NCBI GenBank assembly: GCA_964373695.1
Contig: CAYJVT010000004.1
Coordinates: 1 to 58,275 of the forward strand
Length of the DNA: 58,275 nucleotides
Direction of reading: 5' to 3'
DNA from: an uncultured archaeon
GTDB taxonomy: Archaea > Aenigmatarchaeota > Aenigmatarchaeia > GW2011-AR5
The notes under the pieces are model-generated. The model was not told the DNA's origin and searched no databases. It saw only the letters and a list, made by a program, of their open reading frames with translations. The translations under genes and the position numbers were made by a program. Positions within the stretch are counted from its first letter, which is position 1, and every line of letters begins with the position of its first letter. Positions 1 through 58,275 of the stretch are shown here, piece after piece.

Positions 1-203
1 TCTTTTTCCAAATGTTTCCTTATATTTTCAAGATTATCATTTTTATCGTTATGATTTCCTAAAATTAGTATAGCCATACCCCTTGCAGATTCTGTTATAG
101 TATTATGGTCATCTATGAAAAATTGTTTTTCTTTTTCTGTAAACCTTTCTATACGTTGTAGTTTATTTTGTTTCTCTTTATCATCTTTTTCTGATATTAT
201 CAT
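1..203 (-). CDS. hypothetical protein, N-terminal part only (gene runs off left edge)
   Basis: ATG at 203 (minus) opens an unbroken frame MIISEKDDKEKQNKLQRIERFTEKEKQFF... to position 1. The region is very AT-rich compared with the neighbouring asnB. No family recognised. Confidence 0.35.
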   Translation of the reverse strand, partial: MIISEKDDKEKQNKLQRIERFTEKEKQFFIDDHNTITESARGMAILILGNHNDKNDNLENIRKHLEK

Positions 204-322
204 ACTTATAAAATATATTTATAATCTTTAAAATCATAAAAAGTCCCTATCCGTTACATCAACCTCAAAGTTCCGTAGATGTTACAGAATCTCAATGAAT
301 AAACTATTTTTTATTTAACAGC

Positions 323-2188
323 TCAAAAATTATTAATCGTCTTGAGTCCCCTGCTTTCGATGAAAGTCCTGTGCCACAGCTCGAACGTTATGAGAGTCCA
401 GAGCTGCCTCTCGCGGATGAGCTTCGAGTTCCTGTAGTCGCCGAGCATTTTTTCTATGAAGGATTTCCTGAAAAACTCGCTCTCGCCGAGTATGCCGCAC
501 ATGTCGAGGAGCTGCCTTTCCCCCCAGAAATGTACGGGAGTGATAAAGGTTCTTTTCTTGCGCTTCGCTATCTGCGGGGGCAGCATCCCGCGAAGGGCTC
601 TTCTCAGCACGTACTTGTCGCCTGTCCTGAGGCTTGGCGGGAGGCGGGAGGCGAATTCCACCAGCCTGTAGTCAAGGAAGGGCGCCCTGCCCTCGACTGA
701 ATTCGCCATCGTCATCCTGTCAAGGCGGGGGAGTATGTAGTTCGGCAGCCATATGTTCGCGTCGATAAGGAGCATCCTGTTCGGGAGGTTTGTGCCGGCG
801 CTGAAAAAAGGACTGAACAGACTTTCCGCCGGCCGGCCGGCGAATTTGCAAAGCCCCTTTTTCTCGTCATCATTGAAGGCGCTCACAAGGCTCGAGTACA
901 TTGCAGGCTCGTTTCCCACGTTTCTCACATATTCAGCAAGCCTTTCCCTCCCCTTGTCTCCCATCGACGCCGGATACTCGAAGAACCTGTTGAGGACAGA
1001 AAGAGGAAGCCGCCTCACGGCGCCGGATGCAAGCCTCTTTGAGAACATGACGCCTTTCATCTTTTGCGTCGCCAGCATCGCCTTTTCGTGCGCATACCCG
1101 GAGAAGAGCTCGTCGCTCCCCTCTCCCGTCAGCACCACGGTGACGTGCTTCCTGGCAAGCTGCGATATGAGATAAGTCGGGATGTTTGTTATGTCCGCGA
1201 GCGGCTCATCAAGGTGCCACACGAGCTTCGGGAGGAGCTTCTTCAAGTCCGTGCCTTCGACCACGAATTCCCTGTGATTGGTGCCGTAGAATTCCGAGGC
1301 CAGCCTTGCGTAGCCGGTTTCGTCGGATTCAAGCCCGAAGCCTATCGAGAAAGTTTTAATCTCCGGAGCGCTCTCTTTCATCAGAGCAACGATCGCGGTG
1401 GAATCGAGGCCGCCCGAAAGATAGACCCCGAGAGGGACCTCGCTTATGAGCCTCTTTCTGACCGAATCCTGGAGAAGAGACTTCAGGCTTTCAAGATAGA
1501 AATTCCTCTTTTCAGATTTTTCACCGCGGAATTCAATGTCCCAGTATTTCCTTATTGAGGGCTTGCCTCTGCTGTATACCATCACGCATCCAGGCGGCAG
1601 CTTGTAAATCCCGCTGAGCATCGTTTCGTTACCGGGGCAGTATCTCAGCGAAAGATAGTTATACAGGACTTTCCTGTTAACGCTTCGCTTCACGCCGTCG
1701 TGAAGCAGGAGAGCTTTCATCTCCGAGGCAAACAAGAGATTTCTTCCGAGCATCGTATAATAAAGCGGCTTCTTCCCAAGCCTGTCCCTTGCAAGGATGA
1801 GAATTTTCTTTTTGCTGTCCCACAAGGCTATCGCGAACATGCCGTTCAGTTTTTCCGGGAAGCGAATGCCGTATTCCTCGTAGGCGTGGACGATGCATTC
1901 GGTGTCGCTGCTTGTATAGAATTTATGCCCTTTCTTTTCAAGCTCTGTCCGGAGTTCCCTGTAGTTATATACTTCTCCATTGAAGATGCACCATATGTCG
2001 CGGGCCTCGTTGTGCACCGGCTGCTTCCCACCCTTCACGTCTATTATGCTGAGCCTCCTCATCCCGAGGCCTATGCCTGCGTCAGTGAAGTAGCCGTCGT
2101 CGTCAGGCCCCCTGTACCTGATGAGGCGCCCCATCTTCCTCAGCAGCGCCTTGTCGGAAAAACCGGCCGTGCCGAATATGCCGCACAT
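323..2188 (-). CDS. asnB: asparagine synthase (glutamine-hydrolysing)
   Basis: The ORF 323..2206 contains MCGIFG, with the class-II amidotransferase nucleophile Cys directly after Met. Start is therefore placed at 2188. SGGLDS PP-loop motif and AsnB-like C-terminal domain are present. Confidence 0.9.
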   Translation of the reverse strand: MCGIFGTAGFSDKALLRKMGRLIRYRGPDDDGYFTDAGIGLGMRRLSIIDVKGGKQPVHNEARDIWCIFNGEVYNYRELRTELEKKGHKFYTSSDTECIVHAYEEYGIRFPEKLNGMFAIALWDSKKKILILARDRLGKKPLYYTMLGRNLLFASEMKALLLHDGVKRSVNRKVLYNYLSLRYCPGNETMLSGIYKLPPGCVMVYSRGKPSIRKYWDIEFRGEKSEKRNFYLESLKSLLQDSVRKRLISEVPLGVYLSGGLDSTAIVALMKESAPEIKTFSIGFGLESDETGYARLASEFYGTNHREFVVEGTDLKKLLPKLVWHLDEPLADITNIPTYLISQLARKHVTVVLTGEGSDELFSGYAHEKAMLATQKMKGVMFSKRLASGAVRRLPLSVLNRFFEYPASMGDKGRERLAEYVRNVGNEPAMYSSLVSAFNDDEKKGLCKFAGRPAESLFSPFFSAGTNLPNRMLLIDANIWLPNYILPRLDRMTMANSVEGRAPFLDYRLVEFASRLPPSLRTGDKYVLRRALRGMLPPQIAKRKKRTFITPVHFWGERQLLDMCGILGESEFFRKSFIEKMLGDYRNSKLIRERQLWTLITFELWHRTFIESRGLKTINNF

Positions 2189-2247
2189 AACTATCTTTCT
2201 CTGCAAAATGGTTAAATGCCTGAAAATTCAACCGTCCAGAAAGAGAG

Positions 2248-2679
2248 CTAACGGATTATCGGAATTTCGGATATTCCCATATTCCAGATGGTTTCCGCAT
2301 CTTCTTTGCCGAAGCCGAGTGCCATGAAAAGCCTGACTGTGTATTCCTTTCCTACGGATGCAGAATCAGCGGTGGCTCCGACGTCGCCCCCGCGCATGTA
2401 AGTGCTGAGAATATCGATTATCGTTTCTACACGTTCTGCGTACAGCTTTTGCTGACTAATGTCTTCTCTTCTTAGATTTCCAAAAGAAGGAGGATGTTCT
2501 GTAATCCATTCTTCATATGATAGACCCTCTCTTAAGATGTTTCCGAAGACGTCATATAAAGACTCTATGCCTTCCCTGGCGTGTCTTATACGCTTCCCCA
2601 ATTGCTCACGATAGTATTGGGGCAATCTTTCCACATCGTCCATGGGGTTTCTGGGACTAGTTTCGCCCATACAAATCAC
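2248..2679 (-). CDS. hypothetical protein
   Basis: 143-aa ORF in an otherwise unoccupied gap, with codon usage like its neighbours. No motif recognised. Confidence 0.45.
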   Translation of the reverse strand: MICMGETSPRNPMDDVERLPQYYREQLGKRIRHAREGIESLYDVFGNILREGLSYEEWITEHPPSFGNLRREDISQQKLYAERVETIIDILSTYMRGGDVGATADSASVGKEYTVRLFMALGFGKEDAETIWNMGISEIPIIR

Positions 2680-2714
2680 TATTTCAATTAACTATAAAAA
2701 TACAAGCGTGATGC

Positions 2715-4070
2715 CTAAAAAACCCCCAAAACCCGAAGGACCGCCATGAGGCTTACAACGCCTATAATATCAGCCGAACTTGCTATAAGCGGCAGGGTGG
2801 TGTTGTCCGGGTCGAGGTTGAACTTGAAGGATATTATTGACATGAAAAGTGCTATTGCTATCACGGCAGTCGTCAGTACAATGCCCGATATTATCATGGC
2901 TTTCGTGATGGCGATGATGTCTACCCCTCCTATCCCTATCATGGCGCCCGCCGCGAACGTCAGCAGACCCAGAACCGGGAACAGGATGAAAGAAAATATG
3001 TACGAGTTGATTATCTCCTCCCTTGAGCCTTCAATGGAAAATTTCGGCTCTATCGCCCCCAGATGAAGCTTCGTCGAGAGCCTTGACGCCAGTATGTTGC
3101 CTATGTTCCCGCCCTGCTCAAGGAATCCCGGTATCAGAAGCAGTATTATGGGGAGCACGGCAAGGTTTCCCATGTTCGACTGGAGTATCATGCCGGCGAA
3201 GGCGTCGAGCAGAATGCCTGCAAAAAGGATGGGCGAGCTCTGCCTCACTATCTCGGCAAAATACGCCTTCCCGGCTTTTGCCATGCGGAAGACGCATACC
3301 GCGAAAACGGCGAAAACTATCACTGCTGCGGGAAGGACAAGCTGCTGGAACGAGAGGATGAAAAATGCGGCAAGGAGGAGCGACGGTATGGTAAACATGT
3401 CGCCCAGCGCTGTTATTATCGGGGACGATATGTTGTCCGGATTCCATCCCCTCTTGAACGAGGCGAACGCGATAATGAAAGTCATTGCCAGAAGTATGGC
3501 GCCTGATATGATCCCGCCCATGAAGGATATCACGACAAGCGAAATGAGCGTTATGCTTTCTATGCCGAATGCAAGAAGGATGACCCTCGCGATGAACGCG
3601 AGAAGCACGGAGAAAATGACCGACAGGACCATCGACGAATATACGTTGCTCCTGATTATGTGGTTGTCCTTCGAGAAGCCTTTTACCGTGCCGAGGTGCA
3701 ATGCAGAGCCAAGCCTCGAGCCCAGCGACGAAAATATGTTGCCCCGCATTCCTATTGCAGCCGGGACCAGGACCAAAAGCCCCGGCAGCGCTATGAGCAT
3801 TTCCTCATAATGCCCAAGGAATATGCCGGCAAACAGCCCGGCAAGGATGCTTATGGCGTACGCGACCGAAGTCTGCCTGAAGAACGACGAGTTCTTTCTC
3901 ATGTACTTCGCAAAGCGCCTTGCAGAATCCGCAAGGCTGTCGCCAGCCGTGACATCCCTTCCCATCGGATCCAGCGCGGGCCTGTGGTATTCGTAGGTAT
4001 GATCCTCAGAAACGAATATCCTCTTCAGGAGGCGCCTTGCCCTGCCCCTTTTCCAGGCTTGTTTCATCAT
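2715..4070 (-). CDS. MgtE-type divalent cation transporter, duplicated membrane domain
   Basis: Polytopic membrane protein with two copies of the MgtE/SLC41-type signature: NPDNISSPIITALGDM and DPDNTTLPLIASSADIIG. Confidence 0.75.
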   Translation of the reverse strand: MMKQAWKRGRARRLLKRIFVSEDHTYEYHRPALDPMGRDVTAGDSLADSARRFAKYMRKNSSFFRQTSVAYAISILAGLFAGIFLGHYEEMLIALPGLLVLVPAAIGMRGNIFSSLGSRLGSALHLGTVKGFSKDNHIIRSNVYSSMVLSVIFSVLLAFIARVILLAFGIESITLISLVVISFMGGIISGAILLAMTFIIAFASFKRGWNPDNISSPIITALGDMFTIPSLLLAAFFILSFQQLVLPAAVIVFAVFAVCVFRMAKAGKAYFAEIVRQSSPILFAGILLDAFAGMILQSNMGNLAVLPIILLLIPGFLEQGGNIGNILASRLSTKLHLGAIEPKFSIEGSREEIINSYIFSFILFPVLGLLTFAAGAMIGIGGVDIIAITKAMIISGIVLTTAVIAIALFMSIISFKFNLDPDNTTLPLIASSADIIGVVSLMAVLRVLGVF

Positions 4071-4079
4071 CGCACCCCA

Positions 4080-4664
4080 TCATAATTTCTTCGCACCCCC
4101 CTCGGCCAGCTTACGCAGCTTCTTGCAGCTGGTTTTTGGCCCTATGCCTATGAGGATATCGTTCTTCATCATCTGCGTGGTCTTCCTCGGGTTGAACAGC
4201 CATTTGCTTCCGCGCCTTATGGCTATTATATGTATGCCGGTCTCGGTCTTGAGGCGGAGCTCCCCAAGCGTCTGGTTCATGAGGATGGAATTCTGCCCTA
4301 TCATGGCCCTCGTTATGCTCTCGTCGCTTTCCTGCAGGGCTTCCTTTATTATAGGGTGAAGCTCGCGGTTGTCAAGCACGAGCTGGCTCATGTTCCTCGC
4401 CGCGCTTGCGACGCGCTTGGCGCTCTCCACCACCTCGACGACGCTCAGCAGCTTCTTGGCAAGATGCGTCTCCCTCGACGCCGAAAAGAGGTGTATAAGC
4501 AGCTTCTCCTCTATTTCCTCCGTCCTCTCGTAGAGCTCCACTACCTCGGAGGCTATGTCCTTGCTCGAGAAAAACACCGATGAATAAGCCAGGTCGAGCA
4601 TGAGGCTCGACAGGTTCTTTATTTCCTCAAGAAGTTCCTTGACGTTTTCCTGCATAAGCATCAC
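4080..4664 (-). CDS. PhoU-like plus TrkA-C (RCK-C) domain regulatory protein
   Basis: The C-terminus LGELRLKTETGIHIIAIRRGSKWLFNP...NDILIGIG is a typical TrkA-C domain. The N-terminal helical half is PhoU-like. It lies 9 nt upstream of the MgtE-type gene, a common archaeal pairing. Confidence 0.65.
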   Translation of the reverse strand: MMLMQENVKELLEEIKNLSSLMLDLAYSSVFFSSKDIASEVVELYERTEEIEEKLLIHLFSASRETHLAKKLLSVVEVVESAKRVASAARNMSQLVLDNRELHPIIKEALQESDESITRAMIGQNSILMNQTLGELRLKTETGIHIIAIRRGSKWLFNPRKTTQMMKNDILIGIGPKTSCKKLRKLAEGGAKKL

Positions 4665-4718
4665 CTGAATAGATTTGCCAACCCGAAGATTTAAAACGAT
4701 TTGCCGCAGAGGATTAGC

Positions 4719-5060
4719 ATGAATCTCAATAGCGCGGAAAGAACCTATGAAATTGAGCCGAGGGAAGATGCCATGTCTCGTGTCGGAAGCTTAAGACGAG
4801 GTCTATATGAAAGAGGATTCGTTCCGGCATGGAAACGTCAGAGAAATACCGGAATGCATACCATTGTTCTGGCACGTTTCGGAAATACGTATGAGGTGCG
4901 GATTTCATACGACATGACCAGAGCAACTATTTCAAGCCCGCAGGTGAAGAGTCCTGAATATGAAGGTGATGATATGGCCCTCATAAAGCGATACCTTGAG
5001 CAAGTGCTTGAAGGACTGAAGGAAGAGCCTAAATTGGCAACTGATATGGAGACACGATAA
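4719..5060 (+). CDS. hypothetical protein
   Basis: ORF 4701..5060 with its first ATG at 4719. The stop overlaps the next start (TAATG), suggesting an operon with the glutaredoxin-like gene. Confidence 0.45.
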   Translation: MNLNSAERTYEIEPREDAMSRVGSLRRGLYERGFVPAWKRQRNTGMHTIVLARFGNTYEVRISYDMTRATISSPQVKSPEYEGDDMALIKRYLEQVLEGLKEEPKLATDMETR

Positions 5061-5377
5061 TGCAGCCGAAAATCGTAGCGTACCTCAAGCCGCACTGCGG
5101 ATGGAGCGCCGGAGTAAGAGCGATAATGAAGAAGTACGCTCTTGCGTACGAGGACAGGGACATAATAAGCGACCCCTTCCAGTTCCAGGAGATGGCCAGG
5201 AAGTCCGGGCAGACATTGTCGCCGTGCGTCGAGGTCAACGGCACGATGCTTGCAGACGTTTCCGGAGAAGAGGTCGAGAATTATCTTGTTGAAAAGAGAT
5301 ACGTCGAGCGGAAGGACGACGAGCCCGAGGCGTCGATTGATTCTGCGTGCGGCGACGAGCACGTGCACGGAAATTAA
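5060..5377 (+). CDS. glutaredoxin-like (thioredoxin-fold) protein
   Basis: IVAYLKPHCGWSAGVRAIMKKY...SPCVEVNG has the single-Cys CGWS motif and the layout of small glutaredoxin-like proteins. Confidence 0.6.
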   Translation: MQPKIVAYLKPHCGWSAGVRAIMKKYALAYEDRDIISDPFQFQEMARKSGQTLSPCVEVNGTMLADVSGEEVENYLVEKRYVERKDDEPEASIDSACGDEHVHGN

Positions 5378-5435
5378 GGATGTTCTACTTCGTGGGAAAG
5401 CCGCCTTTTAATCGTTTCATTCTACAATCAGAAGA

Positions 5436-6401
5436 ATGCCTGACATATACGAGTTCGAGCTGATAACGCCCGAGAAGAAGGACGAGCTGCTCGACGGAAT
5501 AAATGGCAGGAAAATAAATACAGAGAAGGCGTACATCCATGGGATGTGCATAGAACTGATAACCGACAGCAAGGAATTCAAGGAGTTCTGGCAGGACAAC
5601 TTCCACCACATATCGGAGCACATAAGGCCTCATGGCAGGGTCATCGCAATACAGCATCCCGGATACGGGAAGCCGGAGTTCCTCTACGAGCCCATGTCCA
5701 AGACGTGCTTCGTCATGAACTGCGACTATTACGGGTACGTGAAGAGCATTGCCCTGGCAGTGGCAGCCGACTTCCTCGAGGACTATCATTCGCTTACGAA
5801 CAGGTACTCAATACACGGCTCGTGCATAGACATAGAAGGCCGCGGCCTTGTCATAATAGCCCCCTCAAACACTGGAAAGACGACTCACAGCTTCGGCCTG
5901 CTTCTTTACAGGAACGCGAGCCTGGTCAGCGACGACTGGCTGTTCGTCCGGATGAAGAAGGACACCGCCATCGCATACTCGTCGGAGCGCAACAGCTACA
6001 TAAGAGACGACATAGGGAAGAACTGGAAAATCTTCCAGCCGCTTGTCGACAACGCCACACTCGACAAGAAAGGCCGCGGCATTGCCAGCGTGCAGGACGT
6101 GATAGGGCGCGACAGGACGAGGGAGACGACCACGATAAAAAGCGTCTTCATACTCAAGAGGGACGCCTCGGACAACAGGATGATATATAAACTGTCTCCG
6201 GACGAAGCCGTGGAATACATATCGAAGCACTATTACTGCAACCCCTACCAGCTTGTCAGGGACGAAAGGAAGATACGCCTGCGCACGGCGTTCTTCATAC
6301 AGCTTTTCTCCATGCTGGACGTCTACATGGTCAACACCGTGAAGCCGCCGGAGGAGACGCAGGCCGAAATCCGCAAGCTTGTTGATGAAATCTTCAAGTA
6401 A
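5436..6401 (+). CDS. HPr-kinase/PEPCK-like P-loop protein of unknown function
   Basis: IHGSCIDIEGRGLVIIAPSNTGKTTHSFGLL...LVSDDWLFV resembles the HprK C-terminal / PEP carboxykinase nucleotide-binding core (HG..v...G.gvli.G.SG.GKt..a..L......l.sDD). Confidence 0.5.
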   Translation: MPDIYEFELITPEKKDELLDGINGRKINTEKAYIHGMCIELITDSKEFKEFWQDNFHHISEHIRPHGRVIAIQHPGYGKPEFLYEPMSKTCFVMNCDYYGYVKSIALAVAADFLEDYHSLTNRYSIHGSCIDIEGRGLVIIAPSNTGKTTHSFGLLLYRNASLVSDDWLFVRMKKDTAIAYSSERNSYIRDDIGKNWKIFQPLVDNATLDKKGRGIASVQDVIGRDRTRETTTIKSVFILKRDASDNRMIYKLSPDEAVEYISKHYYCNPYQLVRDERKIRLRTAFFIQLFSMLDVYMVNTVKPPEETQAEIRKLVDEIFK

Positions 6402-6435
6402 ATAACTTTATCTCCGCCCGTTCGGATAATTTCTT

Positions 6436-7362
6436 ATGCTCCTTGCCCTCGTGCTTCTCGCCGCAGGCTTCATTGTCCTGCTGAAGGCAAGCGACTACAC
6501 CGTGAGGAACTCGATATCACTCTCAAGGCAGAGCGGCATAAGCGAAATCATAATAGGGTTCGTCTTCGTAGCGATAGGAACTTCGATGCCCGAATTATCC
6601 ATAGCCATAATCTCGTCGCTTCACGGGAACGGCTTGCTGAGCTTCGGCAATCTCATAGGAGCCAATGTGATGCTGCTTACTCTCGTATTCGGCGTGATGG
6701 CGCTCATCGGCTTCAAGATACAGAAGGAGCGCCTCATGGAGATAAACCAGGCTGTAATCTTTGCCGCAATAATTGCAGTGTTCCTCATATACCTGATGAA
6801 GGTGGACATTGCATTCGGAATCTTTTCCATAATCCTGTTCTATGCGTTCCTGAAGAACATATACAGCGAGGAAAAGAAAATTGAAAGGAAAAGGCCCTCG
6901 AGAAACAGGAAAAAGACGGCAAAAATTCTCCTATACCTTCTTGCATCGATAGCCCTTGTCGTGGTCGGCGCCGAGATGATAACAAAGTCCGCCACGGAAA
7001 TCTCAGCCCTGCTTGGTCTTGGCAACACAGTGATAGGCGCAACCCTTCTTGCGCTGGGAACCACGATACCCGAATTCAGCGTCAACATAATGGCGCTGAG
7101 AAGGAAGGACATAAACCTGGCGATAGGCGACACCATCGGAAGCATAGTCACCAACATAACCCTGATACTTGGCGTAGCGGCCATAATAAACCCCATATCC
7201 ATAGACGCGTCCGGCAGGCTCGCCCTGGTGACGATGCTCATTGCGAGCGGCATCTTCCTCTACTTTGCGACGCACCTCAAGCTGAGAAAGGAGCAAGGGA
7301 TAATACTCATCGCCTCATACGCCATTTTCCTTTACCTCATGCTCTCCGGAACCGTGATATAA
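6436..7362 (+). CDS. Ca2+/cation antiporter (CaCA / NCX_Mj-like)
   Basis: About 10 TM segments with two alpha-repeat signatures, GTSMPELSIAIISS and GTTIPEFSVNIMA. Confidence 0.85.
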   Translation: MLLALVLLAAGFIVLLKASDYTVRNSISLSRQSGISEIIIGFVFVAIGTSMPELSIAIISSLHGNGLLSFGNLIGANVMLLTLVFGVMALIGFKIQKERLMEINQAVIFAAIIAVFLIYLMKVDIAFGIFSIILFYAFLKNIYSEEKKIERKRPSRNRKKTAKILLYLLASIALVVVGAEMITKSATEISALLGLGNTVIGATLLALGTTIPEFSVNIMALRRKDINLAIGDTIGSIVTNITLILGVAAIINPISIDASGRLALVTMLIASGIFLYFATHLKLRKEQGIILIASYAIFLYLMLSGTVI

Positions 7363-7372
7363 TCACGCAATT

Positions 7373-7468
7373 TATAGTGAAACAAGCAAATAAACAGGAT
7401 ATGATTTGCTTGTTTCACATATAGTGCCAGAGAAAAGTATATATTGAATCTTTTCTTTGAGCACTATA
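7373..7468 (+). mobile_element. MITE-like double-hairpin element, divergent copy 1 (intergenic)
   Basis: tatagtgaaacaagc...tgcttgtttcacatatagtgcc...gagcactata. All three arm segments are identical to copies 2 and 3, the loop sequences differ, and the element is flanked by TA/TA. Confidence 0.7.
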
Positions 7469-7471
7469 AAT
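7464..7471 (+). promoter_or_regulatory. candidate TATA box for tRNA-Cys, formed by the MITE terminus
   Basis: ctataaat ends 25 nt upstream of the tRNA 5' end (7496), the usual archaeal TATA-to-TSS spacing. Confidence 0.35.
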
Positions 7472-7495
7472 GTATTACAAACAATTTCTAACCAT

Positions 7496-7665
7496 GCTGG
7501 CGTGACAGAACGGCCATCTGCAAACGGAAGATGCAGACCGCAGATGTGACCGCCTGCAGACAAAGCCCTTTTCTTAAAAGAAAATGGCTTTGTATGTCCC
7601 AAAAGAAATTTTAGGGATATTATTGCAGCAAGCGGTATAACCCGGTTCAACTCCGGGCGCCAGCT
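7496..7665 (+). tRNA. tRNA-Cys(GCA) with a 71-nt canonical intron and a putative ~27-nt D-arm intron
   Basis: - Acceptor GCTGGCG(7496-7502)/CGCCAGC(7658-7664).
- T-arm CCCGG-TTCAACT-CCGGG (7641-7657).
- Anticodon stem ACCGC(7549-7553)/GCGGT(7632-7636).
- Loop CTGCAGA with anticodon GCA at 7556-7558.
- D-loop AACGGCCA.
- Removing 7560-7630 and 7517-7543 gives a 72-nt cloverleaf. Confidence 0.75.
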
Positions 7666-7669
7666 CTCG

Positions 7670-7981
7670 ATGAGGACGATAAAAGTAAGAGTAATCCCCA
7701 ACGCAAAAAGGAGTGGGATATAGTGCTCCAATGAAATAAAAAGGATATTATATCATTGGGCACTATATGTGAAACAAGCTATAATGTCGGTATTATTTTC
7801 TTGTTTCACTATAAAGGAAGAACCCGGCATGCTGAAAGTCAGGCTGAAGGCGAAGCCGGAAGACGGCAAGGCGAATGCCGAGCTGATAAGAGTCCTTTCG
7901 GCACATTTCGGCGCGGGAAAAAACGGCGTGAGGATTCTGAAAGGGCTGAAGTCGCGCGATAAAACAGTTCTGATAGAGTAA
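7670..7981 (+). pseudogene. DUF167 (YggU-like) gene interrupted by a MITE insertion
   Basis: 7670-7720 encodes MRTIKVRVIPNAKRSGI. 7814-7981 encodes KEEPGMLKVRLKAKPEDGKANAELIRVLSAHFG...SRDKTVLIE in the same frame. Joined, they match the DUF167 pattern (v.v.P.Ak...i....lkv...a.P.dGkAN..li..L). The intervening 93 nt starts with an in-frame TAG. Confidence 0.75.
7719..7813 (-). mobile_element. MITE-like double-hairpin element, copy 2 (inside DUF167 gene)
   Basis: 95 nt are the exact reverse complement of 45276-45370, checked base by base. It has TAGTG/CACTA termini and TA on both sides. Confidence 0.8.
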
Positions 7982-7993
7982 GACAGTGAAAAA

Positions 7994-8452
7994 TCACCGG
8001 CGAGCCTCGAAATCGCTTATTTTTCTGGCTCTTCTTCCATGACGCTCTTCGCCGGCGAATGGAGTCCCCAGCCACAATTCGACGGCTTTTATCGCGCTTT
8101 CTGCCTTGACGAAGCGGGCGCCTATGGACAGCACGTTCGCGTTATTGTGTTCCCGTGACAGGGAGACTATCTCATCCGGCCCGCCATAAAAGACTGCGGC
8201 CCTTATGCCCTTCACCTTGTTGGCGGCTATCGCTTCTCCCTGGCCGGAGCCGCCGAAAATTATGCCCCTGTTTCCAGGATGCAGTGCCACTTTTTCCGCC
8301 GCCGGGATTATAAAATCCGGATAATCGTCATCCTTGTCATAAGAATGAGGCCCTACGTCGATGAACTCGCGGCTTTTTTCCGCGAGATATCTTTTCACGG
8401 CCTCCTTCAGCTCATATCCGGCGTGGTCAGAAGCCATGTATATCATGTTCAT
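7994..8452 (-). CDS. rpiB: ribose-5-phosphate isomerase B
   Basis: SDHAGYELKE...GIIFGGSGQGEAIAANKVKGIRAA...REHNNANVLSIGARF matches the RpiB/LacAB family. Confidence 0.9.
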   Translation of the reverse strand: MNMIYMASDHAGYELKEAVKRYLAEKSREFIDVGPHSYDKDDDYPDFIIPAAEKVALHPGNRGIIFGGSGQGEAIAANKVKGIRAAVFYGGPDEIVSLSREHNNANVLSIGARFVKAESAIKAVELWLGTPFAGEERHGRRARKISDFEARR

Positions 8453-8482
8453 TCATCTCCTGTCAGTTTTTTTGACAACAAA

Positions 8483-8494
8483 AATCTTTATATA
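8483..8494 (+). promoter_or_regulatory. candidate BRE/TATA of giant gene 1 (AATCTTTATATA)
   Basis: AT-rich TATA-like box 43 nt upstream of the ATG at 8537. Nearly the same dodecamer precedes the other two giant genes. Confidence 0.4.
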
Positions 8495-8536
8495 CCGCTC
8501 CAATCCATAGTTTTCGTATTGAATTGGAGTGGTTTA

Positions 8537-11500
8537 ATGCGAAATATCGCAGTACTATTATCTATCCTGTTAATATTCTTTGCGTCCTCAATAACCTTTG
8601 CAGGTTATCAGGTCTACTCGGACGCCACGGTCGTGGCGGGCCAGCCGTTTTACGTGCGCGGCAATGTAAGCGGCACCAACCAGTACAATGTCAGCGTCAA
8701 CATAACAGGGAACAACGCAAACAATTCGTTTTCCGCAGGTGGCGGCTATTTCGAGGTTAATATTTCAGCCCCAGTGGTTGTCGGCGAATACAACGTCACC
8801 GTCCTGACAGGCAACGACACGTCCAACAACAAGACGATAAGGATATACGTCACGAACATCTCGTCTAATTTCTCCGCCATAACATTCACCAGAAACAAGC
8901 CGCCATTCTCGGCGGGATTGTCCTTCACGATAAACGTGACGATGAAGAACACCACAGGCAGCTTCCTGCACAACTACACTCCGCGGATGGAAATTTATTC
9001 TGCAAACGGCGTCAGGCAGACTTCATGGACGATAGCCAACATGTCAAACACCACAGACCACCGCGGCTGGGTCGAATACAACATAACCATACCTTCCGCA
9101 GTGGACGGCGATTTCGTAATCTCGGCCGACAAGGGCAACCTGCTGTCCTTCATAATCATAAAATCCAACTACGTGATGTCCGCAAGCGCCCAAACAAGCT
9201 CCAATGAGACGAAATTCGATTTCACACCGTCAAGCTCGTTCAACATAGTCGCAAAGATGAGGGACACGAGCGGCAACGCGATAGGGAACGCAATAAACAC
9301 CACGGCAAAAGTCATAAAACCTGACGGCACAGTCGAAACTGTGACGCTCGCAAATGACACTTCCCTTTTCGGCCAGTACAAAGGCAGCTACACTCTTGGA
9401 AGCACGACAGGGCAGTATACCATAAAGGCTTCTGGAATCATCGGAACAACGACAGTGGAGTCTTCCACTACCGTGAATGTGCAGCAGATAAAGGCAATAT
9501 TTGACACGCAGAAGGAATTTTTCAGGGAATGGGGTGATTCGTCGGCTTTCGTTCCTGGAGGCACAGTCGGGCTCATAGTCCTGGCGACAAACCTCAGCGA
9601 TTCGTCAATATTCGCGGGATCGACAAGGGCGTCGCCTTCCGGAGGAACTGTCAACTGCACCAGGCTGGGCGACACGCTGCAGGTATCTTACCTGAACGGC
9701 ACCAACTATGTCATAAGCGGCACCATCACCAATGATTCCTCAGGCACTTATTTTGGCCAGAGCGTATGCAGGGTACAGTTCGCAGGTCCTACGGAGACCG
9801 GCAATTATAAAATAACGGCAAACGCTTCGGTCGGCACAGGCAGCCCGTCGGCGATCGCCACAGGGTACTTTGCTGTCCAGAGGTTTGTGCTGAAGCCCAC
9901 GGCAGTGTCCTCGCTCGGCGGCTCATTCGACTTCATGACCATGCTGCATCCCGGCGAGAACGCCACTTTTGACATCGGCGCTTACGACCTTGCAAACAAC
10001 AGTGAAGTGGCGGGCCTCAACATAACAAACATCACTGTCACGAAGATAATACCTCTCGAGTTCAACGCAGGCGCAAACGACATACTGTCTGGCAGCGCCC
10101 AGCGTTCCGATGTATTCAATTTGACTAATATTACTGCAGGCTCGAACCTCAAGAACCCTGCGGTAACGGTCGGCCTGCCGGTCAACAAGACCGGGCCTTA
10201 CCTGATTGAGATGCAGGCGGTAATAGACACCGCTGAAGGGGACCAGATTATCACCGGAAGAGGATTCTACATATCCAAGTACATCATGGGCTTCCTTTCA
10301 TCCTCCGGCAGGACTGATGCCGCGTTCGGCGGGCCGTCCGGAGGCTTCGGCGGATTCTCTTCATGCAGCGAAGGCACAGAGAAATTCTCCGGCAACGTGA
10401 GGGAGTTGAAAACCAATAGCGCGCCCAAGGATCCGGTTTCATTCAACAACATACTCCAGGCAAGGGAGGAATTATCAGGAAGAGACATCTCGTCGTGCCT
10501 GACCATGTCGACAAATTCCTCCGACAGCAGCGGACAGGTGACAGTTCCTGTAACGTTCAACAGGACAAAGGCCGGCTGCACAAGCCTCTCTGGATTCCAT
10601 TTCATGCTCATCAACGTGACCTACAAGGGAAGGGAGGACCAGATACCTGCAGGCTTCATGTGCAGGCAGTTCCAGTTCTTCCCGCAGGGCAAGGATTCGA
10701 ACAATGCCTCCGTATGGAGGGTTGATTCCAAAGGCTCGGTCAACTTCACTTTGGACAACACGAATCCGGTGAGAAGGCTGAATGACAGCGGCACCATGCA
10801 GAATGGAACAGTCACCATTATCCGCGCCTTCAACTTCAATCCTGGCATCGGGATGCAAGTTCTCACTCTGAACAGCAGTGCCAACCTGACGAGAAATCTG
10901 TCAAATAGTGTCTTCAGCCTTGTCGTGACGCCAAGCACGTTCTCGCGCGCAACATACCCGAACGGCTTCATATCTATAACCTGGAAATTCACGCCTAACG
11001 GGAGCGAGAGCACCGGCAGCGATACGACTGAGACGGGCTTCCAGGTATCCGCATTTGATGCATACGTCGTGAACACGGAAAGGCCGACAACAGGAGGCGC
11101 CTGTGGCGCTGGCGTCACGTGCATGACAAACGGCAGTGCCGGAGGCTTCGGCGGCTTCGGCTCCACGTTCAGTGCCGGAGAAGACATAATTATATGGCTC
11201 CGTGCCTCGACAAACGTCAGCAAGACGAACAACACCAACGGCGGCACGAACCTCACGGGAGGAACCCTTGTGGGCGTGCAGAGCACCAGCGGCTTCACTG
11301 CAAAGGTGGGGCTTCCTTGGGAAGGCAAGCTCAAGCCTGTCACCATAAACAACGCATCGCTCGTCACGGATGACTGGAACGGCTCTTATGACAATCAATA
11401 CCCAAGATGGGGCGCAGAGCTGTGGAGGCTCAATGTCACCATACCAACGACACTCAAGAAAGGCTTCCAGGCGCTCCAGATAGAGGTCAACAGCTCCGCA

Positions 11501-13438
11501 AACGGCAATTCAAGCGAGAAGGTGACGACAGACGTATGGTTCAGCATCGTCAAGTACAGCGTTGTCATCGGGCAGGAGGAAGGCATGCTGTTCGAGAGCC
11601 ACTTCAAGAGATGGGGTAATTATTCCACTGGCATATCAGGTACGGGAGGAAGCACAATACCAGGTGAACCCATTGACAACACAACAATATTCAACGCAGG
11701 CTGGAATCTCACTTACATAAACACCACCTACAATCTTAGGTCCAAGTCAGATGCGGTATGCTTCAGGAATGAGCTCAATGTGACGAGATGGTCGCAGAGT
11801 TCCGCAGAAATATCATACAACAGGAGCCTTGGCATGAGAATACTGATACTGGATAACGGCACTGCAGGCGTCTACGACACCGTAATTATCAATGCAACCT
11901 ATCCGGGTGTGGATAACAACCGTACATATGTAAATAACATTACTATCCTGAGAACGGACGGGCTCAGGAATATTACAGGCAGCAATGGCGTCACATACAA
12001 CGTAAGCAGAAACATTACGTCAGACCTTTACCTGTGGCAGATACTTGACTGCAGCTACGTGAAATGGGTGAATGGTTCATACGTTCCGACCAACGTCGGC
12101 TCATGGGCAGGGCAATACCAGAAAGGCGTGAATTTCACCCTGCCTTACATAATCAAGAGGAGCAGTTCGGCCGGGCCTGCAATTTCCGGCGCGACTGTCA
12201 GCGTCAATGCGGTCATAAGGCAGAATGATGCTTCCAGTACAGGCGGCGCTTCAACAGGAGGATACGGCTTCTCGAAGAAACTTGTAGCACCTGAATACCA
12301 GTCAGATATGGCTGTTACAGGCTCCGGCGGTCTGGCATTCGTGCCTGTGAACATCTCAGGCTCAACAGGCAGCTTCATGATATTCTGGAGAGTGAATGAG
12401 ACAAACGGTCAGGAGGACATAGCATCGTTCCAGAGCGAGGGATTCGGCGGCTATGGTGGTGGTGGAGGAGGAGGCGACATAGGCACGCAAGTCCAGATAA
12501 GAGCATTCGACACGTATGCCAGCAGACTTCCAAGAGTCAATTCCAGCCATGCGGCAATCCCGATAAAGCTTAGGAACCTGACAGCGCCTTTGGACGCTGC
12601 CTTATCTATATATGGGATAACTGCTGGCGGCGCAGGCGACAGCGTATACAACGTTACATGGAACGAGGGATTAGGCGGCCAGCTCACGGAGAACAGCGCC
12701 CTAGACAACTTCACGATACTGTTCAACTTTTCGCTTGCTCAGTACGGCCAGAATGCCACGATAATGGGCAAGAACACCGCCAACCTGGCAGGCGCGTCTG
12801 TCGACACGTCGACATTCACATATACGATAGACGGCAAATCACTTTCGGTGGGCGCTGTCCGCAACACGGATGGGCAGAACCTGACAATAGCATTTTACGA
12901 GGACTCCAGCAGCCAAGTATATTACCCGATAATAAACCTGACGCAGAACATTTCAGTGAGGGTGTGCGCCCAGACTTATACGAAGCCGTCGAAGCCCATA
13001 CTGAATGCCAACGTATACATTTATGCGGAATCATGGGGCACTTCAGGATTCAGCATGACGCCAACCACAACCCCGATGCAATGGCACGACCCGATAAACA
13101 ACACACCTTACCTGTTCGGCCCGATATCAGGCATTTCAATGCCTGTAGCGAATGCCACTGTAGGGCCGAAGGGATGCGTGGCTATCAACGTAAGGAACCC
13201 ACTGAACTGGACATCATACACTTCATACAGCATCAAGGCCAAGGTAAAGCGAACAAGCGCGGCTGACAATGAAACCGATGTTGAGGATACGTATGTTGAT
13301 TACGTATGGAGGTCGCCGCAGTGCTCCAATGGCATTGATGACGACGGAGACGGCAACAGGGATTACCTCAGCTGGGGCGGAGGCGTGTCGGCTGATACCC
13401 AGTGCAGCAGCTATTCGGACGATGACGAAGCTGCATAA
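8537..13438 (+). CDS. giant secreted, heavily N-glycosylation-sequon-rich surface protein 1 (no membrane anchor)
   Basis: The ORF is open from 8279, but the ATG at 8537 gives the signal peptide MRNIAVLLSILLIFFASSITFAG. I counted 16 N-x-S/T sequons in the first ~165 mature residues. There are four Gly/Phe-rich loops. The C-terminus is QCSNGIDDDGDGNRDY...CSSYSDDDEAA, with no TM segment. Confidence 0.85.
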   Translation: MRNIAVLLSILLIFFASSITFAGYQVYSDATVVAGQPFYVRGNVSGTNQYNVSVNITGNNANNSFSAGGGYFEVNISAPVVVGEYNVTVLTGNDTSNNKTIRIYVTNISSNFSAITFTRNKPPFSAGLSFTINVTMKNTTGSFLHNYTPRMEIYSANGVRQTSWTIANMSNTTDHRGWVEYNITIPSAVDGDFVISADKGNLLSFIIIKSNYVMSASAQTSSNETKFDFTPSSSFNIVAKMRDTSGNAIGNAINTTAKVIKPDGTVETVTLANDTSLFGQYKGSYTLGSTTGQYTIKASGIIGTTTVESSTTVNVQQIKAIFDTQKEFFREWGDSSAFVPGGTVGLIVLATNLSDSSIFAGSTRASPSGGTVNCTRLGDTLQVSYLNGTNYVISGTITNDSSGTYFGQSVCRVQFAGPTETGNYKITANASVGTGSPSAIATGYFAVQRFVLKPTAVSSLGGSFDFMTMLHPGENATFDIGAYDLANNSEVAGLNITNITVTKIIPLEFNAGANDILSGSAQRSDVFNLTNITAGSNLKNPAVTVGLPVNKTGPYLIEMQAVIDTAEGDQIITGRGFYISKYIMGFLSSSGRTDAAFGGPSGGFGGFSSCSEGTEKFSGNVRELKTNSAPKDPVSFNNILQAREELSGRDISSCLTMSTNSSDSSGQVTVPVTFNRTKAGCTSLSGFHFMLINVTYKGREDQIPAGFMCRQFQFFPQGKDSNNASVWRVDSKGSVNFTLDNTNPVRRLNDSGTMQNGTVTIIRAFNFNPGIGMQVLTLNSSANLTRNLSNSVFSLVVTPSTFSRATYPNGFISITWKFTPNGSESTGSDTTETGFQVSAFDAYVVNTERPTTGGACGAGVTCMTNGSAGGFGGFGSTFSAGEDIIIWLRASTNVSKTNNTNGGTNLTGGTLVGVQSTSGFTAKVGLPWEGKLKPVTINNASLVTDDWNGSYDNQYPRWGAELWRLNVTIPTTLKKGFQALQIEVNSSANGNSSEKVTTDVWFSIVKYSVVIGQEEGMLFESHFKRWGNYSTGISGTGGSTIPGEPIDNTTIFNAGWNLTYINTTYNLRSKSDAVCFRNELNVTRWSQSSAEISYNRSLGMRILILDNGTAGVYDTVIINATYPGVDNNRTYVNNITILRTDGLRNITGSNGVTYNVSRNITSDLYLWQILDCSYVKWVNGSYVPTNVGSWAGQYQKGVNFTLPYIIKRSSSAGPAISGATVSVNAVIRQNDASSTGGASTGGYGFSKKLVAPEYQSDMAVTGSGGLAFVPVNISGSTGSFMIFWRVNETNGQEDIASFQSEGFGGYGGGGGGGDIGTQVQIRAFDTYASRLPRVNSSHAAIPIKLRNLTAPLDAALSIYGITAGGAGDSVYNVTWNEGLGGQLTENSALDNFTILFNFSLAQYGQNATIMGKNTANLAGASVDTSTFTYTIDGKSLSVGAVRNTDGQNLTIAFYEDSSSQVYYPIINLTQNISVRVCAQTYTKPSKPILNANVYIYAESWGTSGFSMTPTTTPMQWHDPINNTPYLFGPISGISMPVANATVGPKGCVAINVRNPLNWTSYTSYSIKAKVKRTSAADNETDVEDTYVDYVWRSPQCSNGIDDDGDGNRDYLSWGGGVSADTQCSSYSDDDEAA

Positions 13439-13471
13439 AGCGCTTGCGGCGGAAACTGAAATAAAAGATAA

Positions 13472-15025
13472 ATGAACAAGGAAACGGAGAAGAACAGAAT
13501 GAACAAAAACATAATCTTAATGGCACTGGCAGTTGTTTTGCTGTCGTCAATAAGCATGGCGCAGAGCAATTCGGTGTCAAGCGTAACCACCACAAGTTCT
13601 GCCGTATCGGCAACCACCGGAACGAATGTCGTCATAACGGCAACTGCTACGGCGTCAGGCGGCGACGTGTCAAACACGCAGCTCCAGCTCATAAAAGTGA
13701 GCGGCAACGGCTCCGGAAGCTGCACCGGAAGCAGTGATTTCTCCGTTTCAGATCCAGGCTCTCCCTATACCTACACAACAACGGTAAGCACGAGCGGCAC
13801 CACGAAAAGCTTCACATTTACCGTGGGCAACTGCGGCACTTACACTTATCATGTGACGGCGACTTGGTCAGGAGGCTCCAAATCATCCTCCGATGCGACA
13901 ATAGAGTTCATAAACCCAACCTCAATGACTGTTACTGCAACACCAACGACAAGACAGGTCAATTTGTCCCAGACATTCTCGGCCAGCATGGATATCCAGA
14001 ATTCACAGGACAGCGATGTCACCACGTCTTACACCCTGAACCTTCCTACAGAAATAACAAGAAGCTCCGGAGATGATGCCAGCAGCACATCGTTCACTAT
14101 CACTGCAGGCACCACGCAGACGCTTACCTGGACGCTCCAACACAGCACATGCTTCACAGGCGACAAAAGCGTGACACTTGACCTTGGCAGCCAGACAAGC
14201 GCCGCAACCTTGACTGTGACGGGCAATTCATCATGCGCTACAACAAGTAGCACCTCTTCGTCATCAAGCAGTTCAGGCGGCGGAGGCGGAAGCTCTACAA
14301 GCTCTCAGGTGAAGGCAATAGTTGCCAAGCAGGCGGCTCCGAACACGATAAAGGCGACGTTTTCGGCAATAGCGAAGGACAAGGAAGCAGTCGTTGAGGT
14401 TCCAAGTGATGTCGATACAGGGCTGACAAAAATACTTTTCACGGCAGCGAAGGCGCTTACAAGCGCCCAGATAACAGTCGCGAAGCTTGATTCCGCGCCG
14501 GCATCAATAAGTGCTCCCGTGTCTGCGGAGCCGGCGGTGAAAGTCTACAAATACATAGAAATATCCCATAACATCGCCGAGCCTGAAATAGCGACAGCAA
14601 CCATACAGTTCGACATTGACAAGTCATGGCTTGATGCCAATAATATTGATCCAGCGAAGGTCGTGCTTAACAGGTACAGCTCCGACAAATGGGCGAAGCT
14701 GATAACGAGCAAGACGGCAGAAACATCGGACAAGGTATCATACAGCGCCGCGACGCCCGGCTTCTCGGTGTTCGCTATAAGCGGCGAGGTGAAGACTGAG
14801 GCTGTCCCTGAATCCGCTGCTGTTCCAGGTGCCGGTGCTGGAGAAGAAGCGGGCCAGGAGGAAAGCGCCGCAGGAACAGCGCCTCCTTCGGGCCAAGTTG
14901 ACAGCGGCGTGCTCACAGGCGTTGCAGCAGTGCTTGTCGCAATAATAGTGATAGTATTCGTCTTCATGAAAAAAGCCCATAAGCCGCAGTCAAGAGGATA
15001 CTCTTACGGTTTAAGAAAGAAATAA
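13472..15025 (+). CDS. type-I membrane protein with PGF-pre-PGF-like domain (anchor paralog 1)
   Basis: - Signal peptide.
- Two Cys-pair Ig/CARDB-like regions.
- Ser/Gly linker.
- KVYKYIEISHNI...FDIDKSWLDANNIDPAKVVLNRYSSDKWAKL...ATPGFSVFAISG, the PGF-pre-PGF pattern.
- Acidic linker, TM helix and basic tail.
The start could instead be 13499. Confidence 0.8.
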   Translation: MNKETEKNRMNKNIILMALAVVLLSSISMAQSNSVSSVTTTSSAVSATTGTNVVITATATASGGDVSNTQLQLIKVSGNGSGSCTGSSDFSVSDPGSPYTYTTTVSTSGTTKSFTFTVGNCGTYTYHVTATWSGGSKSSSDATIEFINPTSMTVTATPTTRQVNLSQTFSASMDIQNSQDSDVTTSYTLNLPTEITRSSGDDASSTSFTITAGTTQTLTWTLQHSTCFTGDKSVTLDLGSQTSAATLTVTGNSSCATTSSTSSSSSSSGGGGGSSTSSQVKAIVAKQAAPNTIKATFSAIAKDKEAVVEVPSDVDTGLTKILFTAAKALTSAQITVAKLDSAPASISAPVSAEPAVKVYKYIEISHNIAEPEIATATIQFDIDKSWLDANNIDPAKVVLNRYSSDKWAKLITSKTAETSDKVSYSAATPGFSVFAISGEVKTEAVPESAAVPGAGAGEEAGQEESAAGTAPPSGQVDSGVLTGVAAVLVAIIVIVFVFMKKAHKPQSRGYSYGLRKK

Positions 15026-15078
15026 GTTAGTGTATTATGATATAAAAAGCTTTCTGCTATCCTCTAAAAGGTGTGAAT

Positions 15079-15318
15079 ATGGAGAATGAAATACAGCTCA
15101 TAAAGAACTTTGAAATGGACAGTATGTGGTTGAAGACTCATATAGATTCCATACGAAGCAAATTTAAGAACTCGTTTGTGGCAGTAAAAGACAAGAAAGT
15201 AATACTTTCAGGCAAAGATTTAGACGCATTAATAGAAGAACTCAAAAAAAATGGAGTAGAGACGGATTCTGTAGTTATTGAGTATGTACCAGAGAAAGAT
15301 ATACGAATAATTTACTAA
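15079..15318 (+). CDS. small DUF5678-like protein (partner of retropepsin-like protease)
   Basis: The 79-aa ORF ...KFKNSFVAVKDKKVILSGKDLDALIEELKKNG... resembles small archaeal proteins usually found next to retropepsin-like proteases. The context is AT-rich. Confidence 0.5.
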   Translation: MENEIQLIKNFEMDSMWLKTHIDSIRSKFKNSFVAVKDKKVILSGKDLDALIEELKKNGVETDSVVIEYVPEKDIRIIY

Positions 15319-15377
15319 AATTATATGTAAGATTTATCAAATCAATTTTATACATGCTTAAATAGTAGTTACAATGA

Positions 15378-15845
15378 ATGCTCTTTATGAAAGTCCCGTT
15401 GAAGTGGGTAAAGGATGGCATATACTTACATGCCAGAATTATGGCAACTCATGTTACAGGACAGCTTAGATTTCTCATTGATACTGGAAGTGAAGTAAGT
15501 TTTGTAGGAGGAATAGACGCCAGAAGACTTGGAATAAAATTAAATAAGACTTCTAATCCAGAAGATTGTGTTTATTTGGGAAGAACACGATTTAGACTTA
15601 TTGATATGAGAAATGTAAGACTATCTTTTATTGGAGAAGAAAATGGTCAGGAAAAGATAAAGGCTATCAACGTTCCAGAACTAAAGGTAACACCAGATGT
15701 TCTTCAGGATAAGGGAATAAAAGATTCTCCAAATATACTAGGTTTAGATTTTCTTGTATTAAACAAACTCAGAATAGTTGTTGATGGTTCTAATAATACG
15801 GCTTGGTTTGAAACACCTCTATTTAGTAAAACCCCTGAAAGATGA
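15378..15845 (+). CDS. retropepsin-like (clan AA) aspartic protease
   Basis: LRFLIDTGSEVSFV contains the D-T-G-S catalytic motif in a protein of about 150 aa. ILGLDFL lies near the C-terminus, as in the retropepsin fold. Confidence 0.65.
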   Translation: MLFMKVPLKWVKDGIYLHARIMATHVTGQLRFLIDTGSEVSFVGGIDARRLGIKLNKTSNPEDCVYLGRTRFRLIDMRNVRLSFIGEENGQEKIKAINVPELKVTPDVLQDKGIKDSPNILGLDFLVLNKLRIVVDGSNNTAWFETPLFSKTPER

Positions 15846-16041
15846 CTAGATGAATTATTTCATATTTTTCTCTAAATATTTATAGTATTTTCAAGAAATC
15901 TAAAACCTAACGCATATAAAAAACATATATATACTGTCCCGACCCATAGTCCTTCTATTGGGTGGTCAGATGTCAAAGAGAAAATGGATAAAAATAAGGA
16001 TGGGCTAGAAAGGCCGGATATTTTTATTCTCCCATTATATG

Positions 16042-16081
16042 CAGAGAGTATGACTAAAAGTCATGATATTCATACTCTCTG
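16042..16081. other. perfect 12-bp inverted repeat with 16-nt loop upstream of cysS
   Basis: cagagagtatga(16042-16053) and tcatactctctg(16070-16081). It lies 66 nt upstream of the cysS ATG. Confidence 0.6.
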
Positions 16082-16146
16082 ATACCAAAGCATTCAACAC
16101 ATGTTGCCTATAAACATATTAAAAATACTTATGACAATAGTTATCG

Positions 16147-17523
16147 ATGAGACTTTTCAACACCCTCACAAGACAGAAGGACGAGCTTGCGCCGCATGGC
16201 GACGTGAGAATGTATTTCTGCGGCCCCACGGTATACGATTTTGCCCACATAGGAAATTTCAGGTCCTATCTGGTTGCGGAGCTCACAAGGCGGTATCTTG
16301 AATACAAGGGATACGGCGTCAGGCTTGTCATGAACATAACCGATGTTGACGACAAGACGATAAAAGGTTCAAGGAAGGAAGGAATGCCCCTGAAGGAATT
16401 CACGAAAAAGTACGAGGACTATTTCTTTGAGGACCTCGACTCGCTCCGCATAAAGCTCGCATCAGCCTATCCAAGGGCGACGGAGCATATAGACGACATG
16501 GTCGGCCTGATAAGGAATCTCCTGGGGAAGGGAATCGCGTACAGAGGGGAGGACGGCTCCATATATTTTGACATAACGAAGTTCAAGGATTACGGGAATC
16601 TCTCCAGAGTCGACCTGTCGGGCCTGAAGGCCGGCGCCCGTGTCAACCAGGACAATTACGAAAAGGACGACGCGAAGGATTTCGCGCTGTGGAAGGCGTG
16701 GAGCGAGGAAGACGGCGACGTCTACTGGGACACCGAATTGGGCAGAGGAAGGCCTGGCTGGCACATAGAGTGCAGCGCCATGTCCATGAAGCACCTTGAC
16801 GGCATAGACATCCACGGAGGCGGCATAGACCTCATGTTTCCCCACCATGAGAACGAGATAGCGCAAAGCGAGGCTTCCACAGGCAAGAAATTCGCCGACA
16901 TATGGCTCCACTGCGAGCACCTGCTTGTCGACGGAAGGAAGATGTCGAAGAGCCTCGGGAACTTCTACACCATCAGAGATGTCGCGGAGAAAGGATTCAA
17001 TCCGCTGGCATTCCGATACCTTTGCATGTCGACCAACTACAGAAGCCAAATCAATTTTACATTCCAGTCGCTTGAGGACGCGTGGAACACCGTCCAGAGC
17101 ATAAACAACTTCATCTTCCGCCTTAGGAGCGAGAACGACGACAAGGAGAACATGACGATAATGGATGCCGTGGAGAAGGCCAGAAATGGGTTCGAGGCTC
17201 ATATGGATGACGACCTTGACGTCCAGCACGCCCTGGCAGATGTTTTCGAGCTCATGCGCATCGTCAACAAGGAGATAGACGAGGGCAGAGCAGGCTCGCT
17301 TGAAGAAGCTCTTGAGTTCATCCTCTCGGTAAACGACATATTCGACATCCTGACGGAAACGGAAACAAATCTCACCGAAGAGGAGAAAACGATGATAGAG
17401 GAACGCGAGAAGGCGCGAAAGCAGAAGGATTTCAGGAAGGCCGACAAGATAAGGAAAGAACTTGCCGAGAAAGGAATTAGCATAGAGGACTCGCCTCACG
17501 GCCCGAGGTGGAAGAGGATTTAA
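16147..17523 (+). CDS. cysS: cysteinyl-tRNA synthetase
   Basis: Class-I motifs HIGN (FAHIGNFRSY) and KMSKS, and CGPTVYD at the N-terminus. Confidence 0.95.
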   Translation: MRLFNTLTRQKDELAPHGDVRMYFCGPTVYDFAHIGNFRSYLVAELTRRYLEYKGYGVRLVMNITDVDDKTIKGSRKEGMPLKEFTKKYEDYFFEDLDSLRIKLASAYPRATEHIDDMVGLIRNLLGKGIAYRGEDGSIYFDITKFKDYGNLSRVDLSGLKAGARVNQDNYEKDDAKDFALWKAWSEEDGDVYWDTELGRGRPGWHIECSAMSMKHLDGIDIHGGGIDLMFPHHENEIAQSEASTGKKFADIWLHCEHLLVDGRKMSKSLGNFYTIRDVAEKGFNPLAFRYLCMSTNYRSQINFTFQSLEDAWNTVQSINNFIFRLRSENDDKENMTIMDAVEKARNGFEAHMDDDLDVQHALADVFELMRIVNKEIDEGRAGSLEEALEFILSVNDIFDILTETETNLTEEEKTMIEEREKARKQKDFRKADKIRKELAEKGISIEDSPHGPRWKRI

Positions 17524-17708
17524 TTCAATTCTCTTAAGGGCAAAATATAATTAAACCCATCTTTATCTTTTTCAACGACACATTTAACAGAGCAGAACTC
17601 AATATTCTGCCATAAATCATTATTCACTCCCCCCGAATAACAAAAAAATACCAGAATAATATTTATATACTTCCCCACAAAATTATAGTCATTGTTGCAT
17701 GGCGCCTG

Positions 17709-17918
17709 ATGAAGAGGCGCCAGCCTTCAGGCCTTAAACTAGCAGGCGACTCGCAGCTGACGATGCCAAAGCCGCCTACACCGCAGCAACAGGCAAAAGC
17801 AATATCCCCTCCTGTCCAGACGCAAAAGCTCAAAGTAACGTCTGTCAGCAGCGTTCCGAGAACGCAGTCCCTGGAAACGAAAGCAAAATACGAGTACAAG
17901 GGCAAGAAGAAGAAATAA
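17709..17918 (+). CDS. small basic hypothetical protein
   Basis: 69-aa ORF ending KAKYEYKGKKKK, with TTTATATA (17663-17670) about 40 nt upstream. No family recognised, and it competes with an antisense ORF. Confidence 0.3.
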   Translation: MKRRQPSGLKLAGDSQLTMPKPPTPQQQAKAISPPVQTQKLKVTSVSSVPRTQSLETKAKYEYKGKKKK

Positions 17919-17962
17919 TCCGGGCAGGATTTCTTTTTAGTTTCATCAGCAAATTATAACAT

Positions 17963-18292
17963 ATGACAAATGACCGCCGCTCGAAGCCTCCATACCAGAT
18001 AAAAATCGCCAAGGAACGCATAGCTATCCTTTTCGACGAGGCCGAGAAAAGGGCAAAGAAAGGCGACTACGACCTCCAGAGGAGATACGTGAGGCTGGCA
18101 AAACGCATTGGGATGAGGTACAACGTCAAGATACCTCCCGGCCTGAAAAGAAAATACTGCAAATACTGCCTCACGTTCCTGTTCCCACGCTCCAGAATGC
18201 GGCTTGACAGGGGCTCAGTAACTATTAAATGCTTTAGCTGCGGTAAAAAGATAAGATATCCTTACGGAACAAAGAGGTCAAGCAAAAAATGA
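17963..18292 (+). CDS. rnp4: RNase P protein component 4 (Rpp21/Rpr2 family)
   Basis: An N-terminal helical region (IAKERIAILFDEAE...YVRLAKRIGMRY) is followed by the zinc ribbon CKYC...CFSCG. Confidence 0.85.
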   Translation: MTNDRRSKPPYQIKIAKERIAILFDEAEKRAKKGDYDLQRRYVRLAKRIGMRYNVKIPPGLKRKYCKYCLTFLFPRSRMRLDRGSVTIKCFSCGKKIRYPYGTKRSSKK

Positions 18293-18702
18293 AAACCATA
18301 CACGACGTCGACGCCCAGCAGTTCGTGAAGCTGGCTTCCGGCGAGCTCAAGGGCAAGATATCGATGCCTGAATGGGCAAAGATGGTCAAGACAGGCTCAT
18401 TCAAGGAAAGGCCGCCGGAGAATGACGACTGGTGGTATATGAGGGCATCCAGCATACTCAGAAAGATCTACATAGACGGCCCTGTAGGCACGTCCAAGCT
18501 CCGCACATTCTACGGAGGGCTTCACAGGAGAGGCCACAAGCCGGCCCATACAGGGAAAGCCGGGGGGAAGATAATACGCACTATATTAATAGACATGGAA
18601 AAAGCCGGTCTCCTCAAAAAGTCCGACAAGGTAAAGAAAGGCAGGGTCGTGACACCTGAAGGCCAGAAATTCGTCAACCAGATTTTGAAGAAGGCCAATT
18701 GA
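18289..18702 (+). CDS. rps19e: 30S ribosomal protein S19e
   Basis: PEWAKMVKTGSFKERPP...WWYMRASSILRKIYIDGPVG...YGG match eS19. It overlaps rnp4 by ATGA. Confidence 0.95.
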   Translation: MKTIHDVDAQQFVKLASGELKGKISMPEWAKMVKTGSFKERPPENDDWWYMRASSILRKIYIDGPVGTSKLRTFYGGLHRRGHKPAHTGKAGGKIIRTILIDMEKAGLLKKSDKVKKGRVVTPEGQKFVNQILKKAN

Positions 18703-18716
18703 TTCTTGGTGGTAAG

Positions 18717-19034
18717 ATGCCGACCGAAGAGGAAATAAAGAAAAGACTTCTTGAGCAGAGGATGCAGGAGGCGATGATGCAGCAGAACGAGCACCAGCAG
18801 ATGCAGCAGGCGCTGGCATCAATAACTTCCCGCATACTGGACAAGAAGGGAAAGGAGCGCCTCTCCAACCTGAAGCTCGTGAAGCCCGAGCTGGCCATGC
18901 AGCTTGAGCTCTACCTTGCCCAGCTGTACCAGGCCGGCCAGATAAGCGGCATCATATCCGACGGCCAGCTCGTGATGATACTGAGGAAGATATCCGAGAA
19001 GCGCGACATAAGGATAAAGAGGAAGGGAAAGTAA
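18717..19034 (+). CDS. PDCD5-like dsDNA-binding protein
   Basis: The Q/E-rich N-terminus followed by ILDKKGKERLSNLKLVKPELAMQLELYL...ISDGQLVMILRKI matches the PDCD5/MTH1615 family. Its position between rps19e and rpl39e is the conserved one. Confidence 0.85.
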   Translation: MPTEEEIKKRLLEQRMQEAMMQQNEHQQMQQALASITSRILDKKGKERLSNLKLVKPELAMQLELYLAQLYQAGQISGIISDGQLVMILRKISEKRDIRIKRKGK

Positions 19035-19165
19035 TCCAATATTGTTATGGATATGCCGAGATCTTATGATTTGCCGGATGAGGTAATTAACATTTATGTT
19101 TTTTATGGCTCAACTTAAAGTCGGCAGCTTTTAATATCTTGTTCTGAATCAATAATGTGATACTT

Positions 19166-19330
19166 ATGGGTTCAAGAAAGCCTCTGGGCAAGAAGATAAA
19201 GCTCATAGCCGCAAGGAAGCAGAGCGCCCCGCGCTGGGCCGACATAAGGAAGTTCTCGCTGAAGAAGGCCAGGACAAGGCGGATAAGGAGCACTGCAAAG
19301 AACTGGAGGCGCGGAAGGGTGAAGGTGTAA
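19166..19330 (+). CDS. rpl39e: 50S ribosomal protein L39e
   Basis: Not in the ORF track because it is only 54 aa. My translation is MGSRKPLGKKIKLIAARKQSAPRWADIRKFSLKKARTRRIRSTAKNWRRGRVKV, which matches eL39. Confidence 0.9.
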   Translation: MGSRKPLGKKIKLIAARKQSAPRWADIRKFSLKKARTRRIRSTAKNWRRGRVKV

Positions 19331-19388
19331 GAAATCTTATGCGGAGCTATGTTTCCGCACAGACTTTCATTCATAAGGTGTTTCAAAT

Positions 19389-19898
19389 ATGGCAAAAGTG
19401 AAAACGACAAAAGAAAAGAAGGAATCGTCCGTAGAGAAGATTTACACGATACCGCTCCGCAAGGCGTACAAGAAAGCCCACCAGAAGAGGACGCCTTACG
19501 CAGTCAGGGAAGTAAAGAAATACATCATCACACACACGAAAGCTTCTTCCGTGAAGATTGGAAGCCGCCTGAACGAGGAATTATGGGGAAGAGGAATAGA
19601 GAAGCCTCCCAGAAGGGTAAGGGTAAAGGCCGTCGTCGAGGAAGGCACGGCCAAGGTAGAGCTGATGGGCCACGATTACACCGAGTTCAAGGCCGTCCCG
19701 AAGAAGGAGAAGATGGACATAAAGGAGAAGCTGATGGAAAGGATGGGGCAGAAGGCGGCCAAGAAGGAGGAGATGGAGAAGGCCCTCGAGGGCAAGAAGG
19801 AGAAGCCGGAAGAGGAGAAGATAGACAAGTCCATCATCGAGAAGCAGCTCGAGGAAGACAAGAAGGAAAAGATGGCGGAGACGGCCAAAGCACAGTAA
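19389..19898 (+). CDS. rpl31e: 50S ribosomal protein L31e with ~75-aa Lys/Glu-rich C-terminal extension
   Basis: IYTIPLRKAYKKAHQKRTPYAVREVKKYIITHTK...LNEELWGRGIEKPPRRVRVKA is the eL31 core. It is followed by a long KE-rich tail. Confidence 0.9.
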   Translation: MAKVKTTKEKKESSVEKIYTIPLRKAYKKAHQKRTPYAVREVKKYIITHTKASSVKIGSRLNEELWGRGIEKPPRRVRVKAVVEEGTAKVELMGHDYTEFKAVPKKEKMDIKEKLMERMGQKAAKKEEMEKALEGKKEKPEEEKIDKSIIEKQLEEDKKEKMAETAKAQ

Positions 19899-19936
19899 GA
19901 ACTACAAGCGCCTTCGGGATCCAATCTTCCAGCAAA

Positions 19937-19956
19937 CCCACGACTTTAGTCGTGGG
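19937..19956 (+). other. perfect 8-bp hairpin downstream of rpl31e
   Basis: cccacgac-ttta-gtcgtggg, 39 nt after the rpl31e stop. It could be a transcript-end or processing structure. Confidence 0.4.
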
Positions 19957-20337
19957 TATACAAAGAAGATGTGATTTAACCGGTTCCTGCAGTTCCACCA
20001 GTTCTTGCTGAACCCGGATTGGCCATGCCGGAGCCTGTTTCATACCACTTGAACACAAAATTCATGCTTTCTTCACGTACTTGCAGTCGACAAACAGCAA
20101 CTCCTCCCGACATGAATCCCTGCTTCGTAATGTTCCCTGTGAGAAATATTCACCCCTCCTTCATAAGTCCTGACATCTCCATTGCAGCGATAAATGACTT
20201 CCGCCACCACAAACTTCTTTCTTCCCATAATCTGGGCACGCGGATCGTGCTCCCGGGTTTCAGGGAAGCCGCATTGTCCATCTGCATAAAGCATACTTAC
20301 AGCCAAATTTCTTATACAGGTAAGCACAATTATTATA

Positions 20338-20826
20338 ATGCTGCTGAAAGGCAAGGTCGCTTCAGGTCCGATGCGCGGCGAGGGCCTCATGGAACATTTT
20401 TATTACAGGATTGTGCATACACTTGGCTTCGAGCCGTACAAGGGCACAATGGACGTGAAGCTGGAACATGACGTCAAGATAAACGACCACGCGACAAAGA
20501 CCATAAACCACGTCCTCCTAGACGGAAGGACCGTGATAGACGCCTACCTGTGCCCGGTCACCATAAGGAAAGGCGAGAAAACCATGAAGGCGTGGATAAT
20601 CAGGAAGAGCGGCGAAGTGTTCTCAAAAAGCATCGTCGAGATAATCTCCAAGGAGCGCATAAAGGACGAGTTCGGGCTGAAGAACGGTGATGAAGTCGAG
20701 CTTGAAATCCATGACACGAAGATGAAGAAAAGCGACAGGAGGAAGGAGCTTGCCATGCGCTTCCGCAGGAAGAAGCAGGACATACCGCATATGTTATCGG
20801 GTGACACCACGCTGATGAAGCGATGA
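20338..20826 (+). CDS. ribK: CTP-dependent riboflavin kinase (archaeal RibK)
   Basis: GKVASGPMRGEG...LGFEPYKGTMDVKL...IVEIISKERIKDEFGLKNGDEVELEI parallels the MJ0056 family (LGFEPYeGTLNlKL ... iiEIIap.klre.f.LkdGD). Confidence 0.85.
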   Translation: MLLKGKVASGPMRGEGLMEHFYYRIVHTLGFEPYKGTMDVKLEHDVKINDHATKTINHVLLDGRTVIDAYLCPVTIRKGEKTMKAWIIRKSGEVFSKSIVEIISKERIKDEFGLKNGDEVELEIHDTKMKKSDRRKELAMRFRRKKQDIPHMLSGDTTLMKR

Positions 20827-20850
20827 AGTTTCATTTTTTTTCTAAAAGGA

Positions 20851-20861
20851 AATCTTATATA
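20851..20861 (+). promoter_or_regulatory. candidate BRE/TATA of giant gene 2 (AATCTTATATA)
   Basis: Lies 36 nt upstream of the ATG at 20897. The same motif occurs at 34630-34640, and with one extra T at 8483-8494. Confidence 0.4.
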
Positions 20862-20896
20862 TGGCTCCCGGTGATATGTATAGTTAAAGGGACTGG

Positions 20897-23800
20897 ATGA
20901 GAAACGGGACAATTTTTCTATGTGTGATAGCGTATGTTTTGCTATTCCTACCGTTCTCTTATGCCGCAACGTTCTATGATGTGCACGCACTGACGTCAAA
21001 ATCCGCGTACAACATAAACGAAACCGTGGTGCTTTACGGATATGTGCTCAACATAACGTCCAATTCCACGGCGAACACAACATCTTACCTCGGAGAAAAT
21101 TCAACCGTTTCAGTCGTAATCAAGAACTCCACGAATTCCACCACAGCCAGCTACACGCTCTATGCCAATTTAAACGGCTCTTTTTACTCCAATAGCACGC
21201 TTTACAACACCAATGTAACAATTCTCGCCCCGAACTCCACCGGCAGCTACAGGATCAACGTCACCTATACCGACCCTTCGAATGCGACTTGGTCATCCGT
21301 TCTTCCCATAATTGTTGTCAGCAAGCAGGTGGATGAAATCACGATAAGCGCGAACAAGGCGGCTTTTTCCTCCTCTGAATCCATGCAGCTTACGATAAGG
21401 GCGGTCCAGCTCATCGGGGACAGCGCTCTGGGAGTGAACAACACTGCGATAAACGGCACCATCAGGAGATACAACGACAGCTCAATCCAGTCCAGATTCA
21501 ACTGCACCACATCCAGTGATGGAAGGTGCTACGTGACGCTGACCGCGCCATCTTCAGTGGAAAAATATTTCATTGAGGTGAACAACTATCTGGGCTACAT
21601 GAGCTTCAGCGTCGTTTCGTTCGACATAGACATCTATGTCAGGGACAGCACCGGAACCAGCTATAGAAATGTCTTCAGGACAGGCGAATCCGGCCTCATC
21701 GAGGTGAGAATCAGCTCCGCAAGCCCGTCCGGCACTTACAATGTCACGGGAAGCATAGCGGATTCCTCGGGCGCAGGAAAGCAGAACATGACATCCATGC
21801 TGCTCAACGTCTCGAACGGATTCGTAAACTCGCTTTCCTTCACTGTAAACAACGTCTTTGCAGCGGGATCGGTATACACGGCGAATGCAACAGTCAGCGA
21901 CGGGACCAACACCGTCACAAAAACCATCATGTTTGAAATAAGGGACTGGACATTCAATTTCGCGAAAAGGAAGACGGATTCGGGCTTTGAATACGGCTAC
22001 ACCGTATTCCCGGACACACGCATGTTTTTGCAGGTGTTCCCGACGGAGCGCGAGAACAGCACCGTGATAAAGAACCTCACCGATGCGAACATAAGCATTT
22101 CACTCAAAAATACGCTCGGCATACAGCTTTCCAATTCGAGTGTCGTATATAATGCAAGCTGCGGCACCATCGACTGCTACGACTTCAACCTGACGGCGCC
22201 GTCTGCCATAGGCGACTACACGATTTCGGTTCTGCTGAACTACAGCAGCGTATCAATGGCACAGGAAAGGACCATCAAGGTGACGAATACGCTGGCGTCA
22301 ATATTCTCGGCGGATTCTGAAGGAGCCATAAAGGAGCTTTTCAGCCCCACCGAATATGTTTACATAAAAGTTTCCGCAAAGAACAAGACATCGAATATAA
22401 GCATATCGGATGTTGACGTCGGCACGATGATTTACGAGAACGGCACCGTAACAAGCTATTCCCAGGCATCCGGAAACACGACAAACATCACTGACAGCAC
22501 ATATGAATGGATGTGGAACTCGTCATCATCGCTTCTCCGAATGGACCCGCCGAAGACAGGCGGGATATACATGCTGGAAATGTACGCCAACAACAGGTCT
22601 GCATATGCCACGACAAAATTCGCCATAAATCCCTATGACGTATGCGCACAGGCAAAAGCCACTTCCGACACGAACACAGTGGATTACTGGTGGCAGTTCA
22701 GGACAACGGACACCATATATTTCCAGATAACGATAAACGAGGCCCAGAACCCGTCGGGAAAAGTTCTTAATACATCAGCGGCCCAGAACGGCACATACGG
22801 GATAGGCAGTGCATGCTCCTTCGACACGACGCGGAAGCAGGCAGTGACCAACGCGAGCATCTCAATATCAAAGGTCCTCAATACTGACAGCAACAGGGAA
22901 GAGTCGCTGAACACGACATCGTCAATATGCCAGTCGACTGACAGCAGCGGCGGCTATCTCTGCACTGCCCAGGCCGATGATAACAAATGGGACGCCGGGA
23001 GGCATGCCGTATTCTTCAATGTCGTGGACAACAACAAAAACACGACAGACAAAGGCGTTGGCTTCTTCGAGACGAGAGCTTTCTACATATACGGCTACCC
23101 TAATACTTGGTACAACAAAAATACCGACAACATAACCTTCAGCGTAAAGCTGTATGAGGCCGGAAGCGGCTGGTGGAGCAGCGGCACAGGTCTGTCAGGA
23201 ACGATTGCCGTAGAAAAAATCAACAACTACGGCTCGTTCGGTGAGTGGATATGGCCTCCCGTGCAGTATCCTTATAACATCACGGGCCTGAATGCCACGA
23301 CTGTTACAAACGGCGCCGGCACGCTCAGTGTCACGGTGAACAGGACAAAAGACGGGACATGGAAATCCGGCAACTACGCGGTTGTTGTGAAGGCGGTCGT
23401 CAACGGGGAGACGGACTACGGCGAAATATGGTTCACCGTAAGAAAGTGGGACGCCTATGCATCGCCTGTCGAGGTTTCGGGAACCAATTATATTTACAAG
23501 AGCTCGTTCAACAGCAGGGAAAACATAAGCCTTTACGTCCGGCTCTCGGAGGCGGGAGGATACTCCGATACAGGAGGAACCTATATCGGAAATGTCAGCA
23601 TCAGGGTGAAATCAATCCAGGACTATTCAAAATGGCCGGCATCCGTGATATCCACCACTTCCTACAACAGCACAACAGCAACTGTAAACACGTCAAGCCC
23701 GTGGTACTCGACATCAGGCGTTGCGCAGAACTATCCGGGTCATGTTGTCAACATAACAAAGCTCGGCTCGTGGGACTCCGGCTACTACAGCGTTGTCCTT

Positions 23801-26509
23801 GACATAAACGGGACAGAGACGGGATACGGATGGTTCAGCATCATAAACTTCCAGACCAACACATTCCCCACCAACAGCACAGGCTCCAACAACTATTATT
23901 TCACAGGCACCACGCCCATATACTTCAACGTCACCACCACAAAGAACTGGAAAGGCTCATACGCAGCCGCCGATTACATAAACACGACAGTGGAAGACGG
24001 ATTTGTGAGGACGTGGCAGTCATCAACAAACTCTCCCATCGAGTTCAACTATCCCGAAAATTTCAACATCACGCCACTTAATGTGTCGAACGGCAGCGCA
24101 ATTATCAGCATAAACAAGAGCACTTCATGGCCTTCGGGATGGTATTACGGCGAGCTGACGCTCAAGGACCCAACCAACCTCACCGGAAAAGGCTGGATAT
24201 ATTTCTCAGTGAAGCCGTTCAGAATCAGCACGTCCGGCAACAGCCTGATTTCAACCACTAGAAACCTCACGCTGAACTTGTCCATACTGGAGCCGGAGTA
24301 CTCGCAGGGCACCAGGAGATTTGCGAATTATACAGTGGAAAAGATAACAGAAACCATATGGTCATATACGGGCCGGACGTTCAGGCAGTACAACTTCTCG
24401 CCCACAACCAACTTCACCCAGAACATATCCCTTAATGTCAGCCCGATAAACGGCAGGTGGTCGCCGGGATGGAGGTATATCAGCGTGCTCGTGAAGGACA
24501 ACAACACGAACTCCACCGAGGAGCAGTGGTACTCGTTCCAAGCGCTTCCTTTCCAGACAAGCGTTTCAAGGACGTCGGGGGCCTCCATAGGGCCCAACAC
24601 AAACGTGACGGTCAACGTGACGCTGACTGACCCGATAACAGGGGCCCGGACAACCGGAAACGTTTCGTCCGTGTACTACTGGGGATGGCCTTCGAAGACG
24701 CAGTACAGGTTTGCCGTAGGCACATGTGATTCCCAAATCAATGGCAGCTGCATGATAAACGGAAGCGCCACGCTCAAGATATTGCCGCCGACAGGCGGAT
24801 GGGAAGAAGGATACAGGTATATGTACTTCAACTTCATTGACAGCCTTGACGCCTCGACCACCGTGGAGACGTGGAACAGCATTTACTTCGAGGTCAAGCA
24901 GCCGCTTTCCGGCTACATGTACGCCGTTGACAAAAATGCCAACTATGTCTACAGGTATTCAAACCAGGACAACGTTACGATGTACCTCTACAGCCTGCAG
25001 AACCTCTCAGGCAGCGCAATAAGCGTGAACGTCACAAATGTCCAGTATGCGCAGTCGGAGCCCAACTGCTGGAGCGATTCGTGCAGAAATTACCAGAATG
25101 TTCCATGGTTTGTCGTCACTTACAGCAGCGCTGCATTTTCAGCATATTCCGGCAGCAACATCACCGGGACCGGCTATGTAAGGCTCAACAAGACCGGCAT
25201 CTGGTCAAACGGGGAATATTATATCAGGATAAGTGTCTCGTCCGGCGGCGACACGGCGACCATAAAGAACGGATATTTCAGGGTGGTCGACAACCAGATA
25301 CCTCATGTCACCATCACAAGCCCTGCAGTGGATTCCACCATAACAGGAGCAACACTTGACGTTGCGGCGACGTCCTCAGAGAATGCGCAATGCTGGACGA
25401 CCATATTTGACTACGGAAACTTTTACAGAACCAACTGCGGAAGCCAGGATGGAAATTATTCAGTCCACTGCAACAGCACAAGATACAGCAATGCAACCAC
25501 ATTATATTATGACACCATTTACCCCGGATTCAGGACATATTTAACATCCACCATCACATCGCATGAAAGCAGAACTTTCGGGACGTCAGGCGGCACATCG
25601 CATTCATTTTCAGTGCCTACAACCTACATGGCCAACCAGCATTACGCACTTCAGGTATGGTGTTACGACTCCGACTGGAACTACGGGTACAACACGACAG
25701 TCATCCTTGTGAACAGCACCATTCCTCTTGGTACCGGAATATACGTGCCGGCCAATACGACATATGTTTCGACCAACATAAACCTGAATTATACCGTCAA
25801 CGGCACAAACGTAGACAGATGCTATTACAGGCTCAACGGCGGCTCCATTACGCTGCTGAACAAATGCACCAATGTAAATGAAACCGTTCCCATAGTCGCA
25901 TCGGAGGGCCTGAATAACATAAGGGTTTACGTTAACAACACGGCTGGAGATTCAAATTCAACTATAGTATATTTCAGCGTCAGGAACAACACGGTACCAA
26001 CAAGCGGATTGCTCGTGGCAAGCAACACAACATTCTCGAGGGGAACCTACAACCTCTCGACAGGAATCAACATAACGGCATCCAACATAACCCTTGACTG
26101 CAACCTTGCAGTTCTCCGCGGCAACGGGACAGGGATAGGCATCAATGCGATAGGCTTCAGCGGCCTGAATATAACGAACTGCGACATACTGAACTTCACC
26201 TACGGCATGAGGCTGCAGGGAACCAACCTGACCATCCAGAACAACAGCATCTACAACAACACCGCGGGGATAAACATTACGTCAAACGCCATCGCCAATG
26301 CGACATCGGTCAACATAACACTGAACAACATCTTCAACAACACGCTCTTCAACTTCGTGAACAACCAGAGCGGCAACATATCGATCCCAAGGAACTGGTG
26401 GGGCACATCCAACGTCAGTCTCATGAACGGGACGATATACGACTTTTACAACAACAGCAACTTCGGCCTCGCCAACTTCACCACAATACTTTCGGGGCGG
26501 GTGAGATGA
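20897..26509 (+). CDS. giant secreted sequon-rich surface protein 2 with C-terminal parallel beta-helix (NosD/PbH1-like) domain
   Basis: Signal peptide MRNGTIFLCVIAYVLLFLPFSYAA, with very dense N-x-S/T throughout. The C-terminal ITLDCN..LRGNGTGIGINA..GLNITNCDILNFTYGMRLQGTNLTIQNNSIYNNTAGINITS...NWWG is typical of right-handed beta-helix repeats. No TM anchor. Confidence 0.85.
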   Translation: MRNGTIFLCVIAYVLLFLPFSYAATFYDVHALTSKSAYNINETVVLYGYVLNITSNSTANTTSYLGENSTVSVVIKNSTNSTTASYTLYANLNGSFYSNSTLYNTNVTILAPNSTGSYRINVTYTDPSNATWSSVLPIIVVSKQVDEITISANKAAFSSSESMQLTIRAVQLIGDSALGVNNTAINGTIRRYNDSSIQSRFNCTTSSDGRCYVTLTAPSSVEKYFIEVNNYLGYMSFSVVSFDIDIYVRDSTGTSYRNVFRTGESGLIEVRISSASPSGTYNVTGSIADSSGAGKQNMTSMLLNVSNGFVNSLSFTVNNVFAAGSVYTANATVSDGTNTVTKTIMFEIRDWTFNFAKRKTDSGFEYGYTVFPDTRMFLQVFPTERENSTVIKNLTDANISISLKNTLGIQLSNSSVVYNASCGTIDCYDFNLTAPSAIGDYTISVLLNYSSVSMAQERTIKVTNTLASIFSADSEGAIKELFSPTEYVYIKVSAKNKTSNISISDVDVGTMIYENGTVTSYSQASGNTTNITDSTYEWMWNSSSSLLRMDPPKTGGIYMLEMYANNRSAYATTKFAINPYDVCAQAKATSDTNTVDYWWQFRTTDTIYFQITINEAQNPSGKVLNTSAAQNGTYGIGSACSFDTTRKQAVTNASISISKVLNTDSNREESLNTTSSICQSTDSSGGYLCTAQADDNKWDAGRHAVFFNVVDNNKNTTDKGVGFFETRAFYIYGYPNTWYNKNTDNITFSVKLYEAGSGWWSSGTGLSGTIAVEKINNYGSFGEWIWPPVQYPYNITGLNATTVTNGAGTLSVTVNRTKDGTWKSGNYAVVVKAVVNGETDYGEIWFTVRKWDAYASPVEVSGTNYIYKSSFNSRENISLYVRLSEAGGYSDTGGTYIGNVSIRVKSIQDYSKWPASVISTTSYNSTTATVNTSSPWYSTSGVAQNYPGHVVNITKLGSWDSGYYSVVLDINGTETGYGWFSIINFQTNTFPTNSTGSNNYYFTGTTPIYFNVTTTKNWKGSYAAADYINTTVEDGFVRTWQSSTNSPIEFNYPENFNITPLNVSNGSAIISINKSTSWPSGWYYGELTLKDPTNLTGKGWIYFSVKPFRISTSGNSLISTTRNLTLNLSILEPEYSQGTRRFANYTVEKITETIWSYTGRTFRQYNFSPTTNFTQNISLNVSPINGRWSPGWRYISVLVKDNNTNSTEEQWYSFQALPFQTSVSRTSGASIGPNTNVTVNVTLTDPITGARTTGNVSSVYYWGWPSKTQYRFAVGTCDSQINGSCMINGSATLKILPPTGGWEEGYRYMYFNFIDSLDASTTVETWNSIYFEVKQPLSGYMYAVDKNANYVYRYSNQDNVTMYLYSLQNLSGSAISVNVTNVQYAQSEPNCWSDSCRNYQNVPWFVVTYSSAAFSAYSGSNITGTGYVRLNKTGIWSNGEYYIRISVSSGGDTATIKNGYFRVVDNQIPHVTITSPAVDSTITGATLDVAATSSENAQCWTTIFDYGNFYRTNCGSQDGNYSVHCNSTRYSNATTLYYDTIYPGFRTYLTSTITSHESRTFGTSGGTSHSFSVPTTYMANQHYALQVWCYDSDWNYGYNTTVILVNSTIPLGTGIYVPANTTYVSTNINLNYTVNGTNVDRCYYRLNGGSITLLNKCTNVNETVPIVASEGLNNIRVYVNNTAGDSNSTIVYFSVRNNTVPTSGLLVASNTTFSRGTYNLSTGINITASNITLDCNLAVLRGNGTGIGINAIGFSGLNITNCDILNFTYGMRLQGTNLTIQNNSIYNNTAGINITSNAIANATSVNITLNNIFNNTLFNFVNNQSGNISIPRNWWGTSNVSLMNGTIYDFYNNSNFGLANFTTILSGRVR

Positions 26510-26513
26510 TAGT

Positions 26514-28004
26514 ATGAAATTACTGATAACAATCCTCTTTGCAGCCGCATTGGCCGCCGCTGGCTTTGCATCACTCAGCGTCGAAAGCTTCACGTGCAAC
26601 AGCCAGTCTGGAACCGTTGTCGCAGAAACCGGCGCCACCCTCGTATGCCAGGCGTCGGTAAAGAACGGAGACAGCCAGAATTCCGCGGCTTTCAATTCCG
26701 CAAAACTCCTTGTCAGCGGCGTGTGGACGGACGCGACCTCCTACACAGGCGGCGGATTCGACACGACGATAAGCGCCGGAGGCTCCACAACGGCCACCTT
26801 CACCGGAATAAGCGCTGTTTCGCCCGGCCCCACAAACAAGTTCCAGGCGATTCTCCTTGACGACGCCACGGATACGTTTGTCGCCGACACCACGGTTAAT
26901 GTTCTTGCCGTGAAATCCATCACAGCAGCCTCCACGCTGTCATCAGCGACAGAAGGCCAGCAGTTCAGGGTTGACTCGACAGTAATAGTCGGCGGAGACC
27001 CGTCATCTGCCACCCTTTCCGTCTCCCTTTCCGGATGCAGCCTTGCCTCGGGCGAGACCGCCACCAAAAGCATCGGGGACGTGTCAAACAACGACGTTAT
27101 TTCAAGGTCGTGGCAGATGATTCAGGGAAGCAGCAACTGTCAGATTACAGTGACAGGCTCCCTGATAGCGTCTTCCGTCACTGTTCAGAGAACTACGACA
27201 GCGACAGTCACGAATCCAAATGTGGGCAGTTCTGGGAGTAGCTCGTCATCATCAAGCAGCAGCTCAGGCGGGGGCGGAGGGGGCGCTGCTTCTGCACAGA
27301 CAAAAGCTACAATAGTGAAGGAGTCACCAAACTCAATAAAGGCGACATTCAGCTCGATAGCCAAGGACAAGGAAGCTGTGATAGAAATCCCGGACGATGT
27401 GGACGCAGGCGTTACAAAGCTTACGTTCACAGCCTCCAGGGCCATAGGAAGTTCCTATGTAAACGTGAGAAGCCTTGATTCAATGCCCCCGTCCGTAACG
27501 AAAGAAGTCGAGGCTGCAAAGACGTACAAGTACATAGAAATATTGCATAACATCTCGGAAGGCGCTATATCATCAGCCAAGCTGTATTTTGACGTGGAAA
27601 AATCATGGCTTAGCGCAAATGACATAGACGCGGACAAGATTCATCTTAACAGATACAACGAAGGGAAGTGGGACAGGCTTTCCACAAGCAGGACAAATGA
27701 AACCTCTGAAAAGTTTTCATACAGCGCTTTATCACCCGGCTTCTCGGTGTTCGCTATAAGCGGCGAGGTGAAAACATCTTTGGCGGAGCAGACTTCGGGC
27801 CAGGCTGAGAAGCCTTCAACAGCGAAACAGCCCGGTACACAGCAGCCAGCGAGCGAAATAATAAAGGTTGTTTCTGATTATGGCATATACATACTTATAG
27901 TTGTCATAGCTGTCGTGCTGGTTCTGGGCTACTTCTATTACCACGGACATCGGCACCTGAAAAAAGCCGTCATGGTAAAGAAGCTCCGCGTCAAGTCGGC
28001 TTAA
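26514..28004 (+). CDS. type-I membrane protein with PGF-pre-PGF-like domain (anchor paralog 2)
   Basis: Same architecture as 13472..15025. It shares SIAKDKEAV(V/I)E(V/I)P, YKYIEI.HNI, KSWL.AN.ID, LNRY..KW and PGFSVFAISGEVKT, followed by a linker and a TM helix. Confidence 0.8.
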   Translation: MKLLITILFAAALAAAGFASLSVESFTCNSQSGTVVAETGATLVCQASVKNGDSQNSAAFNSAKLLVSGVWTDATSYTGGGFDTTISAGGSTTATFTGISAVSPGPTNKFQAILLDDATDTFVADTTVNVLAVKSITAASTLSSATEGQQFRVDSTVIVGGDPSSATLSVSLSGCSLASGETATKSIGDVSNNDVISRSWQMIQGSSNCQITVTGSLIASSVTVQRTTTATVTNPNVGSSGSSSSSSSSSSGGGGGGAASAQTKATIVKESPNSIKATFSSIAKDKEAVIEIPDDVDAGVTKLTFTASRAIGSSYVNVRSLDSMPPSVTKEVEAAKTYKYIEILHNISEGAISSAKLYFDVEKSWLSANDIDADKIHLNRYNEGKWDRLSTSRTNETSEKFSYSALSPGFSVFAISGEVKTSLAEQTSGQAEKPSTAKQPGTQQPASEIIKVVSDYGIYILIVVIAVVLVLGYFYYHGHRHLKKAVMVKKLRVKSA

Positions 28005-28024
28005 ATACCCTATGAGAAGATGAA

Positions 28025-28888
28025 ATGGATTTATACGGCCTGCCGCATATTCTTATCATGTTCAGGTGGTACGGACTCGCGGGCATACTTGCCATAGTTC
28101 TCGTCGAGATAAATTTCTTCCTTAAGATAGAGCCTTTTGCGACCTGGTATTTCCCGGTAGTCTGGTTCGGCTATATTCTGGTCGTCGACTCCCTGGTGTT
28201 CAAGCTGAGGAGGAATTCCCTGATAAGCAACAGGTTCCCCGATTTCATCGGCATGCTTGTCGTGTCAACGTTCATATGGTGGATATTCGAGTTCATCAAC
28301 ATATCGGTAAACAACTGGAGCTACCTTGGCATCAAGGACCTTGGAAACCTCAGAAACCTTTTCGGCTTCATCGCGTTCTCAACTGTCCTCCCGGCCTTCT
28401 TCGAGACAGTGGAATTGATAAGGTGCGTGCATATATTCGACAGCAGGAGACTGAAGAAGAGCCATAAAATAACGAAAGGATTCCTTCATCTCATGGTAGC
28501 AATAGGCGTGATAAGCTTCGTCGCTCCCGTCTTCCTACCGAAGTTTGCCTTCCCGCTTGTCTGGGCGAGCTTCTTCTTCCTGCTGGACCCGATAAACTAT
28601 CTTCATAGGCAGCCAAGCATCATCCAGCACCTCAGGGACAGGAAACTGGCCGTGCCTCTGTCCCTCCTCCTGGCCGGCATAATCATGGGCTTCTTCTGGG
28701 AGTTCTGGAACTACTGGGCCGCTGCCAAATGGATATACGACGTGCCGTTCGTCGGATTCTTCAAGGTATTCGAGATGCCCATACTGGGATACCTGGGCTA
28801 CTTCCCCTTCGCCTTTGAGCTCTATGCAATATACTGGTTCACAAGAAGCCTTTTCCTGAGGAAGGAAAACCTGCTGTCGCGCTCCTGA
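28025..28888 (+). CDS. polytopic integral membrane protein, unknown function
   Basis: 287 aa with about 7-8 hydrophobic segments and a Trp/Phe-rich composition (FFWEFWNYWAAAKWIYDVPFVGFF). No family recognised. Confidence 0.6.
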   Translation: MDLYGLPHILIMFRWYGLAGILAIVLVEINFFLKIEPFATWYFPVVWFGYILVVDSLVFKLRRNSLISNRFPDFIGMLVVSTFIWWIFEFINISVNNWSYLGIKDLGNLRNLFGFIAFSTVLPAFFETVELIRCVHIFDSRRLKKSHKITKGFLHLMVAIGVISFVAPVFLPKFAFPLVWASFFFLLDPINYLHRQPSIIQHLRDRKLAVPLSLLLAGIIMGFFWEFWNYWAAAKWIYDVPFVGFFKVFEMPILGYLGYFPFAFELYAIYWFTRSLFLRKENLLSRS

Positions 28889-28922
28889 AACCCCTTAAAT
28901 ACGCTCCGGTCACATTCTTCTT

Positions 28923-29582
28923 ATGAATTTCGAGCGCATGAACTTCGAAGGGGACCCCAACCTCGGCCTGTACGGCTTCGCCACGGACAAATACGTCCTG
29001 ACAGGCATAAACAGGAAGAAGATACTCCGGAAGATGGAGAAAACCCTCAAAGTGAAGCCAATTAGCACCATGATGCTCAACACCGAATTTGTCGGGATAT
29101 TCTGCAAGGGAAACTCCCAGGGAGTCATACTATCTGAAATCATGAAAGGCCATGAGCTCCCTCTGGTCAAAAAAATGTTCGACAAGGTTCTGGTGCTTAA
29201 GACTGACTATTCCGCGCTGGGAAACCTTATACTCATGAACGACAACGGCATAATCATATCGCCACTGATAAAACCCCACGCCAGGGAGATAAAGGAATTC
29301 TTCTCGCTGCCGTGCGAGGCCATGAGCATATCGCGGAGCCAGATAGTAGGAAGCCTCGGATTGGCGACAAACAAGGGATGCCTCGTCCATCCCAGGGCAA
29401 GCGATGCCGAGAAGCGGAAGATAAAGGACGTACTTGGCGTCGGCGTCGACATAGGAACAGTGAATTTCGGTTCCCCGTTCCCGTCTTCGGGCGTCATGGC
29501 AAACAGCAGCGGCTTCATCGCGTCGGAGGAAAGCTCCGGACCCGAATTGGGAAGGATAACCGAGGCGCTGGGTTTTTTGTGA
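28923..29582 (+). CDS. eif6: translation initiation factor 6 (aIF6)
   Basis: FEGDPNLGLYGFATDKYVLTG..., the repeated subdomain pattern and the ~220-aa length match eIF6/aIF6. Confidence 0.9.
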   Translation: MNFERMNFEGDPNLGLYGFATDKYVLTGINRKKILRKMEKTLKVKPISTMMLNTEFVGIFCKGNSQGVILSEIMKGHELPLVKKMFDKVLVLKTDYSALGNLILMNDNGIIISPLIKPHAREIKEFFSLPCEAMSISRSQIVGSLGLATNKGCLVHPRASDAEKRKIKDVLGVGVDIGTVNFGSPFPSSGVMANSSGFIASEESSGPELGRITEALGFL

Positions 29583-29752
29583 TGCATATGACAAGGCATG
29601 TAACCGTATACAGCGGAACCACGGTAGAAAATTACAGGACATGCGCATATGTAGACAATCGCGGAAGAGTAGTCTTTGACAAGGGAAGGGAGCCAAGGCA
29701 TGAGCATCCAAACTTTTATTTTGACCAAGATTTTAATTTAATATTGCAGTGA
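29582..29752 (+). CDS. small hypothetical protein (56 aa)
   Basis: The ATG overlaps the eif6 stop (TGATG) and the stop overlaps the next start. Sequence MHMTRHVTVYSGTTVENYRTCAYVDNRGRVVFDKGREPRHEHPNFYFDQDFNLILQ. No family recognised. Confidence 0.4.
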   Translation: MHMTRHVTVYSGTTVENYRTCAYVDNRGRVVFDKGREPRHEHPNFYFDQDFNLILQ

Positions 29753-30015
29753 TGTTTGCAGACTATTGCGTTGGCGGAATAATCCCATGCCATACACCTC
29801 TTGTAATGGAAGGCAGAGTAAGCGAAGAAGACATGACTTACGGCTTTTTGTGGGAAGGAAGAAAGTTTCCTATTGACACAATATGGATACCGAAAACGGG
29901 GTTTGACAGGCAAGATGTGAAATATTTTATGACAGAAAACTTACAATGGCAGTTTGGGTGCTTGATGCCGTATGATATTTTAAGCTCTGAAACGATCGAG
30001 TTATCATGCGGATAG
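29752..30015 (+). CDS. small hypothetical protein (87 aa)
   Basis: Translationally coupled on both sides: TGATG upstream and a 10-nt overlap with the NUDIX gene. No family recognised. Confidence 0.4.
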
Positions 30016-30440
30016 ACGAAAAGACGTGGCAGAAGATACGAAAGCTCGTGCCGATACCCTCGGTTGACGGCGTCGTAATAAAGGACGGCAAAGTCCTGCT
30101 CCTGAAGCGAAATGTCAAGCCTACAGGCTCTTGGTGCCTGCCGGGAGGCCGCATAGAGTTCAGGGAAAGCGCTGAAAGCGCGGCGAAACGCGAGGTTTTT
30201 GAGGAGACAGGCCTCCGAACGAAGGTAGACAGGCTTGTGGGGGTATATTCCGAGCCTAAAAGAGACAAGAGATGGCACGCCGTCTCCATCGCATATATCA
30301 TGAAGCTCACAGGAGGCAAGTTGCGAATAAACGATGAATCGACAGACGCCAGATTCTTCAGGAGACTGCCGCCAAAAATGGCTTTCGACCACGCGAAGAT
30401 GGTACGTGATGCTTTTAAAATCTTGAAAACAAAGCGATAA
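30006..30440 (+). CDS. NUDIX hydrolase
   Basis: Complete Nudix box [24 protein letters not shown] (GX5EX7REUXEEXGU). Confidence 0.9.
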
Positions 30441-30442
30441 CA

Positions 30443-30925
30443 ATGAAGAACGAGAAGGAACTGCAGCAGAAATACCTTTACGGGCAGCTGCTGAAGCAGC
30501 AGGCGACGGCCCTCATAGAGGAAAAACAAGCAATAGAGGCCCGCCTGGGCGAGGTGGTCATGACGAAAGAGGCCATAAACCGGATAGGCGGCACGGCCAA
30601 GGGAGACGTAATATGGTCGCCATTGGGCAGCGGCGCGTTCATGATATCCAATGTGGCCGACACCAAGAGCGTCCTGGTTAATGTAGGGGCCGGCGTCCTT
30701 GTCAAGACAAACCACGACAACGCGCTCTCGATACTTGAAGGCAGGATGAACGAGCTTCAGGAAGCCGATACCCAGATAACTGCGGAACTCAACAGGTTCG
30801 CACAGCAGCTGGGCGCCCTTGAAAGCGAGATGCAGCAGATGGTGCACGAAGAGGAGCGCAAAAAAGGGATGAAAGACTCCCATAAGCACAAGCACGATGA
30901 CAAGGTCAAGGGAACCGGCGGGTAA
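30443..30925 (+). CDS. pfdA: prefoldin alpha subunit
   Basis: A coiled coil, then the double beta-hairpin region VIWSPLGSGAFMISNVADTKSVLVNVGAGVLVK, then a second coiled coil. Its position upstream of ftsY is the conserved one. Confidence 0.85.
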   Translation: MKNEKELQQKYLYGQLLKQQATALIEEKQAIEARLGEVVMTKEAINRIGGTAKGDVIWSPLGSGAFMISNVADTKSVLVNVGAGVLVKTNHDNALSILEGRMNELQEADTQITAELNRFAQQLGALESEMQQMVHEEERKKGMKDSHKHKHDDKVKGTGG

Positions 30926-30958
30926 TAGAGTTAAAAAGACTTCAGGAATTTATTTCTT

Positions 30959-31237
30959 ATGCCAGAGGAAATGTCAGTTTGCATAAAACCGCAAACCGTG
31001 GGATATCCACCTGAAATGGAATATGTAGTTGTGTATAAAGTTGCGTATAATTTTGGAAATGGGTGGGGTATTGGATTCAGAAGAACAAGCGAAGATGTCG
31101 CATGCCATATAATTGATTGCGCCAGGGAAATGCAACCTTCAAGAATCAGAATCACATCGGAATGGTCTTATCCACAAGACGACCTTGATGCCGTTAGAGA
31201 ACTCGTCTATGAAAGCACCGGAATTGAAGTTGAATAA
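30959..31237 (+). CDS. hypothetical protein
   Basis: 92-aa ORF filling the pfdA-ftsY gap. It is more AT-rich than its neighbours. No family recognised. Confidence 0.4.
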   Translation: MPEEMSVCIKPQTVGYPPEMEYVVVYKVAYNFGNGWGIGFRRTSEDVACHIIDCAREMQPSRIRITSEWSYPQDDLDAVRELVYESTGIEVE

Positions 31238-31285
31238 AAAGCCTTCATATTGATTTTATTTAAACACCAAACCTAATCTATTTCT

Positions 31286-34174
31286 ATGTTCGGCTCGCTC
31301 AGGAAGAAGCTGCACGAAGCTGTGAAGAAGGTATCGAAGGCCGTTTCTGAAGACAGGCCCGTCCAAGAGAAAGATGTTCCTGACATCACAAAAGAGCAGC
31401 CCTTGCAAAAGGAAATACACGGGATGGAGGAAAGGGCAAAGGACATCCTCCTTGACTTTGAAAAACTCCAGGAGAAGGAAGTCATTCTTCCAAAAGAACC
31501 TTCTCCAACTCCGCTCGAAGAGATGGAGGAAAAGGAAGACAAAATACTGATGGAAAAGGAAAAGCTTGACGCGATGACCCAGAAGAATACCCGTAAGCCG
31601 GAAACAAGGACTGCCCCGCAAAAAGAATCCTTTATTCCAGAGATGACAGACTTCGAGAAGCACGAGCTCATGGCCGAAGAGGGCAAGAAGAGCCTTCTCG
31701 GAGGCCTCATGAAGAAGGTCAGTGAGAAGCGCCTCGAGGAAAAGGACGTGGAGAAGGTGGCAAAGGAGCTCCACATGACGCTCCTTGAGAACGACGTTTC
31801 CATGGAGACGGCCGACAAGATATCGGATGACCTGAAGAAGGAGCTTGCCGGAAAGAGCGTTCCGAGGGGGAAGATAGAAGACACCATAAAGGACGCCCTC
31901 AGAAACTCCATGCTAGACGTCCTGAGGCAGGAAAAGCCTGACATAATGAGGCTTGTCAGAGAAAAGAGAGGCGAGCCGTTCGTTATCGTGTTCCTAGGAT
32001 TCAACGGCACTGGCAAATGCGTTTCGGGCGATACACTTATTCCTCTAGCCAGTGGTGCAATTGCATCGATAAAAGACCTTTATGAAAGAGCCAGACTAAA
32101 TGGCGAGTCTGTTGTAGAAGATGGGTATGTAGTTAATAACCCGTCACTGGAGGTTTTTTCAACTAATCCGTATAATCTTAAAGTTGAACGAGTTAAGGCA
32201 CAAAATATATGGAAGCTTAAAAAAAATAAAGTACTTCATGTCTGCTTAAACAATGGACAGGATATAAAAGTAACTCCGGAACATCCCTTCTTCGTTCTCA
32301 AATCCGGCAGTATCTCACAGAAACGCGCTGATGAAATTACCAGAGAAGATTATGTAATGGTGCCGAGAGTTGTAATGCCTGAAAATAAGCCTTTATCCAA
32401 GATGGAACTATTAGACATGATAAGCAATAGAAAATTATTCGTGGTTTCCGAAGTTTTGGTTAACGATGCCTACGATATAATGACAGAGATTTTCGGCTCT
32501 TTGGAAAAAGCTTTCCATGAATTGTCCGAAGAAACCGACTGGATGACATTCAGATATTTCCGGAAGAACAGAAAAATACTCCCGTCGACTATAATCTTAA
32601 AGCTTGCAAAAATTAACGACAAATTCGCTGAAAATATTGAGAATGAAAAATTCAGCATCAAATTCGATAGAAGTAAGCCAATATTGATGCCAGATTTTAA
32701 TCATGATTTTTATCAATGGCTTGGACTTTTTTATGCTGAAGGGCATATGGACAGGAATTATGTTGAATTTACAAACTCAGAAGATTGGCTATTAGAAATA
32801 TTCTCCAATCTTACGAGAAATATTTTCGGCGTAGATAACATTCTTATAAAACCTGATTTACGCAATTTAACCGTAAAGAAATCGCTGATAGCCAATAGAA
32901 CTTTGTGCTATTTTGTTGAGAAGGCATTGGGCGTACCTCGCTACAATAAAAGCTCGTCAATGGCGCTTCCCGAATGGTTGATGTGCGATTCTGATGATCT
33001 TATAGCATCATTTTTGAGGTCTTATTGGGAGGGAGACGGCTCTGTAGAATTGAAGCACAGGTCTCTTGAAGCATCAACTGCAAGCGAAAAATTTGCCCGG
33101 CAACATTCTCTATTACTTTTACGGTTTGGTATTATATCTTCATTTTCCAAGAAGATTATAAACAATAAAAACTACTATAGAATTTATATAGTTGGCAAAG
33201 GGAAACTAAAATCTTTCAATGAAAAAATAGGTTTTCTTGGAGCTATGAAGCGTCAAAGGCTTGAAAATCTTATATTGATGAATTCTCAATTTGAGAAAAC
33301 CGAGCTTATTCCAATGCAGTCTGAATACCTGAGAAATCTTCGGCTGTCCGCTGGTATGCTTCAGCAGGATTTAGCTAGTTCGTTGAATATAGGACCAAGC
33401 CTTCTCAGCCAATATGAGCTCGAATCTTATCAAGTTTCAATTCCCGTAGAAAAGATAGCTAATCTGGCACTGAAATTTTCCTCGCCATTTCTGGAAACAC
33501 TGGCAAATGCAGACGTCAGATGGATAAAGGTAAGAAATGTCGAAGAAGTCTTAGATTCTGAAGAGTGGGTATACGATTTTACAATACCGGTTTACCATAA
33601 TTTTGTTGCCAATAATTTCATTATTCATAATACGACAAACCTCTCAAAGATGGCAAGCATGATGAAGGAATACAGGCCTGTCCTGGCTGCAGCCGACACT
33701 TTCCGCGCGGCAAGCATAGAGCAGCTGGAGGAGCATGGCAGGCGACTCGGAATGAAGGTGGTGAAGCACACTTACGGCTCGGACTCGGCATCAGTCATAT
33801 TCGACGCCAAGAAGCACGCGATGGCATCCGGAAGCAGGCTGGTGCTTGCAGACACGGCAGGCAGGAGCCACGCCAACGTGAACCTGATGGACGAACTGAA
33901 GAAGATATGCAGGGTCAACAAGCCTGACATGAAGATACTGGTCCTGGACTCCCTGACAGGCAACGACATATACGACCAGGTGAAACTGTTCAATGATGCA
34001 GTAGGCATAGACGGAATAATCCTTTCGAAGGCCGACGTCTACGACAAGGGCGGCGCGGCGCTGTCGGCCGCGCACACTTCAAAAAAGCCGATACTATACC
34101 TCGGGACCGGCCAGAACTACGGCGACCTGAAGGAATTTGACCCGGAAGAAATCGTCAAAAACCTGCTTGAATAA
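31286..34174 (+). CDS. ftsY: signal recognition particle receptor FtsY, containing an intein
   Basis: A charged A-domain is followed by an NG domain. The P-loop is split as GFNGTGK | intein | TTNLSKMA. Downstream motifs are AADTFRAA, DTAGR and SKAD..KGG. Confidence 0.9.
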   Translation: MFGSLRKKLHEAVKKVSKAVSEDRPVQEKDVPDITKEQPLQKEIHGMEERAKDILLDFEKLQEKEVILPKEPSPTPLEEMEEKEDKILMEKEKLDAMTQKNTRKPETRTAPQKESFIPEMTDFEKHELMAEEGKKSLLGGLMKKVSEKRLEEKDVEKVAKELHMTLLENDVSMETADKISDDLKKELAGKSVPRGKIEDTIKDALRNSMLDVLRQEKPDIMRLVREKRGEPFVIVFLGFNGTGKCVSGDTLIPLASGAIASIKDLYERARLNGESVVEDGYVVNNPSLEVFSTNPYNLKVERVKAQNIWKLKKNKVLHVCLNNGQDIKVTPEHPFFVLKSGSISQKRADEITREDYVMVPRVVMPENKPLSKMELLDMISNRKLFVVSEVLVNDAYDIMTEIFGSLEKAFHELSEETDWMTFRYFRKNRKILPSTIILKLAKINDKFAENIENEKFSIKFDRSKPILMPDFNHDFYQWLGLFYAEGHMDRNYVEFTNSEDWLLEIFSNLTRNIFGVDNILIKPDLRNLTVKKSLIANRTLCYFVEKALGVPRYNKSSSMALPEWLMCDSDDLIASFLRSYWEGDGSVELKHRSLEASTASEKFARQHSLLLLRFGIISSFSKKIINNKNYYRIYIVGKGKLKSFNEKIGFLGAMKRQRLENLILMNSQFEKTELIPMQSEYLRNLRLSAGMLQQDLASSLNIGPSLLSQYELESYQVSIPVEKIANLALKFSSPFLETLANADVRWIKVRNVEEVLDSEEWVYDFTIPVYHNFVANNFIIHNTTNLSKMASMMKEYRPVLAAADTFRAASIEQLEEHGRRLGMKVVKHTYGSDSASVIFDAKKHAMASGSRLVLADTAGRSHANVNLMDELKKICRVNKPDMKILVLDSLTGNDIYDQVKLFNDAVGIDGIILSKADVYDKGGAALSAAHTSKKPILYLGTGQNYGDLKEFDPEEIVKNLLE
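32018..33631 (+). mobile_element. 538-aa intein with LAGLIDADG homing-endonuclease and HTH domains in the FtsY P-loop
   Basis: It begins CVSGDTLIPL (block A), has TPEH (block B), then LGLFYAEGHM and LRSYWEGDGS (LAGLIDADG x2). An XRE-like HTH follows (LRLSAGMLQQDLASSLNIGPSLLSQYE). It ends VYDF...FIIHN followed by Thr+1. The DNA is visibly more AT-rich than the exteins. Confidence 0.85.
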
Positions 34175-34296
34175 GACTGCTAAACGAAAGATTCATACCA
34201 GCCTGCCGTTCCTGACAAAATTCGCGCCTGTTTCGAACAGAGTGTCGTGAAATGTCCTGTCTGATAGCATTTCTAACATCTTCCGGAAAGAGCCTT

Positions 34297-34434
34297 CTAT
34301 TCGGCGCCGATGTCCACAAGCTTTCTCACGGCGTCGCGGACGGCCTCGCTCCTGTTCGGGTAGACGCCTTTCTTCACGAGAACGTCGATATTCCTTATCT
34401 GCCTTTCTGTCAATCTTATCTGGACGGTTTCCAT
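34297..34434 (-). CDS. ribbon-helix-helix (CopG-family) DNA-binding protein, 45 aa
   Basis: Not in the ORF track. My translation is METVQIRLTERQIRNIDVLVKKGVYPNRSEAVRDAVRKLVDIGAE, a classic RHH pattern. It is divergent from giant gene 3. Confidence 0.7.
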   Translation of the reverse strand: METVQIRLTERQIRNIDVLVKKGVYPNRSEAVRDAVRKLVDIGAE

Positions 34435-34629
34435 TACCACTGAAACACCTCTCATATCACAAAACATTACGAAAATCTTAGATTACTCTAAAGTGACAGT
34501 CTTTTTAAGCGTGTCTTACGCAAAAGTCAGAACATTTTTGTAGTTACTTCAAAGAAATTAAAAAGTTTTATTGTCAATTACGAACGAAACACAAAAACCT
34601 TGCATTTTTTTTGGGACAAAACTCAAATT

Positions 34630-34640
34630 AATCTTATATA
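34630..34640 (+). promoter_or_regulatory. candidate BRE/TATA of giant gene 3 (AATCTTATATA)
   Basis: Identical 11-mer to 20851-20861. It lies 28 nt upstream of the GTG at 34668 and 97 nt upstream of the ATG at 34737. Confidence 0.4.
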
Positions 34641-34736
34641 GATTGGAATTTTCATTATTGAAGAGGGGTGTCAGACATCTTTGGGATTTTTTCGTGCGCA
34701 TTGTCGGCCGCGGGCAACGACATAAGATACAACGGG

Positions 34737-37700
34737 ATGAAGGGACTGAAGAGCGTAGGCATCTTCCTTGTCGTGGCGTCGTCCATAATTGCATTCTCGC
34801 TGTCAGTCCTGGCCTCGACATCGTCAAATTTCACGAAAGGCGACATACCGGCGTCGTATTTCGGCGCGTCGCAGCACAATCTCGTGTTCAATGTCACGCT
34901 TCCCGACGGCACCAACGGCGCCGCAGAGGACACGCTTCTCAGGGACGGCTCAGCAGAGACGTGGTCCGGATATGCACTGAATTCTTTCAACTCAACGACG
35001 AAATTCGCAGGCGGCTCCTACACAGGCTCTGAAGCGATAGTAGTTGACTTCAATGACAATGGATTTTTCAACGCGTCCGAAGGCGATTATGCCGTGGTGA
35101 GTTCTGCGCCAGCCGATGGCACAGCAGTGAGCAACGCGTGGGGGAACATAAAATTCTCCGGCACCGCCTTGTTTGACGCGACATCCGACGTATACGACGA
35201 CACCGCCAACGCGGGGATTGTCGACAAGAGAGTGGACCGCGTCTCAAGCATATTGTTCTCCAACAGCGGCACGGCGACAGACATCGATATAAAACTGCGT
35301 GTGTGGAACGACACCGACAGCAACGGGATATTCGACAGGTTCATAGACAAGGAGATAGGCCCGTCATCCGGCATAACAGCCGTAAGCTCCAGCCAGTGGA
35401 ATCTTAGCAACGGGTTTGAGATACCTTTGGGCGGCCAGAGGATATTCGTGACGGTGGATACGTCGACTCCAACAAGCGGCAGGACAATTCGGATAGGAAT
35501 CCCGCAAAACGGCGTCTACGTCGCCTCGAACAACGACGGACCCACGGATGCCGCAGTGACGAACGCTTTCACGCAGACTATAGACATAATAACGCCTTCA
35601 CTTACGGCAGTCTCGATAACGCCTCCTTCACCTGTCAGGACCAACACACTACTGAACGCGACGTGCACTGACGCTTCCGCCCTTACAGTAACCTATAACA
35701 TTGATTCAGCCGCCAACCTGAGCCTTTCGCAGACCGGAGGCTCGTTCACGGCCACTGTTGACATCTCCTCCATTCAGGACGGAGCGCATACCATAAACGT
35801 GTTCTGCTCCGACCCTGCGAACAACACGGCAACCAGCGGCCTCTCGTTTACAGTCGACAAGACCCAGCCGGCTGTATCCATAACCCCTCTTTTCTCCACG
35901 GCAATAAACAACACAGCCATGACGGACAACCTCAGCTTCAGCGGCTCGTTCTCCGACAGCACGACCAGCATACAGTCCGGCGACTACTCGCTCGACGGCG
36001 GCGCCCCGGTCTCGCTGCCGGCGCTCAACGGGAGCTACGGGAACGACATGAACCTGAACTATTCATTCACGCTTTCATCGGTTGCTGACGGGCTGCACAC
36101 CGTATCCGTCAGGACGTTTGACGCTCCAGGCAACCTAGGAAATGCATCTTACGGATTCTTCGTGGACACCGAAGTGCCTGTTTCCTCTGTGAACCCGGCA
36201 TCGGCCTACAAGACATCAAGGGTTTTCCAGCTGCCCTATTCGTCTAACGATTCCGTTCAAACGTCAGGAATACAGAACGTGACTTTATATTATAGGATAA
36301 ACCAGTCCAATCCTTACATTGCATACGCAAACACGACAAACGGCACTTTCATCTTTGACGCCACGGCCCTAGGCGACGGCTTCTATGAATTCTATACATT
36401 GGCAAGGGACAATGCCGGGAACGTCGAAGCGGTGCCGGCAGCTCCAGATGCGAACACAACAATAGACACTGTAATGCCGATTATAGCAAACCTTGCATTT
36501 GTCGAGACGCCCGAATATACGAACGGCACCCAGGCATGGTTCAGGCAGGCATCCCACGCCGCGCTTTCGTTCGTTTCAGCCGTTTCAGACATGACTTCCG
36601 GCCTGCAGCAGTGCAATGCCACATGGGACTCGAGTTCAGACGCGGATGACAAACTCCTGGTGACGAACCTCACAGGAAATGCAACTTTTGTAGGCGTGAA
36701 CGACGATGCAGATGCAACTGTTAACGTAACAGTATCGTGCACCGACAAAGCCGGGCTTGATAACAGGTCTTCAGTGATAATAATGCTTGACGGCACGGCG
36801 CCGTCGATATCAGGGCTCCAGTGGAACGAAACCTCCAGCTACGCTCACGTGAATTTCACTGGCGGGCTTGTGTACAGCTCTGCAATGCCGGCGCCGATAA
36901 CCGTTTCAGCCAGAGGCTCCTCAAGTGACGCAGGCTCCGGCTTCAGAAACGCCAATTTCTCAGCGGTGTTTGGAGACGGCCCTGACAACAGCACCTCGTC
37001 ATCGTGGGAGGCCAATTATACCATAAATCCGTCAGACAGCGGCAACGGCACGATGAACGTCACGGTGTTCGACAATGTCGGCAACCCGCTATCGCAGCTG
37101 CTTAACTTCGCCGAGGACAATGCACCGCCATTGATAACTCTGAGCTCGCCCAACGGCGGCGAACTCCTGAGAGGAGGCTCCGTCTTCACCATAACATGGA
37201 CTCCCGCATCCGACGAGAACGGAATCGCTACGAACAATATCACGATAGAGTACTCCACAGGCTCCTCGTGGACGCTTGTTGCATCCGAACTGCCCAATTC
37301 CGGTTCATACTTATGGGCTATTCCGTCGATAGATTCGTCTTCGGTGACGATAAGGATAAACGCCTCCGACGCTGTCCAGAACGTTGGAAGCGATTCCAGC
37401 AACTCCGTCTTTGCCATAGACTCGGCAGCGCCTTCGATACTTCTGGCGTTCACCAACGACACCGACTCTGACGGTAAGATAGACCGGATAGAGCTCAACT
37501 TCAGCGAGTCCGTCAATGTTCCTTCGCTGTCAGGAGTGAGCATAGCAGGCTACAGCACTGAAGGGACGTACTCCCTTACCAACATAAGGGATCTTTCGAT
37601 ATACCTGCAGGAAGCCTCCGTTGACACCAATGCGACACCGCAGATAACGTTCCTCTCCTCGCTTATAGCCGACCTGTCCGGCAATCTCATACAAAACCAG

Positions 37701-40700
37701 AGCATAACGCCGCAGGACAAGGCAAGGCCCATCCTGCTCGCGGCAAGGACGAACGACACAAACCTCAACGGAAAGATAGACGTTCTCATGCTGAACTTCA
37801 GCGAGCCTGTGAACAACATTGTCGCGAACCTCATCTCAGCGGCGGACGGGTTTTCCATAAGCGGCTACTCAAACCCGTCATTCATATCACCCTCAAAGGT
37901 TCTGGCGAACAATACCGGCGTGCTTAACGTGACGTCCACTAGCACCCTGATGCTGCAGCTAGGGTTCACGGAAGGCTCTTCATACGACACCGGCGCGACG
38001 GCAACGATGAATGCCCTGGCGGGCTATCTTGCGGACGCGGCAGGAAACCCCCTGGTAGCGGCTTCGAGCCTTGCAGTTTTGGACGGCGCGCCGCCTTTCA
38101 TGGCAAACGCCGCGACATCCGACGCGAACGGCAACGGCAAGATAGACAACATAACAATCACGTTCACAGAAGGGTTGCAATTCGATACCATAAACTCTGG
38201 CGGCGGCGACTTTTCGTTACTGCCTTCTTACACCATTCTAGATGTAAATAAAACCGGCTTCGCCGTAGGCAAGCTCGTATTAAGCTTATCAGAACAGACG
38301 TACTTTGACGGCAACGAAACCCCTATAGTCTCGTTTGTGCCGGGCCAGACTCTGAAGGACAGCAACGGAAACAACATGACTTCGGGCTCGGTGACGCCTG
38401 CTGACGGGATAAGGCCTGTCGTCACAACGACTTCAGGCATCGGCATGCTGCTCGGGCCGGGCGATCACAGCTTCAACGCAACGTTCAGCGAGAATGTTTC
38501 TGGTCAGTCCATATATTTCGGGTTACCCAGCGTGTTTTCATTGATATCCGGCACGTTCAACTCATCTTTCTGGAACGGCACGATAAGGCTGAATTCGTCT
38601 GTCCCTGACGGAACTTATACGATAAACATCACAGGAGCTTCAGACACTTCGGGCAACAGGATGCTTGACAACACATCTTTCTCCTTCACATCCGACCAGA
38701 CTCCCCCTGCTATAACATTCCTCAGCCAGACGCCGCAGAACAATGACGTCAGGTTTGAAAACAACACACTGATCAACGCAACGATAACAGACGCAAGCCA
38801 GATAAGCAGCGTAACGGTTCTATGGAACAGCGTCCTCTACAACCTCAGCAACTCATCGGGCAATTATTACGCCAATATCACCAGCCAGCCCGACGGCGCA
38901 TACAGCTTTAACATAACCGCAAATGACACGCTGGGCAACTCGAGGACAACGGAAACGAGGAATATAACGATATTCGCGTCCTATCCCAGAGTAACACTGA
39001 TAATTCCCACTCCTGCCAACGGCACGTATGCAAACTCACCTGTCTTCATTGTAAACGCAACTGCAATAGGCGCTGGTGTAGCTGCGGCTTACATCAATAT
39101 TTCCGGCTCTTCATTCTGGATGACGAACACCACGGCCGGCGTATTCAATGCAACAGTCAGCCTTCCTGACGGAACTTACATGTACAACGTGACTTCGCTC
39201 AATGCGAGCGGCGGGATAATCAACGTATCAGAAACCCGCTTCATAACAATAGACACCATAATTCCTGTGATAAACAGCGTTTCCGTGTCTTCTGACAGGG
39301 CGGGTTATTTCAACCAGACTGGCCTGAACTCATACACAGTGAACAACCTTCTTGGACAGGGCGGCGGGCAAAACCTGACGTTCACAGTTAATGCCACGGA
39401 TTCATCGCCTTTGAACGTTTCCCTGACAAGCGGGCCGCAGGTAATCCCGTCAACAGGATTTCCTTATATCATGACGCTCCAGATAACCCCGTTCTATGCA
39501 GGCGTCATAAACGTGAGCATAAACGTTACGGATGCCGCCGGGAACCTTAACACGACAAACATCACAATAGGCATAGACAACGGGCCGCCGCAGATCAATA
39601 GGATAACAATCGATAACACGCCTCCCGGAATAACGTCGTTCGCCGGCAACACGCTTTTCTTCGGGAACATAACGTCGGCCCAGTTCAACATATCCGGGAA
39701 CGCGTCCGATGCCAACGGCCTCGGCTCGCTCTTCTCGAATTCGCCTTACCCTAACCAGACGTCATTCAACTCGGCAACCGGCAACTGGAGCATCCTCCTG
39801 TCCCTCAATGAAAATTCCACCAGCGGAATCGTGGCGATTACAGTGACCGACATAGTCGGCAACAGCGCAAACCTGTCGCTGACAGTGACAAAGGACAGCA
39901 ACAGCCCGACTGCGCCTGTCCTTTCATCCCTGCCGCAGTTCGTATCATCCTATCCTGCACTCTCATGGGCGAGCTCAACTGACACGGAATCCGGAACAAG
40001 AGGCTACATAGTCATGAGGTCGGCGGACAATGCGACTTTCATTAACGCGTCTAGCGTCCTCTCCAACTCCACGACAAATTTCACTGACACGTCGTCGCCC
40101 GAAGGCCTATTGTTCTACATGATAAAGGCAATCGACAACGTGAACAACACCAGAAGCTCAAACACCGTCAGCACGACTGTAGACTTCTCGGCGCCTGCAA
40201 TAACGTCGGTGAATGCCACAAAGGTCAACGACATCGGCACCGTCGTGAACATCACTGCAAACATAACCGATACGATAGGAGTGAATGAAGTAATCATCAA
40301 TGCAACGGTCAGAAACCAGACTAATATAATATTTACAACCTACATGACGAAAGTGCTTGGTACTTACAATATCACGTGGAACACGACAAACCTTACAGAA
40401 GGATTCTATTACATAGGGATAAACGCCACCGATCTGTTCAACCGGACAACAAGCGTGGACAAGGTTCTTGTCATACTGCTGAGAGCGCCTTCAACAACGC
40501 TTGCCACGCCGCAGTCAATATTCACCAATTCGTCCGTTACGACAGTGGCCAACACCACAAGCAGCGTGAACACCGACGTCGGCCTGGCGCTTGACTTAAT
40601 AACAAATTCATCATCGGCGGGAAGCATCAATGTCCTGTCATACAATACGAATCCGGCGGGAAGCACCTCAGGCGTCACGTCGCTGCTTGCCCTCAGCAAA

Positions 40701-41522
40701 TACTTCGACATAATCCTGAGCGACAGCCTCAATTCCACGCTGTCGAACGCGACCATAAGGATAAGCTACACCGATGCGGAACTGGCGGCAGCCGGGATAG
40801 ACGAGTTAAGCCTCAAAATATACTTGTGGACAGGCTCAACATGGCAAGCCCAGACAAGCACAGTCGACGCCGCCGGCAACACAGTCTCGGCAACAGTCCC
40901 GCATTTCAGCATTTATTCGACATTCGGCTCGGCACCTCCCGCAACGCCTGCGGCTCCTTCCGTTTCCGGAGGAGGGGGCGGTGGAGGCGGAGGCGGCTTC
41001 GCAGCATGCCTGGAGAACTGGGTGTGCACCGACTATTTGGCATGCTCAGTATACGGAACGCAAAAAAGAACATGCGTTGACAAGAACAGATGCGGCACCA
41101 TAAGAGGCAAGCCAGCAGAGAGCCGGTCATGCACATTCACTGAGACGCCAGTTTGCGGCAACGGCATAGTTGAAACCGGCGAGCAATGCGATACCATCGA
41201 CCAGGCGTGCACGAGCGCCGAAGGCTATGTAGGAAAGAAGGCGTGCTCAACCACGTGCAACCTTGGCATATGCATCCCACTTGAGAATTGCGGCGACGGC
41301 ATCTGCAACGGCCCTGAAACATCCCTGACTTGCTCGTCGGACTGCAGGCCCGGACAGACAGGCGCAGGCATACCAGTGACAGGGCAAGCGATATCGGTCG
41401 TGGCCGACCCGCTGCTTTCCACCGTCATCATCGCAGGTATTGCAGCCATTCTTTTCACCGCATGGAACATAAGAAACAGGAGAAAATCCGCGGCCGACAA
41501 GGAAAACAAGAAAAAAAGATAG
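34737..41522 (+). CDS. giant sequon-rich surface protein 3 with Cys-rich stalk and C-terminal TM anchor
   Basis: - The ATG at 34737 gives the signal peptide MKGLKSVGIFLVVASSIIAFSLSVLAS. The ORF is open from the GTG at 34668.
- Many Ig/FN3-like segments.
- PGF-pre-PGF-like segment (SLKIYLWTGSTWQAQ...VPHFSIYSTFG).
- Gly10 linker.
- Cys-rich repeats (CGNGIVETGEQCD, CGDGICNGPETSLTCSSDC).
- TM helix and basic tail. Confidence 0.85.
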   Translation: MKGLKSVGIFLVVASSIIAFSLSVLASTSSNFTKGDIPASYFGASQHNLVFNVTLPDGTNGAAEDTLLRDGSAETWSGYALNSFNSTTKFAGGSYTGSEAIVVDFNDNGFFNASEGDYAVVSSAPADGTAVSNAWGNIKFSGTALFDATSDVYDDTANAGIVDKRVDRVSSILFSNSGTATDIDIKLRVWNDTDSNGIFDRFIDKEIGPSSGITAVSSSQWNLSNGFEIPLGGQRIFVTVDTSTPTSGRTIRIGIPQNGVYVASNNDGPTDAAVTNAFTQTIDIITPSLTAVSITPPSPVRTNTLLNATCTDASALTVTYNIDSAANLSLSQTGGSFTATVDISSIQDGAHTINVFCSDPANNTATSGLSFTVDKTQPAVSITPLFSTAINNTAMTDNLSFSGSFSDSTTSIQSGDYSLDGGAPVSLPALNGSYGNDMNLNYSFTLSSVADGLHTVSVRTFDAPGNLGNASYGFFVDTEVPVSSVNPASAYKTSRVFQLPYSSNDSVQTSGIQNVTLYYRINQSNPYIAYANTTNGTFIFDATALGDGFYEFYTLARDNAGNVEAVPAAPDANTTIDTVMPIIANLAFVETPEYTNGTQAWFRQASHAALSFVSAVSDMTSGLQQCNATWDSSSDADDKLLVTNLTGNATFVGVNDDADATVNVTVSCTDKAGLDNRSSVIIMLDGTAPSISGLQWNETSSYAHVNFTGGLVYSSAMPAPITVSARGSSSDAGSGFRNANFSAVFGDGPDNSTSSSWEANYTINPSDSGNGTMNVTVFDNVGNPLSQLLNFAEDNAPPLITLSSPNGGELLRGGSVFTITWTPASDENGIATNNITIEYSTGSSWTLVASELPNSGSYLWAIPSIDSSSVTIRINASDAVQNVGSDSSNSVFAIDSAAPSILLAFTNDTDSDGKIDRIELNFSESVNVPSLSGVSIAGYSTEGTYSLTNIRDLSIYLQEASVDTNATPQITFLSSLIADLSGNLIQNQSITPQDKARPILLAARTNDTNLNGKIDVLMLNFSEPVNNIVANLISAADGFSISGYSNPSFISPSKVLANNTGVLNVTSTSTLMLQLGFTEGSSYDTGATATMNALAGYLADAAGNPLVAASSLAVLDGAPPFMANAATSDANGNGKIDNITITFTEGLQFDTINSGGGDFSLLPSYTILDVNKTGFAVGKLVLSLSEQTYFDGNETPIVSFVPGQTLKDSNGNNMTSGSVTPADGIRPVVTTTSGIGMLLGPGDHSFNATFSENVSGQSIYFGLPSVFSLISGTFNSSFWNGTIRLNSSVPDGTYTINITGASDTSGNRMLDNTSFSFTSDQTPPAITFLSQTPQNNDVRFENNTLINATITDASQISSVTVLWNSVLYNLSNSSGNYYANITSQPDGAYSFNITANDTLGNSRTTETRNITIFASYPRVTLIIPTPANGTYANSPVFIVNATAIGAGVAAAYINISGSSFWMTNTTAGVFNATVSLPDGTYMYNVTSLNASGGIINVSETRFITIDTIIPVINSVSVSSDRAGYFNQTGLNSYTVNNLLGQGGGQNLTFTVNATDSSPLNVSLTSGPQVIPSTGFPYIMTLQITPFYAGVINVSINVTDAAGNLNTTNITIGIDNGPPQINRITIDNTPPGITSFAGNTLFFGNITSAQFNISGNASDANGLGSLFSNSPYPNQTSFNSATGNWSILLSLNENSTSGIVAITVTDIVGNSANLSLTVTKDSNSPTAPVLSSLPQFVSSYPALSWASSTDTESGTRGYIVMRSADNATFINASSVLSNSTTNFTDTSSPEGLLFYMIKAIDNVNNTRSSNTVSTTVDFSAPAITSVNATKVNDIGTVVNITANITDTIGVNEVIINATVRNQTNIIFTTYMTKVLGTYNITWNTTNLTEGFYYIGINATDLFNRTTSVDKVLVILLRAPSTTLATPQSIFTNSSVTTVANTTSSVNTDVGLALDLITNSSSAGSINVLSYNTNPAGSTSGVTSLLALSKYFDIILSDSLNSTLSNATIRISYTDAELAAAGIDELSLKIYLWTGSTWQAQTSTVDAAGNTVSATVPHFSIYSTFGSAPPATPAAPSVSGGGGGGGGGGFAACLENWVCTDYLACSVYGTQKRTCVDKNRCGTIRGKPAESRSCTFTETPVCGNGIVETGEQCDTIDQACTSAEGYVGKKACSTTCNLGICIPLENCGDGICNGPETSLTCSSDCRPGQTGAGIPVTGQAISVVADPLLSTVIIAGIAAILFTAWNIRNRRKSAADKENKKKR
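37446..38178 (+). repeat. three tandem ~100-120-aa domain repeats inside giant gene 3
   Basis: Each repeat opens with TNDTDSDGKIDRIELNFSESVN (about 37446), TNDTNLNGKIDVLMLNFSEPVN (about 37743) or TSDANGNGKIDNITITFTEGL (about 38108). These are D/N-x-D/N-G-K-I-D calcium-loop-like motifs. Confidence 0.7.
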
Positions 41523-41544
41523 TTTCAAGAATTTCCGAGGAAAT

Positions 41545-42465
41545 ATGATATACATGAAAAACATGGCAACTATGATTGTAATGTTCTCGGCCGTTCTGTC
41601 AGGCCTTGCCATGGCACAGGAGCGGCCCGGAGTCGTCTCCACCCTGGATTCACTCGTGATACCGGAAGGCAATATCATGATGGTTCCAGAGGAAAGGTAT
41701 CACACCAATAACGGGCTTACATTATCGCTCGGGAAGGTCTCAAACAATCTTGACTTCTCAATCCTCGCAAGGAACATAACGTTTGCCGGAAACTCGCTGC
41801 CGATAGACATAATAATAGCCCCTAACTCAACATGGACATACGTGAGGCTTGACGGGATGCTGATAGTCCCGAAGACGCCCGCCATCATAGACACCGAGAA
41901 AACCTCGTTCTACCAGAGCAGCAGGCAGCTTCATATCTCATTCGACGGCACAGACGAGGTTGACATATACTTCAAGAACTACGGCCCGCCCCAGATAGTC
42001 ATTTCCGACACCAACATAATATGGTCGTTCAAGGACTCCGTCCTTAACGTGAAATCAACTGGCGTGATGAAGAATATCGACGTCTACTGGCTGGACGAAA
42101 CCAACAATACCGTTTTCGTGGAGGACAGGAGGAAGGTAGAATCCCTCGAGTACGTGATATCAAGGCTCGCTGAAGAGCTGCCGAAAGCGAACGGTCTCCT
42201 CGTGAAGCTGAGGCTCAAGAACGACGACCTAAGGAAAGCCATGTTTTCCGTGGATTCAAGGCTGGCTGCCGTCGCAAGCGAGAAGTCCATGATGAATGAC
42301 GCGATAGCCCAGGCAAACTCCACCGCGGCAAAGATGGAAGGAATAGTCTCAGGGAACGTCGTAGTGAGTCAGAGCGCTTTCGCTCTGGCAGCCATAATAG
42401 CGATAATTTCCGCCATGGTCCTCATTGACGCCCTGACGTCCAGAAGAAAAGGTGAGCTCCGATGA
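41545..42465 (+). CDS. secreted/membrane-anchored coiled-coil protein
   Basis: N-terminal signal peptide (MATMIVMFSAVLSGLAMAQ), a coiled-coil region, then a C-terminal TM (AFALAAIIAIISAMVLI) with a basic tail. It lies 22 nt after giant gene 3. Confidence 0.6.
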   Translation: MIYMKNMATMIVMFSAVLSGLAMAQERPGVVSTLDSLVIPEGNIMMVPEERYHTNNGLTLSLGKVSNNLDFSILARNITFAGNSLPIDIIIAPNSTWTYVRLDGMLIVPKTPAIIDTEKTSFYQSSRQLHISFDGTDEVDIYFKNYGPPQIVISDTNIIWSFKDSVLNVKSTGVMKNIDVYWLDETNNTVFVEDRRKVESLEYVISRLAEELPKANGLLVKLRLKNDDLRKAMFSVDSRLAAVASEKSMMNDAIAQANSTAAKMEGIVSGNVVVSQSAFALAAIIAIISAMVLIDALTSRRKGELR

Positions 42466-43004
42466 AAAAGACTATAATCATGGCAATTCTGCTGATGGCG
42501 GCATATTCCAACGCAGCATTCATCATACAGGACGGCAGCGCCTATAAGATATTGAACGAGATAACTTCCAGCCACGTATCCAGAGGAACCTTGCTCTTCG
42601 TAAATTACATAATATTCGAGAACCAGACGATGATAGACGAGCTTGAAGCCGAGGAGAGGGAAATGAATTTCAGCGTTTCCAGGGCAAATTTCGAAAGCGT
42701 CAGGCTTGAGGCCGAAAACAACAGGACTTCCGACATCATAGAAAAGAAATCGTCCGCCCTCCTGATAGCTGAATCCGAGAGGAACAGCACGAGGAATATA
42801 TTAAGCTCTATCGAGGCGAAAAAATCCAGGCTGGAAGGGGTGATAAACTCATCCGTCCTCCTGTCAGGCGGCACCTACAACATAAGCGCCGCCATCTTCA
42901 TCATACTGATCATTCTCACGATAACCATGAAGTCGAGAAGCATGATGCTGAAATACGGCATAAACCTGAAGAAAAACGTGGCTGAAAAGGAAAGAAAGAG
43001 CTAG
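42462..43004 (+). CDS. secreted/membrane-anchored coiled-coil protein
   Basis: ATGA overlap with the previous gene. Same layout: signal peptide, coiled coil, C-terminal TM (AAIFIILIILTITM). Confidence 0.6.
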   Translation: MKKTIIMAILLMAAYSNAAFIIQDGSAYKILNEITSSHVSRGTLLFVNYIIFENQTMIDELEAEEREMNFSVSRANFESVRLEAENNRTSDIIEKKSSALLIAESERNSTRNILSSIEAKKSRLEGVINSSVLLSGGTYNISAAIFIILIILTITMKSRSMMLKYGINLKKNVAEKERKS

Positions 43005-43024
43005 CTACGCAAAAAATAATTTTC

Positions 43025-43264
43025 TCATTCATTTCCTGAAAACATGCCTTTTTCCTTCGCTATCCTGAAAAACTCTTCCCATACAACGTCCATAGAGTCT
43101 TCTCTCCCACAACCATAATTTCTGGATTTTTCCATCAACATCTCAAGCGTCACATCTTGTTCCTTCCATGCCCGGCCGCCTCCGGAAGTATACGTATATC
43201 TTTTTACGGCCTTCAGTTTATCTATCTCTGCGAGAAAGTCAACAATTTTTCCCGGTTTTGTCAT
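43025..43264 (-). CDS. hypothetical protein
   Basis: 79-aa ORF in the gap before srp54. No family recognised. Confidence 0.4.
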   Translation of the reverse strand: MTKPGKIVDFLAEIDKLKAVKRYTYTSGGGRAWKEQDVTLEMLMEKSRNYGCGREDSMDVVWEEFFRIAKEKGMFSGNE

Positions 43265-43318
43265 CCATTACCGTAACTTATATCAAGTCTTTAAACCCTT
43301 TCATCACAACTTATTCGC

Positions 43319-44650
43319 ATGCTGAAGGGACTGTCGGCGAAGCTCAGGGAAAGCCTAGAAAAGTTAGCGAGGAGCGGTGCGGACAAAGAAGCGGTCGAGG
43401 AGATGCTGCGGGACATGCAAAGGAGCCTGATATCCGCAGACGTCGATGTCAGGACTGTTTATGATATGACGGAAGCCCTGCGCAAGAGATGCCAGGGCGA
43501 CATGCTTCCTGGGATGACGAGGAAGGAGCACGTCATAAAGGCCGTCTATGAGGAGCTCACGAGGATAATGGGCGAGAAGAAGCCTGACGTGAGCCTGGGC
43601 AGGAAGAAAATACTTCTGGTGGGGCTGTACGCCTCCGGAAAGACGAGCACGGCGGCCAAGCTGGCCAGATTCTACAAGAAAAAGGGGCTGAAGCCGGCCC
43701 TGGTGGCATGCGACACCATAAGGCCTGCCGCATACGAGCAGCTGCAGCAACTGGCGGAAAAGATAGAAGTGCCGTTCTACGGGGAGAAGGGGGAGAAAGA
43801 CTCTGCAAGGATACTCTCCAATGCGCTGAAGAAATTTGACGAAGACGTCATAATAATAGACTCGGCCGGAAGGAATGCTCTGGAGTTGGAGCTCATAGAC
43901 GAGGTGAAGAGACTCAATGAAACGGCCAGGAAGAGCGTGAAGGAAGATGAGTCGATGGAGAAAATACTCGTCCTACCGGCCGACATAGGCCAGGCCGCCA
44001 AAGTCCAGGCAGCATCATTTCACGAAGCTCTCGGCATAACGGACGTGATAGTGACGAAGCTCGACGCGACCGCGAAAGGCGGCGGGGCTCTCACAGCATG
44101 CTACCAGACCGGCGCCAAGGTGAAGTTCATAACCGTCGGCGAAGGCGTCGACGACCTTGAAATGTACAACCCGGAGAAATTTGTCTCAAGGCTGATAGGA
44201 TTTCCAGACCTTGAAACGCTCCTTGAGAAGGCCAGGTCCAGCATCGACGAGGACAAGGCCAAAAAGATAATAAAGGGAGACTTCGACATAGAGGACTTCT
44301 ACTCGCAGGTAGAAGGCGTCAGGGGGATGGGCTCGCTGTCGCAGATAATGGACACCATGGGCCTGGGGAAGATGGCGAAAAAGGTACCCAACCTTGACGT
44401 TCAGGAAGCGAAGATGAAGAAATGGAAATACGCCATACAGAGCATGAGCACGGAAGAAAAGGCGAACCCCGAGAGCATAAACTCGTCGCGCATAAGGCGC
44501 ATAGCAAAAGGCTCCGGATGCACCGAGGCCGAGGTCAGGGAGCTCCTGAGCAACTACCAGAAGTCGAAGAAGATGATGAAGATGATCTCCCCCGGCAAGC
44601 TCAAAAGAGGCGGCATGGCGGGCCTCTTCAGGCAGTTCGGCTTAAGGTGA
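43319..44650 (+). CDS. srp54: signal recognition particle protein SRP54
   Basis: N domain, G domain (GLYASGKTSTAAKLA, DSAGR, TKLD..AKGG) and a Met-rich M domain (MGSLSQIMDTMGLGKM...KKMMKMI). Confidence 0.95.
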   Translation: MLKGLSAKLRESLEKLARSGADKEAVEEMLRDMQRSLISADVDVRTVYDMTEALRKRCQGDMLPGMTRKEHVIKAVYEELTRIMGEKKPDVSLGRKKILLVGLYASGKTSTAAKLARFYKKKGLKPALVACDTIRPAAYEQLQQLAEKIEVPFYGEKGEKDSARILSNALKKFDEDVIIIDSAGRNALELELIDEVKRLNETARKSVKEDESMEKILVLPADIGQAAKVQAASFHEALGITDVIVTKLDATAKGGGALTACYQTGAKVKFITVGEGVDDLEMYNPEKFVSRLIGFPDLETLLEKARSSIDEDKAKKIIKGDFDIEDFYSQVEGVRGMGSLSQIMDTMGLGKMAKKVPNLDVQEAKMKKWKYAIQSMSTEEKANPESINSSRIRRIAKGSGCTEAEVRELLSNYQKSKKMMKMISPGKLKRGGMAGLFRQFGLR

Positions 44651-45718
44651 TTCCGTATCTGCGCTAAAATAATCCCTTATTCCAAGATGTTCCGTAAGCC
44701 ATGAAAAATAACCTTCAGCCGTATGTTGCAGTTCCTGTTCTCCCAGCTGCCCGAATCTTTTTTTCAGTACCCACAACACTTGAGCATCCATAGTCGGCTT
44801 CTTCAGGGCCTTCCTGTACAATCTAAGAGCCCATTCCGGCGACTCGTAAGCGCCCAGACAAAATTCCCCATAAGCCATGTATGAATCCGCTATGCCGGGC
44901 ATCTTTCTTACAAGCATCTTGTAATGTTTTTCGGCCGCCTCAAAAAATTCCGGGCGCCCGGAATCAAGCCACATATTGAAGTATGTATTGCCTATCGTCG
45001 GCAAAACAAGATAATTATTGGGGTCAATCTCAAGAGCCAATTTGAGCTTTTCCAGAGCTTCATCATATCTGCGATGAATAATACCCAGATCCTCTCCGCT
45101 GTCGTGCATGCAGAAAGATACGAATTCGATGAAATTCATCGAAGTCTCGCAAAGCCACAAACTCTTTTCATATTTTCTTACATCTCCGGGCCTCAGTGCA
45201 TCCGCAACGTACAGCGTTCCATCGTGTGAAAACGACGGAAAAGGATGAATGCCATATCTTTCCACTTCTCCCATATATAGTGAAACAAGAAAATAATACC
45301 GACATTATAGCTTGTTTCACATATAGTGCCCAATGATATAATATCCTTTTTATTTCATTGGAGCACTATACCCACTTGGATTCTTCACCACTATCATACC
45401 TGCATTTATACCGACTTCGTGCAGGGCTCTGTGAAGCAAAATGTTAATTTCAATGCAGTGCCCTCTTCTGTCCCTCCACGCTTCTTCTGCTGTCCGGATT
45501 CCACCAAAAGCATGGTTGTAATCATAATCGAGTAAACGGCCTACGGTGTCTGCTACGTATTCGGCCTTGTGAAGTCCTTTGCGCCTGGTTTTTACATATC
45601 CATACAATTCTTCCCGTGATTCATCGCTCATTGTGAAAGGGTTGTACTGTTCTGCAAGTTTCCTGTGCCTTCTTGTAAGTCTTACCCTGCCGTTCACTGC
45701 GCTCCGATCGTACATCAT
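44642..45718 (-). pseudogene. transglutaminase-like cysteine protease / TPR-like protein gene split by a MITE
   Basis: The upstream ORF (45350..45718) carries the Cys motif RRGHCIEINILLHRALHEVGINA and stops inside the element. The downstream ORF (44642..45274) is in the same frame and starts at the element edge (GIHPFPSFSHDGTLYVADA, candidate His/Asp), followed by helical TPR-like repeats. Confidence 0.7.
45276..45370 (+). mobile_element. MITE-like double-hairpin element, copy 3 (inside transglutaminase-like gene)
   Basis: Exact reverse complement of 7719-7813, flanked by TA/TA. Net insertion is 93 nt. Confidence 0.8.
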
Positions 45719-45810
45719 ATCTTTACTAAAAAGTGACTCTTTTTAAGCTCTTTTAAATTAAGAATGAAACACTTCACAAATATATAAGATACAGCCGACA
45801 TAAGTTATTC

Positions 45811-46317
45811 ATGAAGGTCCAGGAACTGCTGAAGAACCAGGCCCTAAAAAAATACTTTCTTGTCATCGTCGTTCTCGCGCTCTTCGTCTTTGTCGGCGGC
45901 AGGATGTCCGGATATCTTGTGGCGCAGGACGCATACGGCACGGAGCTCGCCAACCTGACAGAAAACTACCTCCTTCTCAACGAGAGCTACAGCGGATGCG
46001 TCTCGGACACGGCAGATCTCAACAGCGCCATTGACACTCTGGAAGCCGGCAATACAAGGCTTTCATCAGAGCTTTCCTCGGCAAACGCCAACCTGGAAAG
46101 CTGCATATCAGGCTCGTCTGCGAAAGATTCATCGATATCAAGCCTCACCGCCGAAAGGGACAAGCTTTCAAGTGACTACGGAGCGCTGTCGGCCAACAGC
46201 GCCAAGGCCCTGTGCTGCGTGAAGAAGATTTTTGACTCCACGCTTACAGCATACTACATCGAAAACAACGCCATAGTGTGCACTGCCGACGCTTCCAAGA
46301 CGGCCTTTTCGTGCTGA
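45811..46317 (+). CDS. membrane-anchored coiled-coil protein
   Basis: N-terminal TM (YFLVIVVLALFVFVGG), a Ser/Leu-rich coiled coil and a Cys-containing C-terminus. No family recognised. Confidence 0.5.
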   Translation: MKVQELLKNQALKKYFLVIVVLALFVFVGGRMSGYLVAQDAYGTELANLTENYLLLNESYSGCVSDTADLNSAIDTLEAGNTRLSSELSSANANLESCISGSSAKDSSISSLTAERDKLSSDYGALSANSAKALCCVKKIFDSTLTAYYIENNAIVCTADASKTAFSC

Positions 46318-46408
46318 TATGAATATTTAAGCATTGCAGACGATTTATGATAGAATAATTTCTGTTGCATGCCGTAGTTTAGGCCTGCAATAAACCGAGG
46401 TGTTTTGA

Positions 46409-47122
46409 ATGGAAATACAGGCTCCTATGAAGCAAATGGGTTATGACAGGGCAAGCGTCGTTTTCTCGCCCGAGGGAAGGATGTACCAGGTGGAGTACGC
46501 AAGGAAGGCCGTGGAAAAGGCAACAACAGTGGTAGGCGTCACTTTCTCGAACGGCGCCGTCCTTGCGGCGACCAAGTCGATACAGAAGCTGATAGTCCCG
46601 GAAAGCGTGGAAAAGATATCGAAGATAGACGACCACATAGGCGTGGCGTCATGCGGCATACTTGCCGACTCCAGGATACTCGTCGATTATGCGAGGATAA
46701 GATGCCAGGTCAACAAGATAACCTTCGGGGAGCCCATAGAGATAAACGCCCTCGTGAAGGACATCTCCGACAGGAAGCAGCGCTTCACCCAGATGGGCGG
46801 CATAAGGCCCTTCGGCGTCTCGCTCCTGATAGCCGGGATAGACGGCGGGCCGCACCTCTACGAGACAGACCCTTCAGGGACGCTGAGGGAATGGAAGGCC
46901 CAGGCCATAGGCCGGGGCATGAAAGACGCCAGAAAGGTCCTGGTCGAGGAATACAAGGACGGCTTGTCGAAAGACAAGGCTATCGACCTCGCCCTTAAGG
47001 CGCTAAAGACCGGGGAGAAGAAGCTCTCGACAAGGGCCGTCGAGATAGGCGTGGCTGAAGGCGGGAAGTTCAACCTCCTGGAAAGGAATTCGGTGAAAGA
47101 GCTCGTCAAGAAATTCGTGTGA
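46409..47122 (+). CDS. psmA: proteasome subunit alpha
   Basis: GYDRASVVFSPEGRMYQVEYARKAVEK is the alpha-subunit signature. Confidence 0.95.
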   Translation: MEIQAPMKQMGYDRASVVFSPEGRMYQVEYARKAVEKATTVVGVTFSNGAVLAATKSIQKLIVPESVEKISKIDDHIGVASCGILADSRILVDYARIRCQVNKITFGEPIEINALVKDISDRKQRFTQMGGIRPFGVSLLIAGIDGGPHLYETDPSGTLREWKAQAIGRGMKDARKVLVEEYKDGLSKDKAIDLALKALKTGEKKLSTRAVEIGVAEGGKFNLLERNSVKELVKKFV

Positions 47123-47220
47123 CGGCAGTTTTTTATTTGTATCCGCAAAACCAGCCTTCGCTGTCGGGCAGATATTTTTTCATTGAATAAATCTATAGTC
47201 AGCCTTCTTAAATTCTTCCA

Positions 47221-47643
47221 ATGTTTCTATTATCCATGTACAACTTTTGCGCTCTATGCGGCGGCGATCTCATGCAAGAAGGAGAGAAATACAAGTGCGC
47301 CAGCTGCGGCTATTTCCAGTACCCATTCGACGCATCAATACCGATAAGCGCCGTTGACGCCAAAAAGGAAGCCGACAAAGGGGCGCTGCTTCTTGACGTG
47401 AGGGAGCAGTACGAATACGACATAACCCACATCCCGGACTCGAAGCTCATACCGCTGAAGCAGCTGAAGGCTAGGATGAAAGAGCTGCCCAAGGACAAGG
47501 AGATAATCGCCTATTGCCACCACGGCTTCAGGAGCTTCTTCGCCGCCCAGTTCCTGAAGCAGAACGGGTTCGATGCGAGGAGCGTCACGGGCGGCATAGA
47601 GGCATGGTCGCTTGAGGTCGATAGCTCTGCAAAAAGGTATTGA
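47221..47643 (+). CDS. rhodanese-domain sulfurtransferase with N-terminal zinc ribbon
   Basis: CALCGG...CASCGY is followed by LLDVREQYEY..GHIPDS and the active-site loop AYCHHGFRS. Confidence 0.8.
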   Translation: MFLLSMYNFCALCGGDLMQEGEKYKCASCGYFQYPFDASIPISAVDAKKEADKGALLLDVREQYEYDITHIPDSKLIPLKQLKARMKELPKDKEIIAYCHHGFRSFFAAQFLKQNGFDARSVTGGIEAWSLEVDSSAKRY

Positions 47644-47739
47644 GGCGACAGCCAACGAGAAACCTAAATACATGAAAACTTAATAAACAAAACAAATCCT
47701 TTGACACATATTAATTTTTTTGCTACAACTTATTCTGAT

Positions 47740-48699
47740 ATGATGCGCATACCGGAGGAATTCATACGGGAGAACTTCACCCCTGCCGACTTCCTCAAGA
47801 GCTGCCACGATGCTTTCGCTGGATACGGCAACGGCAGTTATACCATGCCGCCAAGAGAGGAGAACCTGCAGAGAAATTACGCGAACGGCCTTGACAGGTT
47901 CACGCTCAGGATGCCTGCGAAGATGCCTGGTTATGAAGGATACAAGTTCATAGAGGAATTTTCCAGCGTCGTCGTCGGCAACCTTGGAAAAGACAGGACT
48001 GCCGTCATAAGGCTTAAGCCTGAAGGCGGCGAGGAGGCCGAGATGGACGCAAGTTACATAACCCACATGCGCACCGGCGCTGCAGGGGCGCTGGGAATGA
48101 AATATTTCGTGCCTCATGCAGAAATTGTCTCGATACTTGGAACCGGGAATGTGGCAAAAGCTGCTGCTTTGTGCACGGCAGAGCTCGGTGTGAAGAAGAT
48201 AAACGCCTACAGCCGGAAGGAAGAAAACAGAAAGGAATTCAGGAGGGAGATAGGAAGCGCCGTGTCCGCCGAAGTGGTACTCCACGACTCACTCAGGTCA
48301 TGCGTGGCCGATTGCGATGCCGTAATTGCCGCTGTGCCGACCCATGAGCCTATAATATACCTCAGCGACATGCAGAAATGCCGCTACATCTCGTGCATGG
48401 GCGGCGATTCGCGGACCGCGCAGCTTGGAAAGGACATAATGACAGGTGCGTTAATGGTGCAGGATAACGAGGCACAGTGCATGAAGAGCGGCGACTTCAG
48501 GAGAGCTGCAGAAAAAGGCTATCTGAAAGACATAAAATTCATGATGTGCGATGGTCACGTCCTGAACATAGGCGACGCGGCCAACGGAAGAGTACAGAAG
48601 CCCGAAGGCCTTGTTGTATGCTATTTTACCGGACTTGCCCTGCAGGACATAGCTGCCGCCAAAATGGTCTACGAGAAACGGAATAAAAGGAAAACGTAA
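47740..48699 (+). CDS. ornithine cyclodeaminase / mu-crystallin family dehydrogenase
   Basis: YITHMRTGAAGALGMKYF and the Rossmann motif ILGTGNVAKAAA. The first ATG in the ORF that opens with TTG at 47701 is at 47740. Confidence 0.8.
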   Translation: MMRIPEEFIRENFTPADFLKSCHDAFAGYGNGSYTMPPREENLQRNYANGLDRFTLRMPAKMPGYEGYKFIEEFSSVVVGNLGKDRTAVIRLKPEGGEEAEMDASYITHMRTGAAGALGMKYFVPHAEIVSILGTGNVAKAAALCTAELGVKKINAYSRKEENRKEFRREIGSAVSAEVVLHDSLRSCVADCDAVIAAVPTHEPIIYLSDMQKCRYISCMGGDSRTAQLGKDIMTGALMVQDNEAQCMKSGDFRRAAEKGYLKDIKFMMCDGHVLNIGDAANGRVQKPEGLVVCYFTGLALQDIAAAKMVYEKRNKRKT

Positions 48700-48725
48700 A
48701 TTAAAAAGAAAAAACAGCGCCTAAC

Positions 48726-48995
48726 TCACATACAGCCATGTACACTACATGAGCCGCAGGCTTTCCACTTTGCCAACTTAGCTATCCCGAACAGAAGGAA
48801 TCCTGCAAAGTACCATCCCAGTATCGTCACGTTGACGGTCGTGGGGTCGGCGCTTTTGAACTGTGCCAGGAAGCCTGCTGCAAGAGCCCATAATCCGACT
48901 GCCTTCAGAATCCACTCGAGGACTCCGTAGCCGGGATTGCATCCGCATTTCTTTCCGGGTTTTTCCATTTTCACCGTCTTAGCCATCTCGATCAC
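48726..48995 (-). CDS. small membrane protein with Cys-rich termini
   Basis: Two TM segments are flanked by KKCGCNPG (N-terminus) and KACGSCSVHGCM (C-terminus). No family recognised. Confidence 0.45.
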   Translation of the reverse strand: MIEMAKTVKMEKPGKKCGCNPGYGVLEWILKAVGLWALAAGFLAQFKSADPTTVNVTILGWYFAGFLLFGIAKLAKWKACGSCSVHGCM

Positions 48996-49198
48996 TCCCT
49001 GATAATAATTTTTGCCGCGCGATATATAAGCTTATCAATTCTCTTTTTGCCTGTAAAATGTCGTTGAAGATACCTTAGAGCACGTAGGAAAATACTGCGT
49101 AAGAAGACATATGCAATTCGTTCCTTCACGCGGGAAGGCCATGTTGTAACCGCTTAAATACTTTTGGAAAATTAATTATCTTAATACATTGCAATGGC

Positions 49199-49954
49199 AT
49201 GCGGGTTACATTCTGTTACATGCATGCCGTGCACAATACAGGTGATCAAGTGGTTACAGTGGATGAGGCTATCATAGCCCGATTGGAGATAAAAGGAAAA
49301 AAATTCGAGATTTTGGTCGATGCGGAAATTGCATATGCGTTGAAGGAAGGAAAGCAGGTCTCTCTTTCTAGGATGCTTGCAGTAAACCAGGTCTTCACCG
49401 ACGCGAAGAAAGGCACCAGGGCTTCGGATTCTGACATACAAAAAGAATTCGGAACGGCTGACGTAGAAAGGGTAGCCGAACGCATAATACATAAAGGCGA
49501 TATCCAGCTGACGACCGAATTCAAGAGGAAGAAAACCGAAGAAAAAAGAAGGCAAGTAGCTTCGATGATAAGCAAGAACGCTGCGAACCCCCAGAGCAAG
49601 GCGCCGCATCCCCTGGAAAGAATACTGGCCGCAATGGAACAGGCAAGGTTTGCCGTTGAGCCGTTCAAGCCGGCGGAGCAGCAGATAGACGACGCCCTGA
49701 AGGCCATCAAATCCGTGCTCCCGATATCGATGGAGCAGGCGACGCTCCTCGTCGAGATACCGGCGAAATACGCGTCAAAATGCTACGGCATGCTGAAGGA
49801 ATACACGATAATACAGGACAAATGGCTGCCGGACGGCTCGCTGTCGGCAAAGATAACCCTTCCTGCCGGTCTCAAGGACAATTTTTTCAGGGCCATAAAC
49901 AACGCCACACAAGGCGAGGTAAAAGTCCAGGAATTGTCCAAGGATGCTAAATAA
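49199..49954 (+). CDS. SBDS-family ribosome maturation protein
   Basis: VTVDEAIIARLEIKGKKFEILVDAEIAYALKEGK...VFTDAKKG matches SBDS. The true start is probably internal (ATG 49220 or GTG 49250). Confidence 0.9.
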   Translation: MRVTFCYMHAVHNTGDQVVTVDEAIIARLEIKGKKFEILVDAEIAYALKEGKQVSLSRMLAVNQVFTDAKKGTRASDSDIQKEFGTADVERVAERIIHKGDIQLTTEFKRKKTEEKRRQVASMISKNAANPQSKAPHPLERILAAMEQARFAVEPFKPAEQQIDDALKAIKSVLPISMEQATLLVEIPAKYASKCYGMLKEYTIIQDKWLPDGSLSAKITLPAGLKDNFFRAINNATQGEVKVQELSKDAK

Positions 49955-50017
49955 AATCTTTGACATGTCAACGCCATTGTAAATGCCGTTGCACATAAAA
50001 CTAATGGAGGAATTGAA

Positions 50018-50746
50018 ATGGAAGAAAGAAAACTTGTAATATGCGGCGACCCCCTAGGGGAGGGCCGCGCAGGACACGGTGCCTACGAGGAAAACGGAAA
50101 GGTGTTTTCAAGATTCGTAGGCCTTGCCGAACAGAAGAATGGCATGTATTTTGTCATTCCGCTGAGCGGCATATACAACCCGAAAAAAGGCGACGGAGTC
50201 ATAGGAAAGGTGGAGGATGTGATATTCTCCAAGTGGCTTGTCGACATAAACTCGCCTTACCAGGCGGCGCTCGCGCTGAACGAGGCTGTCGACGAATTCA
50301 TCGACCTGACGAAGAACGACCTTACCAAGTATTTCAGCTACGGAGACCTCATATTTGCGGAGATATTGAGCGTCACCAAAACCAAGAACGTACAGCTTTC
50401 CATGAAGGAAAGGAAATGCAGGAAGCTGAAGGGTGGGCGAATCATAAGGGTGACGCCCTCGAAAGTGCCCAGGATAATCGGCAGGTCCGGCTCCATGGTC
50501 GAGATGATAAAGCAGATGACCGGAACCCAGATAGTAGTGGGCCAGAACGGGGTCGTGTGGGTGAGAGGGGACAACGAGGACATAGCGACGGAAGCCGTGC
50601 TTCTCATAGAGGAGAAGTCGCACAAATCCGGCCTGACGGAAGACGTGAAGTCGCTCCTGGAGAGGAGGATGAAGGAGAGCGGCGTATCCTTTTCCCAGTC
50701 TGCTTCTCAGGAAAGCGAAGTGCAATGGGGTGAAACTAATGAGTGA
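50018..50746 (+). CDS. rrp4: exosome complex RNA-binding protein Rrp4
   Basis: N-terminal domain, S1 domain (GDGVIGKVEDVIFSKWLVDINSPYQA) and KH domain (VPRIIGRSGSMVEMIKQMTG). Confidence 0.9.
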   Translation: MEERKLVICGDPLGEGRAGHGAYEENGKVFSRFVGLAEQKNGMYFVIPLSGIYNPKKGDGVIGKVEDVIFSKWLVDINSPYQAALALNEAVDEFIDLTKNDLTKYFSYGDLIFAEILSVTKTKNVQLSMKERKCRKLKGGRIIRVTPSKVPRIIGRSGSMVEMIKQMTGTQIVVGQNGVVWVRGDNEDIATEAVLLIEEKSHKSGLTEDVKSLLERRMKESGVSFSQSASQESEVQWGETNE

Positions 50747-51449
50747 TAGGATCGACGGCAGGAAATTTGACGAGCTGAGGCCTATGGAGGCCAAGGTCGG
50801 CGTCCTGAAAAACGCAGACGGCTCGGCGTTCTTCAGGCTCGGGAACACCAAGGTCATAGCGGGTGTCTTTGGTCCGCGGCAAGTGCACCCGAAGCATGAA
50901 GAAAATACCGAGAAAGCCATACTCAGGACCAGGTATAACATGGCGGCTTTCGCAACGGATGAGAGGGGAAGGCCGGGTCCCAGCAGGAGAAGCCAGGAAA
51001 TATCGATGGTGACAAGGAATGCGCTGCTGCCAACACTGTTCACGGAAGAGTTCCCAAGGACCGCAATAGACGTCTACATAGAGGTCCTCGAGGCTGACGC
51101 GTCGACTAGGTGCGTCGGCATAAACGCCGCGGCGCTCGCGCTGGCCGATGCCGGCGTGCCGATGAGGGACATAGTCAGCAGCTGCTCGGCCGGGAAGGTC
51201 GGAGACAGGATAATCCTCGACATAGCGGGCAAGGAGGACACCGAAGGCGACCTCGACCTGCCCGTAGCGTTCTACCCGAAAAAGAACGAGATAACGCTCC
51301 TCCAGATGGACGGGCTCGCGGTGAAGGACGAGGTGAAGGAAATAGTCCGGCTGGCACTCAAGGGATGCGAGAAGATAAACATGGTCCAGAAGAAGGCGCT
51401 TAGGGACAAGTACAAGCTCGACGAAGGGAACAAAGAGGTGTTGCAATGA
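50739..51449 (+). CDS. rrp41: exosome complex exonuclease Rrp41 (RNase PH fold)
   Basis: RIDGRKFDELRPMEAKVGVLKNADGSAFFRLGNTKVIAGVFGP matches Rrp41. The first ATG is at 50739, in an ORF that opens with GTG at 50730. Confidence 0.9.
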   Translation: MSDRIDGRKFDELRPMEAKVGVLKNADGSAFFRLGNTKVIAGVFGPRQVHPKHEENTEKAILRTRYNMAAFATDERGRPGPSRRSQEISMVTRNALLPTLFTEEFPRTAIDVYIEVLEADASTRCVGINAAALALADAGVPMRDIVSSCSAGKVGDRIILDIAGKEDTEGDLDLPVAFYPKKNEITLLQMDGLAVKDEVKEIVRLALKGCEKINMVQKKALRDKYKLDEGNKEVLQ

Positions 51450-52225
51450 TAACGATAGACAACGAACTGATGAGGAAAATGGCCGAGAAGAACAAGAGGC
51501 TGGACGGCAGGGACGCCGAGTCCTACAGGCAGGTAACCATAGAGAACGGCGTCATATCGAGCGCCGAAGGCTCAAGCCGCGTGAGGATAGGGAACACGCA
51601 CGTCATAGCCGGCGTGAAGATAGACGTCGGGACCCCCTTCTCCGACACTCCGGAAGAGGGCGTCCTGATGGTGGCCGCAGAGCTTCTGCCCCTCGCATCA
51701 CCCGAGTTCGAGCCCGGGCCGCCCGGAGAGCAGGCCATAGAGCTCTCGAGGGTTGTTGACCGCGCCATAAGGGAATCGAAGGCGATAGACTTCTCCAAGC
51801 TGTGCATAACGCCGAAGGAGAAGGTGTGGATGGTCTACGTCGACATAGACGTCCTAGACGACGACGGCAACCTCATAGACGCCGCGTGCCTCGCGGCCGT
51901 CTCGGCGCTCCTCAACGCAAGGATGCCGGAGCTTGACGAGGAGAAGAAGGTCAAGCGAGGGGCAAAGACTAACGAAAGGCTTCCCATCACCGGCAAGCCT
52001 GTATCCAACACTTTCGTGAAGATAGGCGGCCGCATAGTGGCCGACCCGAAGATAGAGGAAGTGAAAGCGATGGACGCCAGGCTCACTGTAGGCTCTCTTG
52101 AAAAGGACGGATTCCGCCTTTGCTCCATGCAAAAGGGCGGCCCCGAGGGCTTCACCTTCGAGGAACTGGAGCGGATGATGGACATGGCCGAGAAGAAGAG
52201 CAAAGAGCTCCGCTCTATGCTGTGA
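51446..52225 (+). CDS. rrp42: exosome complex component Rrp42
   Basis: RLDGRDAESYRQVTIENGVISSAEGSSRVRIGNTHVIAGVK matches Rrp42. It overlaps rrp41 by ATGA. Confidence 0.9.
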   Translation: MITIDNELMRKMAEKNKRLDGRDAESYRQVTIENGVISSAEGSSRVRIGNTHVIAGVKIDVGTPFSDTPEEGVLMVAAELLPLASPEFEPGPPGEQAIELSRVVDRAIRESKAIDFSKLCITPKEKVWMVYVDIDVLDDDGNLIDAACLAAVSALLNARMPELDEEKKVKRGAKTNERLPITGKPVSNTFVKIGGRIVADPKIEEVKAMDARLTVGSLEKDGFRLCSMQKGGPEGFTFEELERMMDMAEKKSKELRSML

Positions 52226-52383
52226 TGACAATGAGACATCAACTGGCGGAAGACATGAACATCAAAAGCCACACACCTAGTCCGACAAGAACACAGATAG
52301 AATATCTCGGCAGGATAGGAAGATTTCAGCTTCTGGAGGATTGTCTATACGGACATGAGAGGCCGCGCGACAGAGAATTTTGA
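52225..52383 (+). CDS. small hypothetical protein (52 aa)
   Basis: The ATG overlaps the rrp42 stop (TGATG). No motif recognised. It sits where L37ae/RpoP would often follow. Confidence 0.25.
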   Translation: MTMRHQLAEDMNIKSHTPSPTRTQIEYLGRIGRFQLLEDCLYGHERPRDREF

Positions 52384-52486
52384 AGACCTTGACTATCCAA
52401 GATAGCTTATCCTTCACATTTTTTTTATTTTCTTTCCGCTACTTTCACAACTTTTCTTTTATAAATCTTCGCTTCACTATTCTGGA

Positions 52487-52708
52487 ATGTTAACACACGA
52501 ACAGCTCGTGAGAGCGACGGAATACGCTGCCGGACTGGTTTCGGAAAGACCCGGAATATACCGGTTTCACGAGCTCAGCGAACGAGTAAGATTTTACATG
52601 GAAAGGGAAGTCGACAATTTCGGGATATTGTCAGCCTACAATGTCATCAGAGATTTGACCTTCGAAGGAAAAATAAGAACAGTAGGAAGCCGGTATCATC
52701 CTGCCTGA
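52487..52708 (+). CDS. hypothetical protein
   Basis: 73-aa ORF. No family recognised. Confidence 0.35.
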   Translation: MLTHEQLVRATEYAAGLVSERPGIYRFHELSERVRFYMEREVDNFGILSAYNVIRDLTFEGKIRTVGSRYHPA

Positions 52709-52709
52709 G

Positions 52710-52940
52710 CTACTTCTCACCATGGCTGTGCTTCGGTATCATCCACACGATGAATATAACTATCAACGCGAGTATTCCGGCCGTTGTCCAGTCCTTCGGG
52801 AACCATTCCTGCGACAAAGCCACGCCAAAGAACACCAATACAGCAACCACGGTGAGAACCATTGAAGCATATTTTCCGATGTCCACCTTCATCAAATCTC
52901 CTCCTTCCTTATTTGTCGCTCTTTGCTTAAATATCTTCAA
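52710..52940 (-). CDS. small two-TM membrane protein
   Basis: 76 aa with two clear hydrophobic helices, MVLTVVAVLVFFGVAL and AGILALIVIFIVWMI. Confidence 0.45.
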   Translation of the reverse strand: MKIFKQRATNKEGGDLMKVDIGKYASMVLTVVAVLVFFGVALSQEWFPKDWTTAGILALIVIFIVWMIPKHSHGEK

Positions 52941-53052
52941 ACCAGCGCTGTCTCATCAACACAACGCTTTCCACGAGCCTTCCAACCATCCCACACGGTT
53001 CACATTGTGGATAATATCTTATTAATACGAAATTCTGCCGTATCTATAGCTG

Positions 53053-53151
53053 ATGAAGACCAGATGCCAGAGATGCGACAACACAACGGAGAACAACATG
53101 TCCCCCTCCAAGTGCAACGTCTGCGGCGGGTGGATGTTCTTCATACCTTAG
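53053..53151 (+). CDS. 32-aa zinc-ribbon protein (possible RpoP-like)
   Basis: Not in the ORF track. My translation is MKTRCQRCDNTTENNMSPSKCNVCGGWMFFIP, with CxxC-x14-CxxC. The assignment is tentative. Confidence 0.3.
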   Translation: MKTRCQRCDNTTENNMSPSKCNVCGGWMFFIP

Positions 53152-53181
53152 CTTAAAATAATTTCGCGACAATTTCTACGC

Positions 53182-53481
53182 ATGCAACAGCTCAAACGCG
53201 CGCCCGCGAGAAGATGCAGGATAGCTGAAATAAACCCCGAAAAAGACATACGGGTCAGGGTCCTGGGAAAGGTCATAGACAAGGCCGAAGACGTGATAAT
53301 CATCGATGACGGGACGGGAAAAATGGAGGTTGTGGCCGAGAATCCCGATGTCGAGATAGGCCACAACGCGTTCATTTTTGCCAGAATCCTGCCCCTGGAG
53401 AACGGGTACGAGGCCCGTGCCGAGATGATAAGGCCGGCTGCAGAGCTTGATGTTGAGACATACAGGAAAGTCTTCGGATGA
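53182..53481 (+). CDS. OB-fold nucleic-acid-binding protein
   Basis: IRVRVLGKVIDKAEDVIIIDDGTGKMEVV has the pattern of anticodon-binding/RPA-type OB folds. It lies directly upstream of PCNA. Confidence 0.5.
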   Translation: MQQLKRAPARRCRIAEINPEKDIRVRVLGKVIDKAEDVIIIDDGTGKMEVVAENPDVEIGHNAFIFARILPLENGYEARAEMIRPAAELDVETYRKVFG

Positions 53482-53493
53482 GAGGATGATTGA

Positions 53494-54237
53494 ATGTTTG
53501 AAGCTACCATAGATGAAATTGATATATTGCGGGACAGCATAGCGACGATCGCCGACATAATAGACGAGACCGAGATAAGGATAAAGGAGAAGGGCATAGA
53601 GATGGTGGCGGCCGACAGGGCCGTCGTTACAGTCGTGGACTTCATGCTTTCAAGAAGCGTTTTCAAGGAATACAAATTCGAGAATGACGAGAAGATAGGC
53701 ATAAACCTCGTAAGCCTCCTCCAGATACTGAAGAGGGCCAAAAGCGACGACAAGATGTCGATAAAGCTCGAAGCAAACAAGCTCCACGTGACGCTGCAGA
53801 ACGGCTCCAGGCGCGTTTTCTCTCTTCCGCTCATAGACGTCTCGAAGGAGGAGCCGCCTCCCCTCGACACGCTGCAGTTCCCGGCCCAGATGAGGATGAG
53901 CTCGGAGATACTGAACAGCGGCATCGAAGATGCCGAGCTCGTTGCTGACTCTATAATATTCACGGCAAACAAGAGCAATTTCCTCATGAAGGCTGAGAGC
54001 GACAACTCTTCTTCCCTCATGGAACTGCCGACGGGCCAGGGGATGAAGATACTGGAGATGGGGGAGCCTGTCAGGGCAAGATATTCGCTCGATTACCTGA
54101 AGAAGATAATAAAGGCCAGGAAGCTGGCCGATGAAGTAAACATATCCATGGGAACAGACTACCCCATGAGGATACAGTTCGAGGTCCCGGGGAAGCTCAA
54201 CCTGGGCTTCATCGTCGCCCCCAGGGTCGACGAGTAA
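53494..54237 (+). CDS. pcn: DNA polymerase sliding clamp (PCNA)
   Basis: MFEATIDEIDILRDSIATIADIIDETEIRIKEKGIEMVAADRAVV... at 247 aa, with the typical archaeal PCNA layout. Confidence 0.9.
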   Translation: MFEATIDEIDILRDSIATIADIIDETEIRIKEKGIEMVAADRAVVTVVDFMLSRSVFKEYKFENDEKIGINLVSLLQILKRAKSDDKMSIKLEANKLHVTLQNGSRRVFSLPLIDVSKEEPPPLDTLQFPAQMRMSSEILNSGIEDAELVADSIIFTANKSNFLMKAESDNSSSLMELPTGQGMKILEMGEPVRARYSLDYLKKIIKARKLADEVNISMGTDYPMRIQFEVPGKLNLGFIVAPRVDE

Positions 54238-54245
54238 GTTTTAAT

Positions 54246-54830
54246 ATGCTCTTTTCTTATCTTTTTCATGAGCGACAAGATACCGTTAGTGATATCGTTA
54301 AAACTTATAATCTGACACCAAAACTTGCGGATAAAGTAACAAGGATAGCAACAGCCAATATAGAAAAATACGGAATAACGGATTTTGACGACCAATACAG
54401 GTATTTAACGGAGCTTGTTGAAAGATTTACACAGCCATACCGGGAAAGACGTTTTAGAAGAATGGATTCTCCGGTTGGTGATTATAAGAGGCCTTTACAT
54501 GAGATCATCGGCGCTGAAGACCCGCATTTAACCGGGCTTTTTGATGAGCAAGAACCTGAAAGACAAAGTCTTTCAGGACAGGAAGTTATTGAATGCCTGT
54601 CAGGCCGACTGGACACGTATGACATCAGGGTGCTAATGAAACTTGTAGAAAGCGGCCAGATAGAGCAATTAACACCAAATGAAACACGCTTAATTCTCGC
54701 ATATGAGGATGTTGACGGAGACCCGGATGAGGCAGCAAGACATTCGGAATATAACGCCTCCACATTCATAAGACACCGGACGGGAGCGGGCTTGAAAATC
54801 CGTCCGCGAGGCAGCTCACAAGCGGAATGA
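54246..54830 (+). CDS. hypothetical protein (AT-rich islet)
   Basis: 194-aa ORF, more AT-rich than PCNA. No family recognised. Confidence 0.4.
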   Translation: MLFSYLFHERQDTVSDIVKTYNLTPKLADKVTRIATANIEKYGITDFDDQYRYLTELVERFTQPYRERRFRRMDSPVGDYKRPLHEIIGAEDPHLTGLFDEQEPERQSLSGQEVIECLSGRLDTYDIRVLMKLVESGQIEQLTPNETRLILAYEDVDGDPDEAARHSEYNASTFIRHRTGAGLKIRPRGSSQAE

Positions 54831-54844
54831 AATAAGGGTTATGA

Positions 54845-55213
54845 TTACCTCACAAACTCTACATCAGGCATGCCTTCAAAATGCGGGTCGCCTGTAAGGA
54901 ATTTCACCGAGTTTTCAAGGGCAATTATATAGCCCAAAGAATCAATGTAGCTGAATTTGTTTCCTATGTTCTTGAACCGGAATTTAGCGGCATTTTTTAT
55001 GGTTTCTTCGGTGTGAGCAACAGTGAATGAAATAAAAATGTCAAAATAATTTTCTGCCGTCTTTTCGTCATAATCCTTCAGGAGGGCGTAATAAAGCTCA
55101 AGCAGATTAAGCAATGACGTTATTTTGCCGCAGTCTTCGTACTTTTCATAATTTTCATTTCCCTTCATGATTTCGATAATTGCGTAAGTATCAAAGAAAA
55201 AAACTTCATTCAT
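54845..55213 (-). CDS. vapC: PIN-domain toxin VapC
   Basis: FFFDTYAIIE has the N-terminal acidic residue. The protein is about 120 aa, has an SYIDS motif, and overlaps the upstream antitoxin gene by 8 nt. Confidence 0.75.
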   Translation of the reverse strand: MNEVFFFDTYAIIEIMKGNENYEKYEDCGKITSLLNLLELYYALLKDYDEKTAENYFDIFISFTVAHTEETIKNAAKFRFKNIGNKFSYIDSLGYIIALENSVKFLTGDPHFEGMPDVEFVR

Positions 55214-55433
55214 GCCACAATTCCTCGTCGACTTCCTTCAGTATCTTGTCGGTTGGCTTTTTCCAGCCTCTCATGGAGCCAAAAACCTTATTCATATCAA
55301 CTTTTGCAGGCTTTCTTATTATAATTTTCAGCTTTGAGCCTTCCTTTATCTTTTCCTTTTCTGCCACGTCTTTGGGTATTATAACCCCTATAGAACTTCC
55401 CCATTTCTTGGCTATGACCTCAACGGTTTCCAT
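55206..55433 (-). CDS. vapB: AbrB/SpoVT-type antitoxin VapB
   Basis: KKWGSSIGVIIPKDVAEKEKIKEGSKLKI is the swapped-hairpin AbrB/MazE-like motif. Confidence 0.75.
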   Translation of the reverse strand: METVEVIAKKWGSSIGVIIPKDVAEKEKIKEGSKLKIIIRKPAKVDMNKVFGSMRGWKKPTDKILKEVDEELWHE

Positions 55434-55592
55434 AAACTTACCAGTTATATTTTATATAACTAACTTTAAATAGACACCGGACTTATTATGCATAGATAAA
55501 ATCTTGCATGTATTTTCCCATCATAATGACCTAATGCCTTATCGAGAGTTCCGGCCGGAAAGATTTTTGCCTGAACCGAGCATTGATGCGCA

Positions 55593-56102
55593 TCAATCCA
55601 TCTTCCACACGTTGAGAATCCAGTAGACGTACAGAAGGCCGTAGACCGCGAATCCCATGTAGAAGTACGGCAAGTAGGACGCGACACGGGTCGATATCGT
55701 TACCCACGAAAGCAGCACGCCGAGGCCTATCATAAGCGTGTAAAATGCCGGGACGGCGGCCTTCTCGAATTTCATGAGATGGTCATGCGCGTTCTTTACC
55801 GCCGTCGCCGACAGGTCCTCATTCATGAGCTTCTCCAGGTGGAAGCTCCTTTCTGCAACGACGCGAAGATACATTGAATGCCTCTTGTCCATGAGCCACA
55901 TCACCGACACGAACATCACGGAGAAAATGAGCATTATCGGCGAGTAAAGGACAAGATAGATTGAAAAAAACACAAAAGCCGAGAATATCGCGGCAACGCC
56001 AAGGCGCATGCCGATGAGCATCCTGTTGAACGAATGGGCCTCATGCCTGCACTGCTTCCACTCCTCCAGGTATTTCATGATAAACATCTGCCGCCGCGAC
56101 AA
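55593..56102 (-). CDS. integral membrane protein, unknown function
   Basis: 169 aa with four hydrophobic segments. No family recognised. Confidence 0.5.
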   Translation of the reverse strand: MSRRQMFIMKYLEEWKQCRHEAHSFNRMLIGMRLGVAAIFSAFVFFSIYLVLYSPIMLIFSVMFVSVMWLMDKRHSMYLRVVAERSFHLEKLMNEDLSATAVKNAHDHLMKFEKAAVPAFYTLMIGLGVLLSWVTISTRVASYLPYFYMGFAVYGLLYVYWILNVWKMD

Positions 56103-56172
56103 TTAAAGTTAATGCCCCGAGCTTTGCCATGTCTACATACAGAAAAATGTATAATTATCAGACGAAAGAATT

Positions 56173-56214
56173 GATACCAATACCGCGCCGGGCGGCGCGG
56201 ATTTTGGTGGTATC
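56173..56214. other. nested GC-rich hairpin in an intergenic region
   Basis: Outer arms are gatacca/tggtatc. The inner perfect 7-bp stem is ccgcgcc(56183-89)/ggcgcgg(56194-200) with loop gggc. Confidence 0.5.
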
Positions 56215-56299
56215 ATCACTTCATCATCTCACATGAGACGAATCATCAATGATTCCCGTTTGGCAGGTGTAATATATAAGCATTACGATGTTCGGGAAG

Positions 56300-56749
56300 C
56301 TACTTTCTATTGTAAATTATCATATCGCCTATCGAAATATTGTTCGCATCCGAAAAACCGCCGTTCACTTCCAATACGTACTTCGCCCTTCCGTAATAGC
56401 TTTCGCACAGAATTGCCCTGCAAGGCTGGGCATTCTTCGTTATGTTCACCACGATGCCGCCGGAATCAATGAAGAGCATGTCAAGAGGGATAAGAGTGTT
56501 CCTCATCCAAAAACTCCTGTCAGCTTCGTCGGGAAAAATGAAGAGCATCCCCTTGTCAGGGCCGAGATATTCCCTGAACATCAGGCCTCTTTCCCATTCC
56601 TGGGCGCTGTCGGCTATTTCGACATAGACGCGCTCTCCGGCGGCGTCGACGTAAGGCTGCGAGGAGACGCAGCCTGAAGCCAGAACAAGAAGAATGACGA
56701 GAATTTTCATAAAGAATAATTGGCGGCCATATATAAGAAAAGAAGTCAT
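56300..56749 (-). CDS. DUF192 family protein with lipoprotein-like signal
   Basis: RGLMFREYLGPDKGMLFIFPDEADRSFWMRNTLIPLDMLFID matches DUF192 (COG1430). ILVILLVLASGC is lipobox-like. Confidence 0.75.
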   Translation of the reverse strand: MTSFLIYGRQLFFMKILVILLVLASGCVSSQPYVDAAGERVYVEIADSAQEWERGLMFREYLGPDKGMLFIFPDEADRSFWMRNTLIPLDMLFIDSGGIVVNITKNAQPCRAILCESYYGRAKYVLEVNGGFSDANNISIGDMIIYNRK

Positions 56750-57021
56750 ATTTTTCTCACATATTCGATTTCAATTGAGATGCCACGGTATCTCATGGCG
56801 GCCGTTTTAAGGGCACCGAGCACTAAATTGTCGAGCTTGTAGTCGGTTTGTATAGTACCGTCAAAACAAGTTTCAGCTTCATAGCCAAGCGCGCCAAGCA
56901 AGTGTATGGAAGCATCCTGAACGTCGAAAAACGCCGCAGGCGAGCATATCCTGCCGGCCTTAATAGAATAAACGTGCATCAAATCAGTCCCCTGGAGCCA
57001 AATCTCTACATATCGACCCAT
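56746..57021 (-). CDS. hypothetical protein
   Basis: 91-aa ORF coupled to its neighbours by overlaps: 16 nt with the HIT gene and ATGA with DUF192. Confidence 0.4.
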   Translation of the reverse strand: MGRYVEIWLQGTDLMHVYSIKAGRICSPAAFFDVQDASIHLLGALGYEAETCFDGTIQTDYKLDNLVLGALKTAAMRYRGISIEIEYVRKI

Positions 57022-57497
57022 TTCTCCGGGGAGATGGGATTGGCTTTCGGCGGCCTTCTTTCTTCTTTCGGTTCTGGCTCCTTGAAAGCGATGGGCGCCG
57101 TTTCCAGCTTCTTCCTTATCTCTTCCATCTTCGCGTCGGGAAGTTGGGCTCTCTTGTACGTTATGACAACCATGTCATCCGGAAAGCGGGGTATTATGTG
57201 GAAATGGACGTGGGAAACGAGCTGCCCGGCATGCTTTCCGTTGTTCTGGACGACATTGACGCCGTCTGCCTTGAGCTCATGGACGACCTTCTTCACCAGC
57301 TCCTTCACCACAACAACGGCCTTTTCCAGGGATTCGTTGTCCGCTTCCACGATGGTCTCGAAGTGCTTTTTCGGCACCACGAGTATGTGGCCAGGATTGG
57401 CGGGATTTATGTCCAGAAATGCGATGGTATCGCTGTCGTTATAGACGACCCTGGCAGGCATTTCCTTCTTCGCTATCTTGCAGAAAAGGCAGTCCAT
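57006..57497 (-). CDS. HIT-family (histidine triad) hydrolase
   Basis: CLFCKI..., NPGHILVVPKKH and the triad HVHFHIIPR. It has a ~35-aa charged C-terminal extension. Confidence 0.9.
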   Translation of the reverse strand: MDCLFCKIAKKEMPARVVYNDSDTIAFLDINPANPGHILVVPKKHFETIVEADNESLEKAVVVVKELVKKVVHELKADGVNVVQNNGKHAGQLVSHVHFHIIPRFPDDMVVITYKRAQLPDAKMEEIRKKLETAPIAFKEPEPKEERRPPKANPISPEKWVDM

Positions 57498-57530
57498 TAA
57501 TGTCCCTTGTGGGCAAATTATAAAAGCGTT

Positions 57531-57899
57531 TCAGAGGCTCAGAGGCAGTATGAATACCCCGATGAAGGCCGACGAGAGCGCCATCATAACAGCAGCCGCA
57601 TATCTCAGGGCCTTCCCATGACTGTACAGCATCAAAGAACGGCTTCGCATGGAATAGGCGGCAAGCAGGGCGGCCGGGAGCAGTATTATCACCGTTATAG
57701 CCGCAGGCCACGCGCCCTCCAGTATCCCGTACTGCATGGCCTTCAGTATGAAATTGAGCCCGTAGGCCATCATGAAGAGGTAAATGACGGTCAGATACAG
57801 AAAATAATGCGGGTAATCCTTCGGGTCCATAATAGGATATCGGCCGGCTGGAATAAAAAGATGATTCAATCTTACAGATGGGTTGACTATAGTATTCAT
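57531..57899 (-). CDS. integral membrane protein, unknown function
   Basis: 122 aa with 3-4 hydrophobic helices. Confidence 0.45.
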   Translation of the reverse strand: MNTIVNPSVRLNHLFIPAGRYPIMDPKDYPHYFLYLTVIYLFMMAYGLNFILKAMQYGILEGAWPAAITVIILLPAALLAAYSMRSRSLMLYSHGKALRYAAAVMMALSSAFIGVFILPLSL

Positions 57900-57932
57900 A
57901 CTCCTCTGAAATGAAAATATGAAAACAACTAA

Positions 57933-58275
57933 TCAGAATCTGCTGCATAATACTATACCGCTTTCTTGAGCCATTTCCTCGAATGCCTTGGCAACTTCAG
58001 GTAGGGTTTCTTCAGTTGTTCCATCATTCTCTATTTTTCTTTTGGGCACATCAAGCCTGTCATAAAGCTCGTCTAGCAACGGCTTCAATTTGAACATATA
58101 TGACCTGTACATACCCATTATTTTTTGTCTTTCCTTAGGAGGAAACTCCTGGACGCGCTCTTCATATCTTGGCATTCTTCTATACCATGATGTTTCCGGC
58201 GATATATCAAGGAAAATAACCCCTGCATTTAATTTTGCAAGCCTTTCGCAATAATCCTGATAATAGCTTTCAAAA
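57933..58275 (-). CDS. hypothetical protein, C-terminal part (frame open to right edge)
   Basis: The track ORF starts at M58175, but the same frame stays open to the window end (FESYYQDYCERLAKLNAGVIFLDISPETSWYRR-MPRYEERV...). The gene is therefore probably truncated by the window. Confidence 0.45.
   Translation of the reverse strand, partial: FESYYQDYCERLAKLNAGVIFLDISPETSWYRRMPRYEERVQEFPPKERQKIMGMYRSYMFKLKPLLDELYDRLDVPKRKIENDGTTEETLPEVAKAFEEMAQESGIVLCSRF

Follow-up and report, generated by a model that had tools for sequence, protein, structure and literature searches.

Repeats, genes and insertion sites in the window

The window analysed here, a stretch of 58,275 nt from the genome of an uncultured archaeon, encodes the proteasome alpha subunit, SRP54, an intein-containing FtsY, CysRS, RNase P Rpp21 and S19e, as well as eIF6, prefoldin, exosome subunits and PCNA. 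Close homologues of the window proteins are named Candidatus Aenigmarchaeota, and the syntenic loci agree on the phylum. DPANN archaea have very small genomes and few recognised mobile elements. The three copies of a repeat of about 95 bp that had been reported in the original prediction were all recovered, and the two identical ones interrupt genes, which the prediction had overlooked. The features concerned are as follows.

7373..7468, plus strand: copy 1, 96 nt including both TA; TA repeats at 7373-7374 and 7467-7468; hairpins H1 (about 7377-7423) and H2 (about 7420-7468)
7670..7720, plus strand: N-terminal fragment of the DUF167 gene, ATG at 7670, 17 codons (MRTIKVRVIPNAKRSGI), running into copy 2
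7719..7813, minus strand: copy 2, 95 nt, identical to copy 3; TA repeats at 7719-7720 and 7812-7813
7814..7981, plus strand: C-terminal fragment of the DUF167 gene, 55 codons and a stop
44642..45275, minus strand: C-terminal (TPR) fragment of the transglutaminase-like/TPR gene
45276..45370, plus strand: copy 3, 95 nt, identical to copy 2
45369..45718, minus strand: N-terminal fragment of the transglutaminase-like/TPR gene; the present ORF enters copy 3 and stops at 45350

Both a repeat search and direct comparison confirmed that copy 2 matches the reverse complement of copy 3 at all 95 positions; the repeat search returned them as a 98-nt inverted pair (99%), because two extra flanking bases match by chance. 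The three arm segments TATAGTGAAACAAG, GCTTGTTTCACATATAGTGCC and AGCACTATA are exactly common to copy 1 and to copies 2 and 3, as had been described. Within the window, the 20-nt core and the 14-nt arm have three occurrences each, where 0.01 and 0.19, respectively, would be expected, and a covariance-model search of the whole window gave no fourth copy. Each copy folds into two adjacent hairpins, in line with the prediction, at -23 to -27 kcal/mol as DNA (z of about -9.7 relative to shuffled sequences). The loops were said to differ between the copies, and their sequences do, but part of what was labelled loop is upper stem carrying compensating changes.

Copy 2 sits inside a DUF167 (YggU) gene. 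Deleting positions 7721-7813 in silico, i.e. 93 nt comprising the element and one TA, yields a DUF167 ORF of 72 aa, for which the Pfam DUF167 match covers positions 3-76 with 84 bits, compared with positions 28-76 and 64 bits for the downstream fragment alone. The gene is intact in the related loci L032, L036 and L037 as 72-aa orthologues. A further locus, L038, carries a separate insertion in its DUF167 gene, in which a 97-nt copy lies at a different codon and in the orientation opposite to that of the window, and the frame is restored only by taking out 95 nt; DUF167 was therefore hit twice independently, in the window and in L038. Copy 3 separates a transglutaminase-like ORF from a TPR ORF, both on the minus strand, and deleting 93 nt fuses them into one ORF of 327 aa with unbroken homologues over 98% coverage (P0002, 65% identity; P0003, 34%). 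P0002 is encoded in L030, a contig that shares synteny with the window to either side, and here the site is empty, reading GGG TAT GAG with a single TA against GGGTA(TAGTG...CACTA)TAT in the window.

Copies 2 and 3 are the products of very recent jumps into genes: they are identical, they split genes, and the frames are restored by removal of the element and one TA, which bears out the very recent mobility that had been proposed. The AGTGGG ahead of both copies had been read as a target preference or as part of a longer element; this did not hold, and AGTGGG was rejected as part of either element or target, being host coding sequence (Ser-Gly codons of the interrupted genes) with an offset of one base between the two copies (AGTGGGA before TATAGTG at one, AGTGGG before TATAGTG at the other).

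Copy 1 is intergenic, 10 nt past the stop codon of a Na/Ca-exchanger gene and 27 nt ahead of the tRNA-Cys gene. Orthologues of this exchanger were used to find related loci, three of which were informative. The orthologous site is empty in L036 and L037, reading gcgattTAaatgtatt with a single TA, and L032/L033 carry a 147-nt four-hairpin variant at the very TA that holds copy 1 in the window, within flanks equal to those of L036 over the region compared. Two different element variants thus occupy one TA upstream of tRNA-Cys. The empty site, about 30 nt upstream of the tRNA, is TATA-like (gATTTAAATg / ATTTAAAT). Copy 1 represents an older insertion between genes, into this TATA-like box ahead of the tRNA-Cys gene.

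The original reading as a MITE-like mobile element with TA target-site duplication is borne out by the single-TA empty sites of copies 1 and 3, and these empty orthologous sites contradict the opposite view, that relatives carry the same sequence at the same place as a conserved structural feature. The duplication of TA is supported by two empty sites, three gene interruptions restored only at the element length minus 2, and two nested insertions. The flanks of 40 copies describe a target with T/G at -2, A/T at -1, A/T at +1 and A/C at +2, i.e. K-W-TA-W-M, which is AT-rich and roughly palindromic, the bias on the left beyond TA being weak and mirrored on the right. What emerges is a non-coding unit that enters TA sites in both orientations, duplicating the TA, and whose activity in several lineages is recent. 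Recent activity outside the window is also indicated by L008 and L023, two copies of one MAG that are all but identical.

Copies in relatives and covariation of the stems

The repeats very probably belong to a family of non-autonomous, non-coding DNA transposons (MITEs) that is specific to Aenigmatarchaeota, a DPANN phylum. About 44 family copies were found in relatives, from at least nine Aenigmatarchaeota MAGs, so that the possibility of no further copies anywhere, which had been named as speaking against mobility, does not apply. A degenerate search pattern in which just the two ends and the centre were fixed (TATAGTG N25-50 CACATATAGTG N25-50 CACTATA) gave 27 matches at 26 loci in nine archaeal MAGs, seven labelled Ca. 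Aenigmatarchaeota and two labelled 'archaeon' only, and all 27 are double hairpins. A covariance model detected about 11 more diverged copies within these 26 loci, roughly one additional copy per 15 kb, with which the three copies in 58 kb of the window are comparable. The exact 20-mer core was absent from species-representative genomes, and in metagenomes it recovered one genuine copy, L003. Viral contigs contained no real copy, their lone pattern match being a chance, non-hairpin match in phage coding sequence.

The unit of about 91 nt, 5'-TAGTG...CACTA-3', consists of two adjacent AT-rich foldback hairpins with a central CACA-TA-TAGTG between them. Its two ends have a terminal inverted repeat of only 7 nt (TATAGTG...CACTATA) in common, or 8 nt in some copies; the terminal bases were fixed by the search pattern, yet copies detected independently of the pattern retain most of them, with a substitution here and there. 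Variants with extra sequence between H1 and H2 exist. Lengths range over 83-105 nt, or 147-152 nt with a nested module, and show no periodicity; selection for a genic-copy length divisible by three was rejected, given these aperiodic lengths of the simple form and the 95 nt that must be taken out in L038. The four-hairpin variants hold a smaller, TA-bounded double-hairpin module (CAAGCAG..GAA..CTGCTG TA CAGCAG..TTC..CTGCTTG), inserted at the first TA (L021) or at the second TA (L024) of the central TATA, with TA duplicated each time.

Conservation and covariation were measured on 30 aligned copies. The original description of invariant arms and freely varying loops is true only of the three window copies; in the family as a whole, stem sequences change from copy to copy, whereas the apical loops are semi-conserved, approximately AATCCCGAYATG in H1 and TAATATCCTGAAT in H2. 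Besides these loops, the conserved parts are the TATAGTG/CACTATA termini, the centre and a bulged A, which stands on the 3' side of both hairpins. Of the stem cells, 98% are paired, and the value falls to 32-49% when the partner is slid by 1-3 columns. Double-sided changes amount to 91 cells against 27.6 in shuffles and affect 10 of the 25 pairs. This strong covariation supports the earlier suggestion that structure is selected or maintained. Uncompensated changes occur in single copies within subfamilies (L008 vs L023, two copies of one MAG that differ at 1 of 97 nt; L016 vs L018; the L032 copy vs that of L028), and compensated changes occur only between subfamilies. This pattern suggests that what depends on intact hairpins is the generation of new copies and not a role at the individual site, and the hairpins accordingly appear to be needed for mobility. 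Alternatively, covariation could arise without selection, by repair within the foldback.

Mode of mobilisation and rival explanations

As had been stated for the window, no transposase was detected by Pfam among 40 of its ORFs. An IS630-like gene bounded by TAGTG termini, the search for which had been recommended, appeared neither in the window nor in the approximately 300 kb of related loci, and neither of them gave any other transposase or autonomous partner. Ten locus ORFs adjoining elements contained no transposase according to Pfam, and a scan of the related loci found no solitary hairpins bracketing a gene. tblastn with IS608 TnpA, E. coli RAYT and Tc1 queries gave no match (nothing below E = 0.5 for IS608 TnpA and RAYT), which is a weak negative. 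The element would thus probably be mobilised in trans by a transposase encoded elsewhere, and an enzyme of the IS630/Tc1-mariner DDE type is suggested by the TA-TAGTG ends, the duplicated TA, the palindromic target and insertion regardless of strand. Tc1 ends read TA-CAGTG. The original assignment to IS630/Tc1-mariner hence needs qualifying: it draws on the TA duplication, the AT-rich near-palindromic target and the TAGTG ends, and no cognate transposase was found. Some features also speak against it, being unexpected under a plain terminal-inverted-repeat model, namely the short repeat of 7-8 nt, the covarying stems, the bulged A on the 3' side and the semi-conserved apical loops.

The main rival to mobilisation of the IS630/Tc1 type is single-stranded DNA transposition by an HUH (Y1) enzyme, as in IS200/IS605-derived palindrome elements or REP/RAYT. 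H1 and H2 would then be the left-end and right-end hairpins, the left TA would be the target and the right TA the last two bases of the element, and no duplication would take place; the sequence alone cannot separate a duplicated TA from a TA target combined with a TA element end. The two similar hairpins with conserved feet, bulged A and semi-conserved loops would suit such an enzyme, as would the variants with additional sequence between H1 and H2 and the stems that vary by compensation only, as if shape rather than sequence were read. It is also in favour of this explanation that IS200/IS605 is reported to be the most widespread IS family in archaea (PMC13343696). However, neighbouring copies within loci are opposed as often as co-oriented (8 to 8), with copies 1 and 2 opposed at a distance of 250 nt, and it is this random local orientation by which HUH-type mobilisation is disfavoured. 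Moreover, the target is short and roughly palindromic instead of a left-only asymmetric 4-5-mer, the hairpin feet stand at the very ends, where offset cleavage and guide sequences of the IS608 type would have no space, and the tblastn search, weak as it is, detected no Y1 transposase. Transposition of this kind is therefore considered rather unlikely.

With mobilisation by an IS630/Tc1-type enzyme remaining the preferred reading, two explanations that do without mobile or damaging DNA have to be weighed. On the one hand, the copies could be genes for small structured RNAs, or regulatory RNA hairpins acting in cis, for instance by stabilising transcripts or terminating them. The strong covariation in both helices, the conserved loops and the fold z-scores of about -9 to -10 would be expected of structured RNAs, but both strands fold equally well and G:T and A:C stem mismatches are about equally frequent (7 vs 6), i.e. 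G:U-type mismatches are equal on both strands. Orientation relative to neighbouring genes is close to random as well (20 to 16 on one side, 16 to 21 on the other). Combined, the equal mismatches and the random orientation indicate that the palindromy is a property at the DNA level, with no sign of an RNA gene. Presence and absence between related genomes with TA duplication, above all the empty sites, largely refute an RNA origin, and insertions within coding genes also speak against it. A known RNA identity of the repeats was rejected, since Rfam gave no match at the gathering score in the window (only sub-threshold hairpin noise at 7300-7900 with a permissive threshold) and ARAGORN found no tRNA. 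We regard the RNA explanation as highly improbable.

On the other hand, the genic copies could be harmless intervening sequences, removed by bulge-helix-bulge splicing, skipped by the ribosome or precisely excised from the DNA, so that DUF167 and the transglutaminase-TPR protein still work. Further assemblies of this organism, made from four independent read sets that belong to two run series, all have filled junctions, with contigs that end inside the element; empty-site alleles, which were to be sought in metagenomic reads, were not seen in these assemblies. The gene-splitting insertions therefore look fixed, and this apparent fixation counts against the MITE reading, for which it has no explanation if the insertions are harmful. 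The interruption of DUF167 in two lineages, the restored ORFs without further damage, and the codon before the element, which equals the codon at its end in two of three cases and is a synonymous Tyr codon (UAU, UAC) in the third, could be added in favour of harmless copies. However, inspection of the copy 2 and copy 3 junctions revealed no bulge-helix-bulge motif (two 3-nt bulges and a 4-bp helix), a motif that the intron of the tRNA-Cys neighbouring the elements does show, and the two DUF167 insertions have opposite orientations; on both grounds RNA splicing is unlikely. Ribosomal bypass was rejected because the match of take-off and landing codons arises by construction: it follows automatically from TA, T...A and TA in one frame, and another frame needs only a preceding A. 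Furthermore, stop codons interrupt the frames actually read in the genic copies, and most copies are intergenic, as expected if genic copies are purged. Intact function through such intervening sequences is accordingly judged to have very little chance of being correct, and the apparently fixed gene splits are taken as tolerated gene loss in a reduced genome.

A large mobile island or invertible segment between copies 2 and 3 was ruled out, as these 37 kb hold housekeeping genes (CysRS, eIF6, prefoldin, FtsY, SRP54) and the gene order at both ends matches L032 and L030.

Promoter context and comparison with known elements

Each junction of the MITE reads CACTATA followed by the flank. Since the duplicated TA together with the terminal TA gives CACTATA plus flank at both ends, the element may regenerate TATA boxes, and by rebuilding or supplying outward TATA boxes it might possibly be helped to survive in promoter regions. 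Several genes begin less than about 30 nt away from an element end: the two ends in L007 lie 5 and 23 nt from the starts of a divergent gene pair; in L009, the start codon of an L7Ae gene lies 13 nt from the H1 end, and the H1 loop on that strand reads TTTATATA; and outward gene starts cluster weakly at 20-27 nt. As a speculative extension, which we consider improbable on balance, a hairpin-dependent unit could home to the TA of TATA boxes and rebuild an outward TATA (CACTATA plus an A-rich flank) at both junctions, through an enzyme that recognises the foldback and not a long terminal repeat, and that might be shared with the orphan Correia elements. If homing to TATA boxes were true, the element could sit between housekeeping genes and their promoters, or be a portable promoter.

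Here, an active MITE at about one copy per 15-20 kb visibly erodes genes, DUF167 twice independently and a conserved transglutaminase-TPR gene once, and strain-level differences among close relatives are marked by the element. It also breaks short-read assemblies and misleads gene callers, by which split genes are reported as truncated ORFs. With its covarying stems and symmetric strands, the element illustrates cleanly how structure can be maintained in DNA itself, and this, together with the Correia-like termini, offers a concrete starting point in the search for the enzyme behind the mobility of such orphan elements. As far as could be found, the Aenigmatarchaeota family has not been described before, and the literature search gave no paper linking Aenigmatarchaeota with MITEs. 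What it adds to a known class of MITEs is a two-foldback, covarying architecture without a known transposase.

Mobile repeats of less than 200 bp that end in TA and duplicate TA are an established class, in which RUP is linked to IS630-Spn1 (PMC2229807) and MITEEc1 is filed under IS630 (PMC11602168). This type, with RUP and ERIC/MITEEc1, resembles the Aenigmatarchaeota element in being shorter than 200 bp, with terminal inverted repeats, 5'-TA-3' termini, target duplication, mostly intergenic positions and stable stem-loops (PMC2229807). However, RUP has a cognate IS630 member with matching ends, whereas none was found for the present family, and RUP as well as ERIC/MITEEc1 form one long hairpin by pairing of the 5' and 3' ends, unlike the two foldbacks described here. 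In archaea, the Sulfolobus MITE SM1 of about 80 bp is probably moved by a transposase of the IS630 family, to which ISC1048 belongs; Redder et al. (2001) is cited in PMC2229807. SM1 is likewise a small archaeal MITE, but it comes from another phylum and has a known autonomous partner.

Other hairpin repeats differ more. REP/BIME-RAYT units and IS200/IS605 palindromes share hairpin units, a conserved foot, conserved structure and an arrangement in clusters or mosaics, but they are strand-specific, rely on an enzyme of the Y1 HUH type and leave no target duplication, whereas the Aenigmatarchaeota element has a random orientation and a palindromic TA target. The CIR repeats of Caulobacter/Brucella are similar in their double stem-loop and in the TA at their termini (PMC2229807), but have neither terminal inverted repeats nor demonstrated target duplication or intragenic copies, and carry a GANTC methylation motif.

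The closest analogue is the Correia elements (CREE/NEMIS) of Neisseria, for which, to our knowledge, no cognate transposase is known either. They are likewise non-coding, AT-rich and hairpin-forming units of about 100-155 bp that insert at TA and duplicate it, and they have the identical terminal heptamer (TA-TAGTG...CACTA-TA). Correia elements occur in many copies per genome, inactivate genes and have promoters at their ends, and the Correia repeat begins tatagtggattaac (PMC5039591). In contrast to the archaeal family, they are bacterial, confined to Neisseria, and built of a single long terminal inverted repeat of 26 bp (TATAGTGGATTAACAAAAA...) enclosing a core, whereas the Aenigmatarchaeota element has two side-by-side foldbacks, ends that share 7-8 nt, and covarying stems. 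Because only the first 7 nt match the Correia repeat and the architecture differs, the Aenigmatarchaeota element does not belong to the Correia family, to which it may be compared as an analogue.

A probable intron-bearing tRNA-Cys gene

Beside the first window copy of the main element, the ~95-bp TA-bounded double-hairpin MITE, lies a probable tRNA gene with the following parts:

7496-7665 (+), probable tRNA-Cys(GCA) gene carrying two introns
about 7517-7544 (+), first intron, ~28 nt, in the D-loop
7560-7630 (+), second intron, 71 nt, at the canonical 37/38 position

Both the T-arm and the acceptor stem (GCTGGCG/CGCCAGC) are intact, and the 71-nt intron has a geometry of 3-nt bulge, 4-bp helix and 3-nt bulge. 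The locus received no call by ARAGORN and no Rfam match; with the D-loop insert deleted, ARAGORN reports a tRNA there. Among the relatives' loci covering this region, the D-loop insert is shorter (about 17 nt) in L032 and L036, and the tRNA-Cys of L038, judged from its sequence, apparently lacks introns.

Other genes and composition of the window

The remaining window features are as follows:

8279-13438 (+), giant ORF 1, 1719 aa, faint macroglobulin MG2-like match
13472-15025, ~500-aa protein after giant ORF 1
15378-15845, 155-aa ORF
20897-26509 (+), giant ORF 2, 1870 aa, faint macroglobulin MG2-like match
26514-28004, ~500-aa protein after giant ORF 2
31286-34174 (+), FtsY-type SRP GTPase gene with an intein
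34668-41522 (+), giant ORF 3, 2284 aa

The two ~500-aa proteins are paralogues (59% identity over 164 aa), and neither has a Pfam match. The GC content falls sharply to 0.32 in 15001-16000, around the 155-aa ORF, whose sole match is retropepsin-like and sub-threshold. A further low-GC stretch at 32-33 kb (GC 0.37) matches the position of the FtsY intein, which contains a LAGLIDADG homing-endonuclease domain.

Element copies in relatives and in short-read assemblies

Three loci from related or metagenomic contigs carry individual variants:

L014, 5112-5207 (-), main-element copy in a stop codon
L032, 10938-11084, copy with a mixed-subfamily second hairpin (H2)
L001 (metagenome contig), 626-664, palindrome of first-hairpin (H1) arms

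In L014, the insertion point is the TA within the TAA stop of the upstream gene, whose ORF is lengthened by six codons (YSETKK), and the element ends 3 nt ahead of the next gene's ATG. In the L032 copy, H2 combines arms of two subfamilies, with an L028-like 5′ arm and an L007-like 3′ arm; the two now pair poorly, which points to recombination or template switching among copies. L001 lacks convincing ORFs; in it, the arms of the window element's H1 form a perfect palindrome without a loop, ATAGTGAAACAAGC|GCTTGTTTCACATATAGTGC.

All short-read contigs in the Logan assemblies of the same organism (L042-L047, four runs) stop 27-38 nt inside element copies, and the element therefore fragments assemblies. 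The split DUF167 and transglutaminase-TPR genes are called as separate truncated ORFs by gene callers.

A smaller double-hairpin module

A second TA-bounded double-hairpin module, ~50 nt in length, was found at the following loci:

L021, 2033-2082
L024, 4345-4398 (-)
L027, 5159-5260
L028 and L032, in the middle of the long variants

Its layout is CAAGCAG..GAA..CTGCTG TA CAGCAG..TTC..CTGCTTG. Nested modules occupy two different TAs of the TATA at the main element's centre, and the module also adjoins other hairpin types. It is GC-richer than the main element and has triloops, and it seems to form a MITE family of its own that shares the main element's architecture.

Follow-up and report, generated by a model that had tools for sequence, protein, structure and literature searches.

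Positions 7496-7665 on the plus strand of the window (the whole 58,275-nt stretch of DNA that was analysed) very probably hold a working tRNA-Cys(GCA) gene of an archaeon of the Aenigmarchaeota (DPANN). The gene consists of three exons, at 7496-7515, 7544-7559 and 7631-7665, separated by two introns that are presumably spliced by proteins (BHB type). Its parts, together with the synthetase gene downstream, are the following:

7496-7665, plus strand: whole tRNA-Cys(GCA) gene, 170 nt, ending with discriminator T7665 (U73); CCA is not encoded
7496-7515, plus strand: exon 1 (positions 1-21), with the acceptor 5' strand, U8 G9, D-stem ACAG and D-loop AACGGCC
7511-7544, plus strand: BHB-like motif of the D intron, seen in the unconstrained MFE and in local folds
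7516-7543, plus strand: D-arm intron, 28 nt, at position 21/22, ATCTGCAAACGGAAGATGCAGACCGCAG; removal of 7517-7544 yields the identical product
7544-7559, plus strand: exon 2, with ATGT (22-25), G26, anticodon stem ACCGC and CTGCAG (32-37), anticodon GCA at 7556-7558
7554-7557, plus strand: 5' strand of helix H of the anticodon intron, CTGC (32-35), whose partner is GCAG 7625-7628
7560-7630, plus strand: anticodon-loop intron, 71 nt, at the canonical position 37/38, with hairpins 7560-7593 and 7594-7620 followed by the H 3' strand GCAG 7625-28
7631-7665, plus strand: exon 3, with A38, GCGGT, variable loop ATAA, T-arm, acceptor 3' strand and U73
16147-17523, plus strand: cysteinyl-tRNA synthetase (Pfam tRNA-synt_1e 9e-108, CysS_C, DALR_2)

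Read from 7496 to 7665, the gene runs GCTGGCG TG ACAG AACGGCC, then the D intron ATCTGCAAACGGAAGATGCAGACCGCAG, then ATGT G ACCGC CTGCAG, then the 71 nt of the second intron, and finally A GCGGT ATAA CCCGG TTCAACT CCGGG CGCCAGC T. An earlier note on this DNA had picked out the acceptor strands GCTGGCG (7496-7502) and CGCCAGC (7658-7664), the T-arm CCCGG-TTCAACT-CCGGG (7641-7657), the anticodon stem ACCGC (7549-7553) / GCGGT (7632-7636) and an anticodon loop made of CTGCAG (7554-7559) plus A7631, and all of them were found in place. Since the exons are colinear within 170 nt, a split or permuted arrangement is excluded. The tRNA-Cys identity set, that is, the GCA at 7556-58, the T7665 that follows the acceptor and the G13.A22 mismatch to which the same note had drawn attention, was constant across the eight homologs compared. 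A GCA anticodon and a U73 discriminator are established determinants for CysRS, and the CysRS gene of the window provides a context in which the organism would charge tRNA-Cys directly.

The protein genes of the window are archaeal and include those for eIF-6, prefoldin, proteasome alpha, SBDS, SRP54, an intein-containing FtsY and the CysRS. The best named relative of the adjoining RpiB belongs to Candidatus Aenigmarchaeota (78% identity), and a comparison of the tRNA 3' end with GTDB species genomes returned MAGs of Aenigmatarchaeota and Woesearchaeota, along with unrelated tRNA-Thr genes of bacteria. Based on these proteins, on the RpiB relative and on the GTDB matches, we assigned the window to an Aenigmarchaeota (DPANN) archaeon. 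The FtsY/SRP-receptor gene lies at 31286-34174, and its intein carries a LAGLIDADG homing endonuclease domain.

MITE copies, TATA box and the DUF167 gene

The tRNA gene is flanked by mobile elements, one of which reaches into its putative promoter while the other lies within the next gene:

7375-7466, plus strand: left MITE, 92 nt, two hairpin modules, ends TAGTG...CACTA, TA duplication at 7373-74 and 7467-68
7465-7471, plus strand: TATA box TATAAAT, 24 nt upstream of the tRNA 5' end, in part MITE end and TA duplication and in part ancestral
7670-7981, plus strand: DUF167/YggU gene, starting 4 nt past the tRNA and interrupted by the right MITE
7721-7811, minus strand: right MITE, 91 nt, inverted, inside the DUF167 ORF, TA duplication at 7719-20 and 7812-13
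45278-45368, plus strand: third MITE copy, 91/91 identical to the right copy and flanked by TA

The distances of 27 and 53 nt between the MITEs and the tRNA given by the earlier note hold if the TA duplications (7467-68 and 7719-20) are taken as the starting points. The two inverted flanking copies that it described as bracketing the tRNA are likewise real, but they do not form a unit. Homologous locus L014 carries only the left MITE and L036 neither of the two, while a copy identical to the right one lies 37 kb away; the insertions were therefore independent. A composite element made of two MITEs around the tRNA was also rejected on the grounds that the two copies are about 83% identical over the first module and differ in the second. 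The three window copies are each flanked by TA, and L036, whose tRNA-Cys differs by one base from that of L014, is empty at both insertion sites. In L014 a longer relative of the left MITE occupies the same TA.

Like TA-targeting MITEs, the window copies are about 91-92 nt long and non-coding, have inverted ends (TAGTG...CACTA), are bordered by a TA duplication, occur several times and have empty sites in relatives. They differ from them in having two consecutive hairpin modules whose stems vary in sequence between copies yet remain complementary. We take these elements to resemble the Stowaway / Tc1-mariner / IS630-derived type; no autonomous partner of the family was identified. The 91/91 pair points to a transposition that was probably recent.

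The end of the left MITE was thought to supply a TATA-like box, and the empty site of L036 bears this out: the element inserted in the TA of an ancestral TTTAAAT and recreated a TATAAAT at the same distance from the tRNA. The left copy thus appears to be a case of a MITE landing in, and rebuilding, the predicted TATA box of an archaeal tRNA gene.

Concerning the right copy, removal of the MITE and one TA from the DUF167 ORF restores a 72-aa product that matches DUF167 positions 3-76/76 with 84.2 bits, and the ORF is uninterrupted at this site in L036 and L014. The close spacing between tRNA and DUF167 is kept in L036, L014 and L038. The arrangement suggests a possible co-transcription of the two genes, in which 3' processing of the tRNA would leave a near-leaderless mRNA. 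A member of the same MITE family was found at another TA in the DUF167 ORF of L038 (4594-4686; GCA_016187365.1) and of L039. Because these insertions use different TA sites in related genomes, the small gene was struck twice, independently. Two independent short-read assemblies of the population (L001 and L002, Logan contigs ERR3478686 and ERR4904390) break just before the right MITE, so that the tRNA locus is missing from them, which illustrates how a tRNA gene can drop out of MAGs.

Homologous alleles and recognition of the gene

We compared the locus with homologous tRNA-Cys alleles with and without introns. Intron sizes, and identities of the spliced or intron-less tRNA to the 71-nt spliced product of the window (71-mer), were as follows:

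Window: D intron 28 nt, anticodon intron 71 nt
L014: both introns (17 and 95 nt), 71/71
L036: both introns (17 and 95 nt), 70/71
L012: both introns (27 and 43 nt), 67/71
L025/L029: both introns (27 and 43 nt), 67/71
L005: no introns, 68/71
L003: no introns, 62/71
L038/L039: no introns, 59/71

ARAGORN identified every compared (spliced) allele as tRNA-Cys(GCA). L005, from an Aenigmatarchaeota MAG, reads GCTGGCGTGACAGAACGGCCATGTGACCGCCTGCAGAGCGGTTCAACCCGGTTCGACTCCGGGCGCCAGCT and scores 49.4 bits with the Rfam tRNA model (gathering score 29); L003, also from an Aenigmatarchaeota MAG, scores 54.1 bits. L038/L039 (GCA_016187365.1) shares with the window the gene order Na/Ca exchanger (Na_Ca_ex) - tRNA - DUF167 - RpiB. 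Other RpiB homologs (L041-L045, 65-71% identity) were discarded, as they were neither syntenic nor accompanied by tRNA-Cys. Among the metagenome matches to an 18-mer, 11 of 14 were due to chance and lay in unrelated DNA.

The intron-less L005, L003 and L038 set the end of exon 1. These homologs continue directly from the D-loop into the D-stem as GGCC-ATGT or GGTC-ATGT (GGCC-ATGT in L038/L039), and the D insertion, which they lack, is found at the same site in L014/L036, L012 and L025/L029. The two excisions proposed earlier, 71 nt at 37/38 plus an intron in the D-arm, are thus backed by the comparison. Two lengths had to be corrected: with intron-less homologs that read ...AACGGCC-ATGTG..., the D-arm insertion measures 28 nt instead of 27, and the mature tRNA 71 nt instead of 72. 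An allele set of this kind (an intron-less syntenic gene, an intron-less near-identical one and four other intron-bearing ones) fixes the splice junctions without the need for RNA data.

Both introns occupy the same positions in four other alleles: L014 (MAG), L036, L012 and L025/L029. In spite of exons that are identical between the window and L014 (71/71), the introns differ in length and are only 57-58% identical over the alignment, and the adjoining RpiB is about 81% identical in the L014/L036 lineage (P0002, on the L036 contig). This argues for selection on the spliced product and against a decaying gene. The anticodon stem covaries among the alleles as ACCGC/GCGGT, CCCGC/GCGGG and CUCGC/GCGAG. 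Conserved exons with variable introns (L014) are therefore accompanied by existing intron-less orthologs (L005, L003 and the syntenic L038), and the comparison shows that intron presence changes faster than the tRNA sequence.

 In L003, L012 and L025 a conserved palindrome, GGAGAAAACCTAGGTTTTCTCC, abuts the tRNA-Cys 5' end, and further upstream L012 and L025 carry tandem AG-rich repeats. On the reverse strand of L038, between the TATA box and the intact tRNA-Cys, lies a 38-nt relic of a tRNA-Cys 5' half (GCTGGGATGGCAGATCGGCTATGCACTCGCCTTCCTTT), a remnant left by an old duplication or by recombination close to the anticodon loop.

Standard tools did not recognize the gene. ARAGORN reported 0 tRNAs in the raw window; run with intron options on the raw locus at the default threshold, as the earlier note had advised, it again found nothing, and it called the doubly spliced 72-mer of that note tRNA-Cys(GCA). 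At an 80% threshold it miscalled the raw locus as Phe and Val, with introns that are not genuine. Rfam detected no tRNA at the gathering score in the raw window, nor any tRNA match, partial ones included, in 7350-7820 at E<=10. Once joined, the exons form a canonical cloverleaf with a sense anticodon, and ARAGORN identified the spliced 71-mer as tRNA-Cys(GCA). Its Rfam tRNA score would be near 49 bits, because its three differences from L005 fall in the variable loop and at T-loop position 57.

We also searched the 58-kb window on both strands for T-arms (a 5-bp stem closed by G53 and a TTCRANN loop) whose next seven bases could pair with a heptamer lying at most 420 nt upstream. Exactly one site, 7496-7664, combined this T-arm with a 7-bp acceptor, and no second tRNA-Cys candidate emerged from the scan. 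The 170-nt transcript folds at -70.4 kcal/mol, against -43.5 +/- 3.6 in dinucleotide shuffles (z = -7.4), and its unconstrained MFE displays the acceptor, D, anticodon and T helices as well as both intron helices. The single site and the z value indicate that the locus is not a chance assembly of parts. The two introns break up the gene and standard finders consequently miss it; ARAGORN or Rfam would score tRNA-Cys as absent from this genome. Inferences on completeness and auxotrophy of DPANN MAGs can go wrong through such missed tRNAs.

Splicing motifs and predicted maturation

In the BHB geometry that we used, four bases of the exon are paired to positions -6 to -3 of the intron, counted from the 3' site, and the bulges are of 3 nt, each being cut after its second base. 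Position 32 is known to pair with intron base -3 (Marck and Grosjean 2003, as cited in PMC4090602), in agreement with this geometry.

The anticodon intron conforms strictly in its 3' half, which comprises the anticodon stem, the bulge CA^A at 7629-31 (the caret marks the cut) and the helix CUGC/GCAG. The pairing of CTGC 7554-57 with GCAG 7625-28, followed by a CAA bulge, was therefore present as described in the earlier note, whose view of the 5' site as relaxed was equally borne out: AG^A 7558-60 adjoins the local hairpin 7560-7593. There is no continuous h' helix, and the motif is of the relaxed hBH type. The anticodon introns of L014 and L012 have an equal layout with unrelated hairpin sequences.

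In the D intron, helix H is formed by CGG 7511-13 and CCG 7538-40, plus an A7510.C7541 apposition that in L014 is replaced by A:U, giving the full 4/4 bp. The bulge is CC^A at 7514-16, the 3' site AG^A at 7542-44 lies in an internal loop adjoining the D-stem, and h' has 6 bp (TCTGCA 7517-22 / TGCAGA 7532-37). This is an HBh' form, and neither motif of the gene is a strict hBHBh'. Nevertheless, cutting as predicted gives precisely the GGCC-AUGU junction of the intron-less genes. Of the two registers in which the homologs permit the cuts to be placed, CC^A...AG^A alone agrees with the BHB geometry. Mechanical enumeration of BHB motifs was unspecific, with dozens of candidates of H>=3/4 per precursor; the boundaries thus rest on the homologs and the motif alone proves nothing.

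The outer two pairs of h' show compensatory changes, being CA/UG in the window, UU/AA in L012 and CU/AG in L025, while L014 has a 3-bp stem with a GCAA loop. Covariation over the four distinct intron-bearing sequences was not significant (160 of 500 shuffles were equally good), and the MAFFT gap placement hides one of the two compensatory h' pairs. A perfect 7-bp helix, CAUCUGC 7515-21 / GCAGAUG 7540-46, spans both D-intron junctions and competes with the BHB-like fold. Every intron-bearing allele has kept it, and for L014 and L012 it is what local folding gives as the MFE; for full-length L014 the BHB-constrained fold lies 3.7 kcal/mol above the MFE. Inspection of both introns by eye revealed no C/D-box motifs. 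Within 7533-7560, GCAGA occurs three times and GACCGC twice, and these repeats raise the notion that the D intron might stem from a local duplication.

In the maturation pathway that we propose, the TATAAAT box at 7465-71 would direct transcription to start some 25 nt further downstream. EndA would recognize the D-arm motif through its 3(+1)-bp helix H, 3-nt bulge and 6-bp hairpin h', and cut it at CC^A (between 7515 and 7516) and AG^A (between 7543 and 7544). In the anticodon motif, which offers the anticodon stem, a 3-nt bulge, the 4-bp CUGC/GCAG helix and a 5' site adjoining a local hairpin, it would cut at AG^A (between 7559 and 7560) and CA^A (between 7630 and 7631). A ligase of the RtcB type would then join the exons, RNase P and RNase Z would trim the ends and CCA would be added. 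The expected product is a 71-nt tRNA with anticodon GCA, U73 and G13.A22, to be charged by the CysRS encoded 8.5 kb away. The sequence comparison and folding establish where exons and introns meet, how they are conserved and that the motifs can form, while the enzymes, the order of the steps and the expression of the tRNA are inferred.

Relaxed motifs need EndA enzymes of broad specificity, and in DPANN the L3-loop alpha4 enzymes go together with more disrupted tRNA genes (PMC5829648). We predict that the EndA of this lineage accepts relaxed BHB motifs. The window itself contains no EndA gene detectable by a Pfam scan of its 30 ORFs or by tblastn/phmmer with M. jannaschii EndA, a query confirmed against PDB 1A79 at 371 bits.

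Alternative readings and relation to known disrupted tRNA genes

Could the locus be a tRNA-Cys gene that has fallen out of use and is decaying as a pseudogene, with two insertions acquired on the way? The rejection by standard finders, a neighbourhood struck by MITEs, the related allele L009 that lacks exon 1 and the imperfection of both BHB motifs would fit such a history. A gene in decay would hardly keep all 71 exon positions in common with L014 at the intron and RpiB divergence noted above, and compensatory changes are seen in exon and intron helices alike. Moreover, four other alleles retain both insertions at the same sites, and the window encodes a CysRS while offering no other tRNA-Cys candidate. 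We consider decay improbable.

It is still harder to accept that splicing removes the 37/38 intron alone and leaves a tRNA whose D-arm is enlarged by the 28-nt insertion, a reading that we regard as very unlikely. The insertion does form a stable hairpin of its own, and a clean 3-nt bulge is missing at its 3' cleavage site. Yet in this fold it pairs with G18 and G19 of the D-loop and, judging from standard tRNA architecture, would block the contact between D-loop and T-loop if retained. It is also absent from a near-identical tRNA (68/71), its length varies (17, 27 or 28 nt) between invariant flanking exon bases, and the cut register compatible with a BHB gives exactly the intron-less junction. 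The boundaries of the earlier note have scarcely any credibility left. Excision of 7517-7543 would give a 72-nt tRNA with the D-loop AACGGCCA, which ARAGORN accepts as tRNA-Cys too; alternatively, CAGA/TCTG would be the D-stem and the insertion would lie near position 26. However, in each of the three intron-less homologs ATGT comes directly after a D-loop of 7 nt (GGCCATGT or GGTCATGT), and the five intron-bearing alleles (four of them distinct in this region) all fit the homolog junction. The 27-nt register lacks BHB geometry. As to the CAGA/TCTG stem, it is ruled out by the intron-less homologs, since it relies on intron bases that they do not have.

A gene with two spliced introns, the reading that we favour, has clear precedents. 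Multi-intron tRNA genes and non-canonical BHB introns were reportedly described in Crenarchaeota/Thermoproteales by Marck and Grosjean in 2003 and by Sugahara and colleagues in 2007 and 2008. The present case adds a well-supported example to a phenomenon already known from archaea and does not constitute a new kind. Multi-intron tRNAs and D-arm introns (at 20/21 and 22/23) are established in archaea (PMC4090602), and together with relaxed BHB motifs and fast intron turnover they are described in Crenarchaeota and some DPANN (PMC4090602, PMC3239211, PMC5829648). With the multi-intron tRNAs of Crenarchaeota/Thermoproteales the window gene shares an intron at 37/38 plus one elsewhere, relaxed hBH/HBh' motifs, fast-varying introns between fixed exons and an intron presence that differs between close genomes (PMC4090602); its lineage, in contrast, is Aenigmarchaeota (DPANN), from groundwater and sediment metagenomes.

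Disrupted tRNA genes have been reported in DPANN as well, where further unidentified ones are expected (PMC5829648), and these have in common with the window gene that they are missed by predictors and have a non-canonical intron and relaxed motifs (PMC3239211, PMC5829648). Their EndA has been typed, the variants being epsilon2 of ARMAN-2, (alpha-beta)2 of Nanoarchaeum and L3-loop alpha4 (PMC3239211, PMC5829648), whereas the window contains no EndA gene. Aenigmarchaeota are not among the genomes surveyed in PMC5829648, and the literature library that we searched contained no paper on tRNA introns in this group. The tRNA-Cys gene described here adds to Aenigmarchaeota a documented two-intron tRNA with a D-arm intron.

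In the split and tri-split tRNAs of Nanoarchaeum equitans and Caldivirga maquilingensis the break points coincide with intron positions (PMC4090602). The three exons of the window gene, in contrast, are contiguous and colinear; a cut at an intron position is seen in L009 (JAGVVX010000064.1, about 330-512). Apart from a clean deletion of 102 nt, the allele has the same sequence as L025. What is lost is the proximal upstream region together with exon 1 and the D intron, and the deletion stops precisely at the 3' splice site of that intron. No exon 1 was found elsewhere on the 6.3-kb contig, nor was there a BHB-forming leader before exon 2. Possible explanations for L009 are a pseudogene, an error of assembly and an intermediate on the way to a split gene.

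Taken with L009, the relatives may form a natural series of tRNA disruption, from the intron-less L038, through alleles with near-identical exons and two introns, gained or lost together (window, L014, L012), to L009, which could be an incipient split. We regard this series as doubtful. If it were true, the Aenigmarchaeota tRNA-Cys would be a tractable case for the origin of BHB introns and split genes, and the MITE traffic at the locus would hint at an involvement of mobile elements.

Another candidate came from Woesearchaeota, where a tRNA-Ser(GCT) gene (L007, 4423-4547) has several insertions relative to an intron-less homolog in L018. ARAGORN miscalls it as a tRNA-Phe with a 41-nt intron, and it appears to be another disrupted DPANN tRNA mishandled by standard tools.

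Follow-up and report, generated by a model that had tools for sequence, protein, structure and literature searches.

Giant sequon-rich proteins paired with membrane anchors: a candidate two-subunit cell-envelope complex in Aenigmatarchaeota

The two-component S-layers known to us have one gene pair only. DPANN archaea live through their surfaces, and to our knowledge their envelope proteins have been characterised experimentally in few cultivated lineages, none of them in Aenigmatarchaeota. Substrates of the PGF-CTERM/archaeosortase A system carry a PGF motif immediately before a C-terminal transmembrane (TM) segment and a basic tail (TIGR04126). In the SlaA/SlaB S-layer of Sulfolobales, the small subunit of SlaB type (~450-500 aa) directs N-terminal Ig-like sandwiches toward the canopy and ends in a C-terminal TM (PMC10903991), and SlaA contains 31 sequons in 1424 aa (PMC10903991). 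For Aenigmatarchaeota, a preprint predicts an MSTP-like β-sandwich protein of 745-794 aa as the S-layer protein and mentions, as one mode found in archaea, anchoring by an accessory protein that is co-expressed (10.1101/2024.05.28.596244).

Here we describe three loci in a stretch of archaeal DNA of 58,275 nt, which as a whole we call the window. Two of them, G1-A1 and G2-A2, have the gene arrangement of SlaA/SlaB, in which a gene for a large, sequon-rich protein without TM adjoins a gene for a small, TM-anchored protein. The likeness extends to gene order (adjacent, co-oriented, large then small) and to the large subunit, which in this comparison is a protein of ~1400-1600 aa that is Sec-exported, β-rich and without TM, with N-glycosylation heavy in SlaA and predicted here. 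A1 and A2, likewise ~500 aa long, also have N-terminal sandwiches and a C-terminal TM. However, SlaB has a trimerising coiled-coil stalk, whereas a coiled coil is lacking in the A1 model, and A1 and A2 use disordered linkers and a PGF-pre-PGF sandwich in that place. The giants carry sequons at more than twice the density seen in SlaA, and there are two or three paralogous cassettes per genome instead of a single pair. PDB sequence searches with G1, G2 and G3 revealed no homology to SlaA or SlaB, and neither protein was among the 50 best Foldseek matches for the models of A1 and G1 (for A1 the comparison was by fold only). We consider the architecture to be analogous to SlaA/SlaB, homology not being detected.

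The anchors also resemble the PGF-pre-PGF/PGF-CTERM-archaeosortase A system of Euryarchaeota, as A1 and A2 pass the curated model TIGR04213 and the PGF-pre-PGF domain lies at the same membrane-proximal position in methanogen relatives such as P0048. With the MSTP-like S-layer proteins, G1 and G2 have phylum and cellular compartment in common, but at 1600-1900 aa they are far larger, and the table of the preprint holds no protein of their type (10.1101/2024.05.28.596244). An S-layer/DUF1608 duplication domain was matched in none of our seven proteins by Pfam or NCBIfam. The current annotation of these cassettes reads 'hypothetical protein' and 'PGF-pre-PGF domain-containing protein' only, and a full-text literature search returned PGF-pre-PGF in two papers only, both unrelated. 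New here are the invariant pairing, the modular anchors, a contrast in conservation among the giants, and a sister domain of PGF-pre-PGF in G3.

Three loci and their giant proteins

All seven genes lie on the + strand. G1 (8537-13438, 1633 aa) is followed by A1 (13472-15025, 517 aa), an anchor dedicated to it, and G2 (20897-26509, 1870 aa) by its own dedicated anchor A2 (26514-28004, 496 aa). The cis-anchored G3 (34737-41522, 2261 aa) is followed by the type-I membrane proteins C1 (41545-42465, 306 aa) and C2 (42462-43004, 180 aa). The G1 reading frame is open upstream to 8279, with its signal-like segment beginning at 8537, and G3 has a second possible start, a GTG at 34668. ORF calls and a hydropathy scan agreed with the first-pass annotation on the coordinates of the three giants, on their N-terminal signal-like segments and on the absence of a TM from G1 and G2. 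In the scan G1 and G2 had an N-terminal hydrophobic segment only, and A1, A2, G3, C1 and C2 had in addition a C-terminal TM with basic residues after it; cleavage sites were read from the sequence by small residues at -3/-1. An anchor indeed stands directly downstream of G1 and of G2, although the gaps are 33 and 4 nt, not the 34 and 5 nt first given. The two type-I membrane proteins described after G3, putatively coiled-coil, are also present, with C1 beginning 22 nt past G3 and the start of C2 overlapping the stop of C1 by 4 nt. The seven genes together account for 37.4% of the window (21,810 nt), slightly above the earlier estimate of about 36%.

A T-run and a TATA-like box precede each giant gene. 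For the G1-A1 operon this element (8467..8494) is a T7 run followed by AAAAATCTTTATATA, which is BRE/TATA-like and lies ~45 nt 5' of the ATG. For the G2-A2 operon (20834..20861) and the G3-C1-C2 operon (34605..34640) it is a T8 run followed by AATCTTATATA. All three were read from the + strand by inspection, and no promoter-like element was seen in either giant-anchor gap. The upstream elements are predicted to act as promoters, and each giant would be co-transcribed with its anchor.

We found that N-x-S/T sequons number 81 in G1, 110 in G2 and 105 in G3, where composition shuffles expect 29, 47 and 48 (z 10.9, 11.2 and 9.9, respectively). The mirrored motif S/T-x-N stays at chance level (38, 42 and 52), so that the density of 4.6-5.9 sequons per 100 aa is directional. 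These figures uphold the extreme density first noticed in all three giants, and the count of 16 sequons in about 165 residues of G1 was reproduced by its densest 165-aa stretch. Within each giant 51-57% of the Asn residues fall in sequons, and because this is about half of them, N-glycosylation of G1 and G2 is probably heavy. At 25 columns of the G1-family alignment, 12 or more of the 16 members have a sequon. The anchors are sequon-poor, with three in A1 and two in A2.

G1 is an array of MG/Ig-like sandwiches. Its Pfam matches to MG2 and MG4 are sub-threshold, and MG2 was matched by 13 of the 16 family members. An AF2 model of aa 440-1633 (1194 aa; pLDDT 71, pTM 0.60) is all-β, and with it Foldseek retrieved MG-domain arrays (C5, C3, α2-macroglobulin) at TM-scores of 0.15-0.19. 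PDB sequence searches with G1, G2, G3 and C1 gave nothing usable. The idea of three related giants was dropped, as BLASTP among the seven proteins detected only the similarity between the C-termini of A1 and A2. The related giants are G1 and G2 only, and their relation is seen by profile comparison only: the N-terminal ~880 aa of G2 are remotely homologous to G1 (hhalign, family against family, 98.1%, E 7.5e-14, 782 columns). Orthologs of G1 are 28-71% identical, and those of G2 are 84% (L008), 46% (L009) and 34-48% (L027-L036) identical. The C-terminus of G2 (aa ~1700-1870) resembles parallel β-helix repeats when judged by eye; no β-helix model was matched in a Pfam search. A conserved acidic, Cys-flanked tail of G1 (QCSNGIDDDGDG..DY) was considered for a dockerin-like role, but in L037 and L038 the G1 ortholog lacks this tail and still has an A1-type anchor, and such docking was therefore dropped as a general mechanism.

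Modular anchors and their pairing with the giants

In A1 the signal peptide is followed by a G1-specific head, a double β-sandwich (aa 34-252, nt 13571-14227), a Ser/Gly linker, the PGF-pre-PGF sandwich (aa 279-440, nt 14306-14791), a disordered linker, the TM (aa 478-502, nt 14903-14977) and a basic tail. The domain boundaries are those of an AF2 model (pLDDT 82) with three sandwiches and a TM, whose only helices are the signal peptide, the TM and one of six residues inside the PGF-pre-PGF domain. Foldseek matched this model to generic Ig-like tandems only (TM-score at most 0.25). A2 has the same order, with a G2-specific head (aa ~20-250, nt 26571-27263) between signal peptide and Ser/Gly linker, a PGF-pre-PGF domain (aa 262-421, nt 27297-27776), a linker, a TM (aa ~455-477) and a basic tail.

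The PGF-pre-PGF assignment made on first reading was confirmed by an HMM search with the NCBIfam model TIGR04213, whose cutoff is 28 bits. A1 scored 100.3 bits (E 1e-28, aa 315-438) and A2 91.7 bits (E 4.5e-26, aa 281-417). The two anchors had been called paralogous, which is right for the C-terminal half of each (59% over 164 aa, BLASTP) but not for their N-terminal ectodomains, since hhalign detected no relation between the A1 and A2 heads (probability 0.6%). In both proteins the PGF motif closes the domain ~50 residues N-terminal of the TM and does not directly adjoin it as in PGF-CTERM. PGF-CTERM models matched neither the two anchors nor G3 at E≤0.1, and we therefore take A1 and A2 to be plain type-I anchors, archaeosortase processing being unsupported. 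No archaeosortase model was matched among the scanned proteins of the window. A polytopic membrane protein encoded after A2 (28025-28888) was examined as a candidate archaeosortase and rejected, having no NCBIfam match at E≤1.

Comparison with relatives showed which parts of the anchors are constant. The PGF-pre-PGF domain is missing from the anchors of L011, L013, L033/L036, L034 and L035, where giant, head and TM are kept; the constant parts across orthologs are the giant-specific N-terminal double β-sandwich and the TM. An A1-type anchor directly follows the G1 homolog in 15 of 15 non-redundant loci with readable downstream DNA (the window, L001, L002, L005, L011, L012, L013, L018, L019, L020, L022, L023, L024, L037 and L038), which span Aenigmatarchaeota and two Micrarchaeota-labelled MAGs. 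This partner is on the same strand and has a signal peptide, the A1 head (A1N) and a TM across several different genomic contexts. Likewise, an A2-type anchor directly follows the G2 homolog in all nine testable loci (the window, L008, L009, L028, L031, L032, L033, L034 and L035). When searches were started from the anchor instead, the matching giant was found upstream in 7/7 cases, and the A1N and A2N heads each accompany their own giant family only. Co-occurrence of giant and anchor in relatives had been set beforehand as a test that could refute the first-pass reading, and it was found without exception. Paralogous cassettes coexist within a genome, two or three of them (the window; L038). 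All of the closest homologs bear the name Ca. Aenigmarchaeota or Aenigmatarchaeota, supporting the placement of the organism among DPANN archaea. Groundwater was the source of relatives such as GCA_016187365.1 and GCA_016180925.1.

The sequences suggest that tethering of G1 and G2 to the cell by their downstream anchors is plausible. The first-pass annotation had argued for it in Rosetta-stone fashion, reading G3 as a fused form of giant and anchor. That argument is weak because G3 shares with the split systems only a distant PGF-pre-PGF-like domain, which is dispensable there; no ectodomain or head is common to G3 and these systems, and no fusion of giant and anchor occurs among the 17 G1-family proteins found. 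What supports tethering is instead the strict synteny, together with the way in which the anchor head varies in step with the giant family. Strict synteny is also compatible with other couplings, for example an assembly factor or a co-receptor.

G3 and the contrast in conservation

G3 carries Ig-like domains of adhesin type (Pfam Big_13 and Big_3_3). BLASTP found no similarity between its ectodomain and G1 or G2, and heads of A1 or A2 type are also absent from it. Towards its C-terminus it has a PGF-pre-PGF-like domain (aa ~1950-2065, nt 40584-40931), a Gly10 run (aa 2078-2087), Cys-rich modules (aa 2091-2203, nt 41007-41345) and a TM (aa ~2221-2243, nt 41397-41465) with a basic tail. The Gly10 run, the Cys-rich stretch and the TM had all been described before and are present. 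The claim that the segment preceding them is related to that of the anchors stands in part. A custom family-specific HMM matched it (E 3.7e-5, 18.4 bits) and hhalign identified it as a sister family of PGF-pre-PGF (98.2%, E 5.5e-14), but TIGR04213 recognised neither full-length G3 (E≤0.1) nor its C-terminal 362 aa (E≤0.01). In place of the PGF motif G3 has PHF, ~160 residues upstream of the TM. For its C-terminal module 3486 relatives were found at E≤1e-3, and the sole clear ortholog of G3 is P0231. In L026 a broken G3 ortholog (2205 + 425 aa) was considered as a natural split form and rejected; it was taken for an assembly error or a pseudogene, since ~35 codons are gone, the frame is shifted and the second ORF lacks a signal peptide. 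C1 and C2 are 83% and 82% identical in L026, where both are syntenic. C1 consists of a signal peptide, a β-rich region, a helical region and a TM, with no family (Pfam, NCBIfam) or PDB match.

With housekeeping proteins as the yardstick, G1 is 71% identical where CysRS is 74%, and G2 is 84% identical where eIF6 is 86%. For G3 the identity is 62%/43% where that of SRP54 is 92%. G1 and G2 are thus about as conserved as housekeeping genes and G3 is fast-evolving, so that one window contrasts conserved structural giants with a fast-evolving, self-anchored, adhesin-like one. This contrast directs study of host recognition to G3 and of envelope structure to G1 and G2.

A candidate envelope complex and the alternatives

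We propose that G1-A1 and G2-A2 are two bicistronic operons derived from an ancient duplication and that each most likely encodes a two-subunit cell-envelope complex, a reading to which we give a probability of about 0.55. The giant subunit would be exported by Sec with cleavage of its signal peptide, and would form a compact all-β array of MG/Ig-like sandwiches, probably glycan-laden and without membrane attachment of its own. The small subunit, a predicted type-I membrane protein, would bind the giant non-covalently through a double β-sandwich head specific to one giant family. Its stalk, made of the Ser/Gly linker, an optional PGF-pre-PGF spacer, the disordered linker, a TM helix and a basic cytoplasmic tail, would lift the head off the membrane, and the outcome would be a canopy on stalks shielded by glycans. 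Binding of giant to head, and any role in a lattice or envelope, are predictions of this model. Because the preprint assigns the S-layer of the phylum to the MSTP-like protein (10.1101/2024.05.28.596244), G1 and G2 may be something other than the primary lattice. G3-C1-C2 appears to be a different element, in which a lineage-restricted, adhesin-like giant would stand on its own stalk (PGF-pre-PGF sister domain, Gly10, Cys-rich modules and TM) and share a transcript with two small membrane proteins of type I.

Several alternatives to the two-subunit complex were weighed. All three loci could encode adhesins that recognise and hold the host of an episymbiont, with the anchors presenting G1 and G2 to the host surface. 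The organism is a DPANN archaeon that devotes more than a third of the window to these genes, and it is widely proposed that DPANN archaea contact their hosts by way of cell-surface structures (PMC8407114). The adhesin-type domains, single ortholog and rapid divergence of G3 also point this way. Yet G1 and G2 have collinear full-length orthologs throughout the phylum and in two Micrarchaeota-labelled MAGs, and their housekeeping-like conservation, with many sequon positions kept, is unlike that of partner-specific adhesins. Nothing in the sequences indicates a ligand, and we know of no host for this lineage. Host contact by all three loci, as first suggested, is therefore possible but doubtful; for G1 and G2 the role is somewhat unlikely, and the description fits G3 better.

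It is less probable still that the giants are released, or attached to another envelope component such as the MSTP-like S-layer or glycans, with the downstream proteins acting independently or as helpers of export or assembly. In line with this, the S-layer protein predicted for the phylum is a different protein, the PGF-pre-PGF module of the anchors is variable and swaps by lineage, and no fixed docking motif is evident, as the acidic Cys-containing tail of G1 is not universally kept. The invariant pairing at 15 and 9 loci with family-specific heads would nevertheless be difficult to account for if no direct functional link existed; it is the heads that are conserved in the anchors, and their paucity of sequons beside the saturated giants is consistent with a buried or interface position. 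Finally, G1 and G2 might be α2-macroglobulin/thioester-type protease traps, like bacterial YfhM, displayed on the surface for defence. They share with the α2-macroglobulin/complement family the repeated macroglobulin-like sandwich unit, the MG2 and MG4 matches and a comparable size (~1600 aa), and the top structural matches are complement C5/C3 and α2-macroglobulins, including Salmonella and E. coli proteins. However, the very low global TM-scores imply that the repeated sandwich unit alone matches. The C-x-E-Q thioester motif is absent from G1, G2 and G3, Pfam gave no A2M, TED or receptor-domain match, and the all-β G1 model has no helical thioester domain. We reject the α2-macroglobulin identity on the missing motif and helical domain, and regard a protease trap as very improbable.

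The strictly kept giant-anchor pair of the proposed complex is a concrete candidate for the phylum's main exposed glycoprotein complex and, if true, would be a second independent case of the canopy-plus-stalk design known from Sulfolobales. Much more tentatively, and at well below even odds, the pairs might constitute a previously undescribed two-component outer envelope layer, independent of SlaA/SlaB, in Aenigmatarchaeota and some Micrarchaeota-labelled genomes. MG-domain giants with extreme N-glycan shielding would form its canopy, each family held by its own adaptor-stalk, and the likeness of PGF-pre-PGF modules within a genome would imply a shared lateral or membrane partner. This similarity of the stalk module by genome offers a lead on the evolution of modular envelopes. 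A search for a tract of recent gene conversion between A1 and A2 found none, their DNA being only ~70% identical. The PGF-pre-PGF modules group by genome and not by anchor type, with 61% identity between A1 and A2 of the window and 66% within the L038 pair, against 33-45% to orthologs elsewhere.

Layout, sequon content and fold of the giants

All seven ORFs described in the first-pass annotation were present, on the plus strand: the giant surface proteins G1 (8537-13438, 1633 aa), G2 (20897-26509, 1870 aa) and G3 (34737-41522, 2261 aa), the anchors A1 (13472-15025, 517 aa) and A2 (26514-28004, 496 aa) directly after G1 and G2, and two small proteins after G3, C1 (41545-42465, 306 aa) and C2 (42462-43004, 180 aa). 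Together they take up 37.4% of the window, among archaeal housekeeping genes (asparagine synthase, MgtE, CysRS, Rpr2, S19e, riboflavin kinase, eIF6, prefoldin, FtsY, SRP54, proteasome alpha, SBDS and exosome subunits). The nearest homologs of A1, G1 and G3 were all in MAGs named Candidatus Aenigmarchaeota/Aenigmatarchaeota, in agreement with the assignment to a DPANN archaeon.

The giants carry 81 (G1), 110 (G2) and 105 (G3) N-x-S/T sequons, compared with 29, 47 and 48 expected from composition-preserving shuffles (z about 10-11), and the mirrored motif S/T-x-N was at chance level, indicating that the excess is directional and not an artefact of N/S/T-rich composition. Between 51 and 57% of all their Asn residues fall inside sequons. 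The densest 165-aa stretch of G1 holds 16, as counted previously, and the anchors are sequon-poor (A1 3, A2 2). A hydropathy scan revealed a single, N-terminal hydrophobic segment in G1 and G2, as expected of the TM-less proteins they had been taken for; A1, A2, G3, C1 and C2 each have an N-terminal hydrophobic segment and a C-terminal TM followed by basic residues.

A T-run and TATA-like box lie upstream of every giant (AAAAATCTTTATATA for G1, AATCTTATATA for G2 and G3). The gaps are 33 nt before A1, 4 nt before A2 (close, as noted earlier, although the figures then given were 34 and 5 nt) and 22 nt before C1, and C1 and C2 overlap by 4 nt; no comparable element was found in these gaps or the overlap. 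From the short spacing and the placement of promoter-like elements upstream of the giants only, we infer that each giant would be co-transcribed with its anchor, and G3 with C1 and C2. The start codon of G3 is ambiguous, since 23 codons from a GTG (34668) to its ATG (34668-34736) are conserved in a relative's locus, L026, and the TATA-like box at 34630-34640 would put the transcript start near 34665; either a leaderless GTG or the ATG with a 70-nt leader would fit.

BLASTP detected no similarity among the three giants. In profile comparison, the G1 and G2 families aligned as collinear remote homologs over their N-terminal ~880 residues (98.1%, E 7.5e-14), and the G1-A1 and G2-A2 cassettes are old paralogs. 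G1 gave sub-threshold MG2 and MG4 matches, the former shared by 13 of 16 family members. A model of its residues 440-1633 was all-beta (pLDDT 71, pTM 0.60), with MG-domain arrays (complement C5/C3, alpha2-macroglobulins) as best structural matches at TM-scores of just 0.15-0.19, and a search for the thioester motif found none. These results indicate an MG-like sandwich array, and we rejected the identification of G1 as an alpha2-macroglobulin. Residues 1595-1633 of G1 (13321-13435) form an acidic Cys-flanked tail, QCSNGIDDDGDGNRDY...C..DDDEAA, which weakly matches an 'acidic double-disulfide repeat' model, is kept in many orthologs and is missing in L037 and L038.

Modular anchors

The PGF-pre-PGF domain proposed for the downstream anchors passed the curated model TIGR04213 by a wide margin (A1 100 bits, A2 92 bits; cutoff 28 bits). 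Neither protein matched PGF-CTERM models and the PGF motif lies ~50 residues upstream of the TM, so both are ordinary type-I membrane proteins that give no sign of being processed by an archaeosortase. AlphaFold modelled A1 (pLDDT 82) with a pair of beta-sandwiches (aa 34-147 and 153-252) that a disordered Ser/Gly linker joins to the PGF-pre-PGF sandwich (aa 279-440); another disordered stretch leads from there to the TM helix (aa 478-502). Foldseek matches in the PDB were limited to generic Ig/MG-like tandems. A1 and A2 had been called paralogs, which holds for the PGF-pre-PGF half (59% over 164 aa) but not for the N-terminal heads, A1N and A2N, where profile comparison detected no kinship (probability 0.6%).

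Across loci, every anchor keeps its giant-specific head and its TM, whereas the G1-type anchors of L011 and L013 and the G2-type anchors of L033/L036, L034 and L035 lack PGF-pre-PGF. Where present, the modules group by genome rather than by anchor type: identity is 61% between A1 and A2 (14306-14791, 27297-27776) and 66% between two anchors of L038 (7001-8434, 13188-14642), compared with 33-45% to orthologous anchors of other lineages. This pattern suggests either concerted evolution or repeated swapping of modules, although not recent conversion in the window, where the DNA is ~70% identical. The anchor is thus modular, with a specific adaptor head on a lineage-common stalk.

Proposed tethering of G1 and G2

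The co-occurrence of giant and anchor genes in relatives, on which the first-pass annotation had staked its proposal, was borne out. In all seven look-ups starting at an anchor (A1 type P0005, P0007, P0011, P0023 and P0031; A2 type P0034 and P0047), the cognate giant was immediately upstream. From the G1 side (species-representative genomes plus three further look-ups), the next protein always combined an A1N head with a signal peptide and a TM wherever downstream DNA was readable. With the window, this amounts to 15 non-redundant loci in differing genomic neighbourhoods, two of them labelled Micrarchaeota. In a metagenome scan, an A2N-type anchor followed G2 homologs in 9 of 9 testable non-redundant loci, the most divergent, L034, being recognised by eye. 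None of the 17 G1-family proteins identified had an anchor fusion or a TM.

It had also been argued, Rosetta-stone style, from G3 as a fused form that G1 and G2 are held by their downstream anchors. The C-terminal segment of G3 (aa ~1950-2065) does not match TIGR04213, but it was found by a family-specific HMM (E 3.7e-5), which 45 of its 150 best relatives also matched, and profile-profile comparison with PGF-pre-PGF gave 98.2% probability. The proposed relationship therefore stands as a remote one, that of a sister family. There are 3486 relatives of the module at E<=1e-3, making it very common, and bona fide PGF-pre-PGF also sits in cis in P0044 and P0050, which are likewise sequon-rich proteins with Ig domains; PGF-pre-PGF plus TM is thus a general membrane-proximal stalk. 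G3, which has Big_13 and Big_3_3 Ig-like domains, lacks both the G1/G2 ectodomain and the A1N/A2N heads. As the sole common module is the dispensable one, binding of G1 to A1 does not follow from G3, and the Rosetta-stone argument is a weak one. The first-pass interpretation is supported in part: tethering of G1 and G2 by their downstream anchors is plausible from synteny and specificity, not from Rosetta-stone logic, and we put it slightly above even odds (roughly 0.55).

The closest functional analogue is SlaA/SlaB, the two-component S-layer of Sulfolobales, which shares the gene order, similar sizes and the pairing of a TM-less glycosylated canopy protein with an anchor (glycosylation of G1 and G2 being predicted from sequons). 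In that system the anchor's Ig-like domains face the canopy (PMC10903991). Unlike SlaB, A1 and A2 have no coiled-coil stalk, and homology between the systems was not supported. A preprint predicts a different, MSTP-like S-layer protein of 745-794 aa for Aenigmatarchaeota (10.1101/2024.05.28.596244), which makes G1 or G2 less likely as the primary lattice. Our literature search found no description of these giant-anchor cassettes, which would belong with the two-component canopy-and-stalk envelopes.

G1 and A1 are 71% and 75% identical to their counterparts in the L001 genome (CysRS 74%, transporters 82-84%), and G2 is 84% identical in L008 (eIF6 86%). In L026, from the same MAG as L008, G3 is 62% identical in its N-terminal part and 43% in the middle (SRP54 92%, proteasome alpha 94%). 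Of the 16 members of the G1 family, 12 or more have a sequon at each of 25 alignment columns. G1 and G2 thus resemble conserved structural components in their behaviour and G3 a variable adhesin, and it is mainly for G3 that a role in host contact is plausible.

Variant loci and neighbouring genes

The one clear G3 ortholog (L026, 520-8392) is split into ORFs of 2205 and 425 aa by loss of ~35 codons and a frameshift at G3 aa ~1804-1840. The second ORF has no signal peptide, so the break probably reflects an assembly error or pseudogene formation. Downstream of this ortholog, both C1 (83%) and C2 (82%) are conserved. Residues 2091-2203 of G3 (41007-41345) hold Cys-rich units of the types C..W.C......CS..G.Q.R.C.D.N.CG and CGDG.C, which matched no family model; among the 3486 proteins related to the G3 C-terminus, many unrelated-looking ones contain 4-11 copies of the first.

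L038 (2376-15434, GCA_964570195.1) has three tandem cassettes: a G1-like giant with an A1-type anchor, a distant G2-like giant with a PGF-pre-PGF anchor, and the start of a third giant (1606 aa). Directly upstream of the G1 homolog in L012 (1-5892) and L024 (576-1493) is a minimal protein of 305-306 aa, with a signal peptide, a short N-terminal region, PGF-pre-PGF and a TM. In L012 it is preceded by a further giant of at least 1654 aa, with 111 sequons and no TM, and the two suggest that giant-anchor pairs come in a third type. Near the G2/A2 homologs of L009 (16507-18347; GCA_016187335.1, a 918-kb contig in a MAG labelled Aenigmarchaeota) are sigma-54 activator, GerE-type and response-regulator genes; this content is bacterial in appearance, and the MAG labelling or assembly may be worth checking.

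A small ORF after A1 (15378-15845, 155 aa) weakly resembles retropepsin-like proteases (clan AA aspartic proteases), at scores below curated thresholds. A 287-aa polytopic membrane protein (28025-28888) starts 20 nt past A2; it had no match in Pfam or NCBIfam and by their models does not qualify as an archaeosortase, and its gene is missing at the equivalent place in L008. The FtsY gene (31286-34174, 962 aa) contains an intein at aa ~253-782, which bears a LAGLIDADG homing-endonuclease domain; its equally placed counterpart in L008, a close relative, encodes 297 aa with no intein domain seen. An intein (Intein_splicing and LAGLIDADG_3) is also present in the SMC gene that lies just before the G1 homolog in L011 (631-5760), whose MAG is labelled Micrarchaeota.

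Follow-up and report, generated by a model that had tools for sequence, protein, structure and literature searches.

A class-1 LAGLIDADG intein with a probable XRE-type helix-turn-helix domain in the P-loop of an archaeal SRP receptor, FtsY

In an uncultured Aenigmarchaeota archaeon, the gene for the SRP receptor FtsY is an open frame of 962 codons plus stop (31286..34174, + strand), and the G1 motif of the encoded GTPase is split by 538 residues. The gene lies in a stretch of 58,275 nucleotides, which is referred to here as the window. The locus raises the question of what this insert is: an intein that leaves the protein by splicing and moves between genes, a passenger that has stopped moving, a switch used by the host, or a defect of the gene or of the assembly. 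It also raises the question of whether FtsY is a new kind of intein host.

The host gene is the single, syntenic ftsY of this archaeon. Its product contains the SRP54_N domain (aa 138-205) and the SRP54 GTPase domain behind a charged N-terminal extension, and SRP_SPB is absent, meaning that there is no M domain. The NCBIfam ftsY model TIGR00064 (cut-off 260.7 bits) matches the unspliced precursor with 267 bits. The gene is found in the canonical archaeal neighborhood, downstream of eIF-6 (28923-29582) and prefoldin alpha (30443-30925). The order eIF6, prefoldin alpha and ftsY is also seen in L084, a relative without the intein. The SRP54 gene, which has the M domain, is separate and is located at 43319..44650 on the + strand.

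The N-extein (31286..32017, +; aa 1-244) consists of the charged N-terminal region, the N domain and the first half of the G1 P-loop, ending in GFNGTGK (precursor aa 238-244). The intein (32018..33631, +; codons 245-782) starts with Cys1 at aa 245 (nt 32018) and ends in FIIHN at aa 782 (nt 33631), His537-Asn538 in intein numbering. The C-extein (33632..34174, +, stop included) follows from Thr+1 onward with TTNLSKMA; it is the remainder of the FtsY G domain and covers positions 15-195 of the SRP54 GTPase domain profile. A sequence-only reading had placed an intein of 538 aa at 32018-33631 between GFNGTGK and TTNLSKMA, and these coordinates were reproduced to the base. It had also proposed that removal of the insert restores GxxGxGKTT. 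Splicing in silico gives a product of 424 aa with the G1 motif GFNGTGKTT, TIGR00064 then matches in one stretch with 290 bits, and Pfam SRP54 is covered over positions 1-195 of 196.

Like the intein-free FtsY P0198, the spliced product is 424 aa long, and the two are 93% identical in their NG domains. The spliced product also aligns colinearly with Aenigmarchaeota orthologues that lack the intein, at 91-93% identity, and therefore the 1614 bp represent a precise presence/absence polymorphism. The exteins align contiguously with P0198 and with four intein-free loci; in the DNA alignment with these loci, nucleotide identity is 83-86% and there is no gap at the junction. The empty site in L084 reads GGATTCAACGGAACAGGGAAA|ACGACCAACCTCTCGAAGCTC. 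AT-rich foreign DNA mis-joined into ftsY during assembly would account for the step in G+C, which is sharp at both intein borders. However, the borders fall on codon boundaries at the P-loop Lys|Thr and the frame is kept. At least 15 further FtsY genes or clusters of proteins, all from independent assemblies, have the same insertion, GK|C...HN|TT, at the same codon position, which effectively excludes a chimera or another chance artefact.

Judged by its residues, the insert, which separates Lys244 from the Thr that follows it in the G1 (Walker A) motif, is a class-1 cis-splicing intein, and splicing is predicted. Cys1, TPEH, VYDFT, the terminal His-Asn and Thr+1 were all found. The intein matches Pfam Intein_splicing with 100.8 bits (cut-off 35.8), NCBIfam intein_Nterm (TIGR01445) with 56.3 bits (cut-off 24.5) and intein_Cterm (TIGR01443) with 15.6-18.9 bits (cut-off 15.6). 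HINT-N comprises intein aa 1-116 (32018..32365, +), with the intein_Nterm match at aa 1-93. It forms a β-strand domain in the AF2 model and contains Cys1 and block B TPEH (aa 86-89, nt 32273-32284). The C-terminal splicing segment (33515..33631, +) is delimited by the intein_Cterm match, the AF2 model and the conservation among alleles. The AF2 model of the intein has a pLDDT of 87.7 and a pTM of 0.87. Among solved structures, it most resembles the TliVMA intein 7QSS (TM 0.83 on target), followed by PI-TkoII and PI-PfuI. A search of the six-frame translation with an HMM built from 77 related inteins found no other intein within the window.

The LAGLIDADG endonuclease domain occupies intein aa 215-403 (32660..33226, +), as defined by Pfam LAGLIDADG_3 (77.7 bits, cut-off 22.5) and by alignment with the TliVMA endonuclease. 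Motif 1, LGLFYAEGHM (aa 235-244, nt 32720-32749), carries the acid E241, and motif 2, LRSYWEGDGS (aa 333-342, nt 33014-33043), carries D340. In the alignment, these two residues coincide with the pair of catalytic Asp in the endonuclease of the TliVMA intein (domain E = 1e-36). The domain is thus a two-motif monomeric LAGLIDADG homing endonuclease by its sequence, with both catalytic acids kept and cleavage predicted. The Cys start, TPEH, the two LAGLIDADG motifs and FIIHN followed by Thr, as listed in the sequence-only reading, were all located, and the HINT and LAGLIDADG profiles score above their cut-offs. The region between HINT-N and the endonuclease is a helical insert of about 98 aa (aa 117-214; 32366..32659, +) with helices at 128-209 in the AF2 model (pLDDT 82-96). 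It is the least conserved part of the intein (mean pairwise identity 0.29), and nothing credible was found for it in a PDB profile search or in Pfam scans of seven alleles.

An accessory domain (aa 435-496; 33320..33505, +) lies between the endonuclease and HINT-C, where an XRE-like HTH had been suggested. The Pfam scores are below the cut-offs, with 21.3-21.4 bits for HTH_3 (cut-off 23) and 21.3 bits for HTH_19 (cut-off 30.2). The profile of the sub-domain nevertheless matches more than 40 XRE-family PDB chains (best E = 4e-5). The AF2 model contains five helices (435-445, 449-455, 460-467, 477-487 and 490-496). When the sub-domain model was compared using Foldseek, the top 50 matches were all XRE-type with a probability of 1.00, though with E only about 1e-2, and included SinR (TM 0.80) and ImmR (TM 0.77, both on target). 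On this modeled fold and these profile matches, the accessory HTH is assigned to the XRE (Cro/C1) type. The architecture itself is not new. TliVMA and PI-TkoII have already been described with an HTH-like accessory domain in this position (PMC8966425).

Conservation among same-site alleles indicates whether these parts are maintained. Same-site FtsY inteins are present in the protein records P0001-P0007, P0052, P0053 (the protein of L005), P0055, P0057, P0065 and P0079, and at the loci L003, L040 and L065. The insertion site and the Thr at +1 are identical in all eight FtsY precursors aligned, and C1, T86 and H89 are invariant in these eight alleles. H537-N538, followed by Thr, is kept wherever an allele extends as far as the C-terminal junction. 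In the seven alleles with a complete intein (39-67% identity), C1, T86, H89, E241, G242, D340, G341, D520, H537 and N538 are invariant. Codon alignment of the whole intein gave a pN of 0.20 and a pS of 0.76 against L001, and 0.30 and 0.77 against L002. Since the synonymous sites are saturated, we give no ratio and state only that pN is far below pS, as is the case in every intein domain, including the endonuclease and the HTH. All domains of the intein are under purifying selection. This matters for the reading in which the insert is dead, leaving either an ftsY pseudogene or a HINT-like domain without extein ligation. Such an outcome is highly improbable. The frame is intact across 962 codons, the splicing residues are invariant across alleles with Thr+1 and His-Asn in place, the exteins are 93% identical to functional-looking orthologues, and the gene is in the canonical position of ftsY. 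We reject it on account of the conserved catalytic residues and the purifying selection.

A more serious alternative is an intein that still splices with an inactive endonuclease. In this case the intein would persist as a passenger, fixed and inherited vertically, at a late stage of homing, with its endonuclease and HTH retained solely because the splicing fold requires them. The conservation of the endonuclease could then stem from this structural dependence and not from active homing. Mutualism between HINT and the endonuclease, as well as degenerate endonucleases, is documented in P-loop VMA inteins (PMC8966425). Among FtsY alleles, extein identity declines broadly in step with intein identity, as some vertical descent would allow, and the allele P0006 has an 11-residue deletion in its HTH. 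On the other hand, the catalytic acids and the flanking Gly are invariant in all complete-intein alleles, whereas PhoVMA lost its own. In addition, the pN of the endonuclease (0.22, with a pS of 0.77) is near that of HINT-N (0.19).

Base composition and distribution bear on the same alternative. As previously noted from the letters, the insert is AT-rich: its G+C is 0.368, compared with 0.505 for the N-extein, 0.547 for the C-extein and 0.496 for the window. Because its GC3 is 0.35 as opposed to 0.74 in the C-extein, and because the closest FtsY orthologues lack the intein, the intein seems to have been imported here from a relative with lower G+C. The seven closest FtsYs sampled, at 66% to 93% identity, are without the intein; none of the 120 best FtsY matches is of intein-bearing size, all being too short; and the intein-bearing FtsYs are at most 69% identical to the window FtsY in the extein. 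The nearest sampled intein allele, L001, has 67% aa identity, and the G+C of its locus is about 37%. Part of the low G+C could be due to a general AT bias in such inteins, as intein G+C is at or below that of the host locus in 11 of the 12 other loci measured; the gap is usually much smaller than here. The GC3 difference argues for recent arrival and against long residence, and the absence of the intein from orthologues with 91-93% identity likewise does not favor a fixed passenger. We regard the inactive endonuclease as rather unlikely. Compared with the intein-free L081 and L084, the extein flanks show no local drop in identity at the junction, and thus no evident co-conversion tract. Close to the site, the window and the intein-bearing L002 have a few synonymous states in common, too few to be interpreted.

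The main reading, to which we assign a probability of about 0.9, takes the insert for a canonical class-1 intein in the ftsY P-loop that encloses a LAGLIDADG endonuclease together with an XRE-type HTH. We infer both splicing and DNA cleavage from the residues and their conservation. Site-specific cutting of the allele without the intein has further, indirect support from the presence/absence polymorphism, the contrast in composition and the purifying selection. The 962-aa precursor would be unable to bind GTP because the P-loop is split by the intein. After translation, an N-S acyl shift would occur at Cys1, and the resulting thioester would be attacked by Thr+1. Cyclization of Asn538 would release the 538-aa intein, and ligation of the exteins would give the normal 424-aa FtsY with GFNGTGKTT. 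The endonuclease of the freed intein, aided by the HTH, would cut intein-free ftsY alleles at the P-loop codons, and repair from the intein-bearing copy would insert the 1614 bp.

The host could also have turned the intein into a conditional switch, in which splicing, and with it the activity of the SRP receptor, would respond to redox, temperature or another signal via Cys1; this would be compatible with selfish mobility. The P-loop position makes the precursor necessarily inactive, and Cys1 is in principle sensitive to redox state. For P-loop inteins, splicing that depends on conditions has been proposed (e.g., PMC6195587 and PMC4760082). However, the sequence gives no specific support to a switch; close relatives lack the intein, and its patchy distribution is as expected of a parasite. 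Such a use is improbable here, and the main reading of a mobile intein is retained.

Among known systems, the closest is the TliVMA intein of the V-ATPase A subunit of Thermococcus litoralis (VMA-b site; PDB 7QSS/7QSU; Beyer & Iwai 2022, PMC8966425). It is likewise located in a Walker A P-loop, has the same order of HINT-N, LAGLIDADG endonuclease, HTH-like domain and HINT-C, and is the best match of the window intein both in PDB sequence profiles and in fold. The host of TliVMA is an ATPase, whereas that of the window intein is a GTPase. TliVMA is shorter (429 aa compared with 538 aa), the identity over the structural alignment is about 21%, and TliVMA has a loop of 28-32 residues in place of the helical insert. 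Unlike in TliVMA, the accessory domain of the window intein is recognizably XRE-type by sequence.

The intein in the P-loop of archaeal IF2 (aIF5B; NCBIfam PRK14845, NF011418) also interrupts G1 of a translation-related GTPase, at GHVDHGK|TT (P0154, P0155, L070). PRK14845, which has the IF2 intein inside, is the best intein-bearing NCBIfam match of the window intein (134.9 bits). The host is different, and the identity is about 25%. A further parallel comes from the fungus Rhizophagus, for which a figure legend mentions an intein in the SRP receptor (Gallot-Lavallée et al. 2023, PMC10710043). It is reported as related to an IF-2P intein, a link that the authors interpret as transfer within the genome, and the paper also reports P-loop-to-P-loop intein transfers. 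The host again belongs to the SRP receptor family, and the IF-2P link described there parallels the grouping of FtsY, SRP54 and IF2 inteins. The Rhizophagus intein is eukaryotic, and it may or may not be homologous to the archaeal FtsY intein.

The paralogous SRP54 provides the nearest relatives in the host family. In the window, its P-loop GLYASGKT (43622-43645, +) is uninterrupted, as the sequence-only reading had stated, and the empty site reads GGGCTGTACGCCTCCGGAAAG|ACGAGCACGGCGGCCAAGCTG. Many DPANN and Thermoplasmatota archaea have a related intein in SRP54 at the corresponding codon, GL[FY]GxGK|C...HN|TT (L006-L039 and elsewhere). Related inteins are also found at the P-loop position of IF2 and of other P-loop NTPases. 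The P-loop inteins of FtsY, SRP54 and IF2 comprise 708 relatives at E ≤ 1e-30. The SRP54 inteins align with the window intein over the full length at 26-33% identity. The overall architecture is the same, with a helical insert and an HTH-like segment when the sequences are judged by eye. They are about 55 aa longer than the FtsY type (median 594 compared with 537) and have an extra segment after the HTH that is winged-helix-like (Pfam HTH_45, only E = 0.07).

In the NJ tree, FtsY, SRP54 and IF2 inteins group together with 79% bootstrap, and the SRP54 inteins form a clade of their own (93%). Monophyly of all FtsY-type inteins has a bootstrap of only 50%. We do not claim FtsY and SRP54 inteins as exclusive sister groups, for which the bootstrap is only 44%. 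The FtsY intein of L040 (Nanoarchaeota, JBBSXH01) is 56% identical to SRP54 inteins and at most 35% to the FtsY type. It is placed with the SRP54 type at 100% bootstrap, and 33 of 42 flanking bases are common with an SRP54 site. By these sequence comparisons, it is likely a paralogue jump from SRP54.

With even odds, these inteins may constitute an undescribed P-loop lineage specific to targeting and translation GTPases (FtsY, SRP54 and aIF5B), common in DPANN and Thermoplasmatota and moving between alleles and paralogous P-loops. If this is true, L040 would be a natural prokaryotic example of inter-paralogue homing. An accessory domain that relaxes target choice has been proposed for TliVMA (PMC8966425). 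By analogy, the XRE-type domain could possibly relax target choice and help inter-paralogue homing here.

The site had been thought unusual or perhaps undescribed. It is not unique, given the other FtsY records with the same insertion; the suggestion that FtsY is not a standard intein host is consistent with the literature searched. In these freely available papers, which include the text of Novikova et al. 2016, no intein was found to be reported for FtsY or SRP54 of archaea, and the fungal mention above was the only one for an SRP receptor. Intein 'exception' models exist in NCBIfam for GyrA, RtcB and Tes, and the scans made returned none for FtsY or SRP54. The FtsY insert is a genuine intein that is conventional in every structural respect, at a host site for which this search found no description.

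The FtsY intein does not overturn current understanding. It has consequences for annotation: copies in public metagenomes bear plain names such as 'signal recognition particle receptor subunit alpha' or 'LAGLIDADG family homing endonuclease' and are not annotated as inteins, and ftsY here is better annotated as an intein-containing precursor. SRP GTPases join the list of P-loop intein hosts. The FtsY, SRP54 and IF2 inteins offer a compact natural system for studying how an endonuclease jumps between similar non-allelic P-loops and what role an accessory HTH plays. If splicing proceeds as predicted, the only visible SRP receptor of the cell would depend on it for activity, and this dependence may be a point of vulnerability or regulation in an archaeon with a reduced genome.

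The ftsY precursor is an ORF of 962 residues at 31286-34174 on the plus strand. GFNGTGK occupies precursor residues 238-244 and is followed by Cys245 (nt 32018), the first residue of an insert that ends with ...FIIHN at residue 782 (nt 33631), just before TTNLSKMA. This 538-aa insert splits the P-loop between Lys and Thr, exactly at the coordinates and length of the sequence-only reading. The motifs named in that reading are found at intein residues 86-89 (TPEH), 235-244 (LGLFYAEGHM), and 333-342 (LRSYWEGDGS), and VYDFT lies at 518-522. The proposed Hint and LAGLIDADG domains are both matched in Pfam, by Intein_splicing over residues 9-538 (100.8 bits; cut-off, 35.8 bits) and by LAGLIDADG_3 (77.7 bits). 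In NCBIfam, intein_Nterm scores 56.3 bits and intein_Cterm falls right at its cut-off; models that embed inteins are matched in part, with IF-2 PRK14845 at the top. An ORF scan found no other-frame ORF of at least 80 aa inside the insert, and an HMM of related inteins found no second intein in the window. The insert is AT-rich, as proposed, with a G+C of 0.368 versus 0.505 in the N-extein, 0.547 in the C-extein, and 0.496 in the whole window. P-loops are classic insertion sites of inteins, and in structure, chemistry, and architecture this element is a textbook intein.

Removal of the 538 residues in silico restores the host protein, as had been predicted. The 424-aa product matches the ftsY equivalog TIGR00064 in one continuous stretch (290 bits; cut-off, 260.7 bits) and covers positions 1-195 of 196 of Pfam SRP54. 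The gene comes after eIF-6 and prefoldin alpha, which is the customary position of archaeal ftsY. With Lys and Thr of the P-loop separated by the insert, the precursor is predicted to be non-functional as a GTPase until it is spliced. The precursor carries the complete set of residues for the standard four-step class-1 pathway (Cys1, TPEH, His-Asn, and Thr+1), in line with the earlier claim. C1, T86, H89, H537, and N538 are invariant in seven complete-intein alleles, as are E241, G242, D340, G341, and D520. From established intein chemistry, splicing would proceed by an N-S shift at Cys1, trans-esterification by Thr+1, cyclisation of Asn538, and an O-N shift that yields GFNGTGKTT.

Three giant ORFs are present on the plus strand of the window, at 8279-13438 (1719 aa), 20897-26509 (1870 aa), and 34668-41522 (2284 aa). 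The last ends in a poly-Gly run, a Cys-rich segment, a hydrophobic anchor, and basic residues, an arrangement like that of surface proteins or adhesins. In L084, an intein-free locus of a close relative, a homologous gene (1848 aa) lies upstream of the same cluster. A NUDIX gene lies between eIF6 and prefoldin in L084 (3909-4340) and in the intein-free L081 (1021-1452); the corresponding window interval, 29583-30442, has one scanned ORF (201 aa, minus strand) with no Pfam match.

An AlphaFold2 model built from the seven alleles (pLDDT 87.7, pTM 0.87) divides the intein into HINT-N (residues 1-116), a helical insert (about 128-209), a LAGLIDADG core (213-403), a five-helix bundle (435-496), and HINT-C (500-538). 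The top PDB fold match in Foldseek is the P-loop intein of the Thermococcus litoralis V-ATPase A subunit, TliVMA (7QSS; E = 5e-27, TM 0.83 on target), followed by PI-TkoII, PI-PfuI, and the PhoVMA intein. TliVMA chains also rank first by sequence profile (endonuclease domain, E = 1e-36), and E241 and D340 align with both of their catalytic Asp residues. At residues 436-474, the Pfam models HTH_3, HTH_19, and HTH_31 all score under their cut-offs. The profile of the bundle alone matched more than 40 XRE-family chains (best E-value, 4e-5), including ImmR, a PbsX-family regulator, MBF1, R-M controller proteins, HipB, SinR, and the 434 and P22 repressors. When the bundle was modelled separately (pLDDT 74), all 50 of the 50 best fold matches were XRE-type HTH domains (TM on target up to 0.80). 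The label of an XRE-like HTH between the endonuclease and the C-terminal splicing block is therefore correct. In the FtsY-intein allele P0006, 11 residues of the HTH are deleted near the predicted recognition helix (alignment columns about 727-737), which suggests decay of the accessory domain in this lineage.

Accessory domains between the endonuclease and IntC have been described in inteins; those of TliVMA and PI-TkoII, at the same position as here, resemble HTH DNA-binding domains, and that of TliVMA was demonstrated to broaden cleavage specificity (Beyer and Iwai, PMC8966425). The architecture is thus already known. TliVMA has just a loop where the present intein has the helical insert. 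This segment of about 98 aa (residues 117-214, nt 32366-32659), confidently modelled between HINT-N and the endonuclease, has no detectable relative in a PDB profile search and Pfam scans. Conservation is lower here than anywhere else in the intein (mean pairwise identity, 0.29). Judged by eye, the SRP54-type inteins share it.

No intein is present in the closest FtsY proteins: P0198 is 93% and P0199 and P0200 are 91% identical in the NG domain, and P0198 and the in-silico spliced product are exactly equal in length. Among the 120 best FtsY matches, none has the length needed to accommodate an intein. At the nucleotide level, the intein-free ftsY genes of close relatives (L081-L084) are 83-86% identical to the spliced gene and contiguous across the junction without a gap, and gene order is the same in L084 and the window. 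Close relatives therefore differ by the precise presence or absence of the 1614 bp. Since identity to the window extein does not exceed 69% in intein-bearing FtsYs, the distribution is patchy. GC3 is 0.35 in the intein versus 0.74 in the C-extein, and the locus of the nearest intein allele (L001) has a G+C of about 37%; recent import from a low-G+C donor would fit this composition. In codon alignments with L001 and a second FtsY-intein locus, L002, synonymous change has reached saturation (pS about 0.76) and nonsynonymous differences are 0.10-0.43 across all domains (versus L001, 0.22 in the endonuclease and 0.10 in the HTH). This comparison indicates purifying selection on every part of the intein, the splicing domain and the others. 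At the DNA level, the free intein would bind an empty ftsY over about 20-40 bp at and around its P-loop codons, with the HTH adding further contacts. The LAGLIDADG core would cleave this allele, and recombinational repair would copy the element into it.

The sequence-only reading had considered the site possibly unusual or undescribed. No published description of an archaeal FtsY or SRP54 intein was found in open-access full texts, the main archaeal intein survey among them, but the same site is occupied in other public FtsYs. With the intein as query, homologous inteins were recovered from seven FtsY proteins (38-67% identity over full length), all inserted as GK/C...HN/TT (slashes, splice junctions). 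The four with NCBI names are all from Aenigmarchaeota MAGs. Their public names are "signal recognition particle receptor subunit alpha" or "LAGLIDADG family homing endonuclease, partial". Among 1.84 billion cluster representatives, searched exhaustively with a profile, 708 relatives were recovered at E <= 1e-30, and the best 150 included further FtsY hosts (P0052, P0053, P0055, P0057, P0065, and P0079). In species-representative genomes, a scan found FtsY-intein loci L001-L005, L040, and L065, hosted by three Aenigmatarchaeota, two unclassified archaea, one Hadesarchaea, and one Nanoarchaeota MAG.

The next-best loci are nearly all SRP54 genes with the insertion at the corresponding codon (GL[FY]GxGK/CVH...HN/TT), in Micrarchaeota, Woese-, Pace-, Nano-, and Iainarchaeota, and Thermoplasmatales MAGs. 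These inteins (L006-L039 and others, e.g., L006:3001-4809 and L026:3001-4770; proteins P0067, P0072-P0075, and P0085-P0088) are about 590 aa long and 26-33% identical to the present intein in full-length alignment. The true SRP54 of the window is a separate gene (43319-44650) with N, G, and M domains, and its P-loop GLYASGKT (43622-43645) is unbroken, as had been read. The stretch 43622-43648 reads GLYASGKTS, with Ala in place of the customary middle Gly and Ser in place of the second Thr. Every intein-bearing SRP54 site in this analysis is GK/TT, whereas this site is GK/TS and has 26 of 48 bases in common with the ftsY site. The low base match and GK/TS may account for the empty site. Other NTPase hosts, assigned from the flanking motif alone, carry inteins at or beside nucleotide-binding motifs: IF2 (GHVDHGK/TT), SMC-like (GPNGxGK/SN), secretion-ATPase-like (GGTGSGK/TS), and MCM-like (...AGL/T). 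Six proteins of 1750-2400 aa (P0054, P0058, P0062, P0089, P0191, and P0195) each have 6 to 9 separate intein-profile stretches and may be hosts with several related inteins per gene.

In an NJ tree (77 inteins, 517 columns, Kimura distances, 200 bootstraps), the inteins cluster by host except for L040. Bootstrap values are 78% for eight Aenigmarchaeota-type FtsY inteins, 50% for all FtsY inteins without L040, 93% for the SRP54 inteins with L040, 79% for FtsY, SRP54, and IF2 inteins together, and 44% for FtsY and SRP54 without IF2. The L040 intein (L040:762-2534, JBBSXH010000034.1, Nanoarchaeota MAG) is 591 aa long and of SRP54 type. It groups with four SRP54 inteins (L026, L028, L029, and L035) at 100% bootstrap and is 56% identical to these versus at most 35% to FtsY-type inteins. 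Its host was called from the N-extein alone, the C-extein being interrupted by a run of N. This N-extein is FtsY-like, with the N-terminus MFGFLKNKL and about 130 aa of charged sequence ahead of the N domain, and in BLAST it matches the window FtsY at 5e-20 versus 5e-4 for the window SRP54. The bases flanking the L040 intein match the SRP54 site of L028 at 33 of 42 positions. The L040 intein is probably the product of an inter-paralogue jump from SRP54 to FtsY. Such a jump resembles the inter-paralogue and P-loop-to-P-loop spread proposed for eukaryotic inteins, among them the Rhizophagus SRP receptor/IF-2P pair (PMC10710043).

FtsY and SRP54 intein sequences were already public, although unrecognised as such. 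Novelty is limited to archaeal FtsY as a host and to the wider SRP54/FtsY intein lineage, and this lineage, with its probable jump between paralogues, is a more interesting lead than the intein of the window itself.
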